The translations under genes were made by a program, and so were the position numbers. 64,000 nt of DNA, taken from Perna viridis. Its lineage: Eukaryota. Positions 1 to 64,000 of this stretch are shown piece after piece (the first letter of the stretch is position 1; the number at the start of each line of letters is the position of its first letter). The notes under the pieces were generated by a model. The model saw only the letters and a list, made by a program, of their open reading frames with translations, was not told the origin of the DNA and made no database searches. Location of the stretch: contig CM074515.1 in assembly GCA_037379345.1 (NCBI GenBank), positions 18,662,001 through 18,726,000 on the forward strand, in the 5' to 3' direction.

Positions 1-33
1 CTTGTTGATAAGTTCTTCCCTTGTAAATACATC
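1..33 (-). CDS. Exon 67 (partial): VWC module 29 start
   Basis: attgtag|GA TGT ATT TAC AAG GGA... = GCIYKGRTYQQ, runs off the window. Confidence 0.85.
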
Positions 34-3000
34 CTACAATGATATGTCATCCATTAAAGGAAGTAGACTTTGGGTAAGGAACATAACTCTTGAAATCAGT
101 TGTACGTTTGCATCATATTCAATTTCAACAAAGCCTATCAAGCTTTCATTCGAAATACTGTGAAAGTACCATAATTCATGGATACCAATTTTTGGTTTGC
201 CTACCCATAAAAACCATGAAAGTTGGTACCCAACGCACAATAGTACTTTCACAGTAGAATAAAAACAAGTTACTTTGATGCTTAGAAGAGATTAACGTAA
301 AATGCTTAACACAAACGTTGCAATGATTTGTAAGAGTGTCCCTTATCCTAGGTCTACCTCCTTAAGCAGTTTACAGACAGGAATACATAATAATCTTATT
401 CAATGACATCGTTTTACACTGCTAAATGAGAGCTTTGTTCGATTTTTTTGGGAAAGTTTTTTTACTCAAAACTGTCTTATGTATACTTTTTCCACTCTTC
501 GAAAAGCCCATTTCCACTTAACCAGCATATATAGACATAAACAGTGTATTGATTTGAAATAAAAACAATATATGAATTAGGTTTAGAATTGGGGTAAAAG
601 GTGAGGCTCTGTGGAGCAATTTTCCTATTCCTGCCGAATTTGTATATTGTTTTATTTCCATTCAATACACTGTTTAGTCTTTTGACTTTATACTGCAATC
701 CTCATCCTTATAAATCTAGCTTAAGTTTATATGAAGTGTAAATTTAATTTTGTCCCTACTATAGTATCCCCGATAGTGTTGCTGCTATATACAGGTAGTT
801 CATTCAAAGATAGAAAAGCAGGCTGAAATAAAATGTTATATACTGTAAGTACATCATCAATAAATATACTGTCAATACATTTTGGTTGCTCAAGTAGAAT
901 AATTGCAGTATAAATGATCAACATTAATGTAACAGAAGAACAACTATTTACCCTGTCTGCTACCAGACATACTGGTGTAATTACCAGAACCAGAGAATTG
1001 ATAGTTATAATTTGGCCCAAATCCAGTATATCCATTTGGTAATGAACCAATTATAGTGTATTGTGTTTGAGTCTTCAGTGGGTTGACAATTTCTCCGGTC
1101 TCTAGTGTACATCTTGGTTGGTTACAACATTGTCCATCCACCTTCTGTAGGAAACATTTGTTGGATGGCAGATTATTGTAAACAGGACACCTAAAATAAG
1201 ACAAATATATATATATAAAATGTAAAAGCAATGTGTGGCAAACATACATATGTAATCTGTATTATATATACAGTACATTTTTGTACAACACATGAGAAAA
1301 CTTTGGCATCCATACATTGATAACTGACAAAAGATCACAATAATGTTCCATCTTGCCATCAACACACTGACTACATTGTACTTACAATGGATCACAATAT
1401 TAAATACCTTGTGTTGCCTGCCACACACCGACTAAATTGTACTTACAATGGATCACAATATTAAATACCCTGTGTTGCCAGCCACACCGACTACATTGTA
1501 CTTACAATGGATCACAATATTAAATACCTTGTGTTGCCTGCCACACACCGACTACGTTGTACTTACAATGGATCACAATATTAAATACCCTGTGTTGCCT
1601 GCCACACACCGACTAAATTGTACTTACAATGGATCACAATATTAAATACCTTGTGTTGCCTGCCACACACCGACTAAATTGTACTTACAATGGATCACAA
1701 TATTAAATACCTGTGTTGCCTGCCACACATCGACTAAATTGTACTTACAATGGATCACAATATTAAATACCCTGTGTCGCCAGCCACACATCGACTACAT
1801 TGTACTTACAAATGGATCACAATAATACCCTGTCTTGCCACCCACACACTGACTAAATTGTACCTACAATGGATCACAATAATATCCCGTGTTTCCACTC
1901 ACACAATGACTATATTGTACTTACAATGGATCACAATAATAATATCCTGTCTTGCCATCCATACATTTACAGTTGTATTCACATCCATCCTTCCACGTCT
2001 CACCTTCATTGAACAACAAATACTTTTCTGGAGTTGTTCCAGTAGCTTTCTGGTGGAAAATACACTGACCTAAAAAAAACCAAAAAACAACACAAAAATT
2101 CATATTCATGTGAAAGATGCAGAACTGTTAAAGACATTTTATTACAAATTATCAAAAATTACATATAAATCACATTCCAATAAAAAAAAATGATTAAAAA
2201 GTGCTTGAAATTGCAATCAAATGTTTTCTATAAGATTAAGTTTTATTTAACAGGTTTTAAAATATGCAATCTTTTTAATTTCAATTTATTGGAGTTCTTC
2301 CTGTTGGACATATCATCATTTCCACATACCAAAGCCCTCCACAAAAATTGCTTATGTTCAGCCTGTAAAACGCAACCAAATTTGTTACAACTTAGCAGGA
2401 TTACTGTTAATTTTGTGGTTGCTAATTTTCACAGATTCTATCACATGAACAAATCTGAGAGTAATAATCTATGCGATTTCAAAAAAAAATTAGCCTTATT
2501 TAATGTTAAAATCAATTATGCTGCTATTATTTTTTCAGTTTTCTGTCTACAGTGGAAATAGCAAAAATTAGGATGTTTCCAGTATTTTAATTAATGTACA
2601 AGGGAATTTATATAGAATTTTGCTGTGATAATGTTTGATATGTCAAAGTCAGTGTATGATTATTTTATTCCACTAAACCTCATGAATTTTTTTTCAAGAT
2701 GCAGATAGATTTCTAATTTTGTTCCAATTCTGTTGATGTTTAAAAGAAGGAAATCAGTAGAACAGTTTCGTCAAATTCAGAATATTGATCTTCTGTAAAG
2801 TCTGTATTTCAATATTACCACATGGACTGTGGTCAATATTTATGAATTGATTCAAATTTCCTACTTACTTCTCACTTGTGAAAACTGTTGTTGAAGTATA
2901 GGGAAACCCCCTCCTGGTAATACAGGTGCATCAGTAGGTTTGGCTGTAGCAATGACAATTTGACCTGGTCTGGAAGATACTACAACTAAACCAGTAGGAG

Positions 3001-6000
3001 CTGGTGTAGCTATGACTTCACCTGGTGGTTTGTATGATACCCCTGGGATATCACATTGAACTTTAGCACAACATTGTCCAGGGATAACTACCTTTTTACA
3101 GTATGTAGGTAGAGGATCAGGAAGTGAAGGACACCTGTAAACATAAAAGCTTTCTATTACCTAACTGATATAAATACCATAAAAGACTATTAAATAAATA
3201 TTCATTCTTACTGGATAAAATTATGTAAAGCCTTACTTGAAATCAACATTATTTTTAGATCTTTATTAATATCCAGTATGGTTCTGTCTAAAAACAAGAC
3301 ATGGGGTAATTCCACCATTCCTTAAAATAATCAATGAGTGTTCAAATGCATTAGTTAGGCCCTTAAAACAACCCTTCCTATGTTCATTTCCTCAGATTTA
3401 CTATAAATTATGAAACTTTTTTGACTGTTTATAGTGTAAGTATTCTGGCTAGAATTTTCCCGTACTTTTATGTAGTGATACGTTATAAAATTTTCAGTGT
3501 TAATACTTCCAGTGGGCAACTTTCATCCTTCTGAAGGATTTTCAATTAAAAATATTTGGTATTAAGAAATATATGAATCACAAATCATAATAATAAAGAC
3601 TTGTCTACATCGACAAACTCCAAATGTATATGAAATTTGTTATCTTTCACAAATGACATTTTGCAACTGATTTACATAAATAAAAATGAAAAAAAAACTT
3701 ACACTAATATGTTTTTTTTTGGAAAACATGCCAATCTTTGAGGTATGCATAGTTATTTTGGGCAATTTAACTTGAAAAAGGTGGTGAACACCCCTTTGAA
3801 GTAGGTAAGTGACAAACACATGTCACATGTCAACAGTGTCGAAGGTCAAAACCCATTAAACAATGGCTCATAAATATCTTAAATTTGAGATTAGCCCAAC
3901 CACAGAAACCACAAAAAATTGGAACCCAAAGAACAATAGTGCTTTCATAGTAGTCCCAATGCACTTTTCTCCAATAATCAAAAAGTATCATTAAAAATGT
4001 AGCTAATTTTCCTTAATGGACAAATAATGAGATAATATGTATACTGTAATTTGATTGGTTCATAAAAAAGATGCTACATTAATAACTTACTTAGAAATAC
4101 ATTCATACTGTCCAGATTGGGCATCTTTACATGTACAGACGTACTGACATCCATCATCCCAAGACTGTCCCTGCTTGTACACAACACTCTTGTAAACACA
4201 TGCTCCAAAACCTTTAAAAAAAACATTAACGTTTTGATTAAGATGTGGATAATCAACATAATTGTACTCACATACTTTACACAATACATAAATCTATCAC
4301 TTTCTGAAAACATGTTCAAAGAAAAGAAAATAAAATCAGTAAAATTGACATTATTTCTGTTCTTAATTAGTTCTAAAACAATAGCTACTTCCTCTTGTGG
4401 TATAAAATTGTCTGCAAAGTATCTTTACCTAATTCTTAGTACTTTTCACATGCTTAAAGACAATATTTTGTTGATGAGTCTTGAATTTTATAAATTGCTC
4501 ACAAGAATCTGTCCCACAACTTCAATCTCATTTTATCTCAAATAAAATACTTTTGCTTTACCTCCATTTCCATTGAATGTACTTGTTCCAGGTTTCTGCC
4601 AATTATTACCAAAGATCAGTTGGTATTGTCCTACTGGCACAATGTTAAGTTTTCCTGGTTTTGGTGTAACATTTGATGATCCATTGAAAGTATTAAAGTA
4701 TGGATTAAGTGGAATGTTTGTTCCTGTGGCTACACATCGAGGTATATAACAACATCTATCGTTTGGATCTTGGACAAGAGTACATTGTGAAGGCAGGGAC
4801 CCAAATAGTCGGCATCTGTAATCAAAATACAGTAGTATAGAATATAACATCAGTCATATTATACTCATATGTAATACCTGCGATGAACCCCAGATATGAA
4901 AGTAGGTTAAAATACAAGAGGTTCTAAGATACCTCAATTGCTCATCAAGGTGCTGCAAAATACACAAGTTATTTTAATTACAAGTAAGACCAGAACAAAC
5001 CACTTAATCACCAAGTTTAGTCATCATGGGTTCAGTATTAGCAGAGATGTAAACCAGAATAAGTATCTATAAAGTGTTACAATGGACGTTTGTAGTGGCT
5101 GTCTGAATTAATTGAAAAGTGGTTTTTGTTGATGGAATTCAGATCATTGACCCCATGAAGTTCAAAAATTAAAGCCCCTCTAGTTTAAGAGGAGTTGACC
5201 TTAGAAAAGGACCTATCAGAATCTTACAAAAGCCATACAGTTCAAATGTTAATTCAGTGTAGAAGTCCTCCCTTTTATCGATTACTACTGACCAAACACC
5301 AGCAGAATATGTTTCTCCATAAGTTCAGGAGTGGACTGAAGTCAATGTCAATACCAAACTTAGATAAAATATTGCACATTGTTCATTATACAGTACATGA
5401 AATGGCCTCTGGTAGTTATCATGTTCAATCAAGCAGAACTAAAAGTTGATCATTTGTATTAGACCACTGAAATATCATTCCTTCCAAGTTTCATTAAAGT
5501 CTACCCAACATATTGTTAAAAGTTGATCTTTAACAAAATGATAATAAAAGAAAACAGAATATAGACAATTGAAGATGCATAACTCTTTAGTGGTTAACTG
5601 ATGTTCACATGGACCAGGTTAGCTAACAACTAAAGCTAATATGAAAGGGATCCTATGTCCTTAAAAGCCCTAAAATTTAAAAGGACATTTTATAGAACTG
5701 AATGTGATACTAGGCCAAAAACAAAATTATAAGAGCACACAAGAAGTTGATACATGATTAAGCCAAAAAGCCATCAAGCTGAAGTAAAAATTTTATTTTT
5801 GCCATTATATACTGCCAAGATTTGGACCATGGAAATGAATGAAAATCTGAAAAACAACCTGAGCATTATAACAAACAGAATACTGAAATGTGTCCAAGCT
5901 AAAAATGCTAATCCACTTAAAAAAAGTCAGGTAGAAGCTACTATAAAATTGCAATTACTGTAAACATACTAATTTTTGGGGTTGCTTTTTTAGAGAATTT

Positions 6001-9000
6001 TGTCAAGTGAACATATTTGCAGGTATAAATTTTCAAATGTGTGAGTGTCAAAAAACAATTCCATGCATACTATTTTTTCACACTTATCTGTCCACCAAGA
6101 TTTATTCAAGATTTGTAAAAAAGACACACTCATGTACAGATAGCAGTATAAAATAATGCCTCCTAAGCCTAAAGGCAGAGGCATAAATTATCTTTGAAAT
6201 GAAGATTGACAATTGAGTATCTTGTAGTACATGTATTATGACCCAGGAGAAAAAGTTTTAATCATCATTCAAATCATTACATTGCAGAAAAATTGGCAAA
6301 TGTTATAAAGACTTGAAATAAACCTTTCAATAATTATACTGATTGCCTTTTTTTTCATATTTTTGAACTGATATTTTCTTACTTTGCCTTGCATTGGTAG
6401 ACATTCATTTTAGCATCCTCACAAGTACATTTTAAGTCACAGCCGTCTTCCCATGTAGATCCTTGCATATGTACTTGGTTCTTATACACACACATATCTG
6501 TTTATAATATAAAGAAATTTACTGACCATCATAGTTAAGATTTGTCTTTTGGCAAAATATGTTTGCAGGAAGGAACTTATTTACATTGAATTTACTGCTA
6601 AATGCAGACTGTTTCCTCTTGAGAAAAAAGTAACTAAATTACTGGATGACAGTAATAAACAATAAATTATAACACCTTTAAAAAACAGCAGATAAATCAG
6701 TAGAACTAAAAAATAAGATAAAATGTTCTACTCATCAAGACACCACTAGATAAAACTAGAAATACTAAGATCATTCTCACAAATAATTCACCTTTGAATT
6801 GAATTAAATCATGTTCACACTATATCTGAATACTCACCACTGAAGTTATCAATTAATAATAATATTTCGTTGTGCATATTTACATATGAAACCTTAAATT
6901 CCTACCAGATTTCATATTATTCATTGAGCAATTCAAGAGATTTTTAAATTTTAAAATGTCACTGAAACCTGTAAGTTGGTTATTTCTCTTTTATTAACTA
7001 AATTCTATTAAACACATACCTACATATGATATATAAATCAACCAACATAATTTCATTTAAATCCTTGGAGCAATCTATGAACAGTTGCTTTTATAAGGTC
7101 TTAGAAAATTAGACCATTAAGTTGGATTTTCTCCCCTTTCATGCAACAAAAGTCAATTCTGAATTTGCAAATCACAGAGTAATCTCCCTTTGTAAATCAT
7201 TTGTGTAGGTATCTCCATATAGCCACAATATTAAAAATCAAGTTTTTATTTTTTCTAAATTAGTCCTGACCAAATTTTTACACCAAAGGTTGACTTTTAG
7301 CTGAATTTGATACATATCCTTCATGCCAATTTTTTTTCTCCTCTGATATAGAAAGACGCTTTGAAGATAACACAATTTAATGTAAATCCCCCATTGACCC
7401 TATGTTAAAGTACCTACCCACAAAGAAGATTACTCTTGCTCAATGGCTAAATTATGTCCTGTGTCCCGGTTGTGAAAAGAGGGAACACTTACTTTATATG
7501 ATGTCCATCACCCACTTACAAGGTATATGAACAGACAGTGTGATTCTTACAAATTTTGTTTGCAGAGGGTTAATCATTCCCCCATATAAACTTTCTAAAA
7601 TTGCCCTTGAAAAAATGTTGATAGAGGTCTAATGCCAAGCGTGCAGGACCCTGTTAAGATATCTAAAGTTTTATTCTAGGTGAGCAGTATCCCCTTTAAA
7701 ATATTTGACCTTAAAATCTCATCCTAAGTTGTCATGATGGTTTAGTGCCAGGTAGATGGGAATTTGTTTATTTCATAAGGTTTCTCACCTTGGAAGTTTT
7801 GGGTCAGGTGCCCAAGACCCCCTTAAAAATATCTCACCTGGAGGTTTTGTGCCAGGTGGGCAGGACCCCCATCAAAATATCTTACCTGGAGGTTTTGTGC
7901 CAGGTGGGCAGGACCCCCATTAAAATATCTTACCTGGAGGTTTTGTGCCAGGTGGGCGGGTCTGGTATGTTGGTCCTGGATTGTAGATGCCAATAGTTGG
8001 TGGAGGTGTAACTGTTTGACTTGGATCACATTTTGGTTTGCGACAGCATGCATCAGTAGGATCTGGTTCATAATGACAGTAAGCTGGTAAGTTGTAATAC
8101 TGTGGACATCTGTAATAACACATTCACTAATGTATGTTGAAAGTAAGAATAAGTCTTTGTAAAATTTCCAATTCAGTACTTGAAAACAATTCCTACCATA
8201 ATACAACTCTATTAGATTCTTCCCTGATAACATAATAAAAGACAAAGATCAGAATTCAGTCACAACACAATTAAGTATGGGTCTTCAGACAGAATACTAA
8301 CTAAAGTCGGGAAAGACCCGTTGCATTATTCAGCCTTTAGAAAACAATGCTATTTCTTGTTGGTTGCATGTAAGAGTGAATAGACTAGTGAGGTGAGATG
8401 TTCATAATATGAGGCAAGTGTAACCTCTACAAAAACAAAGTTGAATATATAAATAAATCTCAAAATCTTCTTGTCATTATTTCCCCCCCTTATCACTAGA
8501 CATGTTGATGCTCCTTAATACTACTTGTTGTTAATAAGTGAGAGAGCGATACTGCTTAGCATGTGTACTTCCAACTTTAAATGAGAAAGGGTTACTCTTT
8601 TGGCATATCAGAATAAAAAACAAAGTTTCTGAATTAACTTCCTGTCAGATTGAGGCTCTCATTGCTTCCAAGGCCATCACCACATTTAGCAGTGGACTTT
8701 GTGCACTATTTGTGATAAGGTTTTGTATAATACAGTGTAATAGGAATAAGATCAGAATATTGTTAGATATGGTTTATTATTCTTTTCATTATCATGAGAA
8801 AGCAACTCAATACAAAATTAAAGTTTTTATTTTTCTTTAGATTTTGTATTCCCAAAATAATATTAGCAATATATGCAAATTAAATTTAAATATGTATGCA
8901 CAAATCTCTATGATAAAAAAGAAGAGTACATTATTTCACTTTAACATTAAGTATATTTTTGTTTTTATGTCTATAAAGTCTGACTTGGATAAATCTGTAA

Positions 9001-12000
9001 ATTGCATTCCTGTGTACAAAATGTCATTTTCAATCTTTTTGAAAAGTCCAATAGAACAAAAATAATTACAGTATATAATCATACTTAGTAAGAGTATAAT
9101 ATTTATAGTAAACAAATTTTCAGGCATGGACATTCCTTTCTAAATCTTTGTCCTCTTTTCACTTTTGTGAGTCAAATTTAAATGTATCTAGTATGTAACT
9201 ATGTACATGTATGTGTACCTATGAGCTCACCTAATTTAGAAGCACCTACCTGTAATCACACTTGTAACGGCCTCTAATGGCATCAATACATTCACATCTG
9301 TAGTCACAACCATCATCCCATTTCTGACCTTGAGTATATGATCTTCCCTTGTACACACAAACTCCTAACAAAATTAAAATAATTTAAGTATCATTCTGTG
9401 TAAGAATCAGGCAATGGGTGGCACATCATTTTTCTTAATTTGATCTTTTTTTGCCTCAGATTTATTCAATACATCTGGTTAACAAACATAAAGCTATTTA
9501 AATTTATTCTACAGCATCTGTGACATAGATATTTCTTGACTGTTTATATTGGGAAAATGTGCAAGAATATTCTCCTGCCATTTTTACCTAATGGAGTTCA
9601 ACTAAAGTTAACCTATCAATATCTTAAAAAGGCAAACTGTACACAACACTCCGATGTTCATTAGCTACACCTTTTATACATTGCCTGATTCTTAGACAAA
9701 GAATTACTCAATGTTCAAAATTTTATGCATGTTTACTCAAGACACTTGCAAACTTTAAGAGTGAACTACAATTGCAACACAGACACTATAACTTAAATAG
9801 AATCAACAAATATGATCCTCAAAGTTAATATAAAGCTTTACAAAGCAAACATGATGGTGTTACCTTATTATCAGAAAATTATTCAAGTGTTGTCGGTATC
9901 TAATTGTTAAATATATTCATTCCAAATTACTTACATAATTGTTTTGAATGTAACGCAATGATGCAGTTTATCAAAATAAATATAAAATATGTTTAAGACA
10001 TTGTAAAATAAAATAGTGCTAAAAAAAGAAACATATAACTCATCATCAATTTCCTCCATAAACACGTGCTGAAATAAGAAACATGCATGCATTCCACCAT
10101 CAACATCCTACTTCCTAAAAGTTTCATGAGTACAAAATAATATTTTGTACCCTTTGTAAACTTAAAGGGTAGATTCATATCCAACCTTTACAAACATTAG
10201 GAGGGTTCAAGGATTTTAATTTTTTGTATTTCTTACGAGCTATTTGCAAGCCTAATTTCAGCTATGTAAAGTATAGATATGTTTTAAATCCATAGAAACA
10301 TCAGTTTTAAAGAAGAAACATCATTTTATTCATCAGTGAAAACAAATTTGTGTGTTGTAGTATCTAAGTATTAGAAACTGATGCAAAAAAAAAATCTGAT
10401 TTTGAAATTCCCATCCCAATTTTGTTTATTTTTGTCAATATTTTAGGGGTGGGAGTTGATGATAATCTACTATTATTTGGCCTTATTGCGCCAAGTCTAA
10501 TTCTATACATATATACATTATTAAAGCTTACCCTTGCCACTTCCAGAAATCTGGTTGTAGTTAGGATTAAGAGGACTTATTGTTCCTTGTCCAGTGACAG
10601 CTCCTTTGAGAGGAGTTGGTACAATGATTTGTGGTCTAGGAGTTGTTGGGGGTTGGCCCTTTCCTGTGTAAACAGCTGTGCTTGGGAAAAAGTTGCATTG
10701 TGGAACTGTACAGCAAGGATCATTACGGTCTGTCACAAGGGTACATGAGTTGGGAATATTGTTAAAGACTGGACATCTATAACAACAATAGAATTATTAT
10801 ATGTTTCATAATGAGTGAAAGTTGAATACCCCAAACATTGTAAACATATAAATTGTGAGAAACATTAAAATCTATCTAAACCGAACCCTGAATAATCCAA
10901 AAACCTGTCTACAACAAACCCTGAATAATCCAAAAACCTGTCTAAACCAAACCCTGAATAATCCAAAAATCTGTCTAAATCAAACATTTTGAAAATCAAT
11001 TTTAAAAACAGGAAAGGGTTTAGTTTAGACAGTTTGTACTGCACATCAGAAATGTATGACATATTACAAGAAAAGAATGTCTGAATTAAGAGAATATAAA
11101 AAAAACTTCAATCTGTGCATACCTCTGTGTACAACTGTATAAACCAGTTGATACATCATCACATCGACACCTCTTGTCACATCCATCATCCCAAGTCTGT
11201 CCTTGAGTATAATACACACCTTGGTACACACAGTAGCCTAAAATATATATACATGGTAGTTGAATATACACATTGGTACACACATTAGCCTGAAATACAT
11301 ACATGGCAGTGTGTAATACATATCTTGGTACACACAGTTACTGTAGCCTGAAATACATACATGGTAGTGTATAATACACACCTTGGTACACACAGTTACT
11401 GTAGCCCGAAATACATACATTAGCTGCAGTGTATAATACACTCCCTGGTAAAGTTAAAAGCTTGAAATATAAACTGCAGTGTATAGTTAAGACACACTTA
11501 ATTACACATAAATGTAAAGGTGTTAAATTCACTTATTGATGAGTGGAATTTTATCAAAAAGAGTATTTTAAGAAATAATTTGTGGAGGGAGTAGATTTGT
11601 ACTCATTTTAACATAGGTAAGGCATTTATATTTGATTATTTAATACCGAGCAACAGCAAGTAACTTTTGTGACAAAAATTTTCCTAGGCATAGCCAAACA
11701 ATGGCTGTTCCATTTAAATCCCCCGTAGGAAAGTTGGATTAAATTTGTATATTTATGTCATCATATGTGTTAAATGTTTGTATTTGTATAATTGATTTCA
11801 ATTAGATAACCTCTCAGCTGTTAAATTATCGCATAAACGTTTTGAAATGAGTGTTTTGTCTCGAAGCGACAGCGAAAAAAAGGAGACAAAGCACAGGTGC
11901 TAAAGGTGGGGTTGTACTGACATATACTGTTTGATGACATGAAGACCTCATATTAGAACTGTATGCAATGCACACCATAATTCACAAAATTACTTAAGTC

Positions 12001-15000
12001 TATATGTAAAACAAATCATATATGATTAACAGTGAATTTATAAAAACTTTCAGTAATAATATGATTATTATGTAATGACAAAGTGATTTCTATTGTCATT
12101 TGACAATATCTGTCTATACCTGACATTCCAAATGGAGATGGAGTTCCATTGCCTGTGATGGTATTGTTGGTTGGTGGGTTCACCACTATACTGGGGTTCC
12201 TGGTTGTTGGTACATATGGTATGTATGTTGGTGGTAAAGATGGGGTTGGATGCTGTTTGTCACAGTAGGGTACTGGGCAACATTTATCTTTAGGATTTTC
12301 AACCAGTGTACAGAATGGAGGAAGGTTGGGGTATGTTTGACATCTGGAATAAGAATAATATTGATCACCTAAACACAATTACACAAGTATCTACAGCAAA
12401 CCAATACTTATATACAGTAAAAACCTCTGTCCAATTCGAATGGACCATTGAATTGTGTATGTGAGGTATTGGGAGTTTGAGAACTTAAGTTCAGTTCCAA
12501 ATGTTTTCCTTCTTGAATTTCTACTTTATTGTTTGAAATTGCTTCCTTTCTACAAAGTTCTGATAGTTCTTGGACATTTTTGGTACTGTGATTAAAATGT
12601 TATAGTCAACAGAAATTGTCATCTGTTTTTTTTTATATAGCTCTTGTTCTTAGATGATAAACAAATATATAAAATGTACTGCAGAATCTCAAAATTAAGG
12701 GAGATAACTCTGAAAATGACACAAAATACAAAAGAAATTATTGGATTTTCAATGTGATTTATCTCATAAGAGCAGACAAATTGGAATGAATAATTATACA
12801 TTTCATTATATAGACATAAAGCAACATAATAACAAAATTAAAAATGTGTAGCCTTTTTTTGGGATGTATCACATTTTACAGAATTTGCATGATTCTTACA
12901 AAGACTGCTACTTAACATTAACTTTCAAAAGTTTTTCTATTTACAGACATTAAATTTACTGTTTTTTTATTTTATTTTAAAAGCTATGAATGTTTTTTCT
13001 TTGACTCCATCATCATAGCCTCAACAGAGCATTCTCAGTCAATATCACTTTAAACAAAAAACTAACTATATTTGGTGACGACATAGGGTTACTATACTCA
13101 TGGGTATTCTATGTGATAGCATGGCAAAACAACAGCATACAAAATTGTTTCTTGAAACTTTTATGACTTTCGTGTTTCCATGTCTTTTTTGAGATAAGTT
13201 ATAAGTATGGCTTACTAGACAAGTACAGACATCCTGCATGTAATGCTGCAATGGAGTCTGAAAGTTACTCTTATAGCTTACCACAATCTAACCATTTTTA
13301 GCATGGGTTATGAAAGGAAATTAATCATTAAATATGGTAATACAATCTGACCTTTCTGTGCACTTATATTGACCAATCATTTCATTGACACATTCGCATC
13401 TGTACTGGCATCCATCTTCCCACATTTGACCTTGAGTGAATGACCTTCCCATGTACAAACAACCTGCAATGTTAAATAACATCAACAGATTATTTATGAC
13501 TGAGTTGAAAAAATTATGACATAATTCATACTACAATCCTCTATTACTGTGAAAGTACTATTATTTGTGGGGTACCAGTTTTCATGTTTTTTTTGGGGTA
13601 TGCCAAACCACAATTTGGTACCCAGTGAAAAGGAAATTCCCATTGATGTGTATAGTGAAAACCTCAAAACAACAAATTTAAGAATCTACAAACTTGTGTT
13701 TCTTACCTAATGCACACAATTTAGTATCCAAGAATTAAAGAACTTAAGTAGTAATTAAACAGTACAAAGGGAGTAGGCAAGTGCATGTACACTTTTTACA
13801 GTGATGTAAGGCCTCAACAAAAACACAACAGAATTGGTTGTTTTAGACAGAAGAGTGAACAAATTATCTATTTTTGACATTCTTTTTCATTCTAACCAAT
13901 TGTGATGTCATCGTGGAATGCGTCAGAAATGTTGAAATGGGATTTCCCCAAGTTTACTGACTAATGTATCAAGTTTAATAAATTTAAAACATGTCATGTG
14001 AACCATTAAAACAAAACTATATAAAGCAGGCAGAGACACAATTAGGAAAATAATATTTTTTTTAAATGTAATAATGATCAGGAAAAAAAAATCTTCATTG
14101 AGGTGAAATATAACATAAATAATGAATGTATGTATCAATGACAAGGACATTGCTTCTGAGTTCCTTAATCTAGCTGGTTGAAGAAAACATCATTTAATTT
14201 CTAATAAAATACATGTAGTACACAAATTTATACTGAAAAAAATGTAAACTACTTTCAATACACCTGAATGAATATTAGATTTACTATAAGTCCCTCTCAA
14301 AGAGTCACAAGCTTATATAGTCTCAATTAAGTAGCAGTCTCTATAAAAATCAGACAGGAGGTAATTCATGCATGACAAAAACCCACCTAATTCATTTTAT
14401 TTCCTGAAACAGTTACACCGGTTACACATGATCAAATAATCAGTCTTAGTTTTCCATTCGGTTGTTATGCTTTTGAGAAACAAATTCTATATGTACATGA
14501 AAATGGCACTTAGGAAGAGTTATCGTTCTTAATTTTGTTTGATTTGGTTGAATATAGTGGGAAATGAATGCATGATTTTCTTAAAAGTACAAATCTGGAT
14601 ACAGAAAGGATTAACATTAGGCGTAAACATAGCATACGTAAAACTGAAAAAAAAATCATTGCTTGTTTCATGGGTTTTTCTACACAATGAATCATCTAAA
14701 TCTTACTGTCTGAATTTTAGGTGAACTGGTACTTAATAACATTTCCTAAATACAACTTCTCCATGATAGCAGTCTGCTTCATACCTAAGTTATATGGTCA
14801 ATAGAGGAATTTATTTGACTGGTTTTCTTGTAGATTAATGCAGGTACTACTGTTGCCCAGTTGGGATCAATAAATAACCTGGTAACATGGTTTGGACCAG
14901 GAGTTGTTTTGCTTAGCTTTGGTATATATATGGTGCCAAAACAGACCAGTTGGTCTAGGAGTGTACAAACCTGGCTTTTGTGTAGGTGGTGGCATAATTG

Positions 15001-18000
15001 CCCAATAAGGACAAGGCATTCACAAATCTGGCCTTGGTATAGGTGGTGGCATGATAGCCAACTTAGGAACATTAGTTTACTAACCTAGATTTGGTGAAGG
15101 TGTTGAGATGATCGCCCAGGTAGGATCATGAGTTTACTTACATGGTTTTGATGTAGATGGTGACATAATAGCCAATTTAGGACCAGCAGTTTACAAACAT
15201 GGCTTTGGTGTAGTTGGTGGGATGATAGCCGACGTAAAACAAGTAGTTTACTAACCTGGCTGTTGTGTAGGTGGTGACAGGATAGCCCAGTTAGAACCAG
15301 AAGTTTTCTTACCTGTATTTAGTGTAAGTGTTGGCATGATATCACAGTTTAATCCAGGAGTTTACAAGCTTGGTTTTGGTGTAGATGGTGGCATGATAGC
15401 ATATTTAAAACCAGTAGTTTACTAACCTGGCTTTGGTGTAGGCATTGACATATTATCACAGTTTGGTTTAGGAGCTTACTGACCTGGTTTGGTGTACATG
15501 GTAACATAATACCCTAATTAGGAGCAGGAGTGGCTTTGTTGTATGTGTTAGCCTGCCAAGTTTGGTCAAGGAGTTTACTAACCTGGTTTTCCTGTAAATG
15601 GTGACAAGATAACCTAGTTAGGAGCAGGAGTTTACTCACCTGGCTTTTAACCTAGTTAGGAGCAGGAGTTTACTCACCTGGCTTTGGTGTAGGTGGTGCC
15701 ATTGTAGACTGGTTTGGACCAGGAGTTACAACAACTATTTGTCCATTAGGTAATTTCATGGTTGGCTGAGGTGTAGGCATGGGTGTTGGGTTTGGAGCAC
15801 TGCCAGTGAAAGATCCAAAAACTGGTACTGGTGGAGTAAAGATACCAGGGGTAGGTGTAGCATTTGGTGGAATGAGATCACACTGTGGTACTTTACAACA
15901 CTGTGGGTCTTTAGGATCAGCTACCAATGTACATCCAGCAGGTAGACTGTCATAACGTGCACATCTAAAATAAGTATATGTGGGTTCATTATTAGTAACT
16001 CATAAATGTTATATAATCTTCATGGGCAATTTCAATACCTTCTGATCTATTTCTTTATTCATTAAACATCAACTCTTTTCATAAATAACAATGATATGTA
16101 TTCCAATAAATATTACAGATGATATTGTCACTCAGACATTCAAAAGAAACATGTCTACATTTATACAGCGAAAAGTAAATACATCTTAAATACAACTGAG
16201 TAAGGCAACCTGAATATTGTAATCATTTAGTGTAGCAACTTGCTAATTGTAACCACCAAGTGTACCAACCTAAATATTGTGATCACCGAGTGTAGCAAAC
16301 CTAAATATGGTGTCCATTGAGCGTAGCAAACCTAAATACTGGGACCACTGAGTGCAGCAACCTGAATATTGCGATCAATAAATTATAGCAACTTGAATAT
16401 TGTAATTCCTGAGTGTAGTAACCTGATTTTTCACTTAGTGTAGAGAAACTTTAACACTTCACCACTCAGCCCTGATATTGTTATCCCTGTTAGAATAACT
16501 CATTGTAACAACCTTATTATTGTTACCTGAAAAATTATGGGAAAGAAATGAGTACAAACCTCTGTTGACACCTATAGAATCCAGACATAGCATTTTCACA
16601 TCGACAGACCTGGTCACATCCATCATACCATTGCTGACCCTGTCTGTAAGCAACTCCATTGTACATACACACAGCTGTAATATCACAATAAATTACAAAT
16701 AATCAGTTTATACAAATATAGTACATTATCAGACTTTTAAATAATAAGATTTTTATTCCATCTTACATGTAGAATATATATTCTTTATTTAGTACTTTCA
16801 GTTGGTCTTGTAATGGCCTGAAAAGCATCATACATTCATCATCAAATCTAACTACAATGGTGAAAGGCATTGCAGAGTTTAGGGATACATACGTAGTGGT
16901 GCAGGTGTGACATAAGGTCCTGGTGTTACAGGTCCTGTTGGTGCTGGAGTAGGAACTCCAGTGTATGGTAGAGGTGTAACATTTGGACCAGGTGTTGGTT
17001 TGATAGGACAGAAAACAGTCTGGCAGCAAGCATTCTTAGGATCTTGGACAAGTGTACAGAATGATGGTATTTGTGGATGTCTCTCACAGCTGAAAATTAA
17101 TACAATATAAAATGCTTTTGTATTGATATTATAAAAAGAGTATAGTACAGAGAAATAAATTGTTAACATGCTCTTGACCTATATTAAACAATAAAGAAAG
17201 AAAATTGAGCATGGTTTACAAACATTTTAATCACTTTGAATGGGTATATGGGAGACAGTTAACTATCTGATGTGGATGATTTTGTGTAATAAACTTTTTT
17301 ATGTTAAAAGTATGAAATATATATATATATATTAGATGAATGTGCACTTGCTAATCTTCCAATAAGACTTTTGGTGGGGTACTTTCAATGGCAGCTATAT
17401 AAATGTGTGGGTAAAAAACTTTCAAAGTTGCAGTTTTTCACCTTCAATGCAGGAGACACATTCTTTGTGGGAGACAGAGCTTAAATGTGGAGTCTCCCTT
17501 AAATATGGGAGAGTTAATAGGTATGTGTTTATAAGTTTGGTTTGTATCCAATAAGACAGAAAACATCTTACACTTCTGTACATCTGTATCGTCCTGTTTG
17601 TTCATCAAAACATTCACATTCAAACAAACATCCATCCTTCCATTTCTGTCCTTGTCTGTAGATTTGTCCATTGTAAACACAGGCCTCTGAAACAAAATCA
17701 AAGTCATCTTTCATTTTTTCATTCATATCAAATATTAAATTACACATAACAGTACTCATAGGAATCTATAATAACCAATCACGCTAATATGTGAAAATTG
17801 GTGACATTCAGTATTTACCAGAACATTTCTTGGTTGAAACTGATTGAAATTATAAAGATCATACTTTCTACCATCTACGAACATACACATTCTTAAAATT
17901 AAATTATCTCCCTTTATAGTGATCCAACAACAGTTATATTCCTCCATGCATTTCTACACATGATGCATAACCTTCTAATAAAATTTCATCAAAATATGTT

Positions 18001-21000
18001 AGGCAGTGCAGTAGGATATGAGACGGTTCCTATATATTTTTTAATGTATTCAATGTATTCATTAGTTCATTTAAGAATTGGCTACAATAAAAATTTTGTC
18101 TATTGAAAAATAACAGAAAATTTCCACGTGCATATTGTTTATAGTGCGAAGTGCAATAAACAATATATGCTCGTGGAAAATTTATGTTATTTTTTCAATA
18201 GACAAATATTTTATCATAGCCAATTCTTATAAATTAATTTGAAAACATATTTTTATCTTAAAACATGAAAAAAGTAGCTCTGAATTTAACTGAATAAGGG
18301 CGTGTCAATATTTTTTTATCTATTGAGATAAAACAAAATTATTTGAACCAATCAGATTACAGTATTTATCTCAACTTAATTTATTTCCTTTTATATCTCA
18401 AAACATTGGCACATCACTTTAATACATGTATTAGGTCATGCTTCATTTAATTCATATTTCAAATCAATGTACAAATTCTTTGTGTTAAAACTTGGATTTT
18501 GCTGGTGAAACACTCAAATTGTTAGTGTAACACAGTATTTCACTTAGATTAGGACTGGGAGTTTCAGCGTTAATACTTTCTATGTATAGAGCTGAACCAC
18601 TTTAAACTCAAGCCACACATTTGTCTTCAGTAGATGTCTATAGAGAAAACCCACTAAATTCTGAGAGACAGGAAGGTTACTATTCATATAATTTGTTTCC
18701 ATTTGGTTGATTTTAGAGTGAGATGAATGTATGATTTTCTCAAAAGTGTAGATCTGAATATGGCAATGATTTTTATTATGTAAATATATAGCATACAGAG
18801 ACTGAAAAAAAACATTGTTTGTTCTGTGGGTTGCTCTACACCATGAATCACTTTACCATTGGCAATGTCTGGATTTTATATGGACTGGTACTTAATATAA
18901 TTATAACATTATCTTCATGGTATATCTAAGATACATTTGAACAAAAAGTCAACCTGCTATATGATTTTTAATGCTTGTATTTTTGTAAATAGTAATTTTG
19001 AAGAATAAATCAGTTCAAAATCCCTCAAAACAAGAAATTTTCCTCAGTAACATTAGTCCTTCCATCATCCCTACTTACAGTCTTTGTGTAAGTTTCTTTT
19101 TTTATTTCATTAGGTAAAGATATGTAACCATATAATAAGGTAATTGCAAGACTTTAATTTATAATGCATAACCTTGGAGCTGAGGGCAATATACAATCAT
19201 ATATATTAATACATGTATTATAAAGTTAATACTCCCTTAATTTATGAAATAATTTATTTATTATATAACAGAGTCAAAATTTTGTTTAAAACACCTTTTA
19301 AAGATAAAGCTATTGATAGTTTGATCAAACTATCTGCACCAATTGGAATTCATTGCATGTTTCCTTTTGTTTGTTTTGTACTAAATATCATGGTATATTA
19401 TAAACATACTTCCTGCATTAATCTGTGGTATATTCTGACCATTTGGTCCTTGTGGTGGTAAGCCTCCAGTAATAACACCTTTAGGTGCAGTAATTACTTG
19501 GTATGGGTTTTTAGGGTTAGGGTCAACACAGAGTGGAGCTTGACAACACTGATCGTTAGGATCTGTCAACAACTGACATCCTGCCTTCAATGGTGGGTAG
19601 GTTGGACATCTGACAATAAGAATAGTGTGTTAATACATACTACTGATACACATATCTCTCATCAATTTCGTTTCAATTTCCAAAATATGTTTGCAAAAGA
19701 CTGAAATGATGTTTTTAATTTCTATTAATATTTTCTGGCAACATAAAATAGAAGTAGTTATTACATATAAGGTTACACATTTACAAAAAAAAACATTTAA
19801 ACAGCTAATGCCTTCATTCACAACCCTTTATTTATGTTAAAAAGCTCCTGTCTTCATTCACAACTACTGGTACATCAGCTAAATAGCCCATACCTTCATT
19901 CACAACCTCTGGTACAAGCTAAAAGGCTCCTCCTTTCATTACAATCTCTGGTCCAAGCTAAAAAGCCCATACCTTCAGTCCAACCCCTGGTACAAGTTAA
20001 AAAGCTCACACCTTCAGTCACAACCCCTGGTACAAGATGAAAATCCCAAACCTTCATTCAAAACCCCTGGTACAATCTAAAAAGCTACAACACTCAGTCA
20101 CAACCCTTGGTACAAGCTAAAAAGCTCCAACCTTCAGTTACAACTCCTGGTACGAGATAAAAACCTCCCGTCTGCAGTCACAACCTCTGGTATAAGCTAA
20201 AAAGTCACAACCCTTTGTTCAACTTAAAAAAGCTCCTTCCATCATTCACAACCCCTGTTATATAATAAAAAGCCTCCTGTCTTCATGAAAGTTTTAAATA
20301 TCCCCATCTTTTATTAAAAAGGCATTTGAATAAACTAAATTTTATTAAAGATGACAAGCATAAATGAAGATGGCCATGAATAAATAGTTACCTGTCATCA
20401 CAGTTAATTATATCATTATCAGCATCATCACATCTACATCTCTTCTCACATCCAACATTGAAAGTTTGTCCTTGTCTGTATGGTATACCATTGTAAATGC
20501 AATATTCTGAAATTGATCATAGAACCATGAAATTCAAATCGGAGGACAAAAACGCATGATAAACCAAATAACAATTATGATCTGATTTACACAGTGAGCT
20601 GCTGATTATTACATTTGTACAATGATAAAGAAAGAATAGACATGGCAGAATGCAACAAAAGTTCTTCAACATGGGTAAACACTCCTTTAAGCAAGCTCTG
20701 AAAGTTCCAGACCAACAAAAGTAATAGTTCCACGGTAACAGATATTGATAACAATTTCTCATAATCAAACTAAAAAGTAATATAACTTCACAAACACACA
20801 GTAAATGCCTGTAGAATCACCACAAGGTTTTCAAAAGTAAGGCTCTGTTTCTCTAATATTCTCAAATTGTTGTGAGAAGCTAATCCAACACACAATACAT
20901 TTTCTTAATTTTGTGTGACCCTCTGGATAGCATTAATCAATATAGCAAAGTGAAAACATACATGGGACCTGCCAAGAGGGTGGAATCTCCCATTTTTTAA

Positions 21001-24000
21001 CATAGTCGCCTGTCCTACTACTTGGAAGATCAAACACCAATTTGATAATACAAAATTGTAATAAATGATATATGTGAATATCAGAGTCAGCTACTGTACA
21101 CAGGCAGATATTTTTCACATGAAATTCATGTTAATCAGGCTTCACATGAAATTCATGTTAATCAGGCTTCACATGTAATTCAAGTGAACTTCACATGAAG
21201 TTAACATTGTTTTCACTTGAAATTCACTTAACATGAATTGCATGCAAACAACTCATGTGAATTTCACATGAAGGCTTGATTCACACAAATTTCACATGAT
21301 CTCTGTTACAAATTTATTAGCTCAGTTCAGGTGAAAATCATTTGAAATTCATGTTAAAATTATGTGAAATAAGTTATAGACCTTATTTTTGCTATTTTCC
21401 CAATGGACAGACAACTGCAAAAGATACTACCAGCGAAATGATTTTTTGAACACTATATGACGCCTACCATTTTTTCTGAAACAGTGAAAATAGATACCCA
21501 TGAATAAGTCCATTTGACAGAATCTAAGAATGTAAGCAACCACAAAAATCTATACATAAACAGTACCCTATGTTTATGTCTGACATTACACAATTAAAGT
21601 TAAGAAGATTACTGTACTTTTATACAACCTCTTAACATGCAATTCATTTCTGCCATACTTCAATGACGACAAAGGCAACCAAAAATTGTCACAAAAATAA
21701 TCAAGAAAGTTAAATGTTGCTATTGTTAAATAGTCACAACCTTTTGATGAAGTATGTTGATTTAAAAACATCCTAAATGGAGGTCTTAACTCCTGACCAA
21801 AATGTTAAAATTTCCATATCAGAGTTTCAAGGTTTACAATATGTACCATAATTCAAAACTTAAACAGCACAACCATCAATTATCTTTACTTGTATGTAGA
21901 AAAAATCATTTAACACACATCATAAGATGAGTGAACTTCAAAAATTAATGTCATAAGGTGATTAAATTGCAACTCTACAATTAAGATAAAAAAAATCAAA
22001 ACAAAAAAGTCACAATGCTATTAAAATAAAGAGGAAATGTACATCTAGCCAAGTATCAAAGGGAATTTTCTGATATATACTTACTTGGTTGAGGAGCAAG
22101 AGGATTGTAGGTTGGTGGCTGGATAGTCTGGTTGGTACCTGGAACTGGAGTTACACAGTCTGGCAATGGACAACATGGGTCTTGTGGGTTGTACTTCAGC
22201 TTACATGTTGGTGGTATATTGGTCATATCTGAACATCTGTAAAATGATATTATCGATAATTAGTACTGATCTAATCTTTATATCAATCATTAAGAAACAC
22301 TGACAACCTACATGTTTGGACCACCTACATGCAGACTCATCTAAAAAAATCAAAATGGCCAAACATGTTTTTAAAATGTTTGACAGTGTCATTTTCCTCC
22401 TTTGATAGTGTTTAACATTACCATTCTCCTCCTTGGATAGTGTTTAACATTACCATTCTCCTCCAAGGATAGTGTTTACCACTGTCATTCTCCTCATTGG
22501 TTAGTGTTTAACAGTGTCATTCTCCTCTTTGGTTAGTGTTTAACATTACCATTCTCCTCCTTGGTTAGTGTTTAACAGTGTCATTCTCCTCCTTGGTTAG
22601 TGTTTAACATTACCATTCTCCTCCTTTGTTAGTGTTTAACAGTGTCATTCTCCTCCTTGGTCAGTGTTTAACATTACCATTCTCCTCCTTGGTTAGTGTT
22701 TAACATTACCATTCTCCTCCTTGGTTAGTTTTTAACATTACCAAATATAAGAAAGAAACTATTTCTGTTTACATATACACTTGTAAAGTTTTCTCATTGC
22801 ATCCATGTGTAATTACATAGCAATCCACCAATGAGGTTTGTCTCACAGGAAAAAATGCAACATATGTTTTCATATGTTTTAAAACATATGGATACATATG
22901 CTTAGGACCAAAATTGGAATAAATAGTTTTGTACCTATAAAAAACACATGGAAATAGTTTTTTGCCAAAGCTATACGAAACCCATATTCTTATAACTCAT
23001 TAAGGCCTATGGATAATATATATTTCACATATGATTTATATTTTTTTATAAGTTAATTTGTTTGTCAAACAAATTTATTTTTCACGGTGGTGCTTTATAG
23101 ATGAAAAACATATGTATTTCAAGTTTTTTTTTCAAACATACAAAAAACATATATTGCAATTATTCCTGTGTACCAAGGTATCACTTATGCAGTCCTCTCT
23201 TGGTATAACCATACTGACATGCGCAGTAACACAACCATCTTGCCATGACACCATTCATACCTTGGAATACATTTGTGAAGTCCTCTCTTGGCATCCTCAC
23301 ACTGACATGTATATTTACATCCATCCTGCCATTTCTGGCCTTGTTGGTAGAAGTTTCCATTATAGATACACACCTCTGTAAAATGAAGTAAATAATAATC
23401 AGTTCTAATAAAAACCAGGCAAAACTACATTGATATGTGGCTATCATCCCTGAATAGATCAATAAACCAGGCAAAACTACATTGATATGTGACTATCATC
23501 CCTGGATAAATCAATATTTTACTGTTTTTAGTTCACTCCATCAGTGCTATGTTCCTAAGTGATCCATTACTGTAAACCTAATTATTTTTGCAGTGTACTA
23601 ATTTTTTCTATTTTTGCAGTAGACAGAAAATCATGAAAAATAGTGCACACTAAAGTCATTTTTACACTATATAACACTAATCATTTTTTTAAACCATGAA
23701 AAATTGATAAACCCATAAATATGTTCATTTTAAAGAGTCCATTGAAACTTGCAACCACAACAATTAATGTTAACAGTATATTCAAATGCTTCATTGATTA
23801 CTTTATATTTGTTTCATTGATTATTTTATATTTGCTTCATTGATTATTTTATATTTGTTTCATTGATTATTTTATATTTGCTTCATTGATTATTTTATGT
23901 TTTAACAGTTTCAATGCTTTTTCATAATGTCTTTTCAAGTTTTTAGACAAGGTTTTACAAGAAAATGTATAAAAATATGTTTTCCTTACTGCAAAAAGAT

Positions 24001-27000
24001 AAATAAAGGAATTGAAGTTAACTTGCTCATACTCTCCTAACCCTAACTATGTTATTTTTTGTAATCTTCCTTTCTTTAATGTATAGCTCTGATGGACATT
24101 TTTCTGTGTTATGTATTTTTACTTTTAAGAAGCTACTTGTTTCAGAAAACACGACTCATAAATACATAAAATCATGAACAGTTTCTATACTTTTATCATC
24201 ATATAAAAGTGATAAGTCATTGCAAGTTATACCTCTGGAAAAGATAAGTACCTAGCCTTTTTCAACATTTATATGTAACTTTCACATATTACAGAAATCA
24301 TTTCAAGTTATCAAATTGTTTTTGGAAATCTTAATCACCATTCCTTTGGAGCATTTATACAGTGACTGATTGACATACACTGGATGCATAACATAGCAAC
24401 AGACCTGCTATCGACTAGTTGGAGAGTAAAAATACAGACATTGTTAATTGAATAGTTGGAGAGTAAAAATACAGACCTTTTTAATTGACTGGTTTGAACG
24501 TAAAAGCACAGACCCTATCTATTGATTTGTTGGAGGGTAAAAGCACAGACTTTGTTTATTGACTTGTTAGACAGTAAAAACACAACTCCTGTAAAAATGC
24601 TGACCCTTTTAATTGACTTGTCGGAGGGACCAAATTAATTGACTTGTCGGAGGGACCAAATTAATTGACTTGTCGGAGGGACCAAATGAATTGACTTATT
24701 TGATGGAAGAAACACAACCTAGTTAATGCAATGTTTGGTAGAAGATCAGAACCTGTTAATTAACTAATTAGTTTGTAGAAACACAAACACTAGGCCTGTA
24801 AATTGACTCTCAAATGATTCTATGAAAGAAATATAGACCAATTTGTTAGTGAAATGGTTGATAGACACATAGATCCTGTTAATGGTATAGTTGATAGTCC
24901 TAACTCCTAGCTAAGAGCTTAGATTGTTGATAGAAATAGTCTTACCTGGTTGTGGTGGTGGTGTAACAGTGCCTCCAGTAAACATGTTACCAGGGCCAAA
25001 TGTCAAGTAAACTTGGGGTTGAGGTGGGTTGGTTCCAGATATTACTGGTGGGTTTGTGTACTGTGATGGACATTGCGGTTTCTTACAACATTCTGGATCA
25101 GATGGATCTGGGATCATGATACAATTTGGCTGGGTATCGTACTGTGGACATCTATAAAAGGATTAACATCATTTAAAAATTAAAAACAGTGTGAAACAGG
25201 CAGCAATAACTAGTACTTAATTATGTGAAAATGACATCAACAACAATTAATTTAAAAACTTAAAAAATCAATTGGTTGATTTTCATGACATCAAAAAGTA
25301 AATTAGGAAGTGAGGAAAAAAAAACACCCAAGAACCTTTGGTCCCAGTACACTAAGAATGGACCAACAGAAAACACTCAGAAGTCTACAAGCCCATATAT
25401 GAAAACATCAATGATTCTAAAAGCCCATTCCATAAAATATAGACATAGGGGAATTACAAGAACTCAGTTGTCTACAAGATCATTACATAAACAACGGAGA
25501 ATGGGAAACACCAGGGAGTTTACAAGCTTGTTTCATGAAATATTGATATGAGAAGTACAGATGAGTCTATTAACATGATTAAGACAGTGAAAAGGCATAA
25601 CCAATTATTTAAAAATTTAGTTGGATTTCCTGACCTTGAAGAGCATTGGTAAACTCCAGTCATTCCATTAGTACAGACACATTTCATGTCACAGCCATCA
25701 TACCATGCTTGTCCTTGTGTGTAAGTTCTACCCTTGTAAGTACAAACTTCTACAAAAACAATAAATATATAACTAAACCTTGCCCTAGATTACATAATTG
25801 TTGGCAAAGATTGACCTTGTCAGAAAGGTAAAGAACACACAAAGTTTTAACCAATGGTTATATAGGTAAGATAGGTAATATCCTGACAGGGGTTCTCTGT
25901 CTAAAAATGATGGATCTCAACTGGAAGGATTTAGCTGCTTTTGAAACATTACTGAAAAAAAGTATTGCACTTTGAATCCCTACCAAGGTTATTAATATAT
26001 TATTAATCAACTTATTATATGTTATCCTCATGAATCGTGATGACACAGTTTAAGGGCTGGGTAGAGCCAATATCTTGATCCAATAACGATAGATTTATGC
26101 ATCTTAAAGTAAGGACAGACATTTTTACCTGATGGGTTTGGCAGGAATGGGATAAGTGTAGTTGGTTGTGGTCCTGGTGTTATGTGTTGACCTGCAGTTG
26201 GAACTGGCCCTCCTGGTTTGGGGGTAGGAGTATATGTAACTGGGTTTGGTGCAGGTGTATTGGGACAACTTGGTACACGACAGCATGGATCATTGACATC
26301 AGTCACCATAATACAACCAGCTGGTAATTGTGGGAATTTAGCACATCTGTAAATTACACATTATTGATGAGCTGTTATCATTTTTAGAAATGTCAATTTA
26401 GAGCAAATAGTATTGGGATTGCACATAACACAAGTATCATTACCCTACTGTTAATTCACTTCACTTTGTAAGAAATTTAATGGTCCAATTCAAAATTTCA
26501 CATTTCCAGTTCCGTCCTCATAAACAATGTTGCACTGTCGTAGCATACTCATAAACTATGTCTTAACCAATTAGGAATGTCATAAACAATAGAAATCAAA
26601 CAATGTAATACAATGCTGAAAGATCTGAATCAGTCCAAAGGAGAATTAAGAATTAAAAGTACATTGTACTTGACAAATTCTTGTAATATTTGAATCAACA
26701 TGTATTACTGATGATTTTCTTCACATGAAAAGCATACTGCCTGCCTAACATTATAGCTGTAAAACCTGGATGATTGTTACCTAGCTATGTCATTAAATCT
26801 TATGTGAATTATGGTGGAAAAAAACTCACAAGTCCATCCATGAAATATTATTTAAAATAATATTTGAATTGAAGAAATGGCATTCATATACTTCTTAATT
26901 GTCAGTAATTCAAGGCATCAATTGCAATTTCATCATCAAAGGGAAATATCATTTTCCAATGTCACTCAACGGTAACTTGAACTGGCCTATCTGCATCCTC

Positions 27001-30000
27001 TTACACTTCCAAGTCAAACAGACTGTCAATCTGACTTCAATGGACCATTAACTATGTGCAAACATTGTCAAATCTGAGTCTGATTCATAATTGTTCAATT
27101 ATACTTGATTCTTACAGATTCAAATACTTATGTCATATAAACAATTACTGTTTAGAATACACATTAAAAAACATTTGGGGGGATCTTTATATGTTATATT
27201 TTCACATAACTATATTCTCTCTGTATACAGATGTGTATTTTTTTTTTTTTTGCTTTTAGAAAACCATATATTCATAATCTCACTAAAATGATAACTCTTG
27301 CAAAGTGCCAAATTCAGACACAAGCTATTAAAGTGCAATAACCAAGTAACAAACTAAGACCTGTTATATGGTCTTAAACCATTACTGATTAGAAATAAAA
27401 GTGAAATTTGTAGGTTTTTTTGACATGCAAGAATCACCTCCTCTCTGATGTTTATAAAGACTGGCATTTAATATCATATCCTATACCATCACTTCAGCTT
27501 GTGTTTCTCCAAAAAATCAGAGTATTTAGATATCATTTAGATTGATATATAAGTACAAAAAGAACATTCGTTGACATTCCTAGATATATCACTTGAAAAT
27601 TTTGAAATGATGTGGATGTTAGAACTATCAACTTTGCAAACCAAAGTTTTGGACATTCCCTCTGCAGGATTCAAACTTGCAGCACTGTGAAAAAAAAGCC
27701 TTTCACAGTAACTTGATATTAATAATTGGTAAATTACAGAAATTTGCTCTCTTCCAAAGTATTCCTAATTTTCAGAGGCCTATATGTATACTGTAAACAT
27801 ATATATAGTGTCTACTTCATAATCAACGCACTTGCTCTACTGTCTGCTGGAAATATGACCGTAAGTTTTATTTTTGTTTTGAAAGTCTTAGTACTTTTGG
27901 AGTGGACTGGAGCATATAGGTATCTGAAAATAATTTATAGTTTTGTTGTTTGTTTATATTCCATTTTGTTCTCATTGGGATAGGATTTATATAGGCAATA
28001 TCCGTTATCCAATACCCTTTTGATTTATTTCAATAAATAGTTTGAAATGAAATGTAATGAATAGAGTGGTTCACATTCTGAGACAGATATACAGATATTT
28101 AGAAGCATTAGATAAAGAGAGGATATGTTATTGATAAGTTATTGAAAATGTCTAACCTTTCTGTGCATTGATAAACACCAGACATTCCATCAACACAGAC
28201 ACAGTTGTAATCACACCCATCTCTCCATTTTTGGCCAGTAGAGTATCGTACACCCTTATATTCACAATACTCTGTAATATGAACAAAAAAGCTAACCATT
28301 ATTATTATAGTTAATCAAATCATTAATACACAATTACATATATGACACTTCAGTTTGTTTCACATCATCATTTCCTTAAAGATGTTCATTGGTTGTCTTC
28401 AGCCATTTTTGTTGGATCTTCAGATGCCTCTGGTTTTATCCATTCTACTTTTCTTTTGATAATTTCATTTTACACACCTCCAAACCATAATAAGGAAATT
28501 TTTCTGAAATCTTTTTTATTTTCTGAGTGACTTTAATAGATAAAATTTACTAAGACAAAACCTAAGGAGAAACTAGAAAAATTACTCCTTTTCCAGCCAA
28601 AATTTCAAATGCTTATATCTCAAAATGAATACAATGACCCATCTCTTTTTTCTACTTATATTGTTCTGACATGAAAGAACTTAAAAAGATTTCACAACTC
28701 TTTGGAATTCTTGTTACCATTAAATAGATCAGAAAACATCTATACGGTACCAGACAGCCCAGTTTTATAATTGAATTTGATTAGTAAAAAGCCTTATGAT
28801 TGGATGGTTCTCAGTGAACAAACCAGGTTATTTTATATGATCTGGTTTGCTACAATGAAGTCATTATTGTTTATTTGTCAACATTCTGAGTCTCACAAGT
28901 CAAAGAGTAATCAAGGGAACCAAGGCCATAGCGGTAATCAAAAGAATGTAATCCAGGGACAAAGACCAGAAATGGAAAACAGACATACACAACAAAGAAC
29001 ATAAAGTAATTAAAATCATACATAAAAAGTAACAAAAGTGAATGAGCAACTCGGACTCCACTAAAAACTGGGAGCATGGACCAGGTGCACCAGTAGGGTA
29101 AGTCAAACTAATGGTTTGATACTGAAGCTTTCATTTTCCTATATTAGTTTGTAGCATTTTATTAAATGCATTTTTTGCTAACCCTCCTCCTTTAGAAGGG
29201 AGACTCCCTTTTTTCGGTTAATCTCCCTCTTTGAGAAAGCCTCCCACTCAGAAGACACAAATCTCCCTCTTAGCAGAAAAAAAAAGTATGTTCTAAATGG
29301 CTTATTAAATTAATATAAATACAATGTATATGTAACATAATAAACACTGAGAAACAATCAACCAATAATTGATCCTTTGTTGTTTTAATTATTCAGATTT
29401 TGATCAGAAACCCCCCGGTAGATTAACGAGATTATCAAAGATTTTATATCTTTGTCTTATCTTTGTACATGGATTTCAGACATAACTTTAACAAAGAGAA
29501 AATTGGCAAAATCGAAAGTAAATATACAGTAAAAAAAGAATTGTAACAGTAAAATCCATATTGAAATAGAAGAATTCCGCTCAAAAGGGATTTCTAGCAA
29601 AACTATCTTTATTTCTGTGAAAAAGGTTATCATGCTAAATATCCCTCTTAAAAAAACTGAAAAGAGGGATATTTATCTCTTTGAGCATTAAAAAGGTTAA
29701 CAGGTATGAAAATGATACTTTAATAAACAATAATTGTATTATTTTGCATTTCAAATAATCCAAAATAAAATAATGTTTTGATAATGAATCAATTCTAATA
29801 TTTGGATTTAAAGATATCAGAAATTAACATTCCTAGAATGTTTTTTAAACTTGTTAATTATTATCCAGCAACTATACAATTATACCTGAATTTTAACAAC
29901 AAAACTATGATAATTATAATGAACTGAAAATTGAAACCAAAATATTTAACATACAAGTATGTTCTTTTTTAATGAAGACTGGCTGTACTTAGTTTTTCAT

Positions 30001-33000
30001 AATTTTCTCACTCAGCACAGATCTAATATTTCTAGAGGCCTTTAGACTTACTTGATGGTTCAGGAGTAAATGGGCTATTTGGACTTGGAGATGGTCTTCC
30101 TCCTTGAATCACTCCATAGTTTGGCAATGGATTGACTGGATATTTAGGAGTAGGTGCAGGTGTTGGTGCTCCAGTGTATGGAGTAGGTGCAGCTGTTGGT
30201 GCTCCAGTGTATGGTGTTGGTGAAGGAGTTGGTGGTCCATGGTATGGTGTTGGACTTCCAGTATAAGGTATAGGACTGACTGTGTATTGTGGTTTTGGAG
30301 ATGGACAGACTGGTATTTGACAGCAAGGATCATTAGGATCTGTCTGAGATGTACAACCAACAGGAAGGTTGGGATATGTTGGACATCTGCAATCAGTTCA
30401 AAGGTCATTATGGTAACTATTTTTAAAATTCATATTTATTTTTTTAAGAATAATAATGAGAACTACAGATAGGCTGAAAATGTGGCAAGCTAAAGTACTA
30501 CCATTCTATAATTCTTATAAGACTTTTGAAGAATATATTTACAATAGAAAAAAACAAAACAAGAATTCTGTGACTGATGGCTCACTAGTAATGTTCCTAT
30601 TTTCAATCATGATATCAGGAAAATAAACAAAGTCCTTGACAATCAGAAGGTGTTGTCAAATTTTTCAGAAAATGGATACCAGTGGATGGCATAGCTGCCG
30701 GAAGAATGGGTAAAATTTTAAGCTGCTGCGATGAGTACCGTAATTACTGAAATGTTCAACATAAAAAATAGTTATGGACAGACACACTGACAAGGATAAA
30801 ACATTAAACCACCCTCTCCATTGGAGTGGGGGTATAAAACAGTAAACCACCCTCTCTATTGGAGCGGGGGTATAAAACAGTAAACCACCCTCTCCATTGA
30901 AGCAGGGGTATAAAAATTGAAATTGAAATAGCATCAATCATTGGTGGGTACAGTAGATAACAGTCGATTCATATGATAATCATATGACAATTATATGGTG
31001 ATCGATTCATATAATGATCACATGGTGCTCAATTCATATGATAATCATATGGTAATTAACATATGGTAGTCATATGCTTATCATATGATTCTCATATGCT
31101 AATTTTGGGCTGAAAACATATGACAATCATATGTTTGTGAAAAACATGATTATCATACGACAATCAAGCGATTATCATATGTAAACTGAAAAATATGCTT
31201 ATTGCATGGTGCTCAATTTATATGATAATCATATGATACAAAGCATATGATTCCCATGTATGGCACATTTACCTGTGTATGATGATGTCTGTGTAGTTAG
31301 TACCTTCTAGAATTCACATGTTTTTACATTTTGTTTTTGGATTTTGTCTCTGTATTTATTCAATGCTTGACCACTGTTTGTTGGCTTTAAAGATTATGAA
31401 TTTGCTCGTGTTTTTATTAAAAGATCTAAGTCTTTGACTTACCTATCATAACAAGTGTAATAGTTATTAGTAGCATCATCACATCTACATTTCTTTTGAC
31501 AGCCTTGGTCCCAGGTCTGACCCTGCTTATACAATACTCCATAGTAAACACAGAAAGCTGAAAACATTAAAACCTTTTTTTATTAATTTAAATGGATTTG
31601 TTTGATTTTGGAGGTTTAATCTATTTTTGAATTTATTTATTCAAAATGTCTTGAGAAATTTACACAGTGTCAAGTATATAGACAATTTTTAACATTTTAT
31701 AATTCAGGATTAAAATTTGGTTTTAAAAACCTATTTCATGGCTTACCATATTTATCAAAAGGTTTTGAAGATATAATGAATAAAGAATTCTGTAAAGTTG
31801 AAAAATAAATTATCAGTTTTTCTCTGTCATACAGTAGCTATTGTTAAAGCAGCTCAAGCCCATATATAAACTGGCAGGCATAAACAATTGTACCAGTAAT
31901 AAAATATTACATAAATAGTGGCAATATTTTGTCAAAGCCGTCGTCAAGCTGACTGTCAAATCTTAATAATAGAGAGAAACAGAAAAACAGGGAGTAATGC
32001 TCACTAACTTGATCCCCCATCCCAAATCAGAGAAAATGAACATTTTGACCTAAAATATGTCAAAATAGAAATATTTCATGAACATTATGTGAAAGTTTCA
32101 TTAAATTTCATTCAGTGGTGTAGGAGGAGTAAGGAATAAAAGATGGGTAACCCTTCTGTGAAACAAAAAGAAAGTTAGGATGGAAGACTGGATATCCCTA
32201 TATACCCCAATTCAAAAGTGGAATAAATACATATAGATTCCCCTTCAATCTCAAGGGGATAACAAAAGTTCGCCACTTGAAAGTTAAAATGATAGATTTC
32301 AACCCATGAGCTTCAGGGAGTTGCTTAAATCTAAAATTTAACTATTGAGAGTGTAGAAATCTTCTTATCCTCAAAAGCACTATTTCTCTCATGAAAATTA
32401 TAAAATACTTGGAAATCTAAAATTGCAGAAAACCCTCCAAGAAATTTAATCTGCAAGAAAGTAATGTGCATTTTTAATCACTGGCTTAGAGCATGAGAAA
32501 ATAAATCATACAGTAGAACTCACCAGGAGGAGTAGGAGATGGTTTAGGTGTAGTTTGTCCTAATATAAAAGGTGCTGGTGTTGTGCTTGGTGCCAGTGGG
32601 TTGAATGTAGGAGGAGTTGTTGGGGGAACAAATGGCACATAGGGTGTAGTCTTGTCAGGGCTACACACCACACTCTTACAACAGAAGTCTTTGGGGTCCT
32701 GTACAAGGGAACAGCCACCTGGAAGATTGGCTGGCCATGATGGACATCTAAAATCAAAAACAATACCTGTACAAATGTTGAAAATGGCAATTTTAATATG
32801 ATAAAGCATCTAAATTAGATAATGTATACTTAAACTTTTGAAAGTTGAGATATACTGTTTAAAGAATGGTAAAAAGCATATAGGAATGATATAACTATAC
32901 CTCTCACTGCAAGTGTAGTGACCAGTCATGCCATCTTCACATATACAATTATAATCACATCCATCTTGCCATCTCTGTCCTGTCTTGTATTGAACACCCT

Positions 33001-36000
33001 TGTATACACAGTAGTCTGTAAATATTGAAACAGAGAAATGTTATTAAATATCTCCACCAAACTAGCCTTAAGACTACTTTGTGAAAAGGTCATGGGCCAT
33101 TGGCCCAAAAAAAAAATGCAAAATGATCCAAATAGATAGCATGGCATGGGTCAATGGCCCAAATTGTGTATAAAAATGATGCATTATTTATATTATTGGC
33201 CCACTGGTATATTTGTGATCCCTCTTTTCTTGTCAAAAGAATTTTCAGATAAAGGAACTATATGATAATTTCTGAACTAGAAAAAAAAAGATAGAAAACC
33301 AGGTCTAATGACAAAAGAATAATGGCCACATAAATAATCATTATATTACATACTTGGTTTTGGCATTGGTGTCGGTGGTTTTACATTAGTGCCTGGAGTT
33401 GGAGCGTAGGTTAATCCAGGACCTGGAATAAGTTGTGGTGGTAATGTTTCACCAGGTCTAGGTGTTGGGGACTGGGTGTAAACAAATTCTGGGGTTGGTG
33501 TTACAGTACCATAACCTGTGACCTTTCCAGTTGGAGCTGTTAAATATACTGGGGAGCCTGATGGTCCAGGAGTTTGGTTTGGTGGAATACATGAAGGAAT
33601 CTGTGAAAAATGGAAATGTCCCTCAATAGATCAGCTATCAGTTATTTGAAACAAAATAATGGTCTGATTCAGAACTTTATCTTCCAACCTCATGAACAGC
33701 ATTGATTTGTTGCTGCATCATCATAAGGTATTATTATATTATATAAAGGTTGAGGTACATTAATGGGATAAATTGGTCCCATTATTTGCATGAAAAATGA
33801 TGTTTAAATCACAGCAAACTTTAACTCCCTGAGCAAAAGTTCAAAACCTAAAGTTTAAATGCCTATATTTAAGACTTAACTGTACAGCACATTTATGCCA
33901 TAATTACTGATCAAAATAGCCGGTTTTTATAAATTTTACTAAACCAATAAATAAATTACCCATTCCACATGAAATACAAGTGTCTGTCCAACTGTAGACC
34001 CAAGTGATATGTTGGATATTTTGAAACATTTTTGTCTATTTTATCAGAGTTCCTAACGACTGGGTGGGTCTGTTGGCCCAGGCATCACAAATTAGAATAA
34101 ATGATCGATTTCTCACCAAATTTCAGATATTTTTTTTTTAAAAACTTGAGTTTTTCACTACATTTGATTTGTCATTATTCCAAAAAAAAAACATCTAAAA
34201 AATTCTAATATGGTAATGTTGTTTTACTGCATTAAGTCCCCTCTAGTAGGGGGCAAAAAAACACTCCATACTGTACCATTTCCTTTCAAATGACACAAAA
34301 CAACTCCTAACATAACATTTGACAATAATACAATAAATATGTAATATATAATTAGCAACAGCCTTAGATGTAGGCAAAACCAAGACTGAAGGAATAAAAC
34401 AAATCATCCCTTATTGCAAACACCTACATCCATTATTTGTCAGATACAGAAAAGTTAATTTAAAGAGATAAAAATTAAAATTAAATATATTTCATGCGAA
34501 GTTCAAGTCCTGATACAAACTGTATCTCACAAATGACATTCTATCTAAACTATGTTTATTAAACTGTTGATGTCATGGTGTTTCAAAAAAATCTACAAAG
34601 CATCACTTTGACATTAACTGGATTTGGAGACCATTTTTCTAGTGATGGTCTTAAACCATACCTGACAACATTGCGGGTCTTTAGGATCTGGCACCATGGT
34701 ACATCCTTGAGATGGAGCATACGTTGTACACCTCTGTCGACATCGGATGTAACCTGTCATTCCATTCTCACATACACAGATCTTATCACAGCCATCATAC
34801 CATTGCTGTCCCTGTGTGTATGGTACACCTTTGTATACACATACTTCTAAAACAGGAAATCATTGAAACTTTTTGTATTGGTGTGTAGTCTAGATTTTTT
34901 TGGAATATTTTATTTTTTCAATTAGGGCCAGGTGAGCTTAACATTAAGTTCAGCAAAGCAAAGAAACCCAAAAAATTAATTTCCTAGAAATGAAATAAGG
35001 GTCACACTTAGAGTCTGAGAACCCTTATGTGCACCAAGTACATAAAATGGTAAAAGAAAAAAAAATAAACAAAAGGAAAGATTTGAAATATCATACATTC
35101 CATTACCTATAAAAAAAATAATCGTTTATATTTATCTAAACCTAGGACTTACTGGGTTGAGGAGCAGGAGTCGGCTGAGTGTATGGCTGGTTTGGAATTG
35201 GAGAAACTGTAGTACGAACTCCTGGTGCATCTGTCACAACAGATGGATTAGGATTTGGATTGGGACTAATTGTTGTTTTAATACCGGGCTTAAAGGTAGG
35301 TCCTGGATTTGGTGTCAATGTAGACCCTGGTGGTTGGTATGGTGGTCTCTGTGTTGTCAAAGGTACTGGTTGAAGTGTAGCAGGGGGGTTGCACTGAATA
35401 ACCTTACAGCATGGATTACGAGGGTCAGCAACCAAGTTACAGTATGATGGTCTAGGCAGATTTGAGTAATCCTGACACCTGATGTTCAAAAATAAAATAT
35501 TAAATAGATGAACAGCACATGGGATAGAGGAAACCAAATAGCCACAATCATCAAGGCTGTTCTAATAATACTTCATTTGCAAATACATGTATAAACAAAA
35601 TAAGAGCCATATTATGTAACAAAGGGGATACCTCTACAATTATTCTATAAAAATATAACAAGACAGGATAGACCTCTGAATTCAATTCAGAGATTAAGTA
35701 TAAAAAAACTTGGATCTTTCAAATGAAAGAATGACTTTTGATTTAAGACAGAGTAGATTCCTGTTAATTGCATCCTATTCTAGAAATAGCTGTGACAAAA
35801 TTCAGAGGGTCAGTTGGAATGACCAACATACAAGGTGATTCCAAAATATCACCACTCATTGAGTGGGGGAATCATTTAGAAAATGAACATACTTAGAGAG
35901 GCATCTATATTGTCCAGTGTGATCATCCAAACATTCACATTCCAGAGAACATCCATCATCCCATTTCTCCCCTTGTTGATGTTTCACTCCTTTGTACTGG

Positions 36001-39000
36001 CAGGATTCTAAATTTATCGAACATTGATCATTTAATAGGACTACCAAGTTCCAGGTGTAATTATAAGATAAATAAATTATATTTTTATAGGCAACTTTTT
36101 GTTTACTCTAGACAATTACCTGAGCTCAGTAGCAGTTCCAAAGGGTAGAAGTCATAATGTATATATTTAAAAGACATTTGCTCTTCATAGGCAAATAAAA
36201 TCAAATTGTTAACTACAAAGTTATATATTTACAGTGAAAAATAGCTGAACTTATACTCTTTTGGACTTTAAAATGTGTTTGCTCATTCTAATTGATATGA
36301 AGGGAATTGAAAAATGTCTGGTTTTGGGATTATTCAGGGTTGTTTAGACAAGTTTTGGAATTATTCAGGGGTCTGTTTAGAAAAGTTTCATGGTAATTAC
36401 TTGAATATCCAGTTTGTATTGCTGGAGGTAGTGTGAAGGTGTATGGAGTGGGAGGCTGTGTGGGTTGTGGTGATGGTGTAGGTTGTCCTGGGTAGTATGT
36501 AGGTTTGGGTGTTGGTACATATGATGGCGGTGGTGTCAGAACCTTCTGTTCACAGATTGGTTTTTTACAGCATTGGTCATTGGGGTCTGTAGTTAGATAA
36601 CAACCACTTGGAAGCTGTGGCCATTGTGGACATCTAGTAAATAAAATAAAAAAAAACAAATGAATAAAAAGTTGATTTACCTGGTATTGTTTATTTTAAA
36701 TACCAGTCTTTATAAAAATCAGATGGAAGGTGATTCATGCATGTCAAAAACCAACCAAACTTAATCTTATCTCTAAATTCAGTAATAGTTACAAACTGCT
36801 AAAAACAGTGTCAGTATGTCATTTGGTCTTTGAGATAACAATTATAATGATTGTGTACAAAATTTGCACATTGTTCTTGATTTGGTTTGATTTGGTTGAT
36901 TTCAGTAGGAAATGAATGTATGATTTTCCTCAAAACACAGATTTTAATATAGAAAGGTCCATTGTTATGTAAAGGTATTGCATATGTACCAAAAAGGCAT
37001 TAGTTATTAGGTGAATTTTTTATTTCACAGTGAATCTTTTTGACATAGGAAGTATCTGAATTTTGTTTTATATGGACTGGTACTTAAACTGTTGTTCAGG
37101 TAATGCAATTCTAAGTTCACTTTATATGTATAGAAAGCTTAAAGAAACCAAAACGTGAAAACATCTTTTCAAGATATTATATACACAGAGCATCTGCATT
37201 GTCGTCTGTGTGTAAATGCTCTGAAAAAGTGCTCCATCAGAAGTAAGTTAATAATGAAGTACTGTGTGTAGTAAGGAAGAGATTTGTTATAGGGAGTCTC
37301 ACATATTCCCATTGGTCGAGATATCAGTAATATCACAACATAGTAGTGAATTATTATCGAAGTCAAATTTTATAAATTGAGAACAAATTAATAGTTCTGT
37401 ATCTCTTAAACAAAGCCTAAAATCATATTATAATTAAACTAAAAGTTTAAACAACCAATTTGTACCTGTCATCACATCTATAGAATCCAGTAGTAGCATC
37501 CTCACAAATACATTTCAGATCACAACCATCATTCCAAGTCTGGCCTTGTTTGAATGGTACACCATTGTACATACAATAGGCTAAAATAATCCCAAAATTA
37601 TACTGAATCACAAGGTTTATGTCTCATCCATACTGATCATATCTACTGGTAATTTAAGTTTGTATGTGTAGACAAAAAAGTATCTCCACACAATTCTAAG
37701 GCTCAATGGGTAAAGTTCAGTGGATCATAAATTCCTGGTAGTATGCACTATTACTTATCATGTCCTAACTACCTAAGAAGTTTTGACAAAATTTGGTGAT
37801 TAATTAGTTTTGAGGAGCTGTGCTTACAATGCATGACAGTCAGACAGGAAAAAAATGAGGGGAGGATTATAGTAAAATGGTTTCTTGGAGATTTGATTTA
37901 TAATAAATAATATGGATTCTTGGAGACCTGCTTTCTAATAAATAATATGGTCTGTTGAAGATCTGCTTTCCAATAAATAAACACATATATGTAAGAATCT
38001 TCAGCTTCTTTGCTGTTTCAAGCTTTGCTCTGTCAGCTTTGGGAAGGTAAATGCTTGCAATATCTGGTCTAGTACTGACCTGGTTTAACTGAAGGACCAA
38101 CTGTTTTTATTGGTGGAGGTGTGAGTGTGAATGGATTAGGAGAGGTTGGTGGGGGACAGTAAGGCTTCTTGCAGCATGGGTTGGTGTAATCCACAACTAG
38201 ACGACAACCAGGCTGTAAGTCAGTGTATTCTACACATCTACAAAGAATCATAACATGTTAGAGTACACCCTTTCATGTTCATTTTCTGAACAGAATTGAT
38301 TGGTACTTCAGGAAGGTAAATGCTACACCTACCAAAAAAGCTCTAATAGTTTCCAATATTTTTTTTTACAGAAAAGTGTTGCACCTATCTTGCAGAATTA
38401 CCACCTGAGTCTGTGCAGAAAAGTATCATAAATTGTCAATATTTACATATCAACATATTATGTTACAGATGTCTAAGTGTCATATTGAATTTTTTTAAAC
38501 AATTTAACAAAAATCTAAAATTGCAAAATAAAAAGCATTAAATATTACCATATAGTGAGTTGTACTACAGGATACTGTTCAGGATACTACAATGATATAA
38601 AAGTGTACACTTACTTCTCTTTACATCTGTAGTTGCCCAAGTTATCTAGGCATTCACAGTCATACTGACATCCATCTTGCCATTGTTGCCCTGGGGTGTA
38701 TGTCTTACCCTTGTACACACAGTAGTTCTCTGAAAATTGTAATCACCTTTATTATTCTTATTTATTATTGGTTACAATACTGGATATTAATGACTTTTGA
38801 CTTTAAATGCTGAAAGCGTTTCATCAGCAAAAATACCCATGTATGCTGACGAGACTTAAACAATCTTATTTTAAATGAAGTCCATATATTCAATACAAAA
38901 CCAGTAAAACTGTGCAACAATCACTAAATTGATACCCCCACTCCCTCATTAAATAACATGCACCTTTTAACCTCTAAACTGATTTGGATCAAAATCTAAA

Positions 39001-42000
39001 AAAAAGAGAATGATGGTGATATGTAATAAAGATTCTGTGAAAGTTTCATTAAATTCCATTCAACAGTGTAAGAGGAGTAAGGGATAAGAAATGCATTCCC
39101 TATGTACCCATGTTCAAAATAGACAAAATCCATGTTTTGCTATGTGAAACTCCAAAATTCTGTTGGATCAAAATTTAAAATAGGAGGTGCAAAATAGGCA
39201 TATGTAGTAAAGCTTCTTAAATTCCATACAGGGATGATGGAAGAGTAACAGATAAAAAATAGGTGCTCACTGCATAACCAACAGAAGGACGAACATCCCT
39301 ATCACTAAATACCCCCACCCTTAGCAAATGGATGGTATACAGAAGTTCTACAGTGTCAAATTATTTAATTCTACAAAATTTTCGTCACATAAAATTTATA
39401 TCTGTTGAAAATTGGACTAAAAAATCTTCAAAAAAGTCAGCCTTTACTTTTTGTATTAAAACCATAAAGATGTATGAACAACTGATTATATCTTCATTAT
39501 TTATCATTTACATGTTACAATCAAGATCAAAGATGAACAAATTTTAAAAAAAATCAACCTAAATTCAGTGTGTGCTCACTAAAACCACAAATAGACAGAC
39601 AGACAGACAAGCTGGTATTTGTAAATTCCCCTCATATTCTGGTTGCATGGATTATACAGAACAATGGTAGTCTTGAAGTGAAGGTAGAAAGTTTCTTGGT
39701 CAGCCAAATAGGCAAGATGTACTATTCTCCCAGACATTCAAAGCTGAAACTAATGTGTTTATAAGTGACAATGAGTTAATATGACTCTTGATGTTGTCAT
39801 TAGAATTTGCTGATATCAGCCTTTATGGAATAGATTTCCGACTTGTTTGACCTAAACCCAAACTCAACTTTTTTCTCTAATATAAGCGGTCAAAAACTTC
39901 CAAAATTTCTGTCTGATATTTCCATCAGTCAGACAGTATTTCATAATGACTGATATATGTAGCCCCAGACTGAAAATATCTGTCAATAAGACAAATTAGG
40001 AAATTGATAATGATACTGGTGAACAGTATTGTAGAGGTACTACTCACGTCTGTATACTGGAGGTTGTGTCGTCTGAGGCAGAGGAGATGGAGTTGGTCTG
40101 GTCTGTTTGCTTGGTAGAGGATATGGTGTTGGTTGAGCACTAGGTGTCTGTGTGACAACTGGTGGATAGAATGTTGGTGTAGCTGTTGGTTGTACATTAT
40201 TTGTGTAAGGTCTTGGTGATGGACCAGGAGTGACAACACCTCCAGTAATCAGTCTGGTTGGAATGGTATAGTATTGAGGTGTGGTCTGACCAACTTGAGG
40301 TGGGGGTGTACACAAAGGAACCTTGCAGCACAATGGGTCCTTAGGATCTGGCTGCATAGTACAACTAGAGTCTACCTGAGGAAGTTGTGGACATCTAAAA
40401 ATAGAAACATTTACATTTTTTAACAAGGATGAAATTTTGACATAGCATATAGTTTTTCACAATGAGAGAATTTGACAAATAGCCTCCTATCACATCATTT
40501 TAACTGAAGAATACAGTAATTCATTGAAAGTATTCAAATAGAAACAAAAAGTTTAGAACTAATTAAAGTTTAGCAAATTTATGCTGATCCATACAATTAA
40601 ACAATCATAAAAAAACAATTGCAATGCCCATTTTATGTTTATCATACCTGGAGTTACATCTGTAAACTCCTGTAGTACCATCTTCACAAACACAAGAGAA
40701 TTCACAGCCATCATACCATTGTTGTCCCTGAGTATAGGCAATGCCTTTGTACACACAAACATCTGAGATAAGAAAATGTAATTAAAGTATCTCCATCTCT
40801 TAATCTAAATTGTTTACTACACCACAACTTCAAAACTTCCCATAATAAATGGCAGTATTACTTCCTTTAAATCACTGGCCCTGTGACTGCCTTTAAATCA
40901 CTGGCCCTGTGACTTCCTTTAAATCACTGGCCCTGTGACTGCCTTTAAATCACTGGCCATGTGACTGCCTTTATTACTTCCCCAGTAACTCATATTTGGG
41001 GTAGCAGAGAAAATAATCAAGGGAACCAAGGTTATAGTGGTAATCAAAAGAATGAAATCCAGGGACAAAGACCAGACAAGAAAAACAGACATACACGACA
41101 ATTGATTTTTGGGGTTTAACGCCTGAGCAGCAATATTTCAGCTATATTCAGGCGAACATGAAGTAACTTAAATCATACATACAAAGTAACAAAAGCATAT
41201 GAGCAACTCAGACTCCACTAAAAACTGGGAGCATGGATCAGGTGCACCGGTAGGATAAGCATCCTCTGCTTTTCTAGAAACACAGAATTATACACTTTTA
41301 TAACAGATTGTGACACTACTAGTAGACACTAATATGAGAATACTAGCAATGTAAAATAAAAACCTAAACAACAGAAAAATTCAACATAAAACCAATGATT
41401 CAGCTATAAACATTAAACCTATTGATATACAGGGTACACATTCACATGAGACATCAGTAAGTAACACTAACTTCTTTGCTGGGTGGGTACTGGTTCTGGT
41501 GTCTGAGATGGTGTTGGTCTGAATGTATATGGTGGATTGACTGGTGGAGTTACTGGTGGAGCCTGTGTTGGTGGACCAGTGTAAGGTGTAGGACTTGGAG
41601 TCACTGGAGGAGCCTGTGTTGGTGGACCAATGTAAGGAGTCACTGGAGGAGTTTGTGTTGGTTGGCCTGTGTATGGTGTAGGACTTGGTGTTGGCTTAGG
41701 AGTTGTTTGTGTTAGACTGTAACATTCTGGGATTTGACAGCATGGTTTTCTGGGGTTCTTGACCAATCGACATGTACTTGGAAGGTTGTTGTATACTGGA
41801 CACCTAGAATGAATCATAACAGTTGTTTGTAGATAGAACCAAAAATAATATTTAAAAATCAATGATGTTTTATATAACAAGCCAAGAATCATCAACTAAG
41901 TCAACTCTTCTAAATAAGCTAACTTCTGAAACATATCATGATATTGATCTTCAGTAAGACCTACAACCATAATTATCTACGTTCAATATCTACATAAAAT

Positions 42001-45000
42001 TCTATAACACTGATGTCAAATTTTATCACAGAACAATGTAAGTACCACTGAAATTGTTATATAACACCAACACAAACGTTCTTGGCAATAATCATTGACA
42101 CATCAATCAAAAAACATCTATACAAGGGGTCCAAAAAGTCTCATTTCTGTTTTTATACATGGACTAACTGATATATCTATAAAATATGACTTTATACCTT
42201 AAAAGGTCTTTTGATACAGTAAAACACTTGGTCAAATAGATAAAAAAATGGCTTACTTGGGTGAGCATCTGTATCTTCCTTCATTGGCATTGAAACATAC
42301 ACAGTCATAATCACATCCATCTTCAAAGGCTTGTCCCTGGGTGTACTCTCTACCTTTGTATATACATACTCCTACAATATACAACATAATAAGTGATCTT
42401 GACAGTTAGAGAATTTTGTACTGAAGTAAGAAACAAGTAAGGATTAAAAATTAGAGAGGTTGATAAATTAAATCCATGTTAGTATTCCGTTACATGATAA
42501 AACATTACCTAATTTAGCTGGAGTTGGTGTAGGCTGGCCTGGGATTGGTGCTGGTGTTGGGACATAGACCTGTCCTGTAAACTCATGGACCTTCATGGTT
42601 GGGACTGGTGTTGGTGGATTTGTTTGTCCAGGTATAGGAGCTAGCGTTGTTCCAGTACAGAACTGTGCCAAACAACATGGGTCACGTGGGTCTGTCATTA
42701 CTGAACATCCCTCTGGTACATTAGGATCAAGTGGAGCACATCTTTATAATAATAATAAACCATTACATTTAGTGTATTAAAAAGGGGGATACTTTTGAAA
42801 AAAGATTATAATTGACAAATCTTAATGTGGAAAATATTACACAAATATAACACATGTCTTAGCATTTTTTGAAAAATCACTTCAACTTATTTTATGAAGT
42901 GATAGCTATAAATGATTTTTAAAGATCACCAAAACTCTTTAAAAATGTAAATTTTACTGAGCAATTTTTAGGTCTTATTAATGCTAATATATCAAAAAGT
43001 TTTTTCAAAAGTTTCAATTTGATTAATTAAAAAAGCACAATGCAACAGTGTCAAAACCTTTAACACACCTCTGGTTACAGGTGTAAATTCCTCTGCTGGA
43101 ATCATCACATCTACACTTGAAGCTACAACCATCTTCCCATACTTGTCCTTGGAGATAGCTTACTCCCTTGTATATACAGTATTCTGTTCAAACAAATATA
43201 TCAACTATTTATACTTTTCAGAATAAAATGAATAAATTTTTTCCTAAGAGATAATTTCTATTTTTAACCATATGAGATTACTATCCATGTGTTAACGCAA
43301 ATGAGTAGCATTCATAATTTCATAGTTATCCCTAATGTAATTTGAAAAACGAGAAAAAAAAACAAACACTGCCAGTAAAGACAAGAATAATAAACTGGAA
43401 AGAGTGAATAACCTAACTATGATCACAGAAGAATGCCATGATTTAAAAAGTGTGCAGAACTTGTTCTACACGTAAATTGAATCTTAATGCGTTCTTGGCA
43501 CAATTGATTATATTTTTTTTATTTCACAATAATAAATTGGTTGTCTCATTCTTTACATATATTTTCTCTATTATTCATTGCTATCTTCACATAAAAATTC
43601 AATTTTGTGAAAGGCGGATTGGTATGTATGTCGTGATGTTATGGTGGGAGAAAGTGCAAGAGCGAATGAATAAAAGAATTAATTTTACAGTGAGAATTGT
43701 TACAAAAATTTTACATAAGGAACAATTGGTATATCACTGCTATCAATATAATAATAGGAAACCCGAGACAGCCTCTGGAACGTTTCCAATGTTATAAAAT
43801 TATCAACACGCTGTTAGAGAACCTGACATCTTTGTTTAATTGGTTGTTACTTGGTGGATGACTGTCTCATTGGGAATTGTACCATATCTCCTATTTTCAT
43901 ATCTTACTTTTGGACATCTCCATGGTTGTCAGAGATTTCTCTGAGAATCTGACATCTTGCCTTTGGGTATCTCCATTGCTGCCTAGGATTTGTATGAGAA
44001 CCTGACATTTTACCCTTAGGAATCTCCAAGGCTGTCTGAGTATTTTTTCTAAGAACTTGACATCTTTCCCTTGAGCTTGTCATGGCTGTCTTGGGTTTCT
44101 CTGTCTTGAACTTTCAGCAGCTATATGGTTTTAATGTCTACAACCACTTCTTCAGTTTTAACAAATTCTAAGTTGTATCAGCCTAAGTTTACTTAATAAT
44201 TAGAGTACTGTCATAATTAAGGTATTACTTACGCTGTGTTGGTTGAAGTGTTGGTGGTAGGTTGGTTGCTATAGAATAAACCTTGGTTGGTGGTGGACCA
44301 GTGACTGTACATTGTGGTTTCTCACAGCATGGATTGGCAAAATCTCTGACCATAGTACATCCTGGCTTGAGGTCGACATAAACTGGACATCTGTACAAGA
44401 ACAATGAACATTCTTCATACCAACTTCCTCAAGTTTAAAGCCAGAAATCTATGTCTTTGTGTCACATTTTAATATATTCTTGACTTATGTTCAAGAATTA
44501 CATTTAAAACTTCTTGATATTTATGTTTTTAACTACTGCCTTGATGATAACATTGGGAAGGGGGCAAAGAACAGAAACATGTGAAACAATAAATAAAAAC
44601 AGAAAATAATCATTAAAAAAAGGTAAAGAATAGAAAACTCTCAAAATCCCAGCAAAAAAAACACATGAAAATTTATAAATATGGGCAATACCTGATAACC
44701 TTTAACATTCTATTTATCTCAACAGTTTGGAAATACATGTTCACTAGTTGATTTAAAAAATTGAAATTAATGTGTAGTATGAAAAACAAATCTAAATTAA
44801 AAGAAGAATGGCATTCATCTTAACCTAAGGATAAACTCTTTCTCTAACAATTCACAAATGTAATCAGAGAATCTAATATTAAAATCAGACTAATGGTATG
44901 ACATGAATTTGAAATAAAACAAACAAGATGAGAAAAAAATAATAATTCATTACTGAAATAAAAATTTGAAAAAAAGTTTTTGTTAATATATATACAACTA

Positions 45001-48000
45001 GCTTCATCTGATAAATACAAGATAGAAAAAAACAATACCTGTCAGTACAGGAGTAAGTTCCCTTGATCTCATCCTCACACTGACAAGTGAAGTCACAACC
45101 ATCTTCCCAGATATCGCCATTCTTATAGGCTTGTCCCTTGTAGATACATACTCCACTCTTACCTACAATAGACAATAACCATGGTAACAACACCAACAGA
45201 AAGTAACCATGGATACAGGATTATCTTATGCATACTGATTTGCATGAAAGTACAATATTGTCAGATTTCAATTTCCATAACTCCTTGGATCATTGGTATA
45301 CCATGTAAATGAAGTTCATTATGTAAATGGAAAATTTGTGACCTTCTTATCTTCATTAGAAGATTTCATTATCGTTTTCACCTTTTCAAAAGAATGACGA
45401 AGCTTTTAACCTACAGATTTATTTCAATAGTATACCTTGAAAACTGGTTTCCACTCCAGTGTATTTTGCTGGTGGCACCACTGAGTTTCCAGAAGTTCCA
45501 CCCTTTGTTCCACAAACTCTCATCTCACAACAAGTTGGATCACGAGGATCACGAATTAACTTACAGTCTGCTCCTGTACTCAGTGGGTATTCTGGACATC
45601 TAAAATAACACATACAAGTAGTGGGATGAAACAGTATTTCTCATGTTCTACTCCCTATAGATACACTTCAAAAATTGAAGGTAATCATTCTTGATATTTT
45701 TTAATAAACAGATATTTCAGATTTTTCTCGAAGTTTACATTGAATTAACATCTGTAAAATTTCAATTAAAAAACACTGGAAATCAAACTTGCTTTCAAGA
45801 TAACTGAGCCTTCATGCAGATGATTTCCTACAACTCTTTATTTAGATTATGTGGGGAATTTTGACTTCATTGCTGAGAAATTCTTGAAAATTTGTTCAAA
45901 AAACAATTATCTAACATTCTTTCCTATTTCAAAAAGAAAATAAATTTCAACATCATTTCCAACATGATATTTGTTCATTGAAAACTCATACTTCTGAAAA
46001 AGTTTGCATGATGACAAAAAAGAATGCTCAATGTGATAGGTATGATCTACCTAAGTTAATAACTTTTCGTTAAAGATCAGGTAAGGAAATTTGAGATAGG
46101 TAAACTTTAAAGCTGATTCTACTTCAGAATTAGTCTGATAATATACCAAGAGAAACCTATAGATAAATTTACAAACCTGCTGAGACATCTATAGATACCA
46201 TTCTCAGCATCCTCACAGGTACATCTGTAACTACAGCCATCATACCATGTCTGTCCTTGCTGGTAAAATTCACCATTGTAACTGCATACTCCTATAATGA
46301 TAAAACTAAAGTATTTTATAGCTGGTCCAATTGGCATCTAGAATTTTGACAGTGAAACAACAGCACTTCAAATAAAAAAATGAGCACGGATAGGTCGGAC
46401 ATGAGAACTTCCAAAAATATTACCACCAGAGAGGCATAAGATTAGAATCCACAAGAACACAGTAAACAATGGTGACCTTTACACAGTTGGAGAAGAATAA
46501 GAAAGAAAGAGCTGGAAAATATTGGAAAGACCAGGAATAACACAAAAAGAACTGCCTGAAATAGATTGAGATGGAGAATGACTGTAACTTCACTATGCTC
46601 GGCAAGGAACAAAGACGACTTAATCAAAATGTGTAAGCTGGCTTCTACCTATTAGATGTAAACAAATGGTTTACATTTTTTTTGTAAATATTAATACTGA
46701 ACTTCACTACTAACTAGAAATACTGCAAGAAAACTCACAAGAATTATCTTATACCCTTAAATTGAAATTAAATGTCTTTTTTGTGGTGACCTGAAATTCA
46801 TTATCTTCAATCATGCAAATATAATACAATACCAAACTTTCCTACAATCTGTAGAATGGTATAGAAGTTGCTTATGAGGATTCAACACTTAAGCCCCTCA
46901 TTTTGGATTATATCGCTCTCACGTAACATACAATAATTATTTTCCATTATTCTTATCTACATGTGATGCCTAACCTTTCAACAAAGTTTCATCAAAATCA
47001 ATTGAGCAGTTAAAGAGCAATTGAGCTTACAAGATGTAAGAACAGAATTATTGTGGGACATAAAGACAGACTTAACCAAGGGGTGTAATAAAATTAAAAA
47101 TAAAACAAAAAACAAATAAAAAAGATGTGTCATGTAATCAATTGTCTTGAAATAGATAGAGGACTCACCTTTCTTAGTTGTGGGTGTGGTCCTAACTCCA
47201 GTGATGATATCATATTTTGGAGGAACTCTACATCTTGGAACCTTACAGCATGGGTTTTCTGGATCCTGGATTAAATAACAACCAATTGGGAGGTTGCTGT
47301 AGTGAACACACCTAAAGAAAAAAACAGTTAGTTACAGTTCATGTGACTGACACACCTACAGGCACATACCAGTGGTTAACAATTCGTGTTACTGACACAT
47401 CTACAGGCACATAACAATGGCTAAAAGTTTGTAAGACTAACACACCTACAGGGAAAATCATGCATTTTAGTTAGTGTATCTTACACCCTGAACATAAAAA
47501 ATAACCAGACTTAACACATATTTATAATGTAGTAAAAATTCTTAAAATTCATGTAGCAAATTATAAGCACCTTTTACAAATTGCGTTAATATAAATTATT
47601 CATCTATAGTGAAAGGGGCTATATTTGTTTTACCAGTTACAAGTATTGTTATTTAGTGAATATTTTAGCTTACACACTAAAAAGACATTAAATATTCTTG
47701 TGTCAAAAAGAAACTTATAAACCCAGACAAAAAAAATTACCAGTTTTACAATATTTAAGTATCAGAATGATGTCTAAAAAATGACTATGTAACCGTCAAG
47801 AATTTCTTACAATATTGTATAGTTTTGTTTTTATCCTCCAACTACATTTTCTAAATAAAACATGTGAAATTTGTCCAAAATAGTTTATTTTTTTTCAGCA
47901 ATCTTTTGAGCGTGGTGGTCAGCAAGGGCATTTTAAAACTTGTTACCTGTTTCCTGTTTTTGACATTGCTCATAACTGAAAAAGTAACCAAGAGATGCTA

Positions 48001-51000
48001 TTATGCAGGTGAGGAATAGAGCTTTGTGTTATTCGACACCCTTTATTAGTATAGTAGAAAGCATAGTTACAGGATAGATATCATTATATATTACAGTCAA
48101 ACCTCGGTAGCTCGAACTCCAAGGGACCATTGAAAAGTGTTCGAGTTATCGGGAGTTCAACAAAGTGAAGTTTGTATATTTCCGAAATTCTTTTTCGTTG
48201 CCGGTCAGAGTTCGACTTTATCGTTAGAAATTGCTTACTTCCTCCGAAGTTGTGTTAGATCGTAGATCTTTTTCATTCGCTTTCGGAAGATTATGTTGAT
48301 TTATGGACATTAAAAATGCTGTGTTTTCTTTCAAAAACATCCAGAGTGTGGGTTCATTGGTCAATAATTTGTAATGACTTAAATATTACCTGTAATTAAC
48401 TAAAATGACACTGATTAATGATAGGGTTTCAGTTTTTCACACCTTTTATTATCCAAGCTGACAAAATTGCCAACGAGTTTGAGTTAGTGAGGGTTATTCT
48501 CTAAGATTTATTAATGAACGAACCGACTAGTCAGTGCGAGTTTTTGAGAAATTGAAGTTCGAGAAATCCAAGGTTATTTATATTGATTATATAGGAGAAA
48601 ATTTTGGTACTTTGAATTGTTCGAGAAATCCTGGGTGTTCGAGCCATCCGAGTTCGAGCGAGTGAAGTTTGATTGTATATACACAGCCAAATGTTTCACA
48701 TATGATAATCATATGGTGCTCCATCCATGTGATAATCTTATGGTAATCATATGATAATTAACATATGATAGTCATAGGATTATCATATGATTCTCATAGG
48801 TTAATTTTGGCTTGAAATCATATGACAATCATGTTTGTGAAAAACATATGATTATCATATGACAATCATGCGATAATCATATGATTATCATATGGTGCTC
48901 GATTTACATGATAATCATATGGTACAAATTATATAATTCTCATGTGTGGCAAATTTGCCTGTGTATATGTGTTTATCTTGAACTTGTATTACTTTGTCCT
49001 TACTTACTTTTCTACACATGTGTAATGACCTTGTTGTCCGTCATCACAGATACAGTTGTACTGACAACCAACATCCCATTTTTCTCCTACATTGTACCTC
49101 TTTCCACCATATGAACAATAACCTGCAAACAATTTTAATAATTATAATGAATCTTAATTGTCTTATCTTTTAAAGTAAGAGTAACTTTCATACTTACATG
49201 TCATAAATCAACACTGCAAACATTCTTTTTAAATTAGAAAATAATTTTCTACTTTATACTATTAAATAACTTTCAGCAGTGGGAAACAATGTAAGTATAC
49301 CAACCAAATTTAAATCTAAAGCTTTTCCCTATCACAATTTATTTTCACACTACAAGACATTAAAATTTACCAATTTACTATGAGAACCATCCACCAACCC
49401 AAACAAGGGCAAATCTTAAAATTGGGTTATTGCCCCCTGCAGAAATACATTAATATCTTTCATCCAAATCTACATGTGTATAATGCCTAACCTTCATAAA
49501 AGTTTTAAAGATATATACTCATAAGTGAAATCAATCATGAAGAAGATGACCAGAGTATAAAAAAGATATACAAACCTCCTGCAGCAATTTTTCCTGGATT
49601 AACTGTGGGGGGAGCTGGTGTGAAGCCAGTACCAATCAAAGGAATGTAGGTTTGTCCATAGTTGTGATGTTCAAGTCCTGTCTTGGGAGAGACAACTGAG
49701 TATGTCAAGGCTGCCTGACCAAATGTTGGTACAGGCTGAGGCACCTTGCCGAGGTTGGCATCATATGTACATTTAGGAGCTCTACAGCATGGATCGTTTG
49801 GATCTGTGCTCAATACACAAGTTGGTGTCATTCCTTGGTATGTTGGGCATCTTCAATGTAATAAGTAAAATCAACCATATGACAACTTGTACTTTGTAAG
49901 GAGTAGAACTTTCCCCAATAACCCTTCATTTGAGTAACAGTATGTTCAACCAAATTTGGTTTAATGATACACTAAGAATATAATACATGTTGTGAAAAAA
50001 GTAAGACATTATTTTTAGGTCATCATATTATTCATATGTTTGTCCTAACCCCTGCACACCTATGCTTACGAGTATGAGTATACTACATACCTGGCTCTGC
50101 ATGACATTTGACCTTTAGTTGCATCAACACAGACACAGTATTTAGAACAACCATCCATCCATGCTTGGTTCTGGGTGTAGACCTTTCCATTATACAAACA
50201 ACCATCTGTAATACAAGAAATTTTAAAATTACTACTGAAAGTTTATACAAACATCAATGAGTCCAATATTAGAATTATAATTTTGTAAGATTTCAAAACT
50301 CATACGAGGAAGATGATTCATTCACTAAAGATTTAAAGAAATCATTACAATTATCATAGCCAGTACAATTATATAAGATGTGGTGATTGCTGAGACCTGG
50401 TTTAACATACTATCCTATAGAACTTGGTGTTTACTGTTACATTTTATGGTGTTTTTGAATCACAGCTTTACATTCCATCATTCCTCGCACGTTAAAGAAC
50501 CCTTCTGTGGCATTAAACCCCAAAAATCAATCAATCAATCATTATATATTATTTGTCTATTTTAAAGTGGCTCATTACAAATGTCATATCAGACAAACCA
50601 CAAGTAGAATTACAAAAAGCTGAATGATGGTAGGTAATCAGCCTGTTGCTTTGATTTTTTTCTTTCTTTTTGTTTTTGTTTTTTTTTTAAGGGGGGGGTT
50701 GTTATTGGGTCAATATTTTCCACACACTATAGTAGCACATTACAAATTCTAAACATTTTTTTAACAGTTTTCATTATCATTCCAAGAAAATAGTTCCTCA
50801 TAACTCACTGACCCCCTGTCTATAGGACAATAAACAAGCCAGTACTCACCAATTGTTGGTGGCATGATACCAGTTCCAGTGAGACTGCCAGATGATCCAG
50901 GTGCTGTGGGTACAGCAAAGATCGAACCTCCAGGACTCTGAATGTGTATGTCTGTACCTCCTCCGAGGGAGTAACTAGTCATGGCAGAGGTGAGAAACAC

Positions 51001-54000
51001 ACCACCACTACACTGAGCATGAGCACAACATTCACCATTCTGTTTCACCATTGAACAACCAGATGGCAGGTTAGTATATTTAGGACATCTGTAAAACAAC
51101 CAACAATTCAAGTGTCGGAGGTATTTTAGGTTCAATATATTAAGTGAAGGAATAACAAGTAGAATTTTGATCCATCAATAAGAAAACAATTCAAATTTAA
51201 TTTAATATAAAAAAAAATATATACTGTAAACATACTGATTTTCACGGTGTACTAATTTTTGCGATTTTGACAGTGGACAGATAACCGCAAAAAATAGTAC
51301 ACGCGAAAATGATTTTTAAGTATCACTCCAGCTAAGAATCATGCAAAATGTAATTATTGGGTAAAAAGCCTACATATTTTTATTTTTGATATTTTGCTTG
51401 AATTGCCATAGTAAACAGAAATTAACATTCGGTTTTTCATATATCCCGTGTTCTCAGGAGATACAAATTATATAGAATGCACTATAGATTTCAAAATTAA
51501 GGGAGATAACTATGTAAATGATACTCAAATACAAAAGAATCTATTGGATTTTCAGTGTTGATTATCTCCTAAGAGCAGGCTGATTTGAATGAATAATTAC
51601 TCATTTCATAGTATAGACCCATACAAAAAGTTAATTAGAAAAATAAAAATATTTAACCTTTTTTGGGGTGTATCACATTTTTCAGATTTTGCATGACTCT
51701 TACAAAGACTGCTACTGAACACTAAACAACACTAATCATTTTATTGAAACTGTGAAAATTGATACCAGCAAATATGTTCACTTGACAGAATCCGCAAAAA
51801 TTAATGCGTTTACAGTATATTACTAAAAGATTATGCTATGATAAAGAAGTGTAATCTATAAACTAAATCTCCAAAGAAACAACCACACTTCAGCAATATC
51901 ACAGCATTTTATACAGCCTCAATCTGTTATTGATATTCTTTCCATTGCCTGAATATAGCTGAAATATTTTCTGCTCAGGTGTTAAACCACAACAACCAAT
52001 CAATCGATATTCTTTCCATTATCTTTCAACAAGCAGCATGGAAGGTGGTTTGCTAGAAGCAGGAAATGACGACATTTTTCCTTCATCCCTGGTTTAAGTG
52101 TGTGTGTGTGTTTGTGTGACCTTCAGTATTTCACTGCAACTCACGTGTTAACACATCTGTAATATCCATATCTAGCATTTTCACAATGACATCTCTCACT
52201 ACATGATGGTGCCCAAACTTCTCCTTGTTTGTATGCCTTACCAGAATATACACATCGATCTGAAATAAAATACATGGCTTCCATTAACTACTTCTCAATA
52301 CTGTAAACTTAGAAAACAATGTGTTCATTCAGCATCTAGTTCTTTTTAGTAAATGCTACTTTCCTTTCAGTACTTAAACCTCTTAGAATATACCGTATAG
52401 CAGGTAATTTTCACAAGGTTCCAAATTACGCTATATTCGCGAGGTTCAGGGAATCGTGAAAATAAAAGATCACCAAATTTGAGTCCTGATATTTCACAGT
52501 TATCCCCCATAGATCAAATCTTTCATCTACCCCCGGTATCTGGTGTCTCAATTTCGTAAATTATAACTTCAGGGCTTTTGGATTATCGACAAGTGAACAC
52601 TTTTTAAAACTATCTCATACATGTAGTACTCTTTACTATCAGAAATTTTTTGTCGTTTGAACAGTCAACATGTCCTTGTTGAAATTTTTGACAAAAGACA
52701 AAGAAAAGAATCCAATTCCTGATGGACCATAATTCAATCAAACTAGGGACTTGTTAGACAGTGCCAAATCTCTAACGCCATCTAAAAGAGGATCATAAAA
52801 AACGTATTCTCCAACACAGAAATTTGATAATGGGAAATATGCCACCCAAAATGGTAAAATATTCTATATCATCATACTCACAAATCCTGAGCTTGTTTAT
52901 TTATATTAATTTAGATTGTTTTATAATGATAGTTTACAGAACCAATCCATTTATGCAGTAATCTTTTTTTTTAATTTCAGAATAAATAAATCATCATTTA
53001 ACCATCAATTAAAATTCAAAACAAGGTTAATTATGTGGATATTGTGTTTGGTATAAGGAACATATTTCAGAGGATCTGTTTATACAACATTATGGTCATT
53101 TATACTTTAGGCTGTATTTTATGAAAATGATTTATAACTTCCTGAAGTTTGATATTTTAGTACATGGGTAATATATCTACAATCCATGTAGACTGTAATT
53201 TGCAGTCAAGACTGGTAAAAAAATAACCATGAGTCTATGAAGATAAACACCTCTTTAAGATACTCATGAAGGAAAATACTGAATTATTTCTATGAATCAT
53301 ATTTTTCTTCATCCTAAAAATTGTAACATTATGTTTTTTAGCATTCACATACAAATTTAAAAATATTTTTGTTATTTTTTTAAGCAATCTTACAAAACTG
53401 TCATTAACCAACAATGACCTCACACCAATTGAATGCAATAACCTACCATTAGGGCCTGCTTGTTGTGTACTTGGACCTAAAATGACCAAAAAAAAAGCAT
53501 GTCAAACTTTTACTAAGGTCTGAGGGTCATGAAACTGTCAAAAAGGCCAAGAAGCTGAACAGCTTCCTATATAATTAAAAATAAACAAAAAACAAAATGC
53601 CATTTCAGTTAAGACAGATTAGTTACTCATAGAAAATTGTTTTAGCAGTAACAAGGCAAATATTTCAAACCACTTCTACAGTCTAACTGCTATAACTCCC
53701 TCATGGAGATCTCTACAACTATATATTACTTTGTATTCTGTTTAAATGATGATGCATTTGTTACATTTCACCATATTCATTCTTTTATCCATTAAAGTTA
53801 TTTTAATTAACATAAAGTTGAAACTTAATTGTACAGCAGCAATAAGACATATTGATGTGCTTCAAATACCCTTAAAAACTAAACATTCTGTACTCACAGA
53901 AATTACAAGTATTTCTGCAGTTCTTCATTGCCCAATCCCTGTATGTTGTACAGACATCACTGCCGTAGTTAGAGCAGGTCACTAGATCCAGACAGGGTCC

Positions 54001-57000
54001 AGTAACTGGAGCTGTCATACCTAAATATTATATTTGTTAAGTTAAACAAGGTTACCAAGAAACTGAGATTGATGCATGTATACCAAAATAGAAAATCAAT
54101 GCTGACTTAATCCACTACCATCCACGGGGGACTAATTTTACAAAATTTAATTATCTTAGAAACACACGTAGCTTAAAAAAGTACTATCTTTACCTACTCT
54201 TTAATCAATCAATTAAGGTGCACATAAAACATGTGTTTTACCATAATAACTTAAACTAAATAATGTTTATAACTTTTCTGTCTTGTTTAATAGAATATAT
54301 TCCTTTCAACTGTACTTGTTGTATACAGAAAAAAAAACAATTAAAATGCCAGTTAGTTACTACTTGAATTAACCATTCCAATTTACATCTAGACAACATG
54401 TAATCTTCTCAATGAAGCTTTCCCTCAATGAAGAGACGATAAAGGTACCTTGTGTTGAATTATTTATTCCAAGAACAGTCCTAAACTGTCTCCAAATGGT
54501 ACAAAACACTTAAGAATATTTTTGTTTGTATCTGATAGTGCAAGTGCAGCTGAAGACAATCTGATATAAAACCCCACTGATTTGTGGTCTAAACTTTGAG
54601 CAAAATCTTCTGATCCAAGTTTCAAGGTTTATCATTAATATGAACTGTGAACAAAAGAATGAAGGGAAGAATTAACAACTAAGTAACACATGTATACTCC
54701 TGTTTCGGCTAGGGGGTTAGGGGGCAATAACTGATCATGCCATTATGTTGACTATATAATGTGACTTACTGGTTCCATTGCCACTGACCATACCATTTCC
54801 ACTGAAGGTACCAGCTTGTTGGGTAAACTCACATACTGGTTGTTTACAACACTGTCCGGGGGTCTGTTCTAAGTGACAAACTTGTGGCAATACTGTGTAA
54901 GATGGGCACCTGAAACCAAAACAAATGGATGTTTTCAGAAGAATTATCAAAAAGATTTAGACCCTTTTGTTATATAAAGCCACAAAAAAGCAGACATTTA
55001 ACCAACAAAAATTGTATATATACAAAAGAGTCTACATGCTTCAATCAGTGATCACTTAGGACAACAATAAATGCATGTCTATTTCTTGTTACCAAGTATT
55101 CCAGGTCAGTAGGTCATGATATGTTTTTCATTATATTTTTTTAAATGTACTTGGATTTTTCCTGATGATGAATACATTCTTAAAAAGATAATTAATACAA
55201 TCTCTTAGATATAACTGTGCTAGCCCCCATATTTGTGATACCACTACAACAGGAGCAGAGATTTTCTTGATAAAACAAACCTAGGTCAGAACTAGACACA
55301 AGCAATTTCTCAAATGTGGAACAAATTTTGTAACAGGAACAATATCCAGGTTGGTCTGGTAACAGGAGACAGCAATGTCTTTTTTTTTTGCATTACATAT
55401 ACTTTGAGAAAAAACGTATCAAATTATCAAATAGTATGAATGGTGTGTCTGGATCTTGGATAGTATAAATGTTATATGGACACACAATCTTATTTCTATT
55501 GTTGCCTTATTTTGATTGTAATCCAATAATCCTTACAATTGTTCACACTGGTAGGTTCCCTGTTGAGCATTGGTACATGTACACTGGTAGTCACAGCCAT
55601 CAGCCCATGACTGGTCTTGGTAGTATTGTTTACCCTTGTAAACACATACATCTAAAGTGAACATACAGAAGGCCATTACAGAAGACAAAATTACAATAAC
55701 ATTTGTATGTAGAAAAAGAAATATGTGGGTGTATTAATGTTTATAAATACATGGAAAGTGATCAAATTTAAGGGGAAATACTTTCTAAATGCAAGTTGAA
55801 ATTCGATTTTGCTAGTAGAAATTATTTCCACTTGCTAAAATTTGCTGGTAAAATTCTATGTCATATTGGTAAAGTCCAAAAATAACCCAAAAAACTTCAA
55901 ATCTAGCAAGTGTAAATTTTCGGTACTTGCTAAATTTAACTAGTGGAAAAAATTCTGAAATTCAATCCCTATATATATGTATACATGTATATAAATAATG
56001 CATTATGAATTCCATTATACATGTATATGTAAATGTTGATTCCAGCATGAATTATCAGCCTTACAAATGATTTACCTATCCAAACCTGAATTATCAGCAT
56101 TACAAATGATTTACCTATCCCAACTTTAATTATCAGCATTACAAAGGATTAACCTATCCCAACCTGAATTATCAGCATTACAAAGGATTTACCTATCCCA
56201 ACCTGAATTAACAGCATTGTTCCTATCCAAACCTTAACACTCAGCATTACAATGGATATATCTGTCCCAACCTGAACATTGAACACCAGTGTTCTAGGAC
56301 TCCATTTTCCTGTCACCTGGGGCAAGTGTAATTTTGGTGTGAAAAGTTTATTATTATGCCCACTTTCCCTTTTGTAAGTAGAAAACTTGAATGTTTGAAG
56401 GATTTGTTGAGTTCGGAAAACAGACTTTATCTGGGGGAAAGTTAATCTTTATTTGAAGTTTTCTAGAGAAAATCTAAAATTTATAAAAAAATCCTAGAAC
56501 ATTAAACACTACAAAAATGCACCTATCGGAACCAGAACACACAGCCTGACAAGTGATTTAACAATCCAAACCTGAATACTCAGCATTACATATGATTTAC
56601 ATATCACAACCTGAACGCTTAGCATTAAAAATAATTCACCTATTCCAAGTGCATTTTGACCCTTTCCAGAGGACTCAAATTTCTGTACAGTTGGGTTGAA
56701 GTTACAGACTGGTTCCAAGCAGCATCCACCTTGTTTTCTAACAAGGGTACACATTGATGGAAGGTTGTAATAAACTGGACATCTACAAACAGAACAATAA
56801 ATATATAGCACTGAGCTGGGAATACTAGTCATTCCTAGACAGGTCATTTTTGGACAAGAATGCAAACTCCAGTACAGGAACATTAAAATGTTAGTATTTA
56901 CAGGTACATGTATACAGCAAAATGTGAACAAGAAATTCTATTTCAGGGCTAATTACATTTTTTAGTAAATTTCTGATCCTGAAGCTTGATAATATAATAT

Positions 57001-60000
57001 CTTGGTTGAGTGTGGTCCATCTCAATTCATGCCAGTTAAAGATTTTAGTATTATTGAAATTAGTTTTTGTTCAGATAAAATGGGGTAAAAAAACTTGTAG
57101 CAGCGTACATGTTACATGTTACATGTACATGATACCATCTAGACTGGTCAAAGATCTGAAGATCAAGTTTCCAACAAGAAGTGTGATACTCCAAGAAATG
57201 GACGTCAAACTGGCAATTTTACAGTCTTTGATCTTTACAAAAAACCAACACATGTGGCTTGTCAAAACTTGACATCCCTGTACTATGATCATCAGAAGGA
57301 ACAATACAAACAATTGGTTGTCATGGATACCAGTATCCAAAATAAGATCACTAATGTATGTGTATGTACATTGTAATTAGTTATATGGTTAAATCTTTAT
57401 GACCATCACCACTTCTAATTTGGTAAATCATTCTTTTTAATCACTCATCTTATTGGGCATGCTATAAACAAGACTCCAATGCCTCCTGTCAAAAATGTAA
57501 CTTTATAGCTAAGACCAACCTGTTGTAACACTGGTATTTTCCACTAGCACCATCCTGACATACACATTCATAATCACATCCATCATACCATTTTTCTCCT
57601 GGGCTGTGGACCTTACCCTTGTAAGCACACTGATTGTCTAAAAACAAGATATTTTAAGTGAATAACAGCCTAGCCTCATTGTTATGCATACGGTCATATC
57701 AAAGCCATATACATTTATATACATGTAAAACTATAATTGTAGCATGATTTTGAACTTAACAGGTCTTTTAAATTATAAACCAACACCATGATGTTGTGTA
57801 ACCCCTTCCAAAAACATTGAAAAAAGTGTGATGTTCTGTGAAGTATCCACTCTTTGAGACGTTGATTATTGTATAATTTTGACCAATTATTACAGTGTCC
57901 CATCAAGACTCAGACAACGTAATATTCCAATTTTGTTTTTAAAATGTTTATATATAAGAATTTGCTACGAAATAAATGAAATAAATAGAAAGCATAAAAG
58001 ATGAAAACATATTCTGAGTCATCCACTTTTCATACAGGAAAGTCCCTACTCTTTCTGATATCACATTGCCTATGAGGTAAAACTTGAATATTTCATTGCA
58101 ACAAAAATAGGAGGGAAGAATTTAGATCTGCCATTGGATTTCAGGATCGGATCATTATACAATTTGTTTTTAAGCATGAATAACATGCATGTAAAAGTAA
58201 ATGTATAATGTATCTAACCAAATAAAATCTAGCTTTTAACGAGATAGCAAAACGAAAACCGTAAATCGTTACCCTACAAACCTCCATTCAAATTGAGGTA
58301 AAAACTGTCGGGGAGTGAAACGAACAAACAGGTAAATTCGTCCAATACTTGCTTTGTCCCTTCATTTAATTGAGTCAAATACTAATAGGACGTTAGAATT
58401 TTATTCCAAAAAGTACAAACGGTTAATACTTACATGTGATTTGCACAGTTATAAAAAATATGATAAATATTATTTCAAAATAAGAGATATGTATTTTTAA
58501 ACACTCAATAAAACAATAAACAGACTAAAACGGTACTTACAGAATCCTCCTGTAACAGCTGTAACAGCTAAAAATAAAATATGATTAAATTAATGACAAA
58601 AGATGAATTATCAATGCTATTGTCAGTGTTCTGATACCAGTACTAGTTACTGTATACATTGTACATGTGACTCTACCGAGGAGCGGGTGGATCGGGCTTC
58701 TTAGAACTACGAAATTTTTACTCAATTTTAAGTATTATAGTATAAAAAACACATAAATAATTAATTTAAAATTATATTTAATAACACATGTAGATATATA
58801 ATGAATATTTGTAAAAATCTCCGCCCTGATATTGTTACGTTACATTAAAGCGGACCTTTCTTCAAATTAAAAAAAAAATAAAACTTCAAGAAAGCTTTAT
58901 AGTTGCTGATATATGGCAAGTAATGAACTAAAAGTATGAAACATACCAGGGACCTTTTCACAAAAAATCGTAAGTGTAAAATTATTCCTAAGTTATGATG
59001 TCATAATAGAGTTAAGTATTGTGACGTCACAACTTACGACTAATTTTACTCTTACGATTTTTTTGTGAAAAGGGCTGCAGGGACGTTTAATATCACACTA
59101 TTTGATAAAACTGTATTTCAAATATACCCACTGGTAATTTTTTTCATAATTTTTTTTCAACTAACTGTTATTTACATTTTTGTATTCAAAACTATTTAAA
59201 TCAAAATTACATTTCATATTGATCTAATATTCTTAGATATAAAATAACAAGATGTGGAGTACTTACAACACAGTCCACAATATTGTTTACAGTTGTCACC
59301 GGCCCACTTTGCGTATTGGGTACAAGCGGCTTTACCGTAGCTAGCACAGTCGCTGAGGACGTCGGAACATACCTGCTTTGGTACTGTGTAGGTGTCTGTA
59401 ATAAGCAAAACAAATAATAGAATTCGATAGAGATTTGAATCATATTCGACGCCTACATTATGAATGCCATATTTACTTACATAGTTATCTTTTAATAACA
59501 TGATAACAGAAAAAATTAATTAACTATAAACAATTATTGGTCACTAATCCATACTGAGATTGTTTTAATTTCTCGCGATAACGTGCTAAGAATGGTAAGT
59601 TATTTTCCAGTTAGAGCAAGAATTAATATACTCACATTCGCATTTGCCACAGAAAGCCTTGCAGTTCTCTGAAGCCCATCCTTGGTAGTCATTACATACT
59701 TTGGTGCCATACTCATGACAGTTATTAATCTTATCTTTACAATTCTGTTGTGCGTCTTTTGAATAAAAAAAATACATTTAACGATAAGTGACAATACATG
59801 CCAGTCCTTTTGCTATTACTTTGAAGTCCTTAACTAACTGTTGCATGGCACTTTACATCTTGAAATAACTTGATATGTGGTTTAGAACTCGGTGTGGTAC
59901 TATTATAGTCTACATGCAACATATACATGTAGGTATTCGGTTTTTTTTTTAATATTTTGACAAAGAACGTTTTATTTCATCGATTAACATACAGTAACGG

Positions 60001-63000
60001 CCGATGTACAGAAAAAAATACTTCTACTCACGTGACTGGAAGTCGATTGATGATTGAACTGAAAAAAAAAGAAATGACAATATCAATTTACGATGAAATT
60101 CAGTTAGATATCATTCATTCGTCTAATAAATATTATGAACATGTTACGCAATGGCCTTTTGTGACACTAAAAGAACGACATATTTTAAACAGTTCACAAT
60201 GTTCCGAAGTTTTACGCATTATTTCAATTTGATACTGTCTATGAGTCAGAAATAATAAACTTTAAATCCTTACCTCCACAAGCCATACTCATCAGTTGGT
60301 TTGAGACAGTTTCTAACTGATCATAGCTATTGACAGTAATCGTATGAGTAGCAGCCGGCTGGTCGACGATCTGGTTGAGTTCCGCCATATTTACACCAGA
60401 ACCTACTCCTATTCCCAACATACCAATGTGAGACTGTCTAGCTTGGTTAGCTTGATTGATGGCAGCACTGACTTCTGCAGTTCCTCCGTCAGTAACCATT
60501 ATGGCAATTCTGGGAACATTTGATCTGGCTCCACCTTGTGGGGAAAACATTGTTGTCCTAGCAAACTCTATGGCGTCTCCGGTATTGGTTCCTCCTCCTA
60601 GAAGCTGCATGCCGTGGATAGCCCTCATGATGTCATATCTATTATCATACATTCGGAGTGGAAATTCAGAGGAAGGTCTACTACTGTACTGTTCTAGACC
60701 AACATGGACTCCATCTTTTCCAACATTAAGTTTTGTGACGAAGTTTTTGATGAAGTTCTCTGTTTTCTCAAGGTTGAGTGTTCCTACACTACTGGAAGAG
60801 TCTACCATGAAGACAACATCCGCTTTCTGTAGACAGCCTATAACGTCAGTGACAGGAAAAAGAAGGGCGGTGAATATGAATCAATATGCTGTATAATGTT
60901 CTATGGTCTGTAATTTCCTAAGTTTATCACACACAATTTGGTTTTGAAGGAAATTATTTTTGTACGCAAAGATTACGAAAGGTCAATAGTTATATTTTTG
61001 TACTGTTTGACGTATGTAACTTAAATGCGTTCTCTACATAAAACAAAATGTTACGGAGCTAACTTATGCATGTCAGTATCTTAATTCTTGAATACTTGGT
61101 GGACAAAAGGAAAGAGTTATGAACGAAAGCAATGGCTATTGAACTTCAGTATGGTGAATGATTAAGATATACATACCGGTTGGTGGTGGGAGTAGATATT
61201 TGCTTTGCACCTCTGAAAAGTATAAAAATAACCTGGTGTTACATATTCAAAGGACAACTAATAATGCACTTACATATTGTTTTAATTAATTACTCTTTTT
61301 TCCGCAACTTGTTACATGTAGGGTTACAATGCCATTATCTTTGGTATCACTTAGAATGGTTAACTAAGAATCAACTCATTACTCTTTATAGTTAAAGCGA
61401 GTATGGACACCTTTGTAGCAATTTACTGTTTCGAAAGTGACAAAATTTGAGGTTAACTGACCATTACAGATCTTTGTGGCTAGAAGGTCAGACAGACTGT
61501 TGAGTGAGTTGAAGTTGTCAGCAGTGAGGAAATATCTTGAGTCTGGATTACTGGAAACAGATTTCAGCTCATCTGTATCAATACCATTACCAACGCCGAC
61601 GGTATAAATGAGAATATCATTGTCTTTAGCTGTCTGGGCTTTTAGTTTAGTTATCTCCCTTGTTACTGACGGACCGTCCGTGACAAGTACCATAACGTGA
61701 GGAACACCACCTCTCGCTCCATGGTTCGGCATGAACGATGTTTGCGTGACATATGTAATGGCATCGCCTGTATCTGCCGATCCAGGTAAATATTTAATAC
61801 CCGAGATGGCATTCAGTACGTCTGCCTTGGTGGCATAATTGTTCAAGAAGAACTGATTATGCACACCAGAACTGTACGTCACTGCACTTATTTGCACTTG
61901 ATCTCGCCGTACATCTAAACTATTTACTGTGTTTTTAACAAAGTCCAGTTGTTTAGCAAAGTTTGTTTGTCCGACAGAATCAGAGGAATCTAACACAAAA
62001 GTTACATCTGCCTTTGTTGAACAACCTGAAAAACAACAAATATAATCTTTAACAGGTATAGAAATTTAAATATGTCGTTTTAATTATCAATTTAGATGAA
62101 AAAAAAAAACAAGTGACACTGCGCATGACATTATGTAAATGTATGTGTGACAGAAAATGTAGTTTTACACCGTGTAATCAATGTATGTTCCAGACAAAAA
62201 CAAATTAAATATCACTCCAGCTAAGTATCATGGAAACGCGATACATGGTTGGAAAGCATGCATATTTTTATTTTTCATATTCTGATTAAAATGTCATAGT
62301 AAACAGAAATTAACATGTTATTTTTCATATAACCCCTGCTCTTAGGAGATAAAAATATATAGAATGTACTGTACAATTTAAAATCAAGGTAGATAACTCT
62401 GTAAATGACACTTAAATACAACCGAAACTGTTGAATTTTCAATATGGATTATCTCCTAAGAGCAGACAGATTGGAATAAATAATTATACATTTCATAATA
62501 TAGACCTATAAAGCAACTTAATAACAAAAATAAAGTTGTGTAGCCTTTTTGGGGTGTATCACAATTTACAGAATTTGCATAATTCTTACAAAGACTGCTA
62601 CTTAAATACTAGAAAATAAAAAAAAATCTTCGAGGGTAAAATCAAATGCTAAATGTAGATTTTTAAATTATGTTTGGCGTGATCACTTAAAGTGTCAGTT
62701 TCTGTGAGAATCAGGCAATGGGTGCAACATGGTATTAATAAAAACCATCATTTGACTATTTGCAACATCAGAATCAAGAAAAAAAGACAATATTTTCCAT
62801 ATCTTGTTGGTTCATGGAGTTTTAATTTCATTAAAATGCACTGAAAATGAACATTTCAAGGGCAGATAACTGTGTCTCTAACATTTTATTGAAAAATATC
62901 TGAGCAAATCCAGTGATGCAAAGATTGAAAATGGTCTTTTCAAAGAGAAGGTATCCTTGAATGATATTACAATGTCAGATCGGTGGGGTTTTGACACGCA

Positions 63001-63824
63001 TGTTTCTGATTTTTCCCATTTTGCCTGATTCTTACGAACACTTACACTTACTATCCAAATATATTTTCTATTATTACTATACAGTTATGATTAACACCAA
63101 CATACACTTCTTGTTTCACTAAAAACATCGATTTTATTTTTGTGATCCTAATAAGAGACTCGATCATATGTTACACAAGGATTTCTTGTTTTTGTACGCC
63201 TAAAAATATTATCAGCGAGGGATCTTAACAGGTGAAAGATAAGACTATCCTACATTTTCAGTACGCAGTTAAGGGCTATGTTCCACTAAATTAGATCTAA
63301 GGTCAAGTATTTCTAACTTCTTATCAGCTTATTGGTGATTATAATTGGGTAATGAAACATCGAAGTTCTTCTTAAGACTATCACATCAAAGTTTATCTTT
63401 TAAAGAATATTTCATTTAAACTGCTAAATTTAGCAATGCATGGACATCAAATCAAACGACAATTCAGGAAAAAAAAGTTACAATTTAATAATTAAACGTG
63501 CGAATTTCAATTAATTTTTTGTTTTTGAATATTTTATCGTGTTTTTCAAAGTGTTCATATAAGGTTTAGAAACTCCCTCAAATACAATGTACATATTAAA
63601 CAAATTTACACAATCAAGTTATACAGTAGCCCTTACAGAGATAAAAAAAATCAGGACATGAGATATTAGTAAAACATATTCGTGACACTTAGATAAAAGA
63701 GTGTGGTTCATATGATAGAAGACATCTAACATTATATAATAAAATACTGACCTGCTGCATTCGAAAGCGTCACCGTCTGATAGACGGCGACTGTCCAAAG
63801 AATGAGCGCTATAGCGCTCCTCAT
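1..63824 (-). CDS. Giant secreted multidomain protein (signal peptide, 2x VWA, 3x ShK, at least 29 VWC-like modules with Pro/Thr-rich linkers); multi-exon, 3'-partial
   Basis: 67 exons traced manually with AG/GT boundaries. Exon lengths and phases chain in frame with no junction stop codons. About 11,420 coding nt in the window. Domain calls come from Cys spacing and MIDAS motifs. Confidence 0.93.
156..256. mobile_element. Short TA-flanked MITE (TIR tactgtgaaagtac)
   Basis: Perfect 14-nt inverted ends; related longer copy from ~13545 and a right-end fragment at ~3900-3952. Confidence 0.75.
952..1190 (-). CDS. Exon 66: VWC module 28, C-half + linker
   Basis: CPVYNNLPSNKCFLQKVDGQCCNQPRC... 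Confidence 0.88.
1335..1960. repeat. ~60-bp minisatellite (about 10 copies) derived from the exon 65 3' end and donor
   Basis: cttacaatggatcacaat recurs at 1381, 1442, 1501, 1562, 1623, 1684, 1744, with variants at ~1805 and ~1863, then the real junction at 1920. Confidence 0.92.
1925..2069 (-). CDS. Exon 65: VWC module 28, N-half (10-aa insertion)
   Basis: CIFHQKATGTTPEKYLLFNEGETWKDGCEYNCKCMDGKTGYYYC; 145 nt. Confidence 0.88.
2869..3134 (-). CDS. Exon 64: VWC module 27, C-half + linker
   Basis: CPSLPDPLPTYCKKVVIPGQCCAKVQC...; GTAAGT donor; missed by the ORF track. Confidence 0.87.
4091..4211 (-). CDS. Exon 63: VWC module 27, N-half
   Basis: CVYKSVVYKQGQSWDDGCQYVCTCKDAQSGQYEC; 121 nt. Confidence 0.88.
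4562..4815 (-). CDS. Exon 62: VWC module 26, C-half + linker
   Basis: CRLFGSLPSQCTLVQDPNDRCCYIPRC... Confidence 0.87.
6383..6497 (-). CDS. Exon 61: VWC module 26, N-half
   Basis: CVYKNQVHMQGSTWEDGCDLKCTCEDAKMNVYQC; 115 nt. Confidence 0.9.
7745..7960. repeat. 48-bp tandem repeat (about 4 copies) spanning the exon 60 donor
   Basis: Donor-containing units at 7933, 7885, 7837, 7788. Confidence 0.9.
7934..8109 (-). CDS. Exon 60: VWC module 25, C-half + linker
   Basis: CPQYYNLPAYCHYEPDPTDACCRKPKC...; GTAAGA donor. Confidence 0.9.
9250..9364 (-). CDS. Exon 59: VWC module 25, N-half
   Basis: CVYKGRSYTQGQKWDDGCDYRCECIDAIRGRYKC; 115 nt. Confidence 0.9.
9384..9711. mobile_element. TTAA-flanked non-autonomous DNA element
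   Basis: ttaagtatcattctgtgtaagaatcaggcaatg ... cattgcctgattctta; related element at 62687-63050. Confidence 0.65.
10532..10776 (-). CDS. Exon 58: VWC module 24, C-half + linker
   Basis: CPVFNNIPNSCTLVTDRNDPCCTVPQC...; GTAAGC donor. Confidence 0.9.
10868..11042. repeat. 33-bp tandem (3-4 copies), likely MITE remnant
   Basis: aaccctgaataatccaaaaacctgtcta repeated; inverted related copy at ~36318-36388. Confidence 0.7.
11123..11237 (-). CDS. Exon 57: VWC module 24, N-half
   Basis: CVYQGVYYTQGQTWDDGCDKRCRCDDVSTGLYSC; 115 nt. Confidence 0.9.
11205..11450. repeat. ~55-bp tandem repeat copying the exon 57 acceptor and 5' end
   Basis: ataatacacaccttggtacacacagt...tagcctgaaatacatac about 4 times. 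Confidence 0.88.
12120..12343 (-). CDS. Exon 56: VWC module 23, C-half + P/T linker
   Basis: CQTYPNLPPFCTLVENPKDKCCPVPYC... Confidence 0.85.
12412..12914. mobile_element. Truncated TA-CAGT MITE followed by the 3' part of a TTAA-flanked element
   Basis: Start resembles the 48092 element; 12600-12914 matches the 51316 and 62205 elements, ending gactgctacttaa. Confidence 0.6.
13352..13463 (-). CDS. Exon 55: VWC module 23, N-half
   Basis: CLYMGRSFTQGQMWEDGCQYRCECVNEMIGQYKC; 112 nt. Confidence 0.9.
14327..14736. mobile_element. TTAA-flanked MITE (piggyBac/Kolobok-type target site)
   Basis: ttaa|gtagcagtc...aactggtac|ttaa with imperfect ~27-nt TIRs; sister copies at 36696-37087 and ~18660-18895. 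Confidence 0.7.
14800..15730. repeat. Degenerate 57-bp minisatellite (about 15 copies) derived from the exon 54 3' end and donor
   Basis: gtttactaacctggctttggtgtaggtggtggcatgatagc units; actaacc at 15079, 15250, 15421 (171-bp spacing). Confidence 0.88.
15678..15964 (-). CDS. Exon 54: VWC module 22, C-half + P/T linker
   Basis: CARYDSLPAGCTLVADPKDPQCCKVPQC...; GTGAGT donor. Confidence 0.9.
16195..16430. repeat. ~30-bp degenerate minisatellite
   Basis: gagtgtagcaacctaaatattgtgatcac-like units, about 8 copies. Confidence 0.8.
16560..16674 (-). CDS. Exon 53: VWC module 22, N-half
   Basis: CMYNGVAYRQGQQWYDGCDQVCRCENAMSGFYRC; 115 nt. Confidence 0.9.
16893..17089 (-). CDS. Exon 52: VWC module 21, C-half + P/T linker
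   Basis: CERHPQIPSFCTLVQDPKNACCQTVFC... Confidence 0.88.
17572..17686 (-). CDS. Exon 51: VWC module 21, N-half
   Basis: CVYNGQIYRQGQKWKDGCLFECECFDEQTGRYRC; 115 nt. Confidence 0.9.
18072..18229. repeat. ~158-bp near-perfect palindrome (foldback element)
   Basis: taagaattggcta...tattgtttat [agtgcgaagtgca] ataaacaata...tagccaattctta. Confidence 0.85.
19410..19609 (-). CDS. Exon 50: VWC module 20, C-half + linker
   Basis: CPTYPPLKAGCQLLTDPNDQCCQAPLC... Confidence 0.87.
19810..20290. repeat. ~40-bp minisatellite
   Basis: aaaaagctc..ccttcagtcacaacccctggtacaagct units, about 12 copies. Confidence 0.85.
20392..20506 (-). CDS. Exon 49: VWC module 20, N-half
   Basis: CIYNGIPYRQGQTFNVGCEKRCRCDDADNDIINC; 115 nt. 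Confidence 0.9.
21097..21565. mobile_element. CACAG-type MITE remnant with palindromic ttcacatgaa units, adjoining a partial CTGT-type MITE
   Basis: tacacaggcag start, repeated ttcacatgaaattcatgt; 21380-21565 resembles the 23568 and 51222 MITE body and ends acagta. Confidence 0.55.
22085..22236 (-). CDS. Exon 48: VWC module 19, C-half + linker
   Basis: CSDMTNIPPTCKLKYNPQDPCCPLPDC...; GTAAGT donor. Confidence 0.9.
22385..22745. repeat. 32-bp minisatellite (about 11 copies)
   Basis: agtgtttaacattaccattctcctccttggtt, with an alternative acagtgtc variant. Confidence 0.92.
22844..23170. mobile_element. MITE with ~27-nt TIRs (cacaggaa...gcaacatatgtttt)
   Basis: cacaggaaaaaatgcaacatatgtttt ... 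aaaacatatattgcaattattcctgtg. Confidence 0.65.
23172..23250 (-). pseudogene. Degenerate partial duplicate of exon 47 (pseudo-exon)
   Basis: WQDGC, frameshift, ..CQYGYTKRGLHK* directly after the real donor; mirrors WQDGCKYTCQCEDAKRGLHKC. Confidence 0.8.
23261..23375 (-). CDS. Exon 47: VWC module 19, N-half
   Basis: CIYNGNFYQQGQKWQDGCKYTCQCEDAKRGLHKC; 115 nt. Confidence 0.9.
23568..23778. mobile_element. TA-flanked MITE (tactgtaaac...aacagta)
   Basis: Inverted termini; uninterrupted relative of the 51222-51817 element. Confidence 0.7.
23788..23902. repeat. 23-bp tandem repeat (5 copies)
   Basis: ttcattgattattttatatttg(c/t). Confidence 0.9.
24400..24900. repeat. Degenerate ~38-bp minisatellite with a recent 26-bp triplication
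   Basis: aattgact..ttggagagtaaaaatacagac units; aattgacttgtcggagggaccaaat x3 at ~24611-24690. Confidence 0.75.
24946..25151 (-). CDS. Exon 46: VWC module 18, C-half + linker
   Basis: CPQYDTQPNCIMIPDPSDPECCKKPQC...; GTAAGA donor. Confidence 0.9.
25635..25749 (-). CDS. Exon 45: VWC module 18, N-half
   Basis: CTYKGRTYTQGQAWYDGCDMKCVCTNGMTGVYQC; 115 nt. Confidence 0.9.
26129..26346 (-). CDS. Exon 44: VWC module 17, C-half + P/T linker
   Basis: CAKFPQLPAGCIMVTDVNDPCCRVPSC... Confidence 0.87.
28157..28271 (-). CDS. Exon 43: VWC module 17, N-half
   Basis: CEYKGVRYSTGQKWRDGCDYNCVCVDGMSGVYQC; 115 nt. Confidence 0.9.
28908..29102. mobile_element. Interspersed SINE-like repeat, copy 1
   Basis: Clearly similar to 41014-41270 (gagcaactcggactccactaaaaactgggagcatggaccaggtgcacc). 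Confidence 0.7.
30052..30386 (-). CDS. Exon 42: VWC module 16, C-half + P/T linker
   Basis: CPTYPNLPVGCTSQTDPNDPCCQIPVC + PTPYTGAPTxA repeats; GTAAGT donor. Confidence 0.9.
30805..30915. repeat. ~38-bp tandem (3 copies)
   Basis: aaaccaccctctccattggagtgggggtataaaacagt. Confidence 0.85.
30965..31279. mobile_element. CACAG-type MITE with internal catatgataat palindromic repeats (partial)
   Basis: Homologous to 48680-48965; right end tggcacatttacctgtgta. Confidence 0.7.
31443..31557 (-). CDS. Exon 41: VWC module 16, N-half
   Basis: CVYYGVLYKQGQTWDQGCQKKCRCDDATNNYYTC; 115 nt. Confidence 0.9.
32524..32747 (-). CDS. Exon 40: VWC module 15, C-half + P/T linker
   Basis: CPSWPANLPGGCSLVQDPKDFCCKSVVC...; GTGAGT donor. 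Confidence 0.9.
32901..33015 (-). CDS. Exon 39: VWC module 15, N-half
   Basis: CVYKGVQYKTGQRWQDGCDYNCICEDGMTGHYTC; 115 nt. Confidence 0.9.
33354..33600 (-). CDS. Exon 38: VWC module 14 last Cys + P/T linker
   Basis: IPSCIPPNQTPGPSGSP...KPPTPMPKP; 247 nt, phase 0-1; ttttcacag acceptor. Confidence 0.88.
34662..34846 (-). CDS. Exon 37: VWC module 14, fused N-half + most of C-half
   Basis: CVYKGVPYTQGQQWYDGCDKICVCENGMTGYIRCRQRCTTYAPSQGCTMVPDPKDPQCCQ; 185 nt, phase 1-0, GTATGG donor. Confidence 0.9.
35153..35478 (-). CDS. Exon 36: VWC module 13, C-half + P/T linker
   Basis: CQDYSNLPRPSYCNLVADPRNPCCKVIQC...; GTAAGT donor. Confidence 0.9.
35893..36007 (-). CDS. Exon 35: VWC module 13, N-half
   Basis: CQYKGVKHQQGEKWDDGCSLECECLDDHTGQYRC; 115 nt. 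Confidence 0.9.
36401..36633 (-). CDS. Exon 34: VWC module 12, C-half + P/T linker
   Basis: CPQWPQLPSGCYLTTDPNDQCCKKPIC... Confidence 0.85.
36696..37087. mobile_element. TTAA-flanked MITE, sister of 14327-14736
   Basis: ttaaataccagtctttataaaaatcaga ... gactggtacttaa. Confidence 0.7.
37466..37580 (-). CDS. Exon 33: VWC module 12, N-half
   Basis: CMYNGVPFKQGQTWNDGCDLKCICEDATTGFYRC; 115 nt. Confidence 0.9.
38080..38237 (-). CDS. Exon 32: VWC module 11, C-half + linker
   Basis: CVEYTDLQPGCRLVVDYTNPCCKKPYC... Confidence 0.88.
38615..38729 (-). CDS. Exon 31: VWC module 11, N-half
   Basis: CVYKGKTYTPGQQWQDGCQYDCECLDNLGNYRC; 115 nt. Confidence 0.9.
40048..40394 (-). CDS. Exon 30: VWC module 10, C-half + P/T linker
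   Basis: CPQLPQVDSSCTMQPDPKDPLCCKVPLC...; GTGAGT donor. Confidence 0.9.
40648..40762 (-). CDS. Exon 29: VWC module 10, N-half
   Basis: CVYKGIAYTQGQQWYDGCEFSCVCEDGTTGVYRC; 115 nt. Confidence 0.9.
40860..40972. repeat. ~26-bp tandem (4 copies)
   Basis: cctttaaatcactggccctgtgact. Confidence 0.88.
41014..41270. mobile_element. SINE-like repeat copy 2 with a nested 53-bp insertion
   Basis: Colinear with 28908-29102 except for the extra 41101-41153. Confidence 0.72.
41472..41803 (-). CDS. Exon 28: VWC module 9, C-half + P/T linker
   Basis: CPVYNNLPSTCRLVKNPRKPCCQIPEC + TPYTGPPTQAPPV-type repeats. Confidence 0.87.
42257..42371 (-). CDS. Exon 27: VWC module 9, N-half
   Basis: CIYKGREYTQGQAFEDGCDYDCVCFNANEGRYRC; 115 nt. 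Confidence 0.9.
42509..42741 (-). CDS. Exon 26: VWC module 8, C-half + P/T linker
   Basis: CAPLDPNVPEGCSVMTDPRDPCCLAQFC... Confidence 0.87.
43069..43183 (-). CDS. Exon 25: VWC module 8, N-half
   Basis: CIYKGVSYLQGQVWEDGCSFKCRCDDSSRGIYTC; 115 nt. Confidence 0.9.
43815..44105. repeat. Degenerate ~53-bp minisatellite
   Basis: gagaacctgacatct...atctccatggctgtc units. Confidence 0.65.
44233..44390 (-). CDS. Exon 24: VWC module 7, C-half + linker
   Basis: CPVYVDLKPGCTMVRDFANPCCEKPQC...; GTAAGT donor. Confidence 0.9.
45039..45162 (-). CDS. Exon 23: VWC module 7, N-half
   Basis: CIYKGQAYKNGDIWEDGCDFTCQCEDEIKGTYSC; 124 nt. Confidence 0.88.
45436..45599 (-). CDS. Exon 22: VWC module 6, C-half + linker
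   Basis: CPEYPLSTGADCKLIRDPRDPTCCEMRVC... Confidence 0.85.
46177..46291 (-). CDS. Exon 21: VWC module 6, N-half
   Basis: CSYNGEFYQQGQTWYDGCSYRCTCEDAENGIYRC; 115 nt. Confidence 0.9.
47169..47311 (-). CDS. Exon 20: VWC module 5, C-half + linker
   Basis: CVHYSNLPIGCYLIQDPENPCCKVPRC...; GTGAGT donor. Confidence 0.9.
47300..47455. repeat. ~45-bp tandem copying the exon 20 acceptor
   Basis: cacacctacaggcacat..cagt units x3 upstream of the real acceptor (acacacctaaag). Confidence 0.65.
48092..48677. mobile_element. Tc1/mariner-type MITE (TA|CAGTCAAAC...GTTTGATTG|TA)
   Basis: TA flanks, CAGT-starting TIR, internal ttcgag/ctcgaa repeats, CpG retained. Confidence 0.8.
48680..48965. mobile_element. 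TA-flanked CACAG-type MITE with catatgat palindromic units
   Basis: tacacagccaaatgtttcaca ... tgtggcaaatttgcctgtgta. Confidence 0.75.
49008..49122 (-). CDS. Exon 19: VWC module 5, N-half
   Basis: CSYGGKRYNVGEKWDVGCQYNCICDDGQQGHYTC; 115 nt. Confidence 0.9.
49576..49850 (-). CDS. Exon 18: VWC module 4, C-half + linker
   Basis: CPTYQGMTPTCVLSTDPNDPCCRAPKC...; phase 2-1. Confidence 0.85.
50091..50205 (-). CDS. Exon 17: VWC module 4, N-half
   Basis: CLYNGKVYTQNQAWMDGCSKYCVCVDATKGQMSC; 115 nt. Confidence 0.9.
50380..50540 (+). mobile_element. 3' fragment of a retroposon with a (CAAT)n tail
   Basis: Ends ttaaaccccaaaaatcaatcaatcaatc, the same tail as the 41101 and 51947 inserts; left boundary uncertain. 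Confidence 0.5.
50850..51088 (-). CDS. Exon 16: VWC module 3, C-half + linker
   Basis: CPKYTNLPSGCSMVKQNGECCAHAQC...; GTGAGT donor. Confidence 0.88.
51222..51817. mobile_element. TA-flanked MITE interrupted by a nested TTAA element (51316-51719)
   Basis: Outer tactgtaaac...gtttacagta matches the 23568 copy; inner element matches 62205-62605. Confidence 0.8.
51947..52005 (+). mobile_element. 59-bp mini-retroposon with a 15-bp target-site duplication
   Basis: gatattctttccatt at 51932-51946 and 52006-52020; hairpin body plus caat tail. Confidence 0.8.
52145..52259 (-). CDS. Exon 15: VWC module 3, N-half
   Basis: CVYSGKAYKQGEVWAPSCSERCHCENARYGYYRC; 115 nt. Confidence 0.9.
53447..53476 (-). CDS. 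Exon 14: 30-nt microexon (CPSTQQAGPN)
   Basis: attttag acceptor, GTAGGT donor; its first two bases complete the sixth ShK Cys (T|GT). Confidence 0.85.
53898..54020 (-). CDS. Exon 13: ShK domain 3
   Basis: CLDLVTCSNYGSDVCTTYRDWAMKNCRNTCNF(C); 123 nt; last Cys codon split by the intron. Confidence 0.9.
54770..54909 (-). CDS. Exon 12: VWC module 2, C-half + linker
   Basis: CPSYTVLPQVCHLEQTPGQCCKQPVC...; GTAAGT donor. Confidence 0.9.
55537..55651 (-). CDS. Exon 11: VWC module 2, N-half
   Basis: CVYKGKQYYQDQSWADGCDYQCTCTNAQQGTYQC; 115 nt. Confidence 0.9.
56045..56650. repeat. 39-bp minisatellite (two blocks, ~56045-56280 and ~56560-56650) derived from the exon 10 donor
   Basis: cctgaattatcagcattacaaatgatttacctatcccaa vs real junction ttagcattaaaaataattcacctattccaa. 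Confidence 0.8.
56640..56782 (-). CDS. Exon 10: VWC module 1, C-half + linker
   Basis: CPVYYNLPSMCTLVRKQGGCCLEPVC...; phase 2-1. Confidence 0.88.
57520..57637 (-). CDS. Exon 9: VWC module 1, N-half
   Basis: CAYKGKVHSPGEKWYDGCDYECVCQDGASGKYQCYNR; phase 1-2. Confidence 0.9.
58541..58567 (-). CDS. Exon 8: 27-nt microexon (SVTAVTGGF)
   Basis: tttttag acceptor, GTAAGT donor, phase 1-1. Confidence 0.7.
58950..59075. mobile_element. ~125-bp foldback MITE
   Basis: ccttttcacaaaaaatcgtaagtgtaaaatta ... taattttactcttacgatttttttgtgaaaagg. Confidence 0.8.
59267..59395 (-). CDS. Exon 7: ShK domain 2
   Basis: CSDVLSDCASYGKAACTQYAKWAGDNCKQYCGLC; 129 nt, GTAAGT donor. Confidence 0.9.
59636..59755 (-). CDS. 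Exon 6: ShK domain 1
   Basis: CKDKINNCHEYGTKVCNDYQGWASENCKAFCGKC; 120 nt, GTGAGT donor. Confidence 0.9.
60032..60058 (-). CDS. Exon 5: 27-nt microexon (VQSSIDFQS)
   Basis: Poly-T cag acceptor, GTGAGT donor, phase 1-1. Confidence 0.7.
60274..60837 (-). CDS. Exon 4: VWA domain 2
   Basis: CLQKADVVFMVDSSSSVG...GGGTNTG...MVTDG...MACG; 564 nt, phase 1-1. Confidence 0.95.
61177..61212 (-). CDS. Exon 3: 36-nt linker microexon (EVQSKYLLPPPT)
   Basis: ttttcag acceptor, GTATGT donor, phase 1-1. Confidence 0.75.
61462..62025 (-). CDS. Exon 2: VWA domain 1
   Basis: CSTKADVTFVLDSSDSVG...VLVTDG...KICN; 564 nt, phase 1-1; tttcag acceptor, GTCAGT donor. Confidence 0.95.
62205..62605. mobile_element. TTAA-flanked non-autonomous DNA element
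   Basis: ttaa|atatcactccagctaag ... cttacaaagactgctac|ttaa; copies at 51316 and ~12600. Confidence 0.75.
62687..63050. mobile_element. TTAA-starting MITE related to 9384-9711
   Basis: gagaatcaggcaatggg ... ttgcctgattcttac inverted ends. Confidence 0.6.
63752..63824 (-). CDS. Exon 1: signal peptide MRSAIALILWTVAVYQTVTLSNAA
   Basis: ATG at 63824, hydrophobic core, small residues at the cleavage region, phase-1 donor G|GTCAGT. Not in the ORF track in this frame. Confidence 0.88.
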
Positions 63825-63843
63825 CCTTTGTATTACGAAAAAC

Positions 63844-63880
63844 GAAAATGAAGTTTCGAATGGAAACAACACTCTTATAC
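63844..63880 (-). promoter_or_regulatory. Putative core promoter: TATA-like box plus Initiator
   Basis: Minus-strand TATAAGA at 63879-63873 and TCATTT Inr with its A at 63849, 30 nt downstream. ATG 25 nt further on has A at -3 (caaaggATG). Confidence 0.55.
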
Positions 63881-64000
63881 CAAGGCGAACGTAAGCGTTT
63901 CTTGTGGTTGGTCAATCTCAATCAAGGACTTATATTGAAGAGATAAGGAGACAAGATCAGGTCAAACTATCTGACAGAAGGGACGCCTACAGTATACCAA

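What the first reader, a model, noticed from the sequence alone, without database searches (positions are those of the whole stretch)
1..63824. Giant secreted VWA-VWA-ShK-ShK-(VWC + mucin-like linker)n protein, over 3,800 aa and still open
Seen: signal peptide, two VWA domains, three ShK domains and 28 complete 10-Cys VWC-like modules spaced by Pro/Thr-rich linkers, continuing past the window. Known: tandem VWA pairs bind collagen and matrix, as in the mussel byssal protein PTMP1 and in matrilins. VWC arrays occur in kielin/chordin, VWF and gel-forming mucins. P/T tracts are typically O-glycosylated. I do not recognise a named protein with this combination. Inference: an adhesive head on a beads-on-a-string glycosylated rod, a candidate uncharacterised molluscan mucus, adhesive or matrix polymer.
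Basis: partly seen in the sequence, partly recalled or inferred. Interest (0 to 1): 0.8.

Follow-up and report, generated by a model that had tools for sequence, protein, structure and literature searches.

The report
Giant mussel VWA–ShK–31×VWC matrix protein
The window holds most of one 73.5-kb mussel gene for a secreted protein of about 4,160 residues (two VWA domains, six ShK domains, 31 VWC "beads" joined by proline/threonine spacers); the same 31-bead design is predicted, but never studied, in bivalves and gastropods.

Summary
On the minus strand lie a signal-peptide exon (ATG 63824), two Pfam VWA exons, three ShK exons and 28 complete 10-Cys VWC modules. Each module is split into two exons at the same phase-2 position.

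I closed the gene outside the window. It has 74 coding exons, all AG/GT, totalling 12,489 nt (4,162 aa), and stops 9.7 kb beyond window base 1. Its layout is SP–VWA2–ShK2–VWC2–ShK–VWC27–ShK3–VWC2–short tail. There is no cystine knot, VWD domain or TM helix.

The best match by linker pattern is LOC143080130, so this is one gene.

About 30 giant mollusc proteins share the design, all named "uncharacterized" or "mucin-2-like". Sixteen of those counted, from bivalves and gastropods, have exactly 31 modules, and linker lengths are conserved position by position.

The module is a true VWC fold (CCN3 and collagen IIA hits). The VWA pair is closest to collagen VI and byssal PTMP1.

Function is inferred: a long extracellular rod or tether with a matrix-binding head, not a classical gel-forming mucin. 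No RNA evidence could be obtained. The gene is an orthologue of annotated but unstudied genes. The fixed 31-bead count is the interesting part.

The parts
63752..63824 (-). Coding exon 1: start codon and signal peptide (24 aa + 1 nt, phase-1 donor)
   Evidence: Sequence; ORF; 83% identical to residues 1-24 of Mytilus P0185/P0190.
61462..62025 (-). VWA1 exon (564 nt, phase 1-1), MIDAS residues intact
   Evidence: Pfam VWA 153.5 bits. 81% identical to Mytilus P0185 residues 26-212. PDB best matches are collagen VI alpha3 and PTMP1 at E=2.4e-32.
61177..61212 (-). Micro-exon a (36 nt, EVQSKYLLPPPT), the VWA1-VWA2 linker
   Evidence: AG/GT, phase 1-1; matches Mytilus 'EVPGANVLPPAT'.
60274..60837 (-). 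VWA2 exon (564 nt, phase 1-1), MIDAS residues intact
   Evidence: Pfam VWA 138.4 bits; 79% identical to P0190 residues 226-412; PTMP1 E=4.1e-40.
60032..60058 (-). Micro-exon b (27 nt, VQSSIDFQS)
   Evidence: Sequence; matches Mytilus 'VQTSINFFQ'; frame check.
59636..59755 (-). ShK1 exon (six Cys)
   Evidence: Pfam ShK 19.6 bits, gathering score 20.9; sequence.
59267..59395 (-). ShK2 exon (six Cys)
   Evidence: Pfam ShK 16.6 bits; sequence.
58541..58567 (-). Micro-exon c (27 nt, SVTAVTGGF)
   Evidence: Matches Mytilus 'TSAALTGGF'.
56640..57637 (-). VWC module 1: exon A 57637-57520, exon B 56782-56640
   Evidence: 82-84% identical to P0190 residues 513-598.
54770..55651 (-). VWC module 2: exon A 55651-55537, exon B 54909-54770
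53898..54020 (-). ShK3 exon (first five Cys; the sixth Cys codon is split T|GT across the intron)
   Evidence: Pfam ShK 20.2 bits; sequence; 85% identical to P0190 residues 685-724.
53447..53476 (-). Micro-exon d (30 nt, CPSTQQAGPN); its first two bases complete the sixth Cys of ShK3
   Evidence: Matches Mytilus 'CPSSQVSGPN'.
35153..52259 (-). VWC modules 3-13, given as A exon / B exon. 3: 52259-52145 / 51088-50850. 4: 50205-50091 / 49850-49576. 5: 49122-49008 / 47311-47169. 6: 46291-46177 / 45599-45436. 7: 45162-45039 / 44390-44233. 8: 43183-43069 / 42741-42509. 9: 42371-42257 / 41803-41472. 10: 40762-40648 / 40394-40048. 11: 38729-38615 / 38237-38080. 12: 37580-37466 / 36633-36401. 13: 36007-35893 / 35478-35153.
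   Evidence: Exon table with phases, AG/GT sites and 5+5 Cys per module. Each exon hits its positional counterpart in Mytilus.
33354..34846 (-). VWC module 14. The A/B intron is lost: exon 34846-34662 carries nine Cys. A new phase-0 intron follows, then exon 33600-33354 (IPSC + linker).
   Evidence: Pfam VWC 20.5 bits, gathering score 27.6, for the 9-Cys piece. AF2 model pLDDT 86.6. Foldseek top hits are the CCN3 and collagen IIA VWC domains.
952..33015 (-). VWC modules 15-28, given as A exon / B exon. 15: 33015-32901 / 32747-32524. 16: 31557-31443 / 30386-30052. 17: 28271-28157 / 26346-26129. 18: 25749-25635 / 25151-24946. 19: 23375-23261 / 22236-22085. 20: 20506-20392 / 19609-19410. 21: 17686-17572 / 17089-16893. 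22: 16674-16560 / 15964-15678. 23: 13463-13352 / 12343-12120. 24: 11237-11123 / 10776-10532. 25: 9364-9250 / 8109-7934. 26: 6497-6383 / 4815-4562. 27: 4211-4091 / 3134-2869. 28: 2069-1925 / 1190-952.
   Evidence: table; colinearity; linker lengths match Mytilus LOC143080130, rho 0.99.
1..33 (-). First 33 nt of the VWC module 29 A exon. The rest of the gene lies outside the window, at negative window coordinates: 29A to -78; 29B+ShK4 -490..-746; ShK5 -1894..-2049; ShK6 -4452..-4595; VWC30 -5656..-5764 and -6226..-6317; VWC31 -6553..-6664 and -9586..-9703 (stop).
   Evidence: Flanking DNA fetched.

Best explanation
SHOWN. This is one intact protein-coding gene on the minus strand. It has 74 coding exons spanning 73.5 kb from ATG to stop, and encodes 4,162 aa with 350 Cys. 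It belongs to a mytilid mussel and is the orthologue of Mytilus galloprovincialis LOC143080130/LOC143080127. The product runs: signal peptide, two MIDAS-bearing VWA domains of the collagen-VI/PTMP1 type, two ShK domains, two VWC modules, one ShK, 27 VWC modules, three ShK, two VWC modules, and a short conserved tail (...PYVITGYPDE). Every VWC bead of about 65 aa and five disulfides is followed by a Pro/Thr/Gly-rich, nearly uncharged spacer of 20-87 aa.

INFERRED. The protein is secreted and its spacers are probably O-glycosylated and extended. That would give a semi-rigid rod roughly half a micrometre long. Its N-terminal VWA pair would bind collagen or another matrix partner through the metal site. 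Its disulfide-locked VWC beads would offer repeated protein-binding surfaces. I read it as a structural tether or filament of the molluscan extracellular (possibly apical) matrix, in which length and spacing matter. The reason is that the number of beads (31) and the length of individual spacers have been kept across bivalves and gastropods. The tissue of expression and the binding partners are unknown.
For: - Gene model: all 73 introns have canonical sites, there is no internal stop, and phases are consistent.
- Domains: Pfam VWA at 153.5 and 138.4 bits, and ShK-like exons.
- VWC fold: a profile of the module hits the CCN3 VWC structure 5nb8 at E=7e-7 with all ten Cys aligned. The AF2 model (pLDDT 86.6) best matches the CCN3 and collagen IIA VWC domains.
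- Single gene: 70 of 70 exons map colinearly on Mytilus P0185 from residue 1 to the last residue, and 69 of 70 on P0190. Comparison with Mytilus then revealed four micro-exons that repair the ShK3 sixth Cys.
- Family: 32 giant relatives, whose precomputed Pfam lists hold mainly VWA, ShK and VWC, with TSP1 and a few others in the shorter ones.
- Fixed design: exactly 31 modules in 16 of the 36 family proteins counted, spanning protobranch to heterodont bivalves and vetigastropod to caenogastropod snails.
- Linker spacing: rank correlation of linker lengths is 0.99 with Mytilus-130, 0.96 with scallop, 0.84 with oyster and 0.3-0.6 with distant molluscs. Linkers 3 and 4 stay within 52-63 aa and 63-71 aa everywhere.
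- Module age: modules within the protein are only 44-48% identical to each other, but A exons are 80-90% identical to their Mytilus counterparts. The array is therefore old and each bead is individually constrained.
- C-terminus: no CTCK, VWD or TM segment.
Against: - There is no transcript or protein evidence for this species.
- Tissue, glycosylation, rod shape and binding partners are all inferred.
- ShK exons and the single contiguous VWC piece score just below Pfam gathering thresholds.
- In some lineages one linker has expanded to 480-1,866 aa. Length is therefore not absolutely fixed, and a mucin-like role is possible there.
Confidence: 0.6

Rival explanations
1. It is a mucus gel-forming, mucin-like polymer: heavily O-glycosylated P/T tracts hydrate the gel and the Cys-rich domains cross-link the chains.
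For: - Linkers are P 23.8% and T 15.8%.
- Some relatives are auto-named 'mucin-2-like'.
- VWC domains also occur in MUC2 and VWF C-terminal regions, which appear in the Foldseek list.
- Single linkers are hyper-expanded to 480-1,866 aa in oyster, Dreissena, Mya, Haliotis and Gigantopelta.
- 'Mucin' and 'collagen' are the top animal proteins of a shipworm crystalline style (PMC8561940). VWC and ShK annotations are enriched in a mytilid digestive gland (PMC5549309). Neither paper is shown to concern this family.
Against: - No VWD/C8/TIL assemblies and no C-terminal cystine knot in this gene or in the Pfam lists of its relatives.
- Ser+Thr is only about 21% of the linkers.
- The bead number is fixed at 31 and linker lengths are conserved by position. 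I would not expect that of fast-varying PTS repeats (my inference).
Confidence: 0.15
2. It is an extracellular BMP/TGF-beta modulator or growth-factor reservoir of the kielin/chordin/CRIM1 type, with the VWC beads binding ligands.
For: - The module is a chordin-type VWC.
- Octopus relatives are auto-named 'cysteine-rich motor neuron 1 protein-like'.
- From general knowledge, VWC arrays in chordin, CV2 and KCP bind BMPs.
Against: - No VWD domain as in KCP and no TM segment as in CRIM1.
- A third of the protein is P/T spacer and there is a collagen-VI-like VWA head, which points to a structural role.
- There are no binding data. A modulator would not obviously need 31 beads with fixed spacing.
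Confidence: 0.1
3. It is a byssus, foot-adhesive or shell-matrix component specific to attachment or biomineralisation, i.e. a PTMP1-like head on a Lustrin-A-like modular body.
For: - PTMP1 is the best single-protein PDB match of both VWA domains.
- 'Kielin/chordin-like' fragments are enriched in the quagga-mussel adhesive footprint (PMC12993968).
- Multi-VWC proteins are found in the Argonaut eggcase matrix and in the Crassostrea gigas shell (10.1101/2021.07.10.451900 and PMC5854119).
Against: - The same 31-module gene is present in non-byssate gastropods, and Aplysia with its reduced shell has close relatives with 27 modules counted.
- Linkers are neither Tyr/Lys-rich (Y 4.4%, K 3.4%) nor acidic (D+E 2%).
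- None of the proteomic hits is shown to be this family.
Confidence: 0.12
4. It is an artefact: two or more neighbouring genes (a VWA/ShK gene and a VWC array), or a decaying pseudogene array, joined by eye.
For: No RNA evidence was obtained for this genome. Phase 1-1 exons join in frame by their nature.
Against: - Full colinearity with independently predicted proteins of many species, from signal peptide to stop.
- The first VWC exon opens at a splice acceptor, not at a start codon. The micro-exon enumeration of the 1.6-kb ShK2-VWC1 intron listed no start-plus-signal-peptide exon, although it was not designed to find one.
- All 350 Cys and all 146 splice sites are intact, and there is no stop in 12.5 kb of coding sequence.
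Confidence: 0.03

Closest known systems
Predicted orthologues: Mytilus galloprovincialis LOC143080130 (4,236 aa) and LOC143080127 (4,076 aa); Crassostrea virginica LOC111134355; Ylistrum balloti LOC132560404; and others in Haliotis, Littorina, Gigantopelta, Ruditapes, Dreissena, Mya and Solemya
   Same: Identical domain order, 31 VWC modules, the same micro-exon peptides, the same C-terminal tail and the same linker-length pattern. VWA1 is 81% identical and the signal peptide 83% identical to Mytilus.
   Different: These are database predictions named 'uncharacterized protein', 'hypothetical protein' or 'mucin-2-like'. No paper in the searchable library mentions the accessions or locus names I tried. 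In Mytilus the two copies lie on one contig. Here the closest paralogue is on another contig (C9, 87% identical in VWA1).
PTMP1 (proximal thread matrix protein 1, Mytilus byssus; PDB 4cn8) and the collagen VI VWA domains
   Same: A tandem pair of MIDAS-type VWA domains. These are the best PDB sequence matches (E=2.4e-32 and 4.1e-40 for PTMP1).
   Different: PTMP1 is only the two VWA domains (454-residue chain). Collagen VI has a collagen triple helix. Neither has ShK domains or a VWC/P-T array.
Kielin/chordin-like protein (KCP), chordin, CRIM1
   Same: Arrays of chordin-type 10-Cys VWC domains in a secreted protein.
   Different: From general knowledge, KCP ends in a VWD domain, CRIM1 has IGFBP and TM parts, and chordin has CHRD domains. 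None has a VWA head, ShK domains or long P/T spacers between every VWC.
Gel-forming mucins and von Willebrand factor
   Same: VWC domains and P/T-rich stretches in a very large secreted glycoprotein. MUC2 C-terminal domains appear among the fold matches.
   Different: No VWD-C8-TIL assemblies and no cystine-knot dimerisation domain. The spacers are short and fixed rather than one huge variable PTS domain.
Lustrin A (abalone nacre matrix protein; Shen et al. 1997, cited in PMC5854119)
   Same: The design principle, recalled from the literature: Cys-rich modules alternating with Pro-rich spacers in a mollusc extracellular protein.
   Different: Lustrin's Cys-rich module is, from memory, a different Pfam family (Lustrin_cystein). 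No match to it appeared in any Pfam scan here. This is analogy, not homology.

Membership tests
VWA domain (Pfam PF00092) | Profile match above the gathering score | tested here: met
   153.5 and 138.4 bits against a gathering score of 23.8.
VWA domain (Pfam PF00092) | MIDAS residues DxSxS...T...D | tested here: met
   LDSSDSVG / ADTGDA / VTDG in VWA1; VDSSSSVG / TNTGDA / VTDG in VWA2 (translations).
ShK domain (Pfam PF01549) | Six-Cys pattern and profile match | tested here: inconclusive
   The six-Cys spacing is present in all six copies. The three in-window exons score 16.6-20.2 bits, below the gathering score of 20.9. Relatives score above it (26.9-46.3 bits).
VWC / chordin-like cysteine-rich repeat (Pfam PF00093) | Ten conserved Cys with the C2xxC3xC4 and C8C9 motifs | tested here: met
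   30 of 31 modules have 10 Cys. Module 30 has lost two: the second Cys and the last Cys of its B exon. That these two form one disulfide is my recollection of VWC structures, not tested here.
VWC / chordin-like cysteine-rich repeat (Pfam PF00093) | Profile or structure match to solved VWC domains | tested here: met
   Pfam gives 20.5 bits (gathering score 27.6) for the 9-Cys contiguous piece. Relatives score 72-94 bits. The module profile hits CCN3 VWC 5nb8 at E=7e-7. The AF2 model's top Foldseek hits are 5nb8 and 5nir at probability 0.94-1.00 and TM about 0.6.
Gel-forming mucin / VWF type | VWD-C8-TIL assemblies at the N-terminus | tested here: not met
   The N-terminus is SP-VWA-VWA-ShK-ShK. 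The relatives' Pfam lists contain no VWD, C8 or TIL.
Gel-forming mucin / VWF type | C-terminal cystine knot (CTCK) for dimerisation | tested here: not met
   The protein ends in VWC31 plus a 12-residue tail, PAPYVITGYPDE, then the stop codon. The tail is conserved in relatives.
Kielin/chordin-like protein | VWC array followed by a VWD domain; BMP binding | tested here: not met
   No VWD anywhere. BMP binding cannot be tested with these tools.
PTMP1-type byssal matrix protein | Two-VWA protein deposited in the byssal thread and binding collagen | not testable with these tools
   Sequence similarity of the VWA pair is shown. Location and collagen binding are untested, and the architecture is far larger.
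Conserved molluscan VWA-ShK-31xVWC family (uncharacterised RefSeq/GenBank models) | Domain order A(n)-S-S-C2-S-C27-S3-C2-tail, 31 modules, colinear orthology | tested here: met
   70/70 exons colinear with P0185. Architecture strings. 31 HMM domains in 16 proteins. Linker-length rho 0.99.

The most novel reading that the evidence does not exclude
The family is a previously undescribed class of length-defined extracellular filament, a 'molecular ruler or tether' of Mollusca. It has exactly 31 VWC beads and position-specific spacer lengths, which on the usual view of the bivalve-gastropod split would date the design to the Cambrian or earlier. Its role would be comparable to fibrillin or Drosophila Dumpy, for example anchoring epithelia to matrix, cuticle, periostracum or shell. 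Shorter forms of 7-10 beads occur in brachiopods and cephalopods.
Probability: 0.25. Interest if true: 0.75.

Novelty: new variant of a known kind. Interest (0 to 1): 0.45.

Why it matters
Molluscs carry a conserved giant extracellular protein that nobody has studied and that automatic annotation scatters under misleading names: collagen VI-like, mucin-2-like, CRIM1-like, kielin/chordin-like.

Repeat arrays normally gain and lose units quickly. Here the number of units and the lengths of individual spacers have been kept across bivalves and gastropods, which implies that the physical length and spacing of the molecule are under selection.

That makes a concrete, testable question about molluscan matrix, attachment or mucus biology. 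It may also explain the recurrent "multi-VWC" fragments seen in shell, eggcase and adhesive-footprint proteomes. For this window alone, the result is mainly a complete, checked gene model of an orthologue of already predicted genes.

Tried and rejected
- First gene model: it had 70 exons and left ShK3 with five Cys and a Tyr at the junction. Comparison with Mytilus showed four missed micro-exons, so the model was corrected.
- Micro-exon b: I first misread it as 28 nt and out of frame. Re-reading one search shows 27 nt, in frame.
- Gigantopelta P0001 (4,135 aa, 31 modules): I suspected it was the same gene. It is a homologue at 63-66% identity per module and its model lacks the VWA head.
- Literature by accession or locus name: two searches were blank.
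- Literature by domain words: only indirect leads.
- The search of earlier findings with four words was blank.
- The look-up of encoding contigs for the closest fragment P0020 gave only a 1-kb metagenome contig, which did not help name the species.
- The spliced full-length protein was not sent to any search, fold or family tool. All such queries were single exons by reference or database proteins by id.
- Inside local scripts, the two exons of a module were put together only to count Cys and compare modules with each other. The module HMM was built from the database protein P0185.

Full report
**1. What is in the window**

The window is AT-rich (about 32% G+C) with no N runs. Six-frame translation shows 84 Cys-rich open segments on the minus strand against 30 on the plus strand. 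The minus-strand segments fall into an ordered series.

- An ATG at 63824 opens MRSAIALILWTVAVYQTVTLSNAAG and ends at a phase-1 donor.
- Two 564-nt exons score 153.5 and 138.4 bits against Pfam VWA and carry complete MIDAS residues.
- Three exons have the six-Cys ShK pattern. Pfam scores are 16.6-20.2 bits, just under the gathering score of 20.9.
- Twenty-eight pairs of exons encode CxYxGxxYxQGQxWxDGCxxxCxCxxxxxGxYxC ("A", 5 Cys) and RCPxYxxLPxxCxLVxDPxDxCCxxPxC followed by a P/T-rich tail ("B", 5 Cys).

The splice geometry is the same in every module.
- The A exon is usually 115 nt. Its acceptor lies 5 nt before the first Cys codon.
- Its donor lies 8 nt after the last Cys codon, in phase 2.
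- The B exon's AG lies exactly 1 nt before its first Cys codon.
- The B exon ends in phase 1 just before the first intronic stop.

Such regularity is far beyond chance. 3,807 codons lie inside the window.

**2. Closing the gene**

The window is G000:C5:18662001-18726000. I fetched 60 kb downstream of the gene and 20 kb upstream. The gene continues past base 1 as follows.

- Module 29: A exon 33..-78; the B exon is fused to a fourth ShK, -490..-746.
- ShK5: -1894..-2049.
- ShK6: -4452..-4595.
- Module 30: it has lost the second and the last Cys of its B exon. From memory of VWC structures these two form one disulfide; that was not tested here.
- Module 31: its B exon ends ...CPAPYVITGYPDE-stop at -9703, with AATAAA 26 nt later.

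A second copy of this terminal exon lies 2.36 kb further on (…PPPYVITGYPDI-stop, with its own AATAAA). It may be an alternative last exon. The next open frames downstream look like a rhodopsin-type receptor. There is no cystine knot, VWD or TM segment at the C-terminus.

A 61-residue contiguous piece of module 14 was searched against 1.8 billion representative proteins. It gave 340 hits, led by multi-module mollusc proteins. Their names are "uncharacterized", "hypothetical", or "collagen alpha-4(VI)/alpha-1(XII)-like".

A word search seeded with the Gigantopelta protein then returned 32 giant proteins of 2.3-5.7 thousand residues. They come from Haliotis, Solemya, Ruditapes, Littorina, Potamilus, Dreissena, Mya, Mytilus, Babylonia, Nucella, Ylistrum, Crassostrea, Mercenaria, Batillaria, Aplysia, Tegillarca, Elysia, Lingula and Argonauta.

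The closest are Mytilus galloprovincialis LOC143080127 (P0185) and LOC143080130 (P0190). VWA1 is 81% identical and the signal peptide 83% identical. The window therefore comes from a mytilid mussel other than Mytilus itself.

All 70 exons of my first model hit P0185 in strictly increasing order, from residue 1 to its last residue. On P0190 the figure is 69 of 70, on oyster 56 of 70 and on scallop 54 of 69.

Places where Mytilus had extra residues led me to four micro-exons with canonical sites:
- 61212-61177
- 60058-60032
- 58567-58541
- 53476-53447

The last one begins with GT. That completes the split codon of the sixth Cys of ShK3, which had looked missing. The final model has 74 coding exons, 12,489 nt, 4,162 residues, 350 Cys, no internal stop and all AG/GT sites. 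The median intron is 734 nt.

The spliced protein was never sent to a search tool. Searches used single exons by reference or database proteins by id.

**4. One gene or two**

The case for a single gene rests on four points.
- Full colinearity with independently predicted proteins of many species, from signal peptide to stop.
- The first VWC exon opens at a splice acceptor rather than a start codon. The micro-exon enumeration of the 1.6-kb ShK2-VWC1 intron listed no start-plus-signal-peptide exon, although it was not built to find one.
- Conserved micro-exon peptides bridge the head and the array.
- Every exon is intact.

I put the two-gene or artefact reading at about 3%.

**5. What the module is**

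Relatives pass Pfam VWC at 72-94 bits. A profile of module 14 plus single-module relatives (alignment A1) hits the crystal structure of the CCN3 VWC domain at E=7e-7, with the Cys aligned. An AlphaFold2 model of module 14 (pLDDT 86.6) finds CCN3 VWC and collagen IIA VWC as its best Foldseek matches, followed by MUC2 C-terminal domains. The module is a genuine chordin-type VWC.

Both VWA domains match collagen VI alpha3 and, as the best single small protein, the Mytilus byssal protein PTMP1 (E=2.4e-32 and 4.1e-40).

**6. The array is old and fixed**

Modules within the protein are only 44-48% identical on average (maximum 64%). Identity at module distances 4 and 8 is slightly higher than at odd distances (0.48 against 0.445), a weak period-2/4 signal. 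By contrast, each A exon is 65-97% identical to its positional counterpart in Mytilus.

A module HMM built from the Mytilus protein counts exactly 31 modules in 16 proteins. These are two Mytilus paralogues, oyster, scallop, Solemya, Ruditapes, Potamilus, Dreissena, Mya, Mercenaria, two Haliotis, Gigantopelta, Littorina and Babylonia. Lower counts occur in models flagged partial or fragmentary.

A second, shorter subfamily with 7-10 modules and more VWA domains, in some members with TSP1 domains too, exists in Lingula, Octopus, Argonauta, Haliotis, Aplysia and Batillaria.

The domain order A(n)-S-S-C2-S-C27-S3-C2 and a C-terminal tail of the form Y-x-I-x-Y-P-x-G-Y recur throughout.

Linker lengths are conserved position by position.
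- Spearman rho against this gene is 0.99 for Mytilus-130, 0.96 for scallop, 0.91 for Mytilus-127 and 0.84 for oyster.
- It is 0.3-0.6 for distant bivalves and gastropods.
- Linkers 3 and 4 stay within 52-63 and 63-71 residues in all 14 species.

Some lineages have blown up one single linker: 645 aa in oyster, 1,207-1,866 aa in Dreissena and Mya, and 480-1,642 aa in Haliotis and Gigantopelta. The 8-Cys module 30 is shared with Mytilus, oyster and scallop only.

**7. Linkers**

Linkers make up 1,423 residues, about a third of the protein. Composition is P 23.8%, T 15.8%, G 9.3%, S 5.5%, Y 4.4%, K+R 4.8% and D+E 2.0%. They are proline-rich and nearly uncharged. O-glycosylation is plausible but untested. 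Ser+Thr at about 21% is, by my recollection, modest for a mucin domain.

**8. Function**

Nothing is shown directly. The anatomy argues for a long extracellular rod whose length and spacing are selected:
- a secreted protein with a MIDAS VWA pair like collagen VI and PTMP1;
- 31 disulfide-locked beads;
- stiff P/T spacers;
- no polymerisation domain;
- a fixed bead number.

I read it as a structural tether or filament of the matrix with a binding head.

Rivals are a mucus gel component, a BMP-binding reservoir, and a byssus- or shell-specific protein. Literature gives only leads.
- VWC and ShK annotations are enriched in a mytilid digestive gland (PMC5549309).
- "Mucin" and "collagen" dominate a shipworm crystalline style (PMC8561940).
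- Multi-VWC "kielin/chordin-like" proteins occur in the Argonaut eggcase matrix and the oyster shell.
- The same kind of fragment is enriched in the quagga-mussel adhesive footprint (PMC12993968).

None is tied to this family. Fragmented assemblies of a repetitive 12.5-kb transcript could produce exactly such multi-VWC fragments.

**9. Paralogues**

The VWA1 exon finds a close paralogue on contig C9 (87% identical, with a second VWA beside it). More distant ones lie at C5:47.37 Mb (61%) and on C15 (48%).

**10. Verdict**

- The gene is not unknown to databases, because full-length predicted orthologues exist in many molluscs. No member has been characterised or, as far as I could find, described.
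- The new element from this work is the strict conservation of the 31-module count and of the spacer lengths.
- Interest is moderate (0.45). It would be higher if the ruler or tether reading proves true.

Noticed in passing
window 1362-1961; 7783-7957; 14960-15685: Intronic minisatellites whose unit is a copy of the 3' end of the upstream coding exon plus its donor site. The first has a 61-nt unit in 9.9 copies and contains '...TATTGTGATCCATT|GTAAGTAC' from the end of exon VWC28_A. The second has a 48-nt unit in 3.6 copies and contains the end of exon VWC25_B, '...AAACCTCCAG|GTGAGA'. The third has a 57-nt unit in 8.5 copies and contains the end of exon VWC22_B, '...CCAAAGCCAG|GTTAGT'. Each copy carries a potential decoy donor site.
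   Followed up: partly
outside the window, about -11796..-12091 in window coordinates (locus L005): A tandem duplicate of the last coding exon lies 2.36 kb beyond the first copy. It encodes ...CPPPYVITGYPDI-stop and has its own AATAAA 11 nt after the stop. It could be an alternative terminal exon or a relic.
   Followed up: partly
window 33354-34846: Module 14 has lost the phase-2 intron shared by the other modules and has gained a phase-0 intron inside the CCxxPxC motif. Metagenome-derived fragments P0017 and P0020 (82-85% identical) read into an intron at the same point, so related species share this state.
   Followed up: partly
window 50-365 and 526-900: Two interspersed repeats lie in the intron between modules 28 and 29. 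One is a unit of about 110 nt, present here as two adjacent copies and at many sites at 85-90% identity. The other is an element of about 360 nt with dozens of copies at 70-74% identity across the genome.
   Followed up: no
window 28903-29130 and 41171-41287 (minus strand); also -16821..-17075: A repeated element carries the same open frame (...AEDAYPTGAPGPCSQFLVESELLI...) in three introns or flanks. It is probably a transposon fragment.
   Followed up: no
outside the window, -22913..-23395 and -42838..-43884 (minus strand): Open frames with rhodopsin-type 7TM features (…NLFLINLCVADLL…, …SIERYRVVC…). This is the next gene or genes downstream of the giant gene.
   Followed up: no
G000:C9:44267946-44269732; C5:47363346-47366331; C15:14193930-14197607: Paralogous VWA-VWA heads, 87%, 61% and 48% identical to VWA1. 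They are probably further members of the same giant-gene family in this genome.
   Followed up: no

Follow-up and report, generated by a model that had tools for sequence, protein, structure and literature searches.

A hidden four-module pattern was confirmed in the VWC array encoded by a mytilid gene of Perna viridis. The period is hierarchical and reads X-A-X-C: the odd modules form one class (X), and the even modules alternate between two others (A and C). Read from the sequence alone, it had been interpreted as the outcome of block duplication or of a maintained structural register, an interpretation that our results support in part. We consider it probable that the gene codes for a 31-VWC protein whose X-A-X-C core, common to bivalve and gastropod homologues, was built through ancient exon-block duplications and maintained by selection on class-specific hinge residues.

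Organization of the gene and of its VWC array

The window, i.e. the whole stretch of 64,000 nucleotides analysed, harbours on its minus strand, to which all coordinates below refer, a spliced gene coding for a putative signal peptide, two VWA domains, ShK-like domains and 31 VWC modules with Pro/Thr linkers. Its layout is that of the family, namely a VWA head, two ShK domains, modules 1 and 2, one ShK domain, modules 3 to 29, three ShK domains and two tail modules. The first coding exon (63752..63824), delimited by an ORF and a donor site, matches the N-termini of the Mytilus proteins P0015 and P0017 and probably encodes the signal peptide, as judged from its sequence. It is followed by VWA domains 1 and 2 (61400..62029 and 60260..60850, approximate exon limits; Pfam VWA E-values of 6.8e-45 and 3.3e-43) and by two exons for ShK-like domains (59589..59750 and 59259..59414, approximate), with Pfam ShK scores of 20.2 and 19.2 bits, below the cut-off of 20.9. 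A third ShK-like domain (53875..54027, approximate; Pfam ShK 20.2 bits) lies between modules 2 and 3, at a place equivalent to that in homologues.

Modules 1 and 2 (54770..57637) are of a head type with an eight-residue C7-C8 loop. Module 3, also of head type, and module 4, with a nine-residue loop and of uncertain class, occupy 49576..52259. The X modules follow as modules 5 (47169..49122), 7 (44233..45162), 9 (41472..42371), 11 (38080..38729), 13 (35153..36007), 15 (32524..33015), 17 (26129..28271), 19 (22085..23375), 21 (16893..17686) and 23 (12120..13463). They are interspersed with A modules 6 (45436..46291), 10 (40048..40762), 14 (33354..34846), 18 (24946..25749) and 22 (15678..16674) and with C modules 8 (42509..43183), 12 (36401..37580), 16 (30052..31557), 20 (19410..20506) and 24 (10532..11237). 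The span originally proposed for the pattern, 10532..46291, is exact, running from the acceptor of the module-6 N exon to the donor of the module-24 C exon. The interval 4562..9364 holds module 25, of class X, together with module 26, which has a nine-residue loop and falls outside the period, and modules 27, 28 and the start of module 29, of head type, span 1..4211. The gene extends beyond the left edge of the window with the rest of module 29, three ShK-like domains and the tail modules 30 and 31; the array, previously counted as 28 modules, actually comprises 29 plus two.

The module unit consists of an N exon, a C exon and a Pro/Thr linker, so that blocks of modules can be copied in frame. 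Exon joints in spliced contigs agree with the gene model; none of the sequencing sets listed was recorded as RNA, and these joints serve as the evidence of splicing. In module 14, the intron between the N and C halves is absent, and a new phase-0 intron follows the CC motif (exons 34846-34662 and 33600-33354); the resulting joint, 33600/34662, was present in all four sequencing runs examined. Among the joints listed, no GT-AG joint corresponded to module skipping by alternative splicing. All 29 aligned modules have ten cysteines with the CxC and CC patterns; module 30 is devoid of two of the ten. With Pfam PF00093, module 14 minus its last cysteine scored 20.6 bits (gathering score 27.6), and homologue P0002, taken whole, scored 48.2.

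Similarity between modules peaks at a lag of four

The proposed check of the pattern was that identity at lag 4 should stand out. Mean identity among the 29 modules was 45.3, 47.4, 45.1, 49.0, 45.0, 46.7, 45.5 and 48.8% at lags 1 to 8, respectively, highest at lag 4 (permutation p = 1e-4; 7.5e-4 after allowing for the eight lags). For modules 9-25 alone, lag 4 is not significant after the eight-lag correction (p = 0.10), and the effect in the Perna gene alone is modest. Across homologues, the signal has a z of 5.2 at lag 2 and 7.0 at lag 4. The chance of finding five marked modules at an exact step of 4 among 23 slots is 2e-4, or 1.6e-3 for any constant step.

The lag-4 signal is present separately in the N exons (z 5.6) and the C exons (z 5.8), and it survives removal of the two markers by which the pattern had been noticed (z 5.8), which supports block duplication. 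Growth by copies of an eight-exon block, as had been suggested, is upheld with respect to block duplication, but one unit now has seven exon junctions placed differently because of the intron that moved in module 14.

Three classes of modules

Modules 6, 10, 14, 18 and 22 combine WYDGC with DPRDPTCC, DPKDPLCC, DPKDPQCC, DPSDPECC and DPKDPQCC, respectively. As claimed by the sequence-only reading, this combination is restricted to those five; the extra loop residue occurs in no other of the 29 aligned modules, and module 1 has WYDGC alone. Modules 8, 12, 16, 20 and 24 do share G[VI]x[YF]xQGQ[TV] and a TDPND, TDPRD or TDRND segment, and four of them have CRCDD (CICED in module 12). The four distinct module types that had been implied reduce to three classes, as the odd modules are inseparable by class means; a four-class scheme was rejected on the odd-module values (B-B 49.4, B-D 49.0 and D-D 48.5%). 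When the odd modules are compared by themselves, a weak lag-4 signal persists (z of 2.6 at lag 2 and 2.9 at lag 4). For 16 of 23 positions, the nearest position lies at a multiple of four.

In the homologues, whose rows are related so that the following counts are not independent events, the 10-residue loop is found in 96 of 99 A modules (positions 6/10/14/18/22) and in 1 of 363 other modules at positions 4-26. Residue 15 is aromatic, Tyr or Phe, in 92/99 A modules and in 3/363 others, where that column is free. Arg37 is invariant in the even modules (202/202) and present in 110/220 odd modules, alternating with Lys inside odd positions; Asp56 occurs in 201/202 even and 103/220 odd modules. 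Among 1,342 pairs compared within positions, Arg37 and Asp56 covary most strongly (z 9.7, the runner-up reaching 6.4). The linkers carry a Gly-hydrophobic motif after 125/190 even and 24/212 odd modules. Since the length of the loop hardly changes at almost any position, loop retention alone is no proof of selection on the period.

An ancient pattern conserved in bivalves and gastropods

Of 20 long homologues from bivalves and gastropods, 11 have all 31 modules in order and nine are incomplete gene models, and an extra internal module was found in none of the 20; the search covered proteins up to 5,000 residues and could miss larger arrays. The expectation that orthologue counts would vary in steps of four did not hold: they are nearly fixed at 31, with the exception of one in-register loss of four. 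The Perna gene is 51-81% identical to family members position by position, with the same architecture. Without using module order, gastropod-only position profiles placed 233/308 bivalve modules, and bivalve profiles placed 219/262 gastropod modules; for positions 5-25, 82 of 87 placement errors stayed within class. For the Perna gene, 15/29 modules were placed exactly by the gastropod-only profiles. To judge from these comparisons, the pattern is ancient and frozen, with clams, oysters and snails alike position for position.

The family comprises P0005-P0024, a short form (P0029 and P0195-P0204), octopod proteins (P0178 and P0185) and a Lingula protein (P0028). Its members are annotated as 'uncharacterized', 'collagen alpha-4(VI)-like' or 'mucin-2-like', and no collagen triple helix was found in the sequences viewed. 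Some homologues carry automatic kielin/chordin-like names. No published paper on this VWA-ShK-VWC family was found, and shell or mucus proteome tables may list the proteins under other accessions. The paralogue at G000:C5:47.3 Mb is devoid of exactly modules 14-17, which are present in a scallop protein from its clade; searches of 7,000 and 900 bases detected no remnants. No two positions resemble each other more than 14 and 18. The nine-module short paralogue has a single long-loop module and core loop lengths of 9-9-10-9, fitting one C-X-A-X unit, also by linker motifs; its module 4 scores mostly as odd type or module-4 type and not clearly as C. A brachiopod homologue with 10 modules already shows the odd-even alternation; since modules 24-29 resemble the end of that protein, the short form may be a reduction instead of the ancestor. 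Neither cephalopods nor brachiopods yielded the long form, a weak negative result, as the searches covered proteins of at most 5,000 residues and relied on shared words.

The predicted clustering of modules four apart was recovered in trees for the A modules, which form a group that includes the short paralogue's long-loop module (91% in ML, 58% in NJ), and for class C (60-61%), but support for most deep nodes, based on 65 columns, is 40-77%. In the NJ tree, module 4 joins its short-form counterpart (47%), and in the ML tree it joins class C (54%). The order of duplications is thus weakly resolved. A FastTree tree of concatenated modules weakly supports two long-form lineages older than the gastropod-bivalve split (support 0.59).

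Modelled structure and linkers

A model of a class-A homologue has the vWC domain of CCN3 as its best Foldseek match (prob 1.00, E 3.4e-3), with a middling Z of 6.7 (rmsd 3.6, 61 aligned residues) and a Z of 4.9 for the vWC domain of collagen IIA; the model thus has the predicted two-subdomain VWC beta fold. A PDB sequence search gave one weak match, also the CCN3 vWC (E 0.14). The disulfides C2-C8 and C6-C9 are described as joining the two VWC subdomains (PMC6270503), and a 'Cys-knuckle' is reported in VWC (PMC10082768). The class markers flank these hinge disulfides.

Prediction of multi-module structures, which had been proposed as a check, yielded confident modules in a six-module model, but the linkers were of low confidence and the pTM was 0.28, from a shallow alignment of 22 sequences. 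Linkers range from 22 to 90 residues in the Perna gene with no four-fold pattern, and from ~20 to 1,900 in the family, where a Pro/Thr/Tyr repeat of ~1,900 residues separates module 12 from module 13 in P0006 and the C5:47.3 paralogue; the medians after A and C modules are alike (53 and 55). The physical length per repeat is thus not constant, and fixed spacing of the modules is unlikely. Given these linker lengths and that pTM, a titin-like rigid ruler seems unlikely, and the titin-style structural register proposed earlier is not borne out, the linkers being long, variable and predicted to be disordered. When the linker motif and the even and odd modules next to it (P0033 fragments) were predicted as a complex, the score was 0.02, with the alignment unused and a method untested on peptides, and this speaks neither for nor against an interaction.

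Discussion

In the scenario that we favour, an odd-even pair would have been the first unit, since the alternation is present in the brachiopod homologue. The even modules would then have diverged into the long-loop A and short-loop C types, and about five copies of the four-module block (modules 4/5 to 24/25) would have arisen before the gastropod-bivalve split. The count has since been steady at 31, and the copying has left no trace in introns and silent sites. Arg37 and Asp56, predicted to form a salt bridge, are locked in the even modules, and the A modules have in addition Tyr15 and a Pro next to the disulfide C2-C8; these residues would set a hinge angle or a binding face for each class. 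The protein itself is likely a secreted mucus or matrix scaffold, possibly O-glycosylated and resembling beads on a string, with the VWA head as an anchor. It would present three kinds of VWC sites whose order, and not the distances between them, is fixed.

Alternatively, the pattern could be recent or still in the making, if unequal crossing-over or gene conversion homogenized every fourth module in this lineage. The mutual identities of up to 55-64% between modules 10, 14, 18 and 22 in the Perna gene would fit, but this reading is already contradicted and we give it almost no credence: third-position identity has no excess at lag 4 (60.5%, p 0.81), no intron-intron BLAST match joins like introns four modules apart, and modules resemble their positional counterparts in snails more closely than they do modules at other positions. 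The reverse proposal, that block duplications froze once the repeats were too diverged to recombine and that the classes are functionally equal, is consistent with the very lack of intron or silent-site similarity that could drive recombination, with an identity excess of just 3-4 points and with the common growth of repeat arrays several domains at once (PMC1553488). We nevertheless consider it improbable, as Arg37 never varies in even modules yet switches with Lys in odd positions, residue 15 is constrained in A modules alone, and the linker motif tracks the even modules. Selection on such class-specific residues probably makes the pattern more than a neutral fossil.

It is also conceivable, although we doubt it, that the four-module order itself is functional, with chains zipping side by side in register (A-A, C-C) or binding a periodic partner, as titin does on the thick filament. 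In its favour, several paralogue lineages keep a constant count of 31, the only clean loss is of four modules, in register, and VWC N-leaves dimerize in the MUC2 stalk (PMC10082768). However, because position 14 resembles position 18 more than any other two resemble each other, recombination alone favours loss of four modules, and neither the variable linkers, including the ~1,900-residue insertion, nor the six-module model speaks for fixed spacing; pairing by order alone is conceivable, at a low probability. A related possibility, to which we likewise give a low probability, is that X-A-X-C is a binding code by which class-specific VWC faces zip chains in register along a flexible glycosylated backbone. 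If so, a 31-bead 'barcode' fixed since the Cambrian would set the assembly of molluscan mucus or matrix fibres, and the super-repeat would encode order without spacing, unlike titin or nebulin.

The array behaves as a super-repeat, with a similarity peak at a fixed multi-domain lag and position-specific residues conserved across species. It shares with titin A-band and nebulin super-repeats (PMC10665226; PMC1553488) a higher-order period, position-specific conserved residues and exon-block duplication of several domains, but it consists of extracellular VWC modules with long, variable Pro/Thr linkers, which are short in titin and nebulin, and of three classes in a nested 2/4 period. The VWC stalks of VWF and gel-forming mucins (PMC10082768) similarly belong to large glycoproteins and consist of tandem VWC modules with a knuckle of two disulfides that can bend; they comprise 3.5-6 modules against 31 here, where linkers separate all modules. 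This family has VWA and ShK-like domains instead of VWD, TIL and cystine knot: Pfam scans of P0001 and P0002 and precomputed domains of 20 long homologues revealed no VWD-C8-TIL assembly or C-terminal cystine knot, and P0015 ends shortly after module 31. Mucin-like Pro/Thr/Ser-rich segments are found in linkers 5-25 (35-53% P+T+S), with putative glycosylation. Chordin, Kielin, CRIM1 and Crossveinless-2 share the ten-cysteine VWC fold but have another architecture. Notch and fibrillin, made of EGF-type modules with short linkers, keep repeat count and position identity across very distant animals, and the present array resembles theirs in its fixed count and conserved position identity.

Duplication of several domains at a time is a well-known process (PMC1553488), and the role of the protein is putative. 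These giant extracellular proteins are widespread in molluscs and apparently unstudied. The short paralogue, the outgroup protein from a brachiopod, the frozen long form and the natural deletion of four modules together make the growth of a repeat array unusually easy to read, and it can now be tested directly whether super-repeats persist because they serve a function or are mere leftovers. The Arg37-Asp56 switch and the class-A markers represent natural variants of the VWC hinge, relevant to the mechanics of VWF and mucins.

Results

The minus strand of the window carries a single gene, in a genome of 723 Mb, whose nearest named proteins are two from Mytilus galloprovincialis (module identity 80-81%); on this basis the gene is termed mytilid. 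In order, it comprises a signal-like exon, two domains each of VWA and ShK-like type, modules 1-2, a further ShK-like domain, modules 3-29, then three more ShK-like domains and a pair of tail modules. Every module is split between an N exon (phase 1 to 2, most often of 115 bases) and a C exon, the latter also encoding a Pro/Thr linker. AG/GT ends flank each of the 57 modelled exons, and translation of modules 5 to 29N gives 2,848 residues without a stop. The modelled joints are matched by contigs from several studies' runs, presumably of RNA origin; one contig of 12,240 bases spans both regions compared with spliced contigs.

Some modules are unusual. In module 14 (window 33354-34846), the N/C intron is lost and a new phase-0 intron follows CC, as in the C9 paralogue but not in the C5:2.7 Mb paralogue. 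Modules 27-29 (window 952-4211 plus module 29) are of the head type, with an 8-residue loop as in modules 1-3, and module 28 has a 10-residue insertion following its first cysteine. Module 30 (L009, G000:C5 ~18,655,770) lacks both the seventh and tenth cysteines, and so do its counterparts in Mytilus P0015 and the C9 paralogue; this paired absence naturally matches a C7-C10 disulfide. The C-half exon of module 31 is present in two copies (L009/L010, G000:C5 ~18,652,410 and ~18,650,060), possibly providing alternative 3' ends. Two introns (window 28902-29102 and 41014-41283) contain a high-copy repeat element with very high depth and many loose ends, and several introns share further dispersed repeats. 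Two same-strand ORFs (L016 and L011), some 23 and 43 kb beyond the left edge of the window, resemble a rhodopsin-type GPCR, as judged by eye.

The sequence-only reading had proposed a hidden four-module super-repeat, marked by WYDGC and a long loop in modules 6, 10, 14, 18 and 22 (here class A) and by other motifs in modules 8, 12, 16, 20 and 24 (here class C). All those motifs are present at the places described. Identity is indeed higher at lag 4 than at other lags (49.0%, p = 1e-4, 7.5e-4 allowing for eight lags), followed by lags 8 (48.8%), 2 (47.4%) and 6 (46.7%) and the odd lags (~45%). Restricting the comparison to modules 9-25 raises the corrected p to 0.10, and thus the evidence from this single gene is only modest. 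In the window gene, neither a period at third codon positions nor in-register intron matches are seen, which argues that the copying is old.

A search limited to proteins of 2,770-5,000 residues yielded 20 homologues, all from bivalves or gastropods. The predicted structure of a class-A homologue has VWC structures as best matches. Scored with half-module profiles, 11 of the 20 contain all 31 modules in order, five are cut at one end but internally contiguous, and none has an additional internal module; the half-modules missing in the other four (Mercenaria, Nucella, Haliotis rubra and Aplysia) are read as putative gene-model faults. Positions were initially assigned by ordered alignment, excluding partial modules. 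Cross-group profiles (bivalve versus gastropod), which do not use order, returned the exact position for 233/308 and 219/262 modules, and 82 of 87 placement errors at positions 5-25 fell within the same class; under the same profiles, 15 of 29 modules of the window gene were placed exactly. The gastropod-bivalve split is Cambrian. P0001, P0002 and P0173 have an additional ~190-residue domain without Pfam match past the last ShK block, absent from Mytilus P0015.

Position by position across homologues, identity peaks have z values of 5.2 (lag 2) and 7.0 (lag 4). Mean identities are 52.1% (A-A), 51.7% (C-C) and 48.9% (A-C) among even modules, 49.4% (B-B), 49.0% (B-D) and 48.5% (D-D) among odd ones, and 45-46% between odd and even. 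The repeat unit is therefore X-A-X-C, X being any odd module. The signal is present in N and C exons separately and persists after dropping both markers of the sequence-only reading. Of the 99 A modules, 96 have a C7-C8 loop of 10 residues (two of the others are unparsed and one has 9), a length shared by 1/363 non-A modules at positions 4-26; the loop is mostly of 8 residues in head-type modules 1-3 and 27-30. Linkers played no part in class definition, yet they track the two-fold period: a Gly-hydrophobic motif, picked after viewing them, follows 125/190 even and 24/212 odd modules.

Two paralogues in this genome, at C9:44.2 Mb and C5:2.7 Mb, keep the identical register with 31 modules each. 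A third, at C5:47.3 Mb, has 27, lacking exactly modules 14-17, of which no remnant was found there. It clusters (0.95) with scallop proteins, and since one of these retains modules 14-17, their absence represents a loss, in one event; no other two positions resemble each other as closely as 14 and 18. In this paralogue, both halves of module 25 are in a single frame, and modules 12 and 13 are separated by a mucin-like central domain of Pro/Thr/Tyr/Gly tandem repeats, ~1,900 residues long (L039, G000:C5 47,331,900-47,338,900); Ruditapes P0006 has an insert of similar size at the same place.

The C5:7.6 Mb paralogue is a short form, with modules 1-4, an X module, a long-loop module, another X module, three ShK-like domains and two tail modules. 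The 21 proteins examined comprise 11 bivalve or gastropod short forms, three octopod proteins with the first seven modules of the short form, one Lingula protein of 10 modules alternating X and even types without the long loop, and six long-form fragments. The long-loop module of the short form joins class A with 91% support by ML (excluding octopods and a single Lingula module) and 58% by NJ (excluding Lingula); class C is grouped at 60-61%. The N exon of module 3 is doubled in the short paralogue (L045, G000:C5 7.62 Mb). A copy at 19.3 Mb on G000:C5 (L051-L053), partial within the stretch read, has a doubled X module and ShK block, and more module matches lie at G000:C11 25.0-25.2 Mb and C5 8.18 and 28.58 Mb.

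We mapped residue sites onto a solved VWC domain by cysteine order. Its subdomains are joined by cysteines second-eighth and sixth-ninth, according to the accessible text of PMC6270503, and that of PMC10082768 describes the inter-subdomain disulfides as a bendable knuckle. Tyr15 is three residues ahead of C2, the additional Pro adjoins C8, Arg37 immediately precedes C6 and Asp56 is close to C8-C9. Arg37 and Asp56 are present in 202/202 and 201/202 even modules and in 110/220 and 103/220 odd modules, respectively. They form the top pair of 1,342 column pairs within positions (z 9.7, a ranking rather than a probability because the rows are related), suggesting that a salt bridge, predicted between the two, is fixed in even modules and that hinge geometry may differ by class. 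The codon of Arg37 straddles a splice junction, a possible further source of constraint; that of Asp56 does not.

Discussion

An ancient, nested two- and four-module period is thus real in an undescribed molluscan family. The literature searched, with most subscription papers and supplements outside its reach, yielded no description of it, nor did the accessible parts of PMC6641155, PMC7333891 and PMC10326224. The available portion of PMC5854119 mentions a protein of oyster shell that has six VWC repeats, which could not be linked to the family. In the accessible text of their sources, repeat arrays usually expand several domains at a time (PMC1553488) and titin retains position-specific residues (PMC10665226), as does the VWC array of the window gene; hence, the kind of pattern is known.

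The sequence-only reading had offered block duplication or a maintained titin-like register as its origin. The former is favoured, as each exon carries the signal, and block duplication plus class-level selection probably accounts for the period. A functional register of the modules appears unlikely. The wide range of linker lengths speaks against a ruler, and in a six-module model (pTM 0.28) the modules are confident and the linkers of low confidence, so a titin-style version is not supported. By analogy, pairing by order might still be accommodated, since VWC N-leaves form dimers in MUC2 (accessible text of PMC10082768). A VWA head and disulfide-rich beads, together with the signal peptide and the Pro/Thr/Ser linkers (35-53% of these residues), suggest that the protein is a secreted, glycosylated scaffold.
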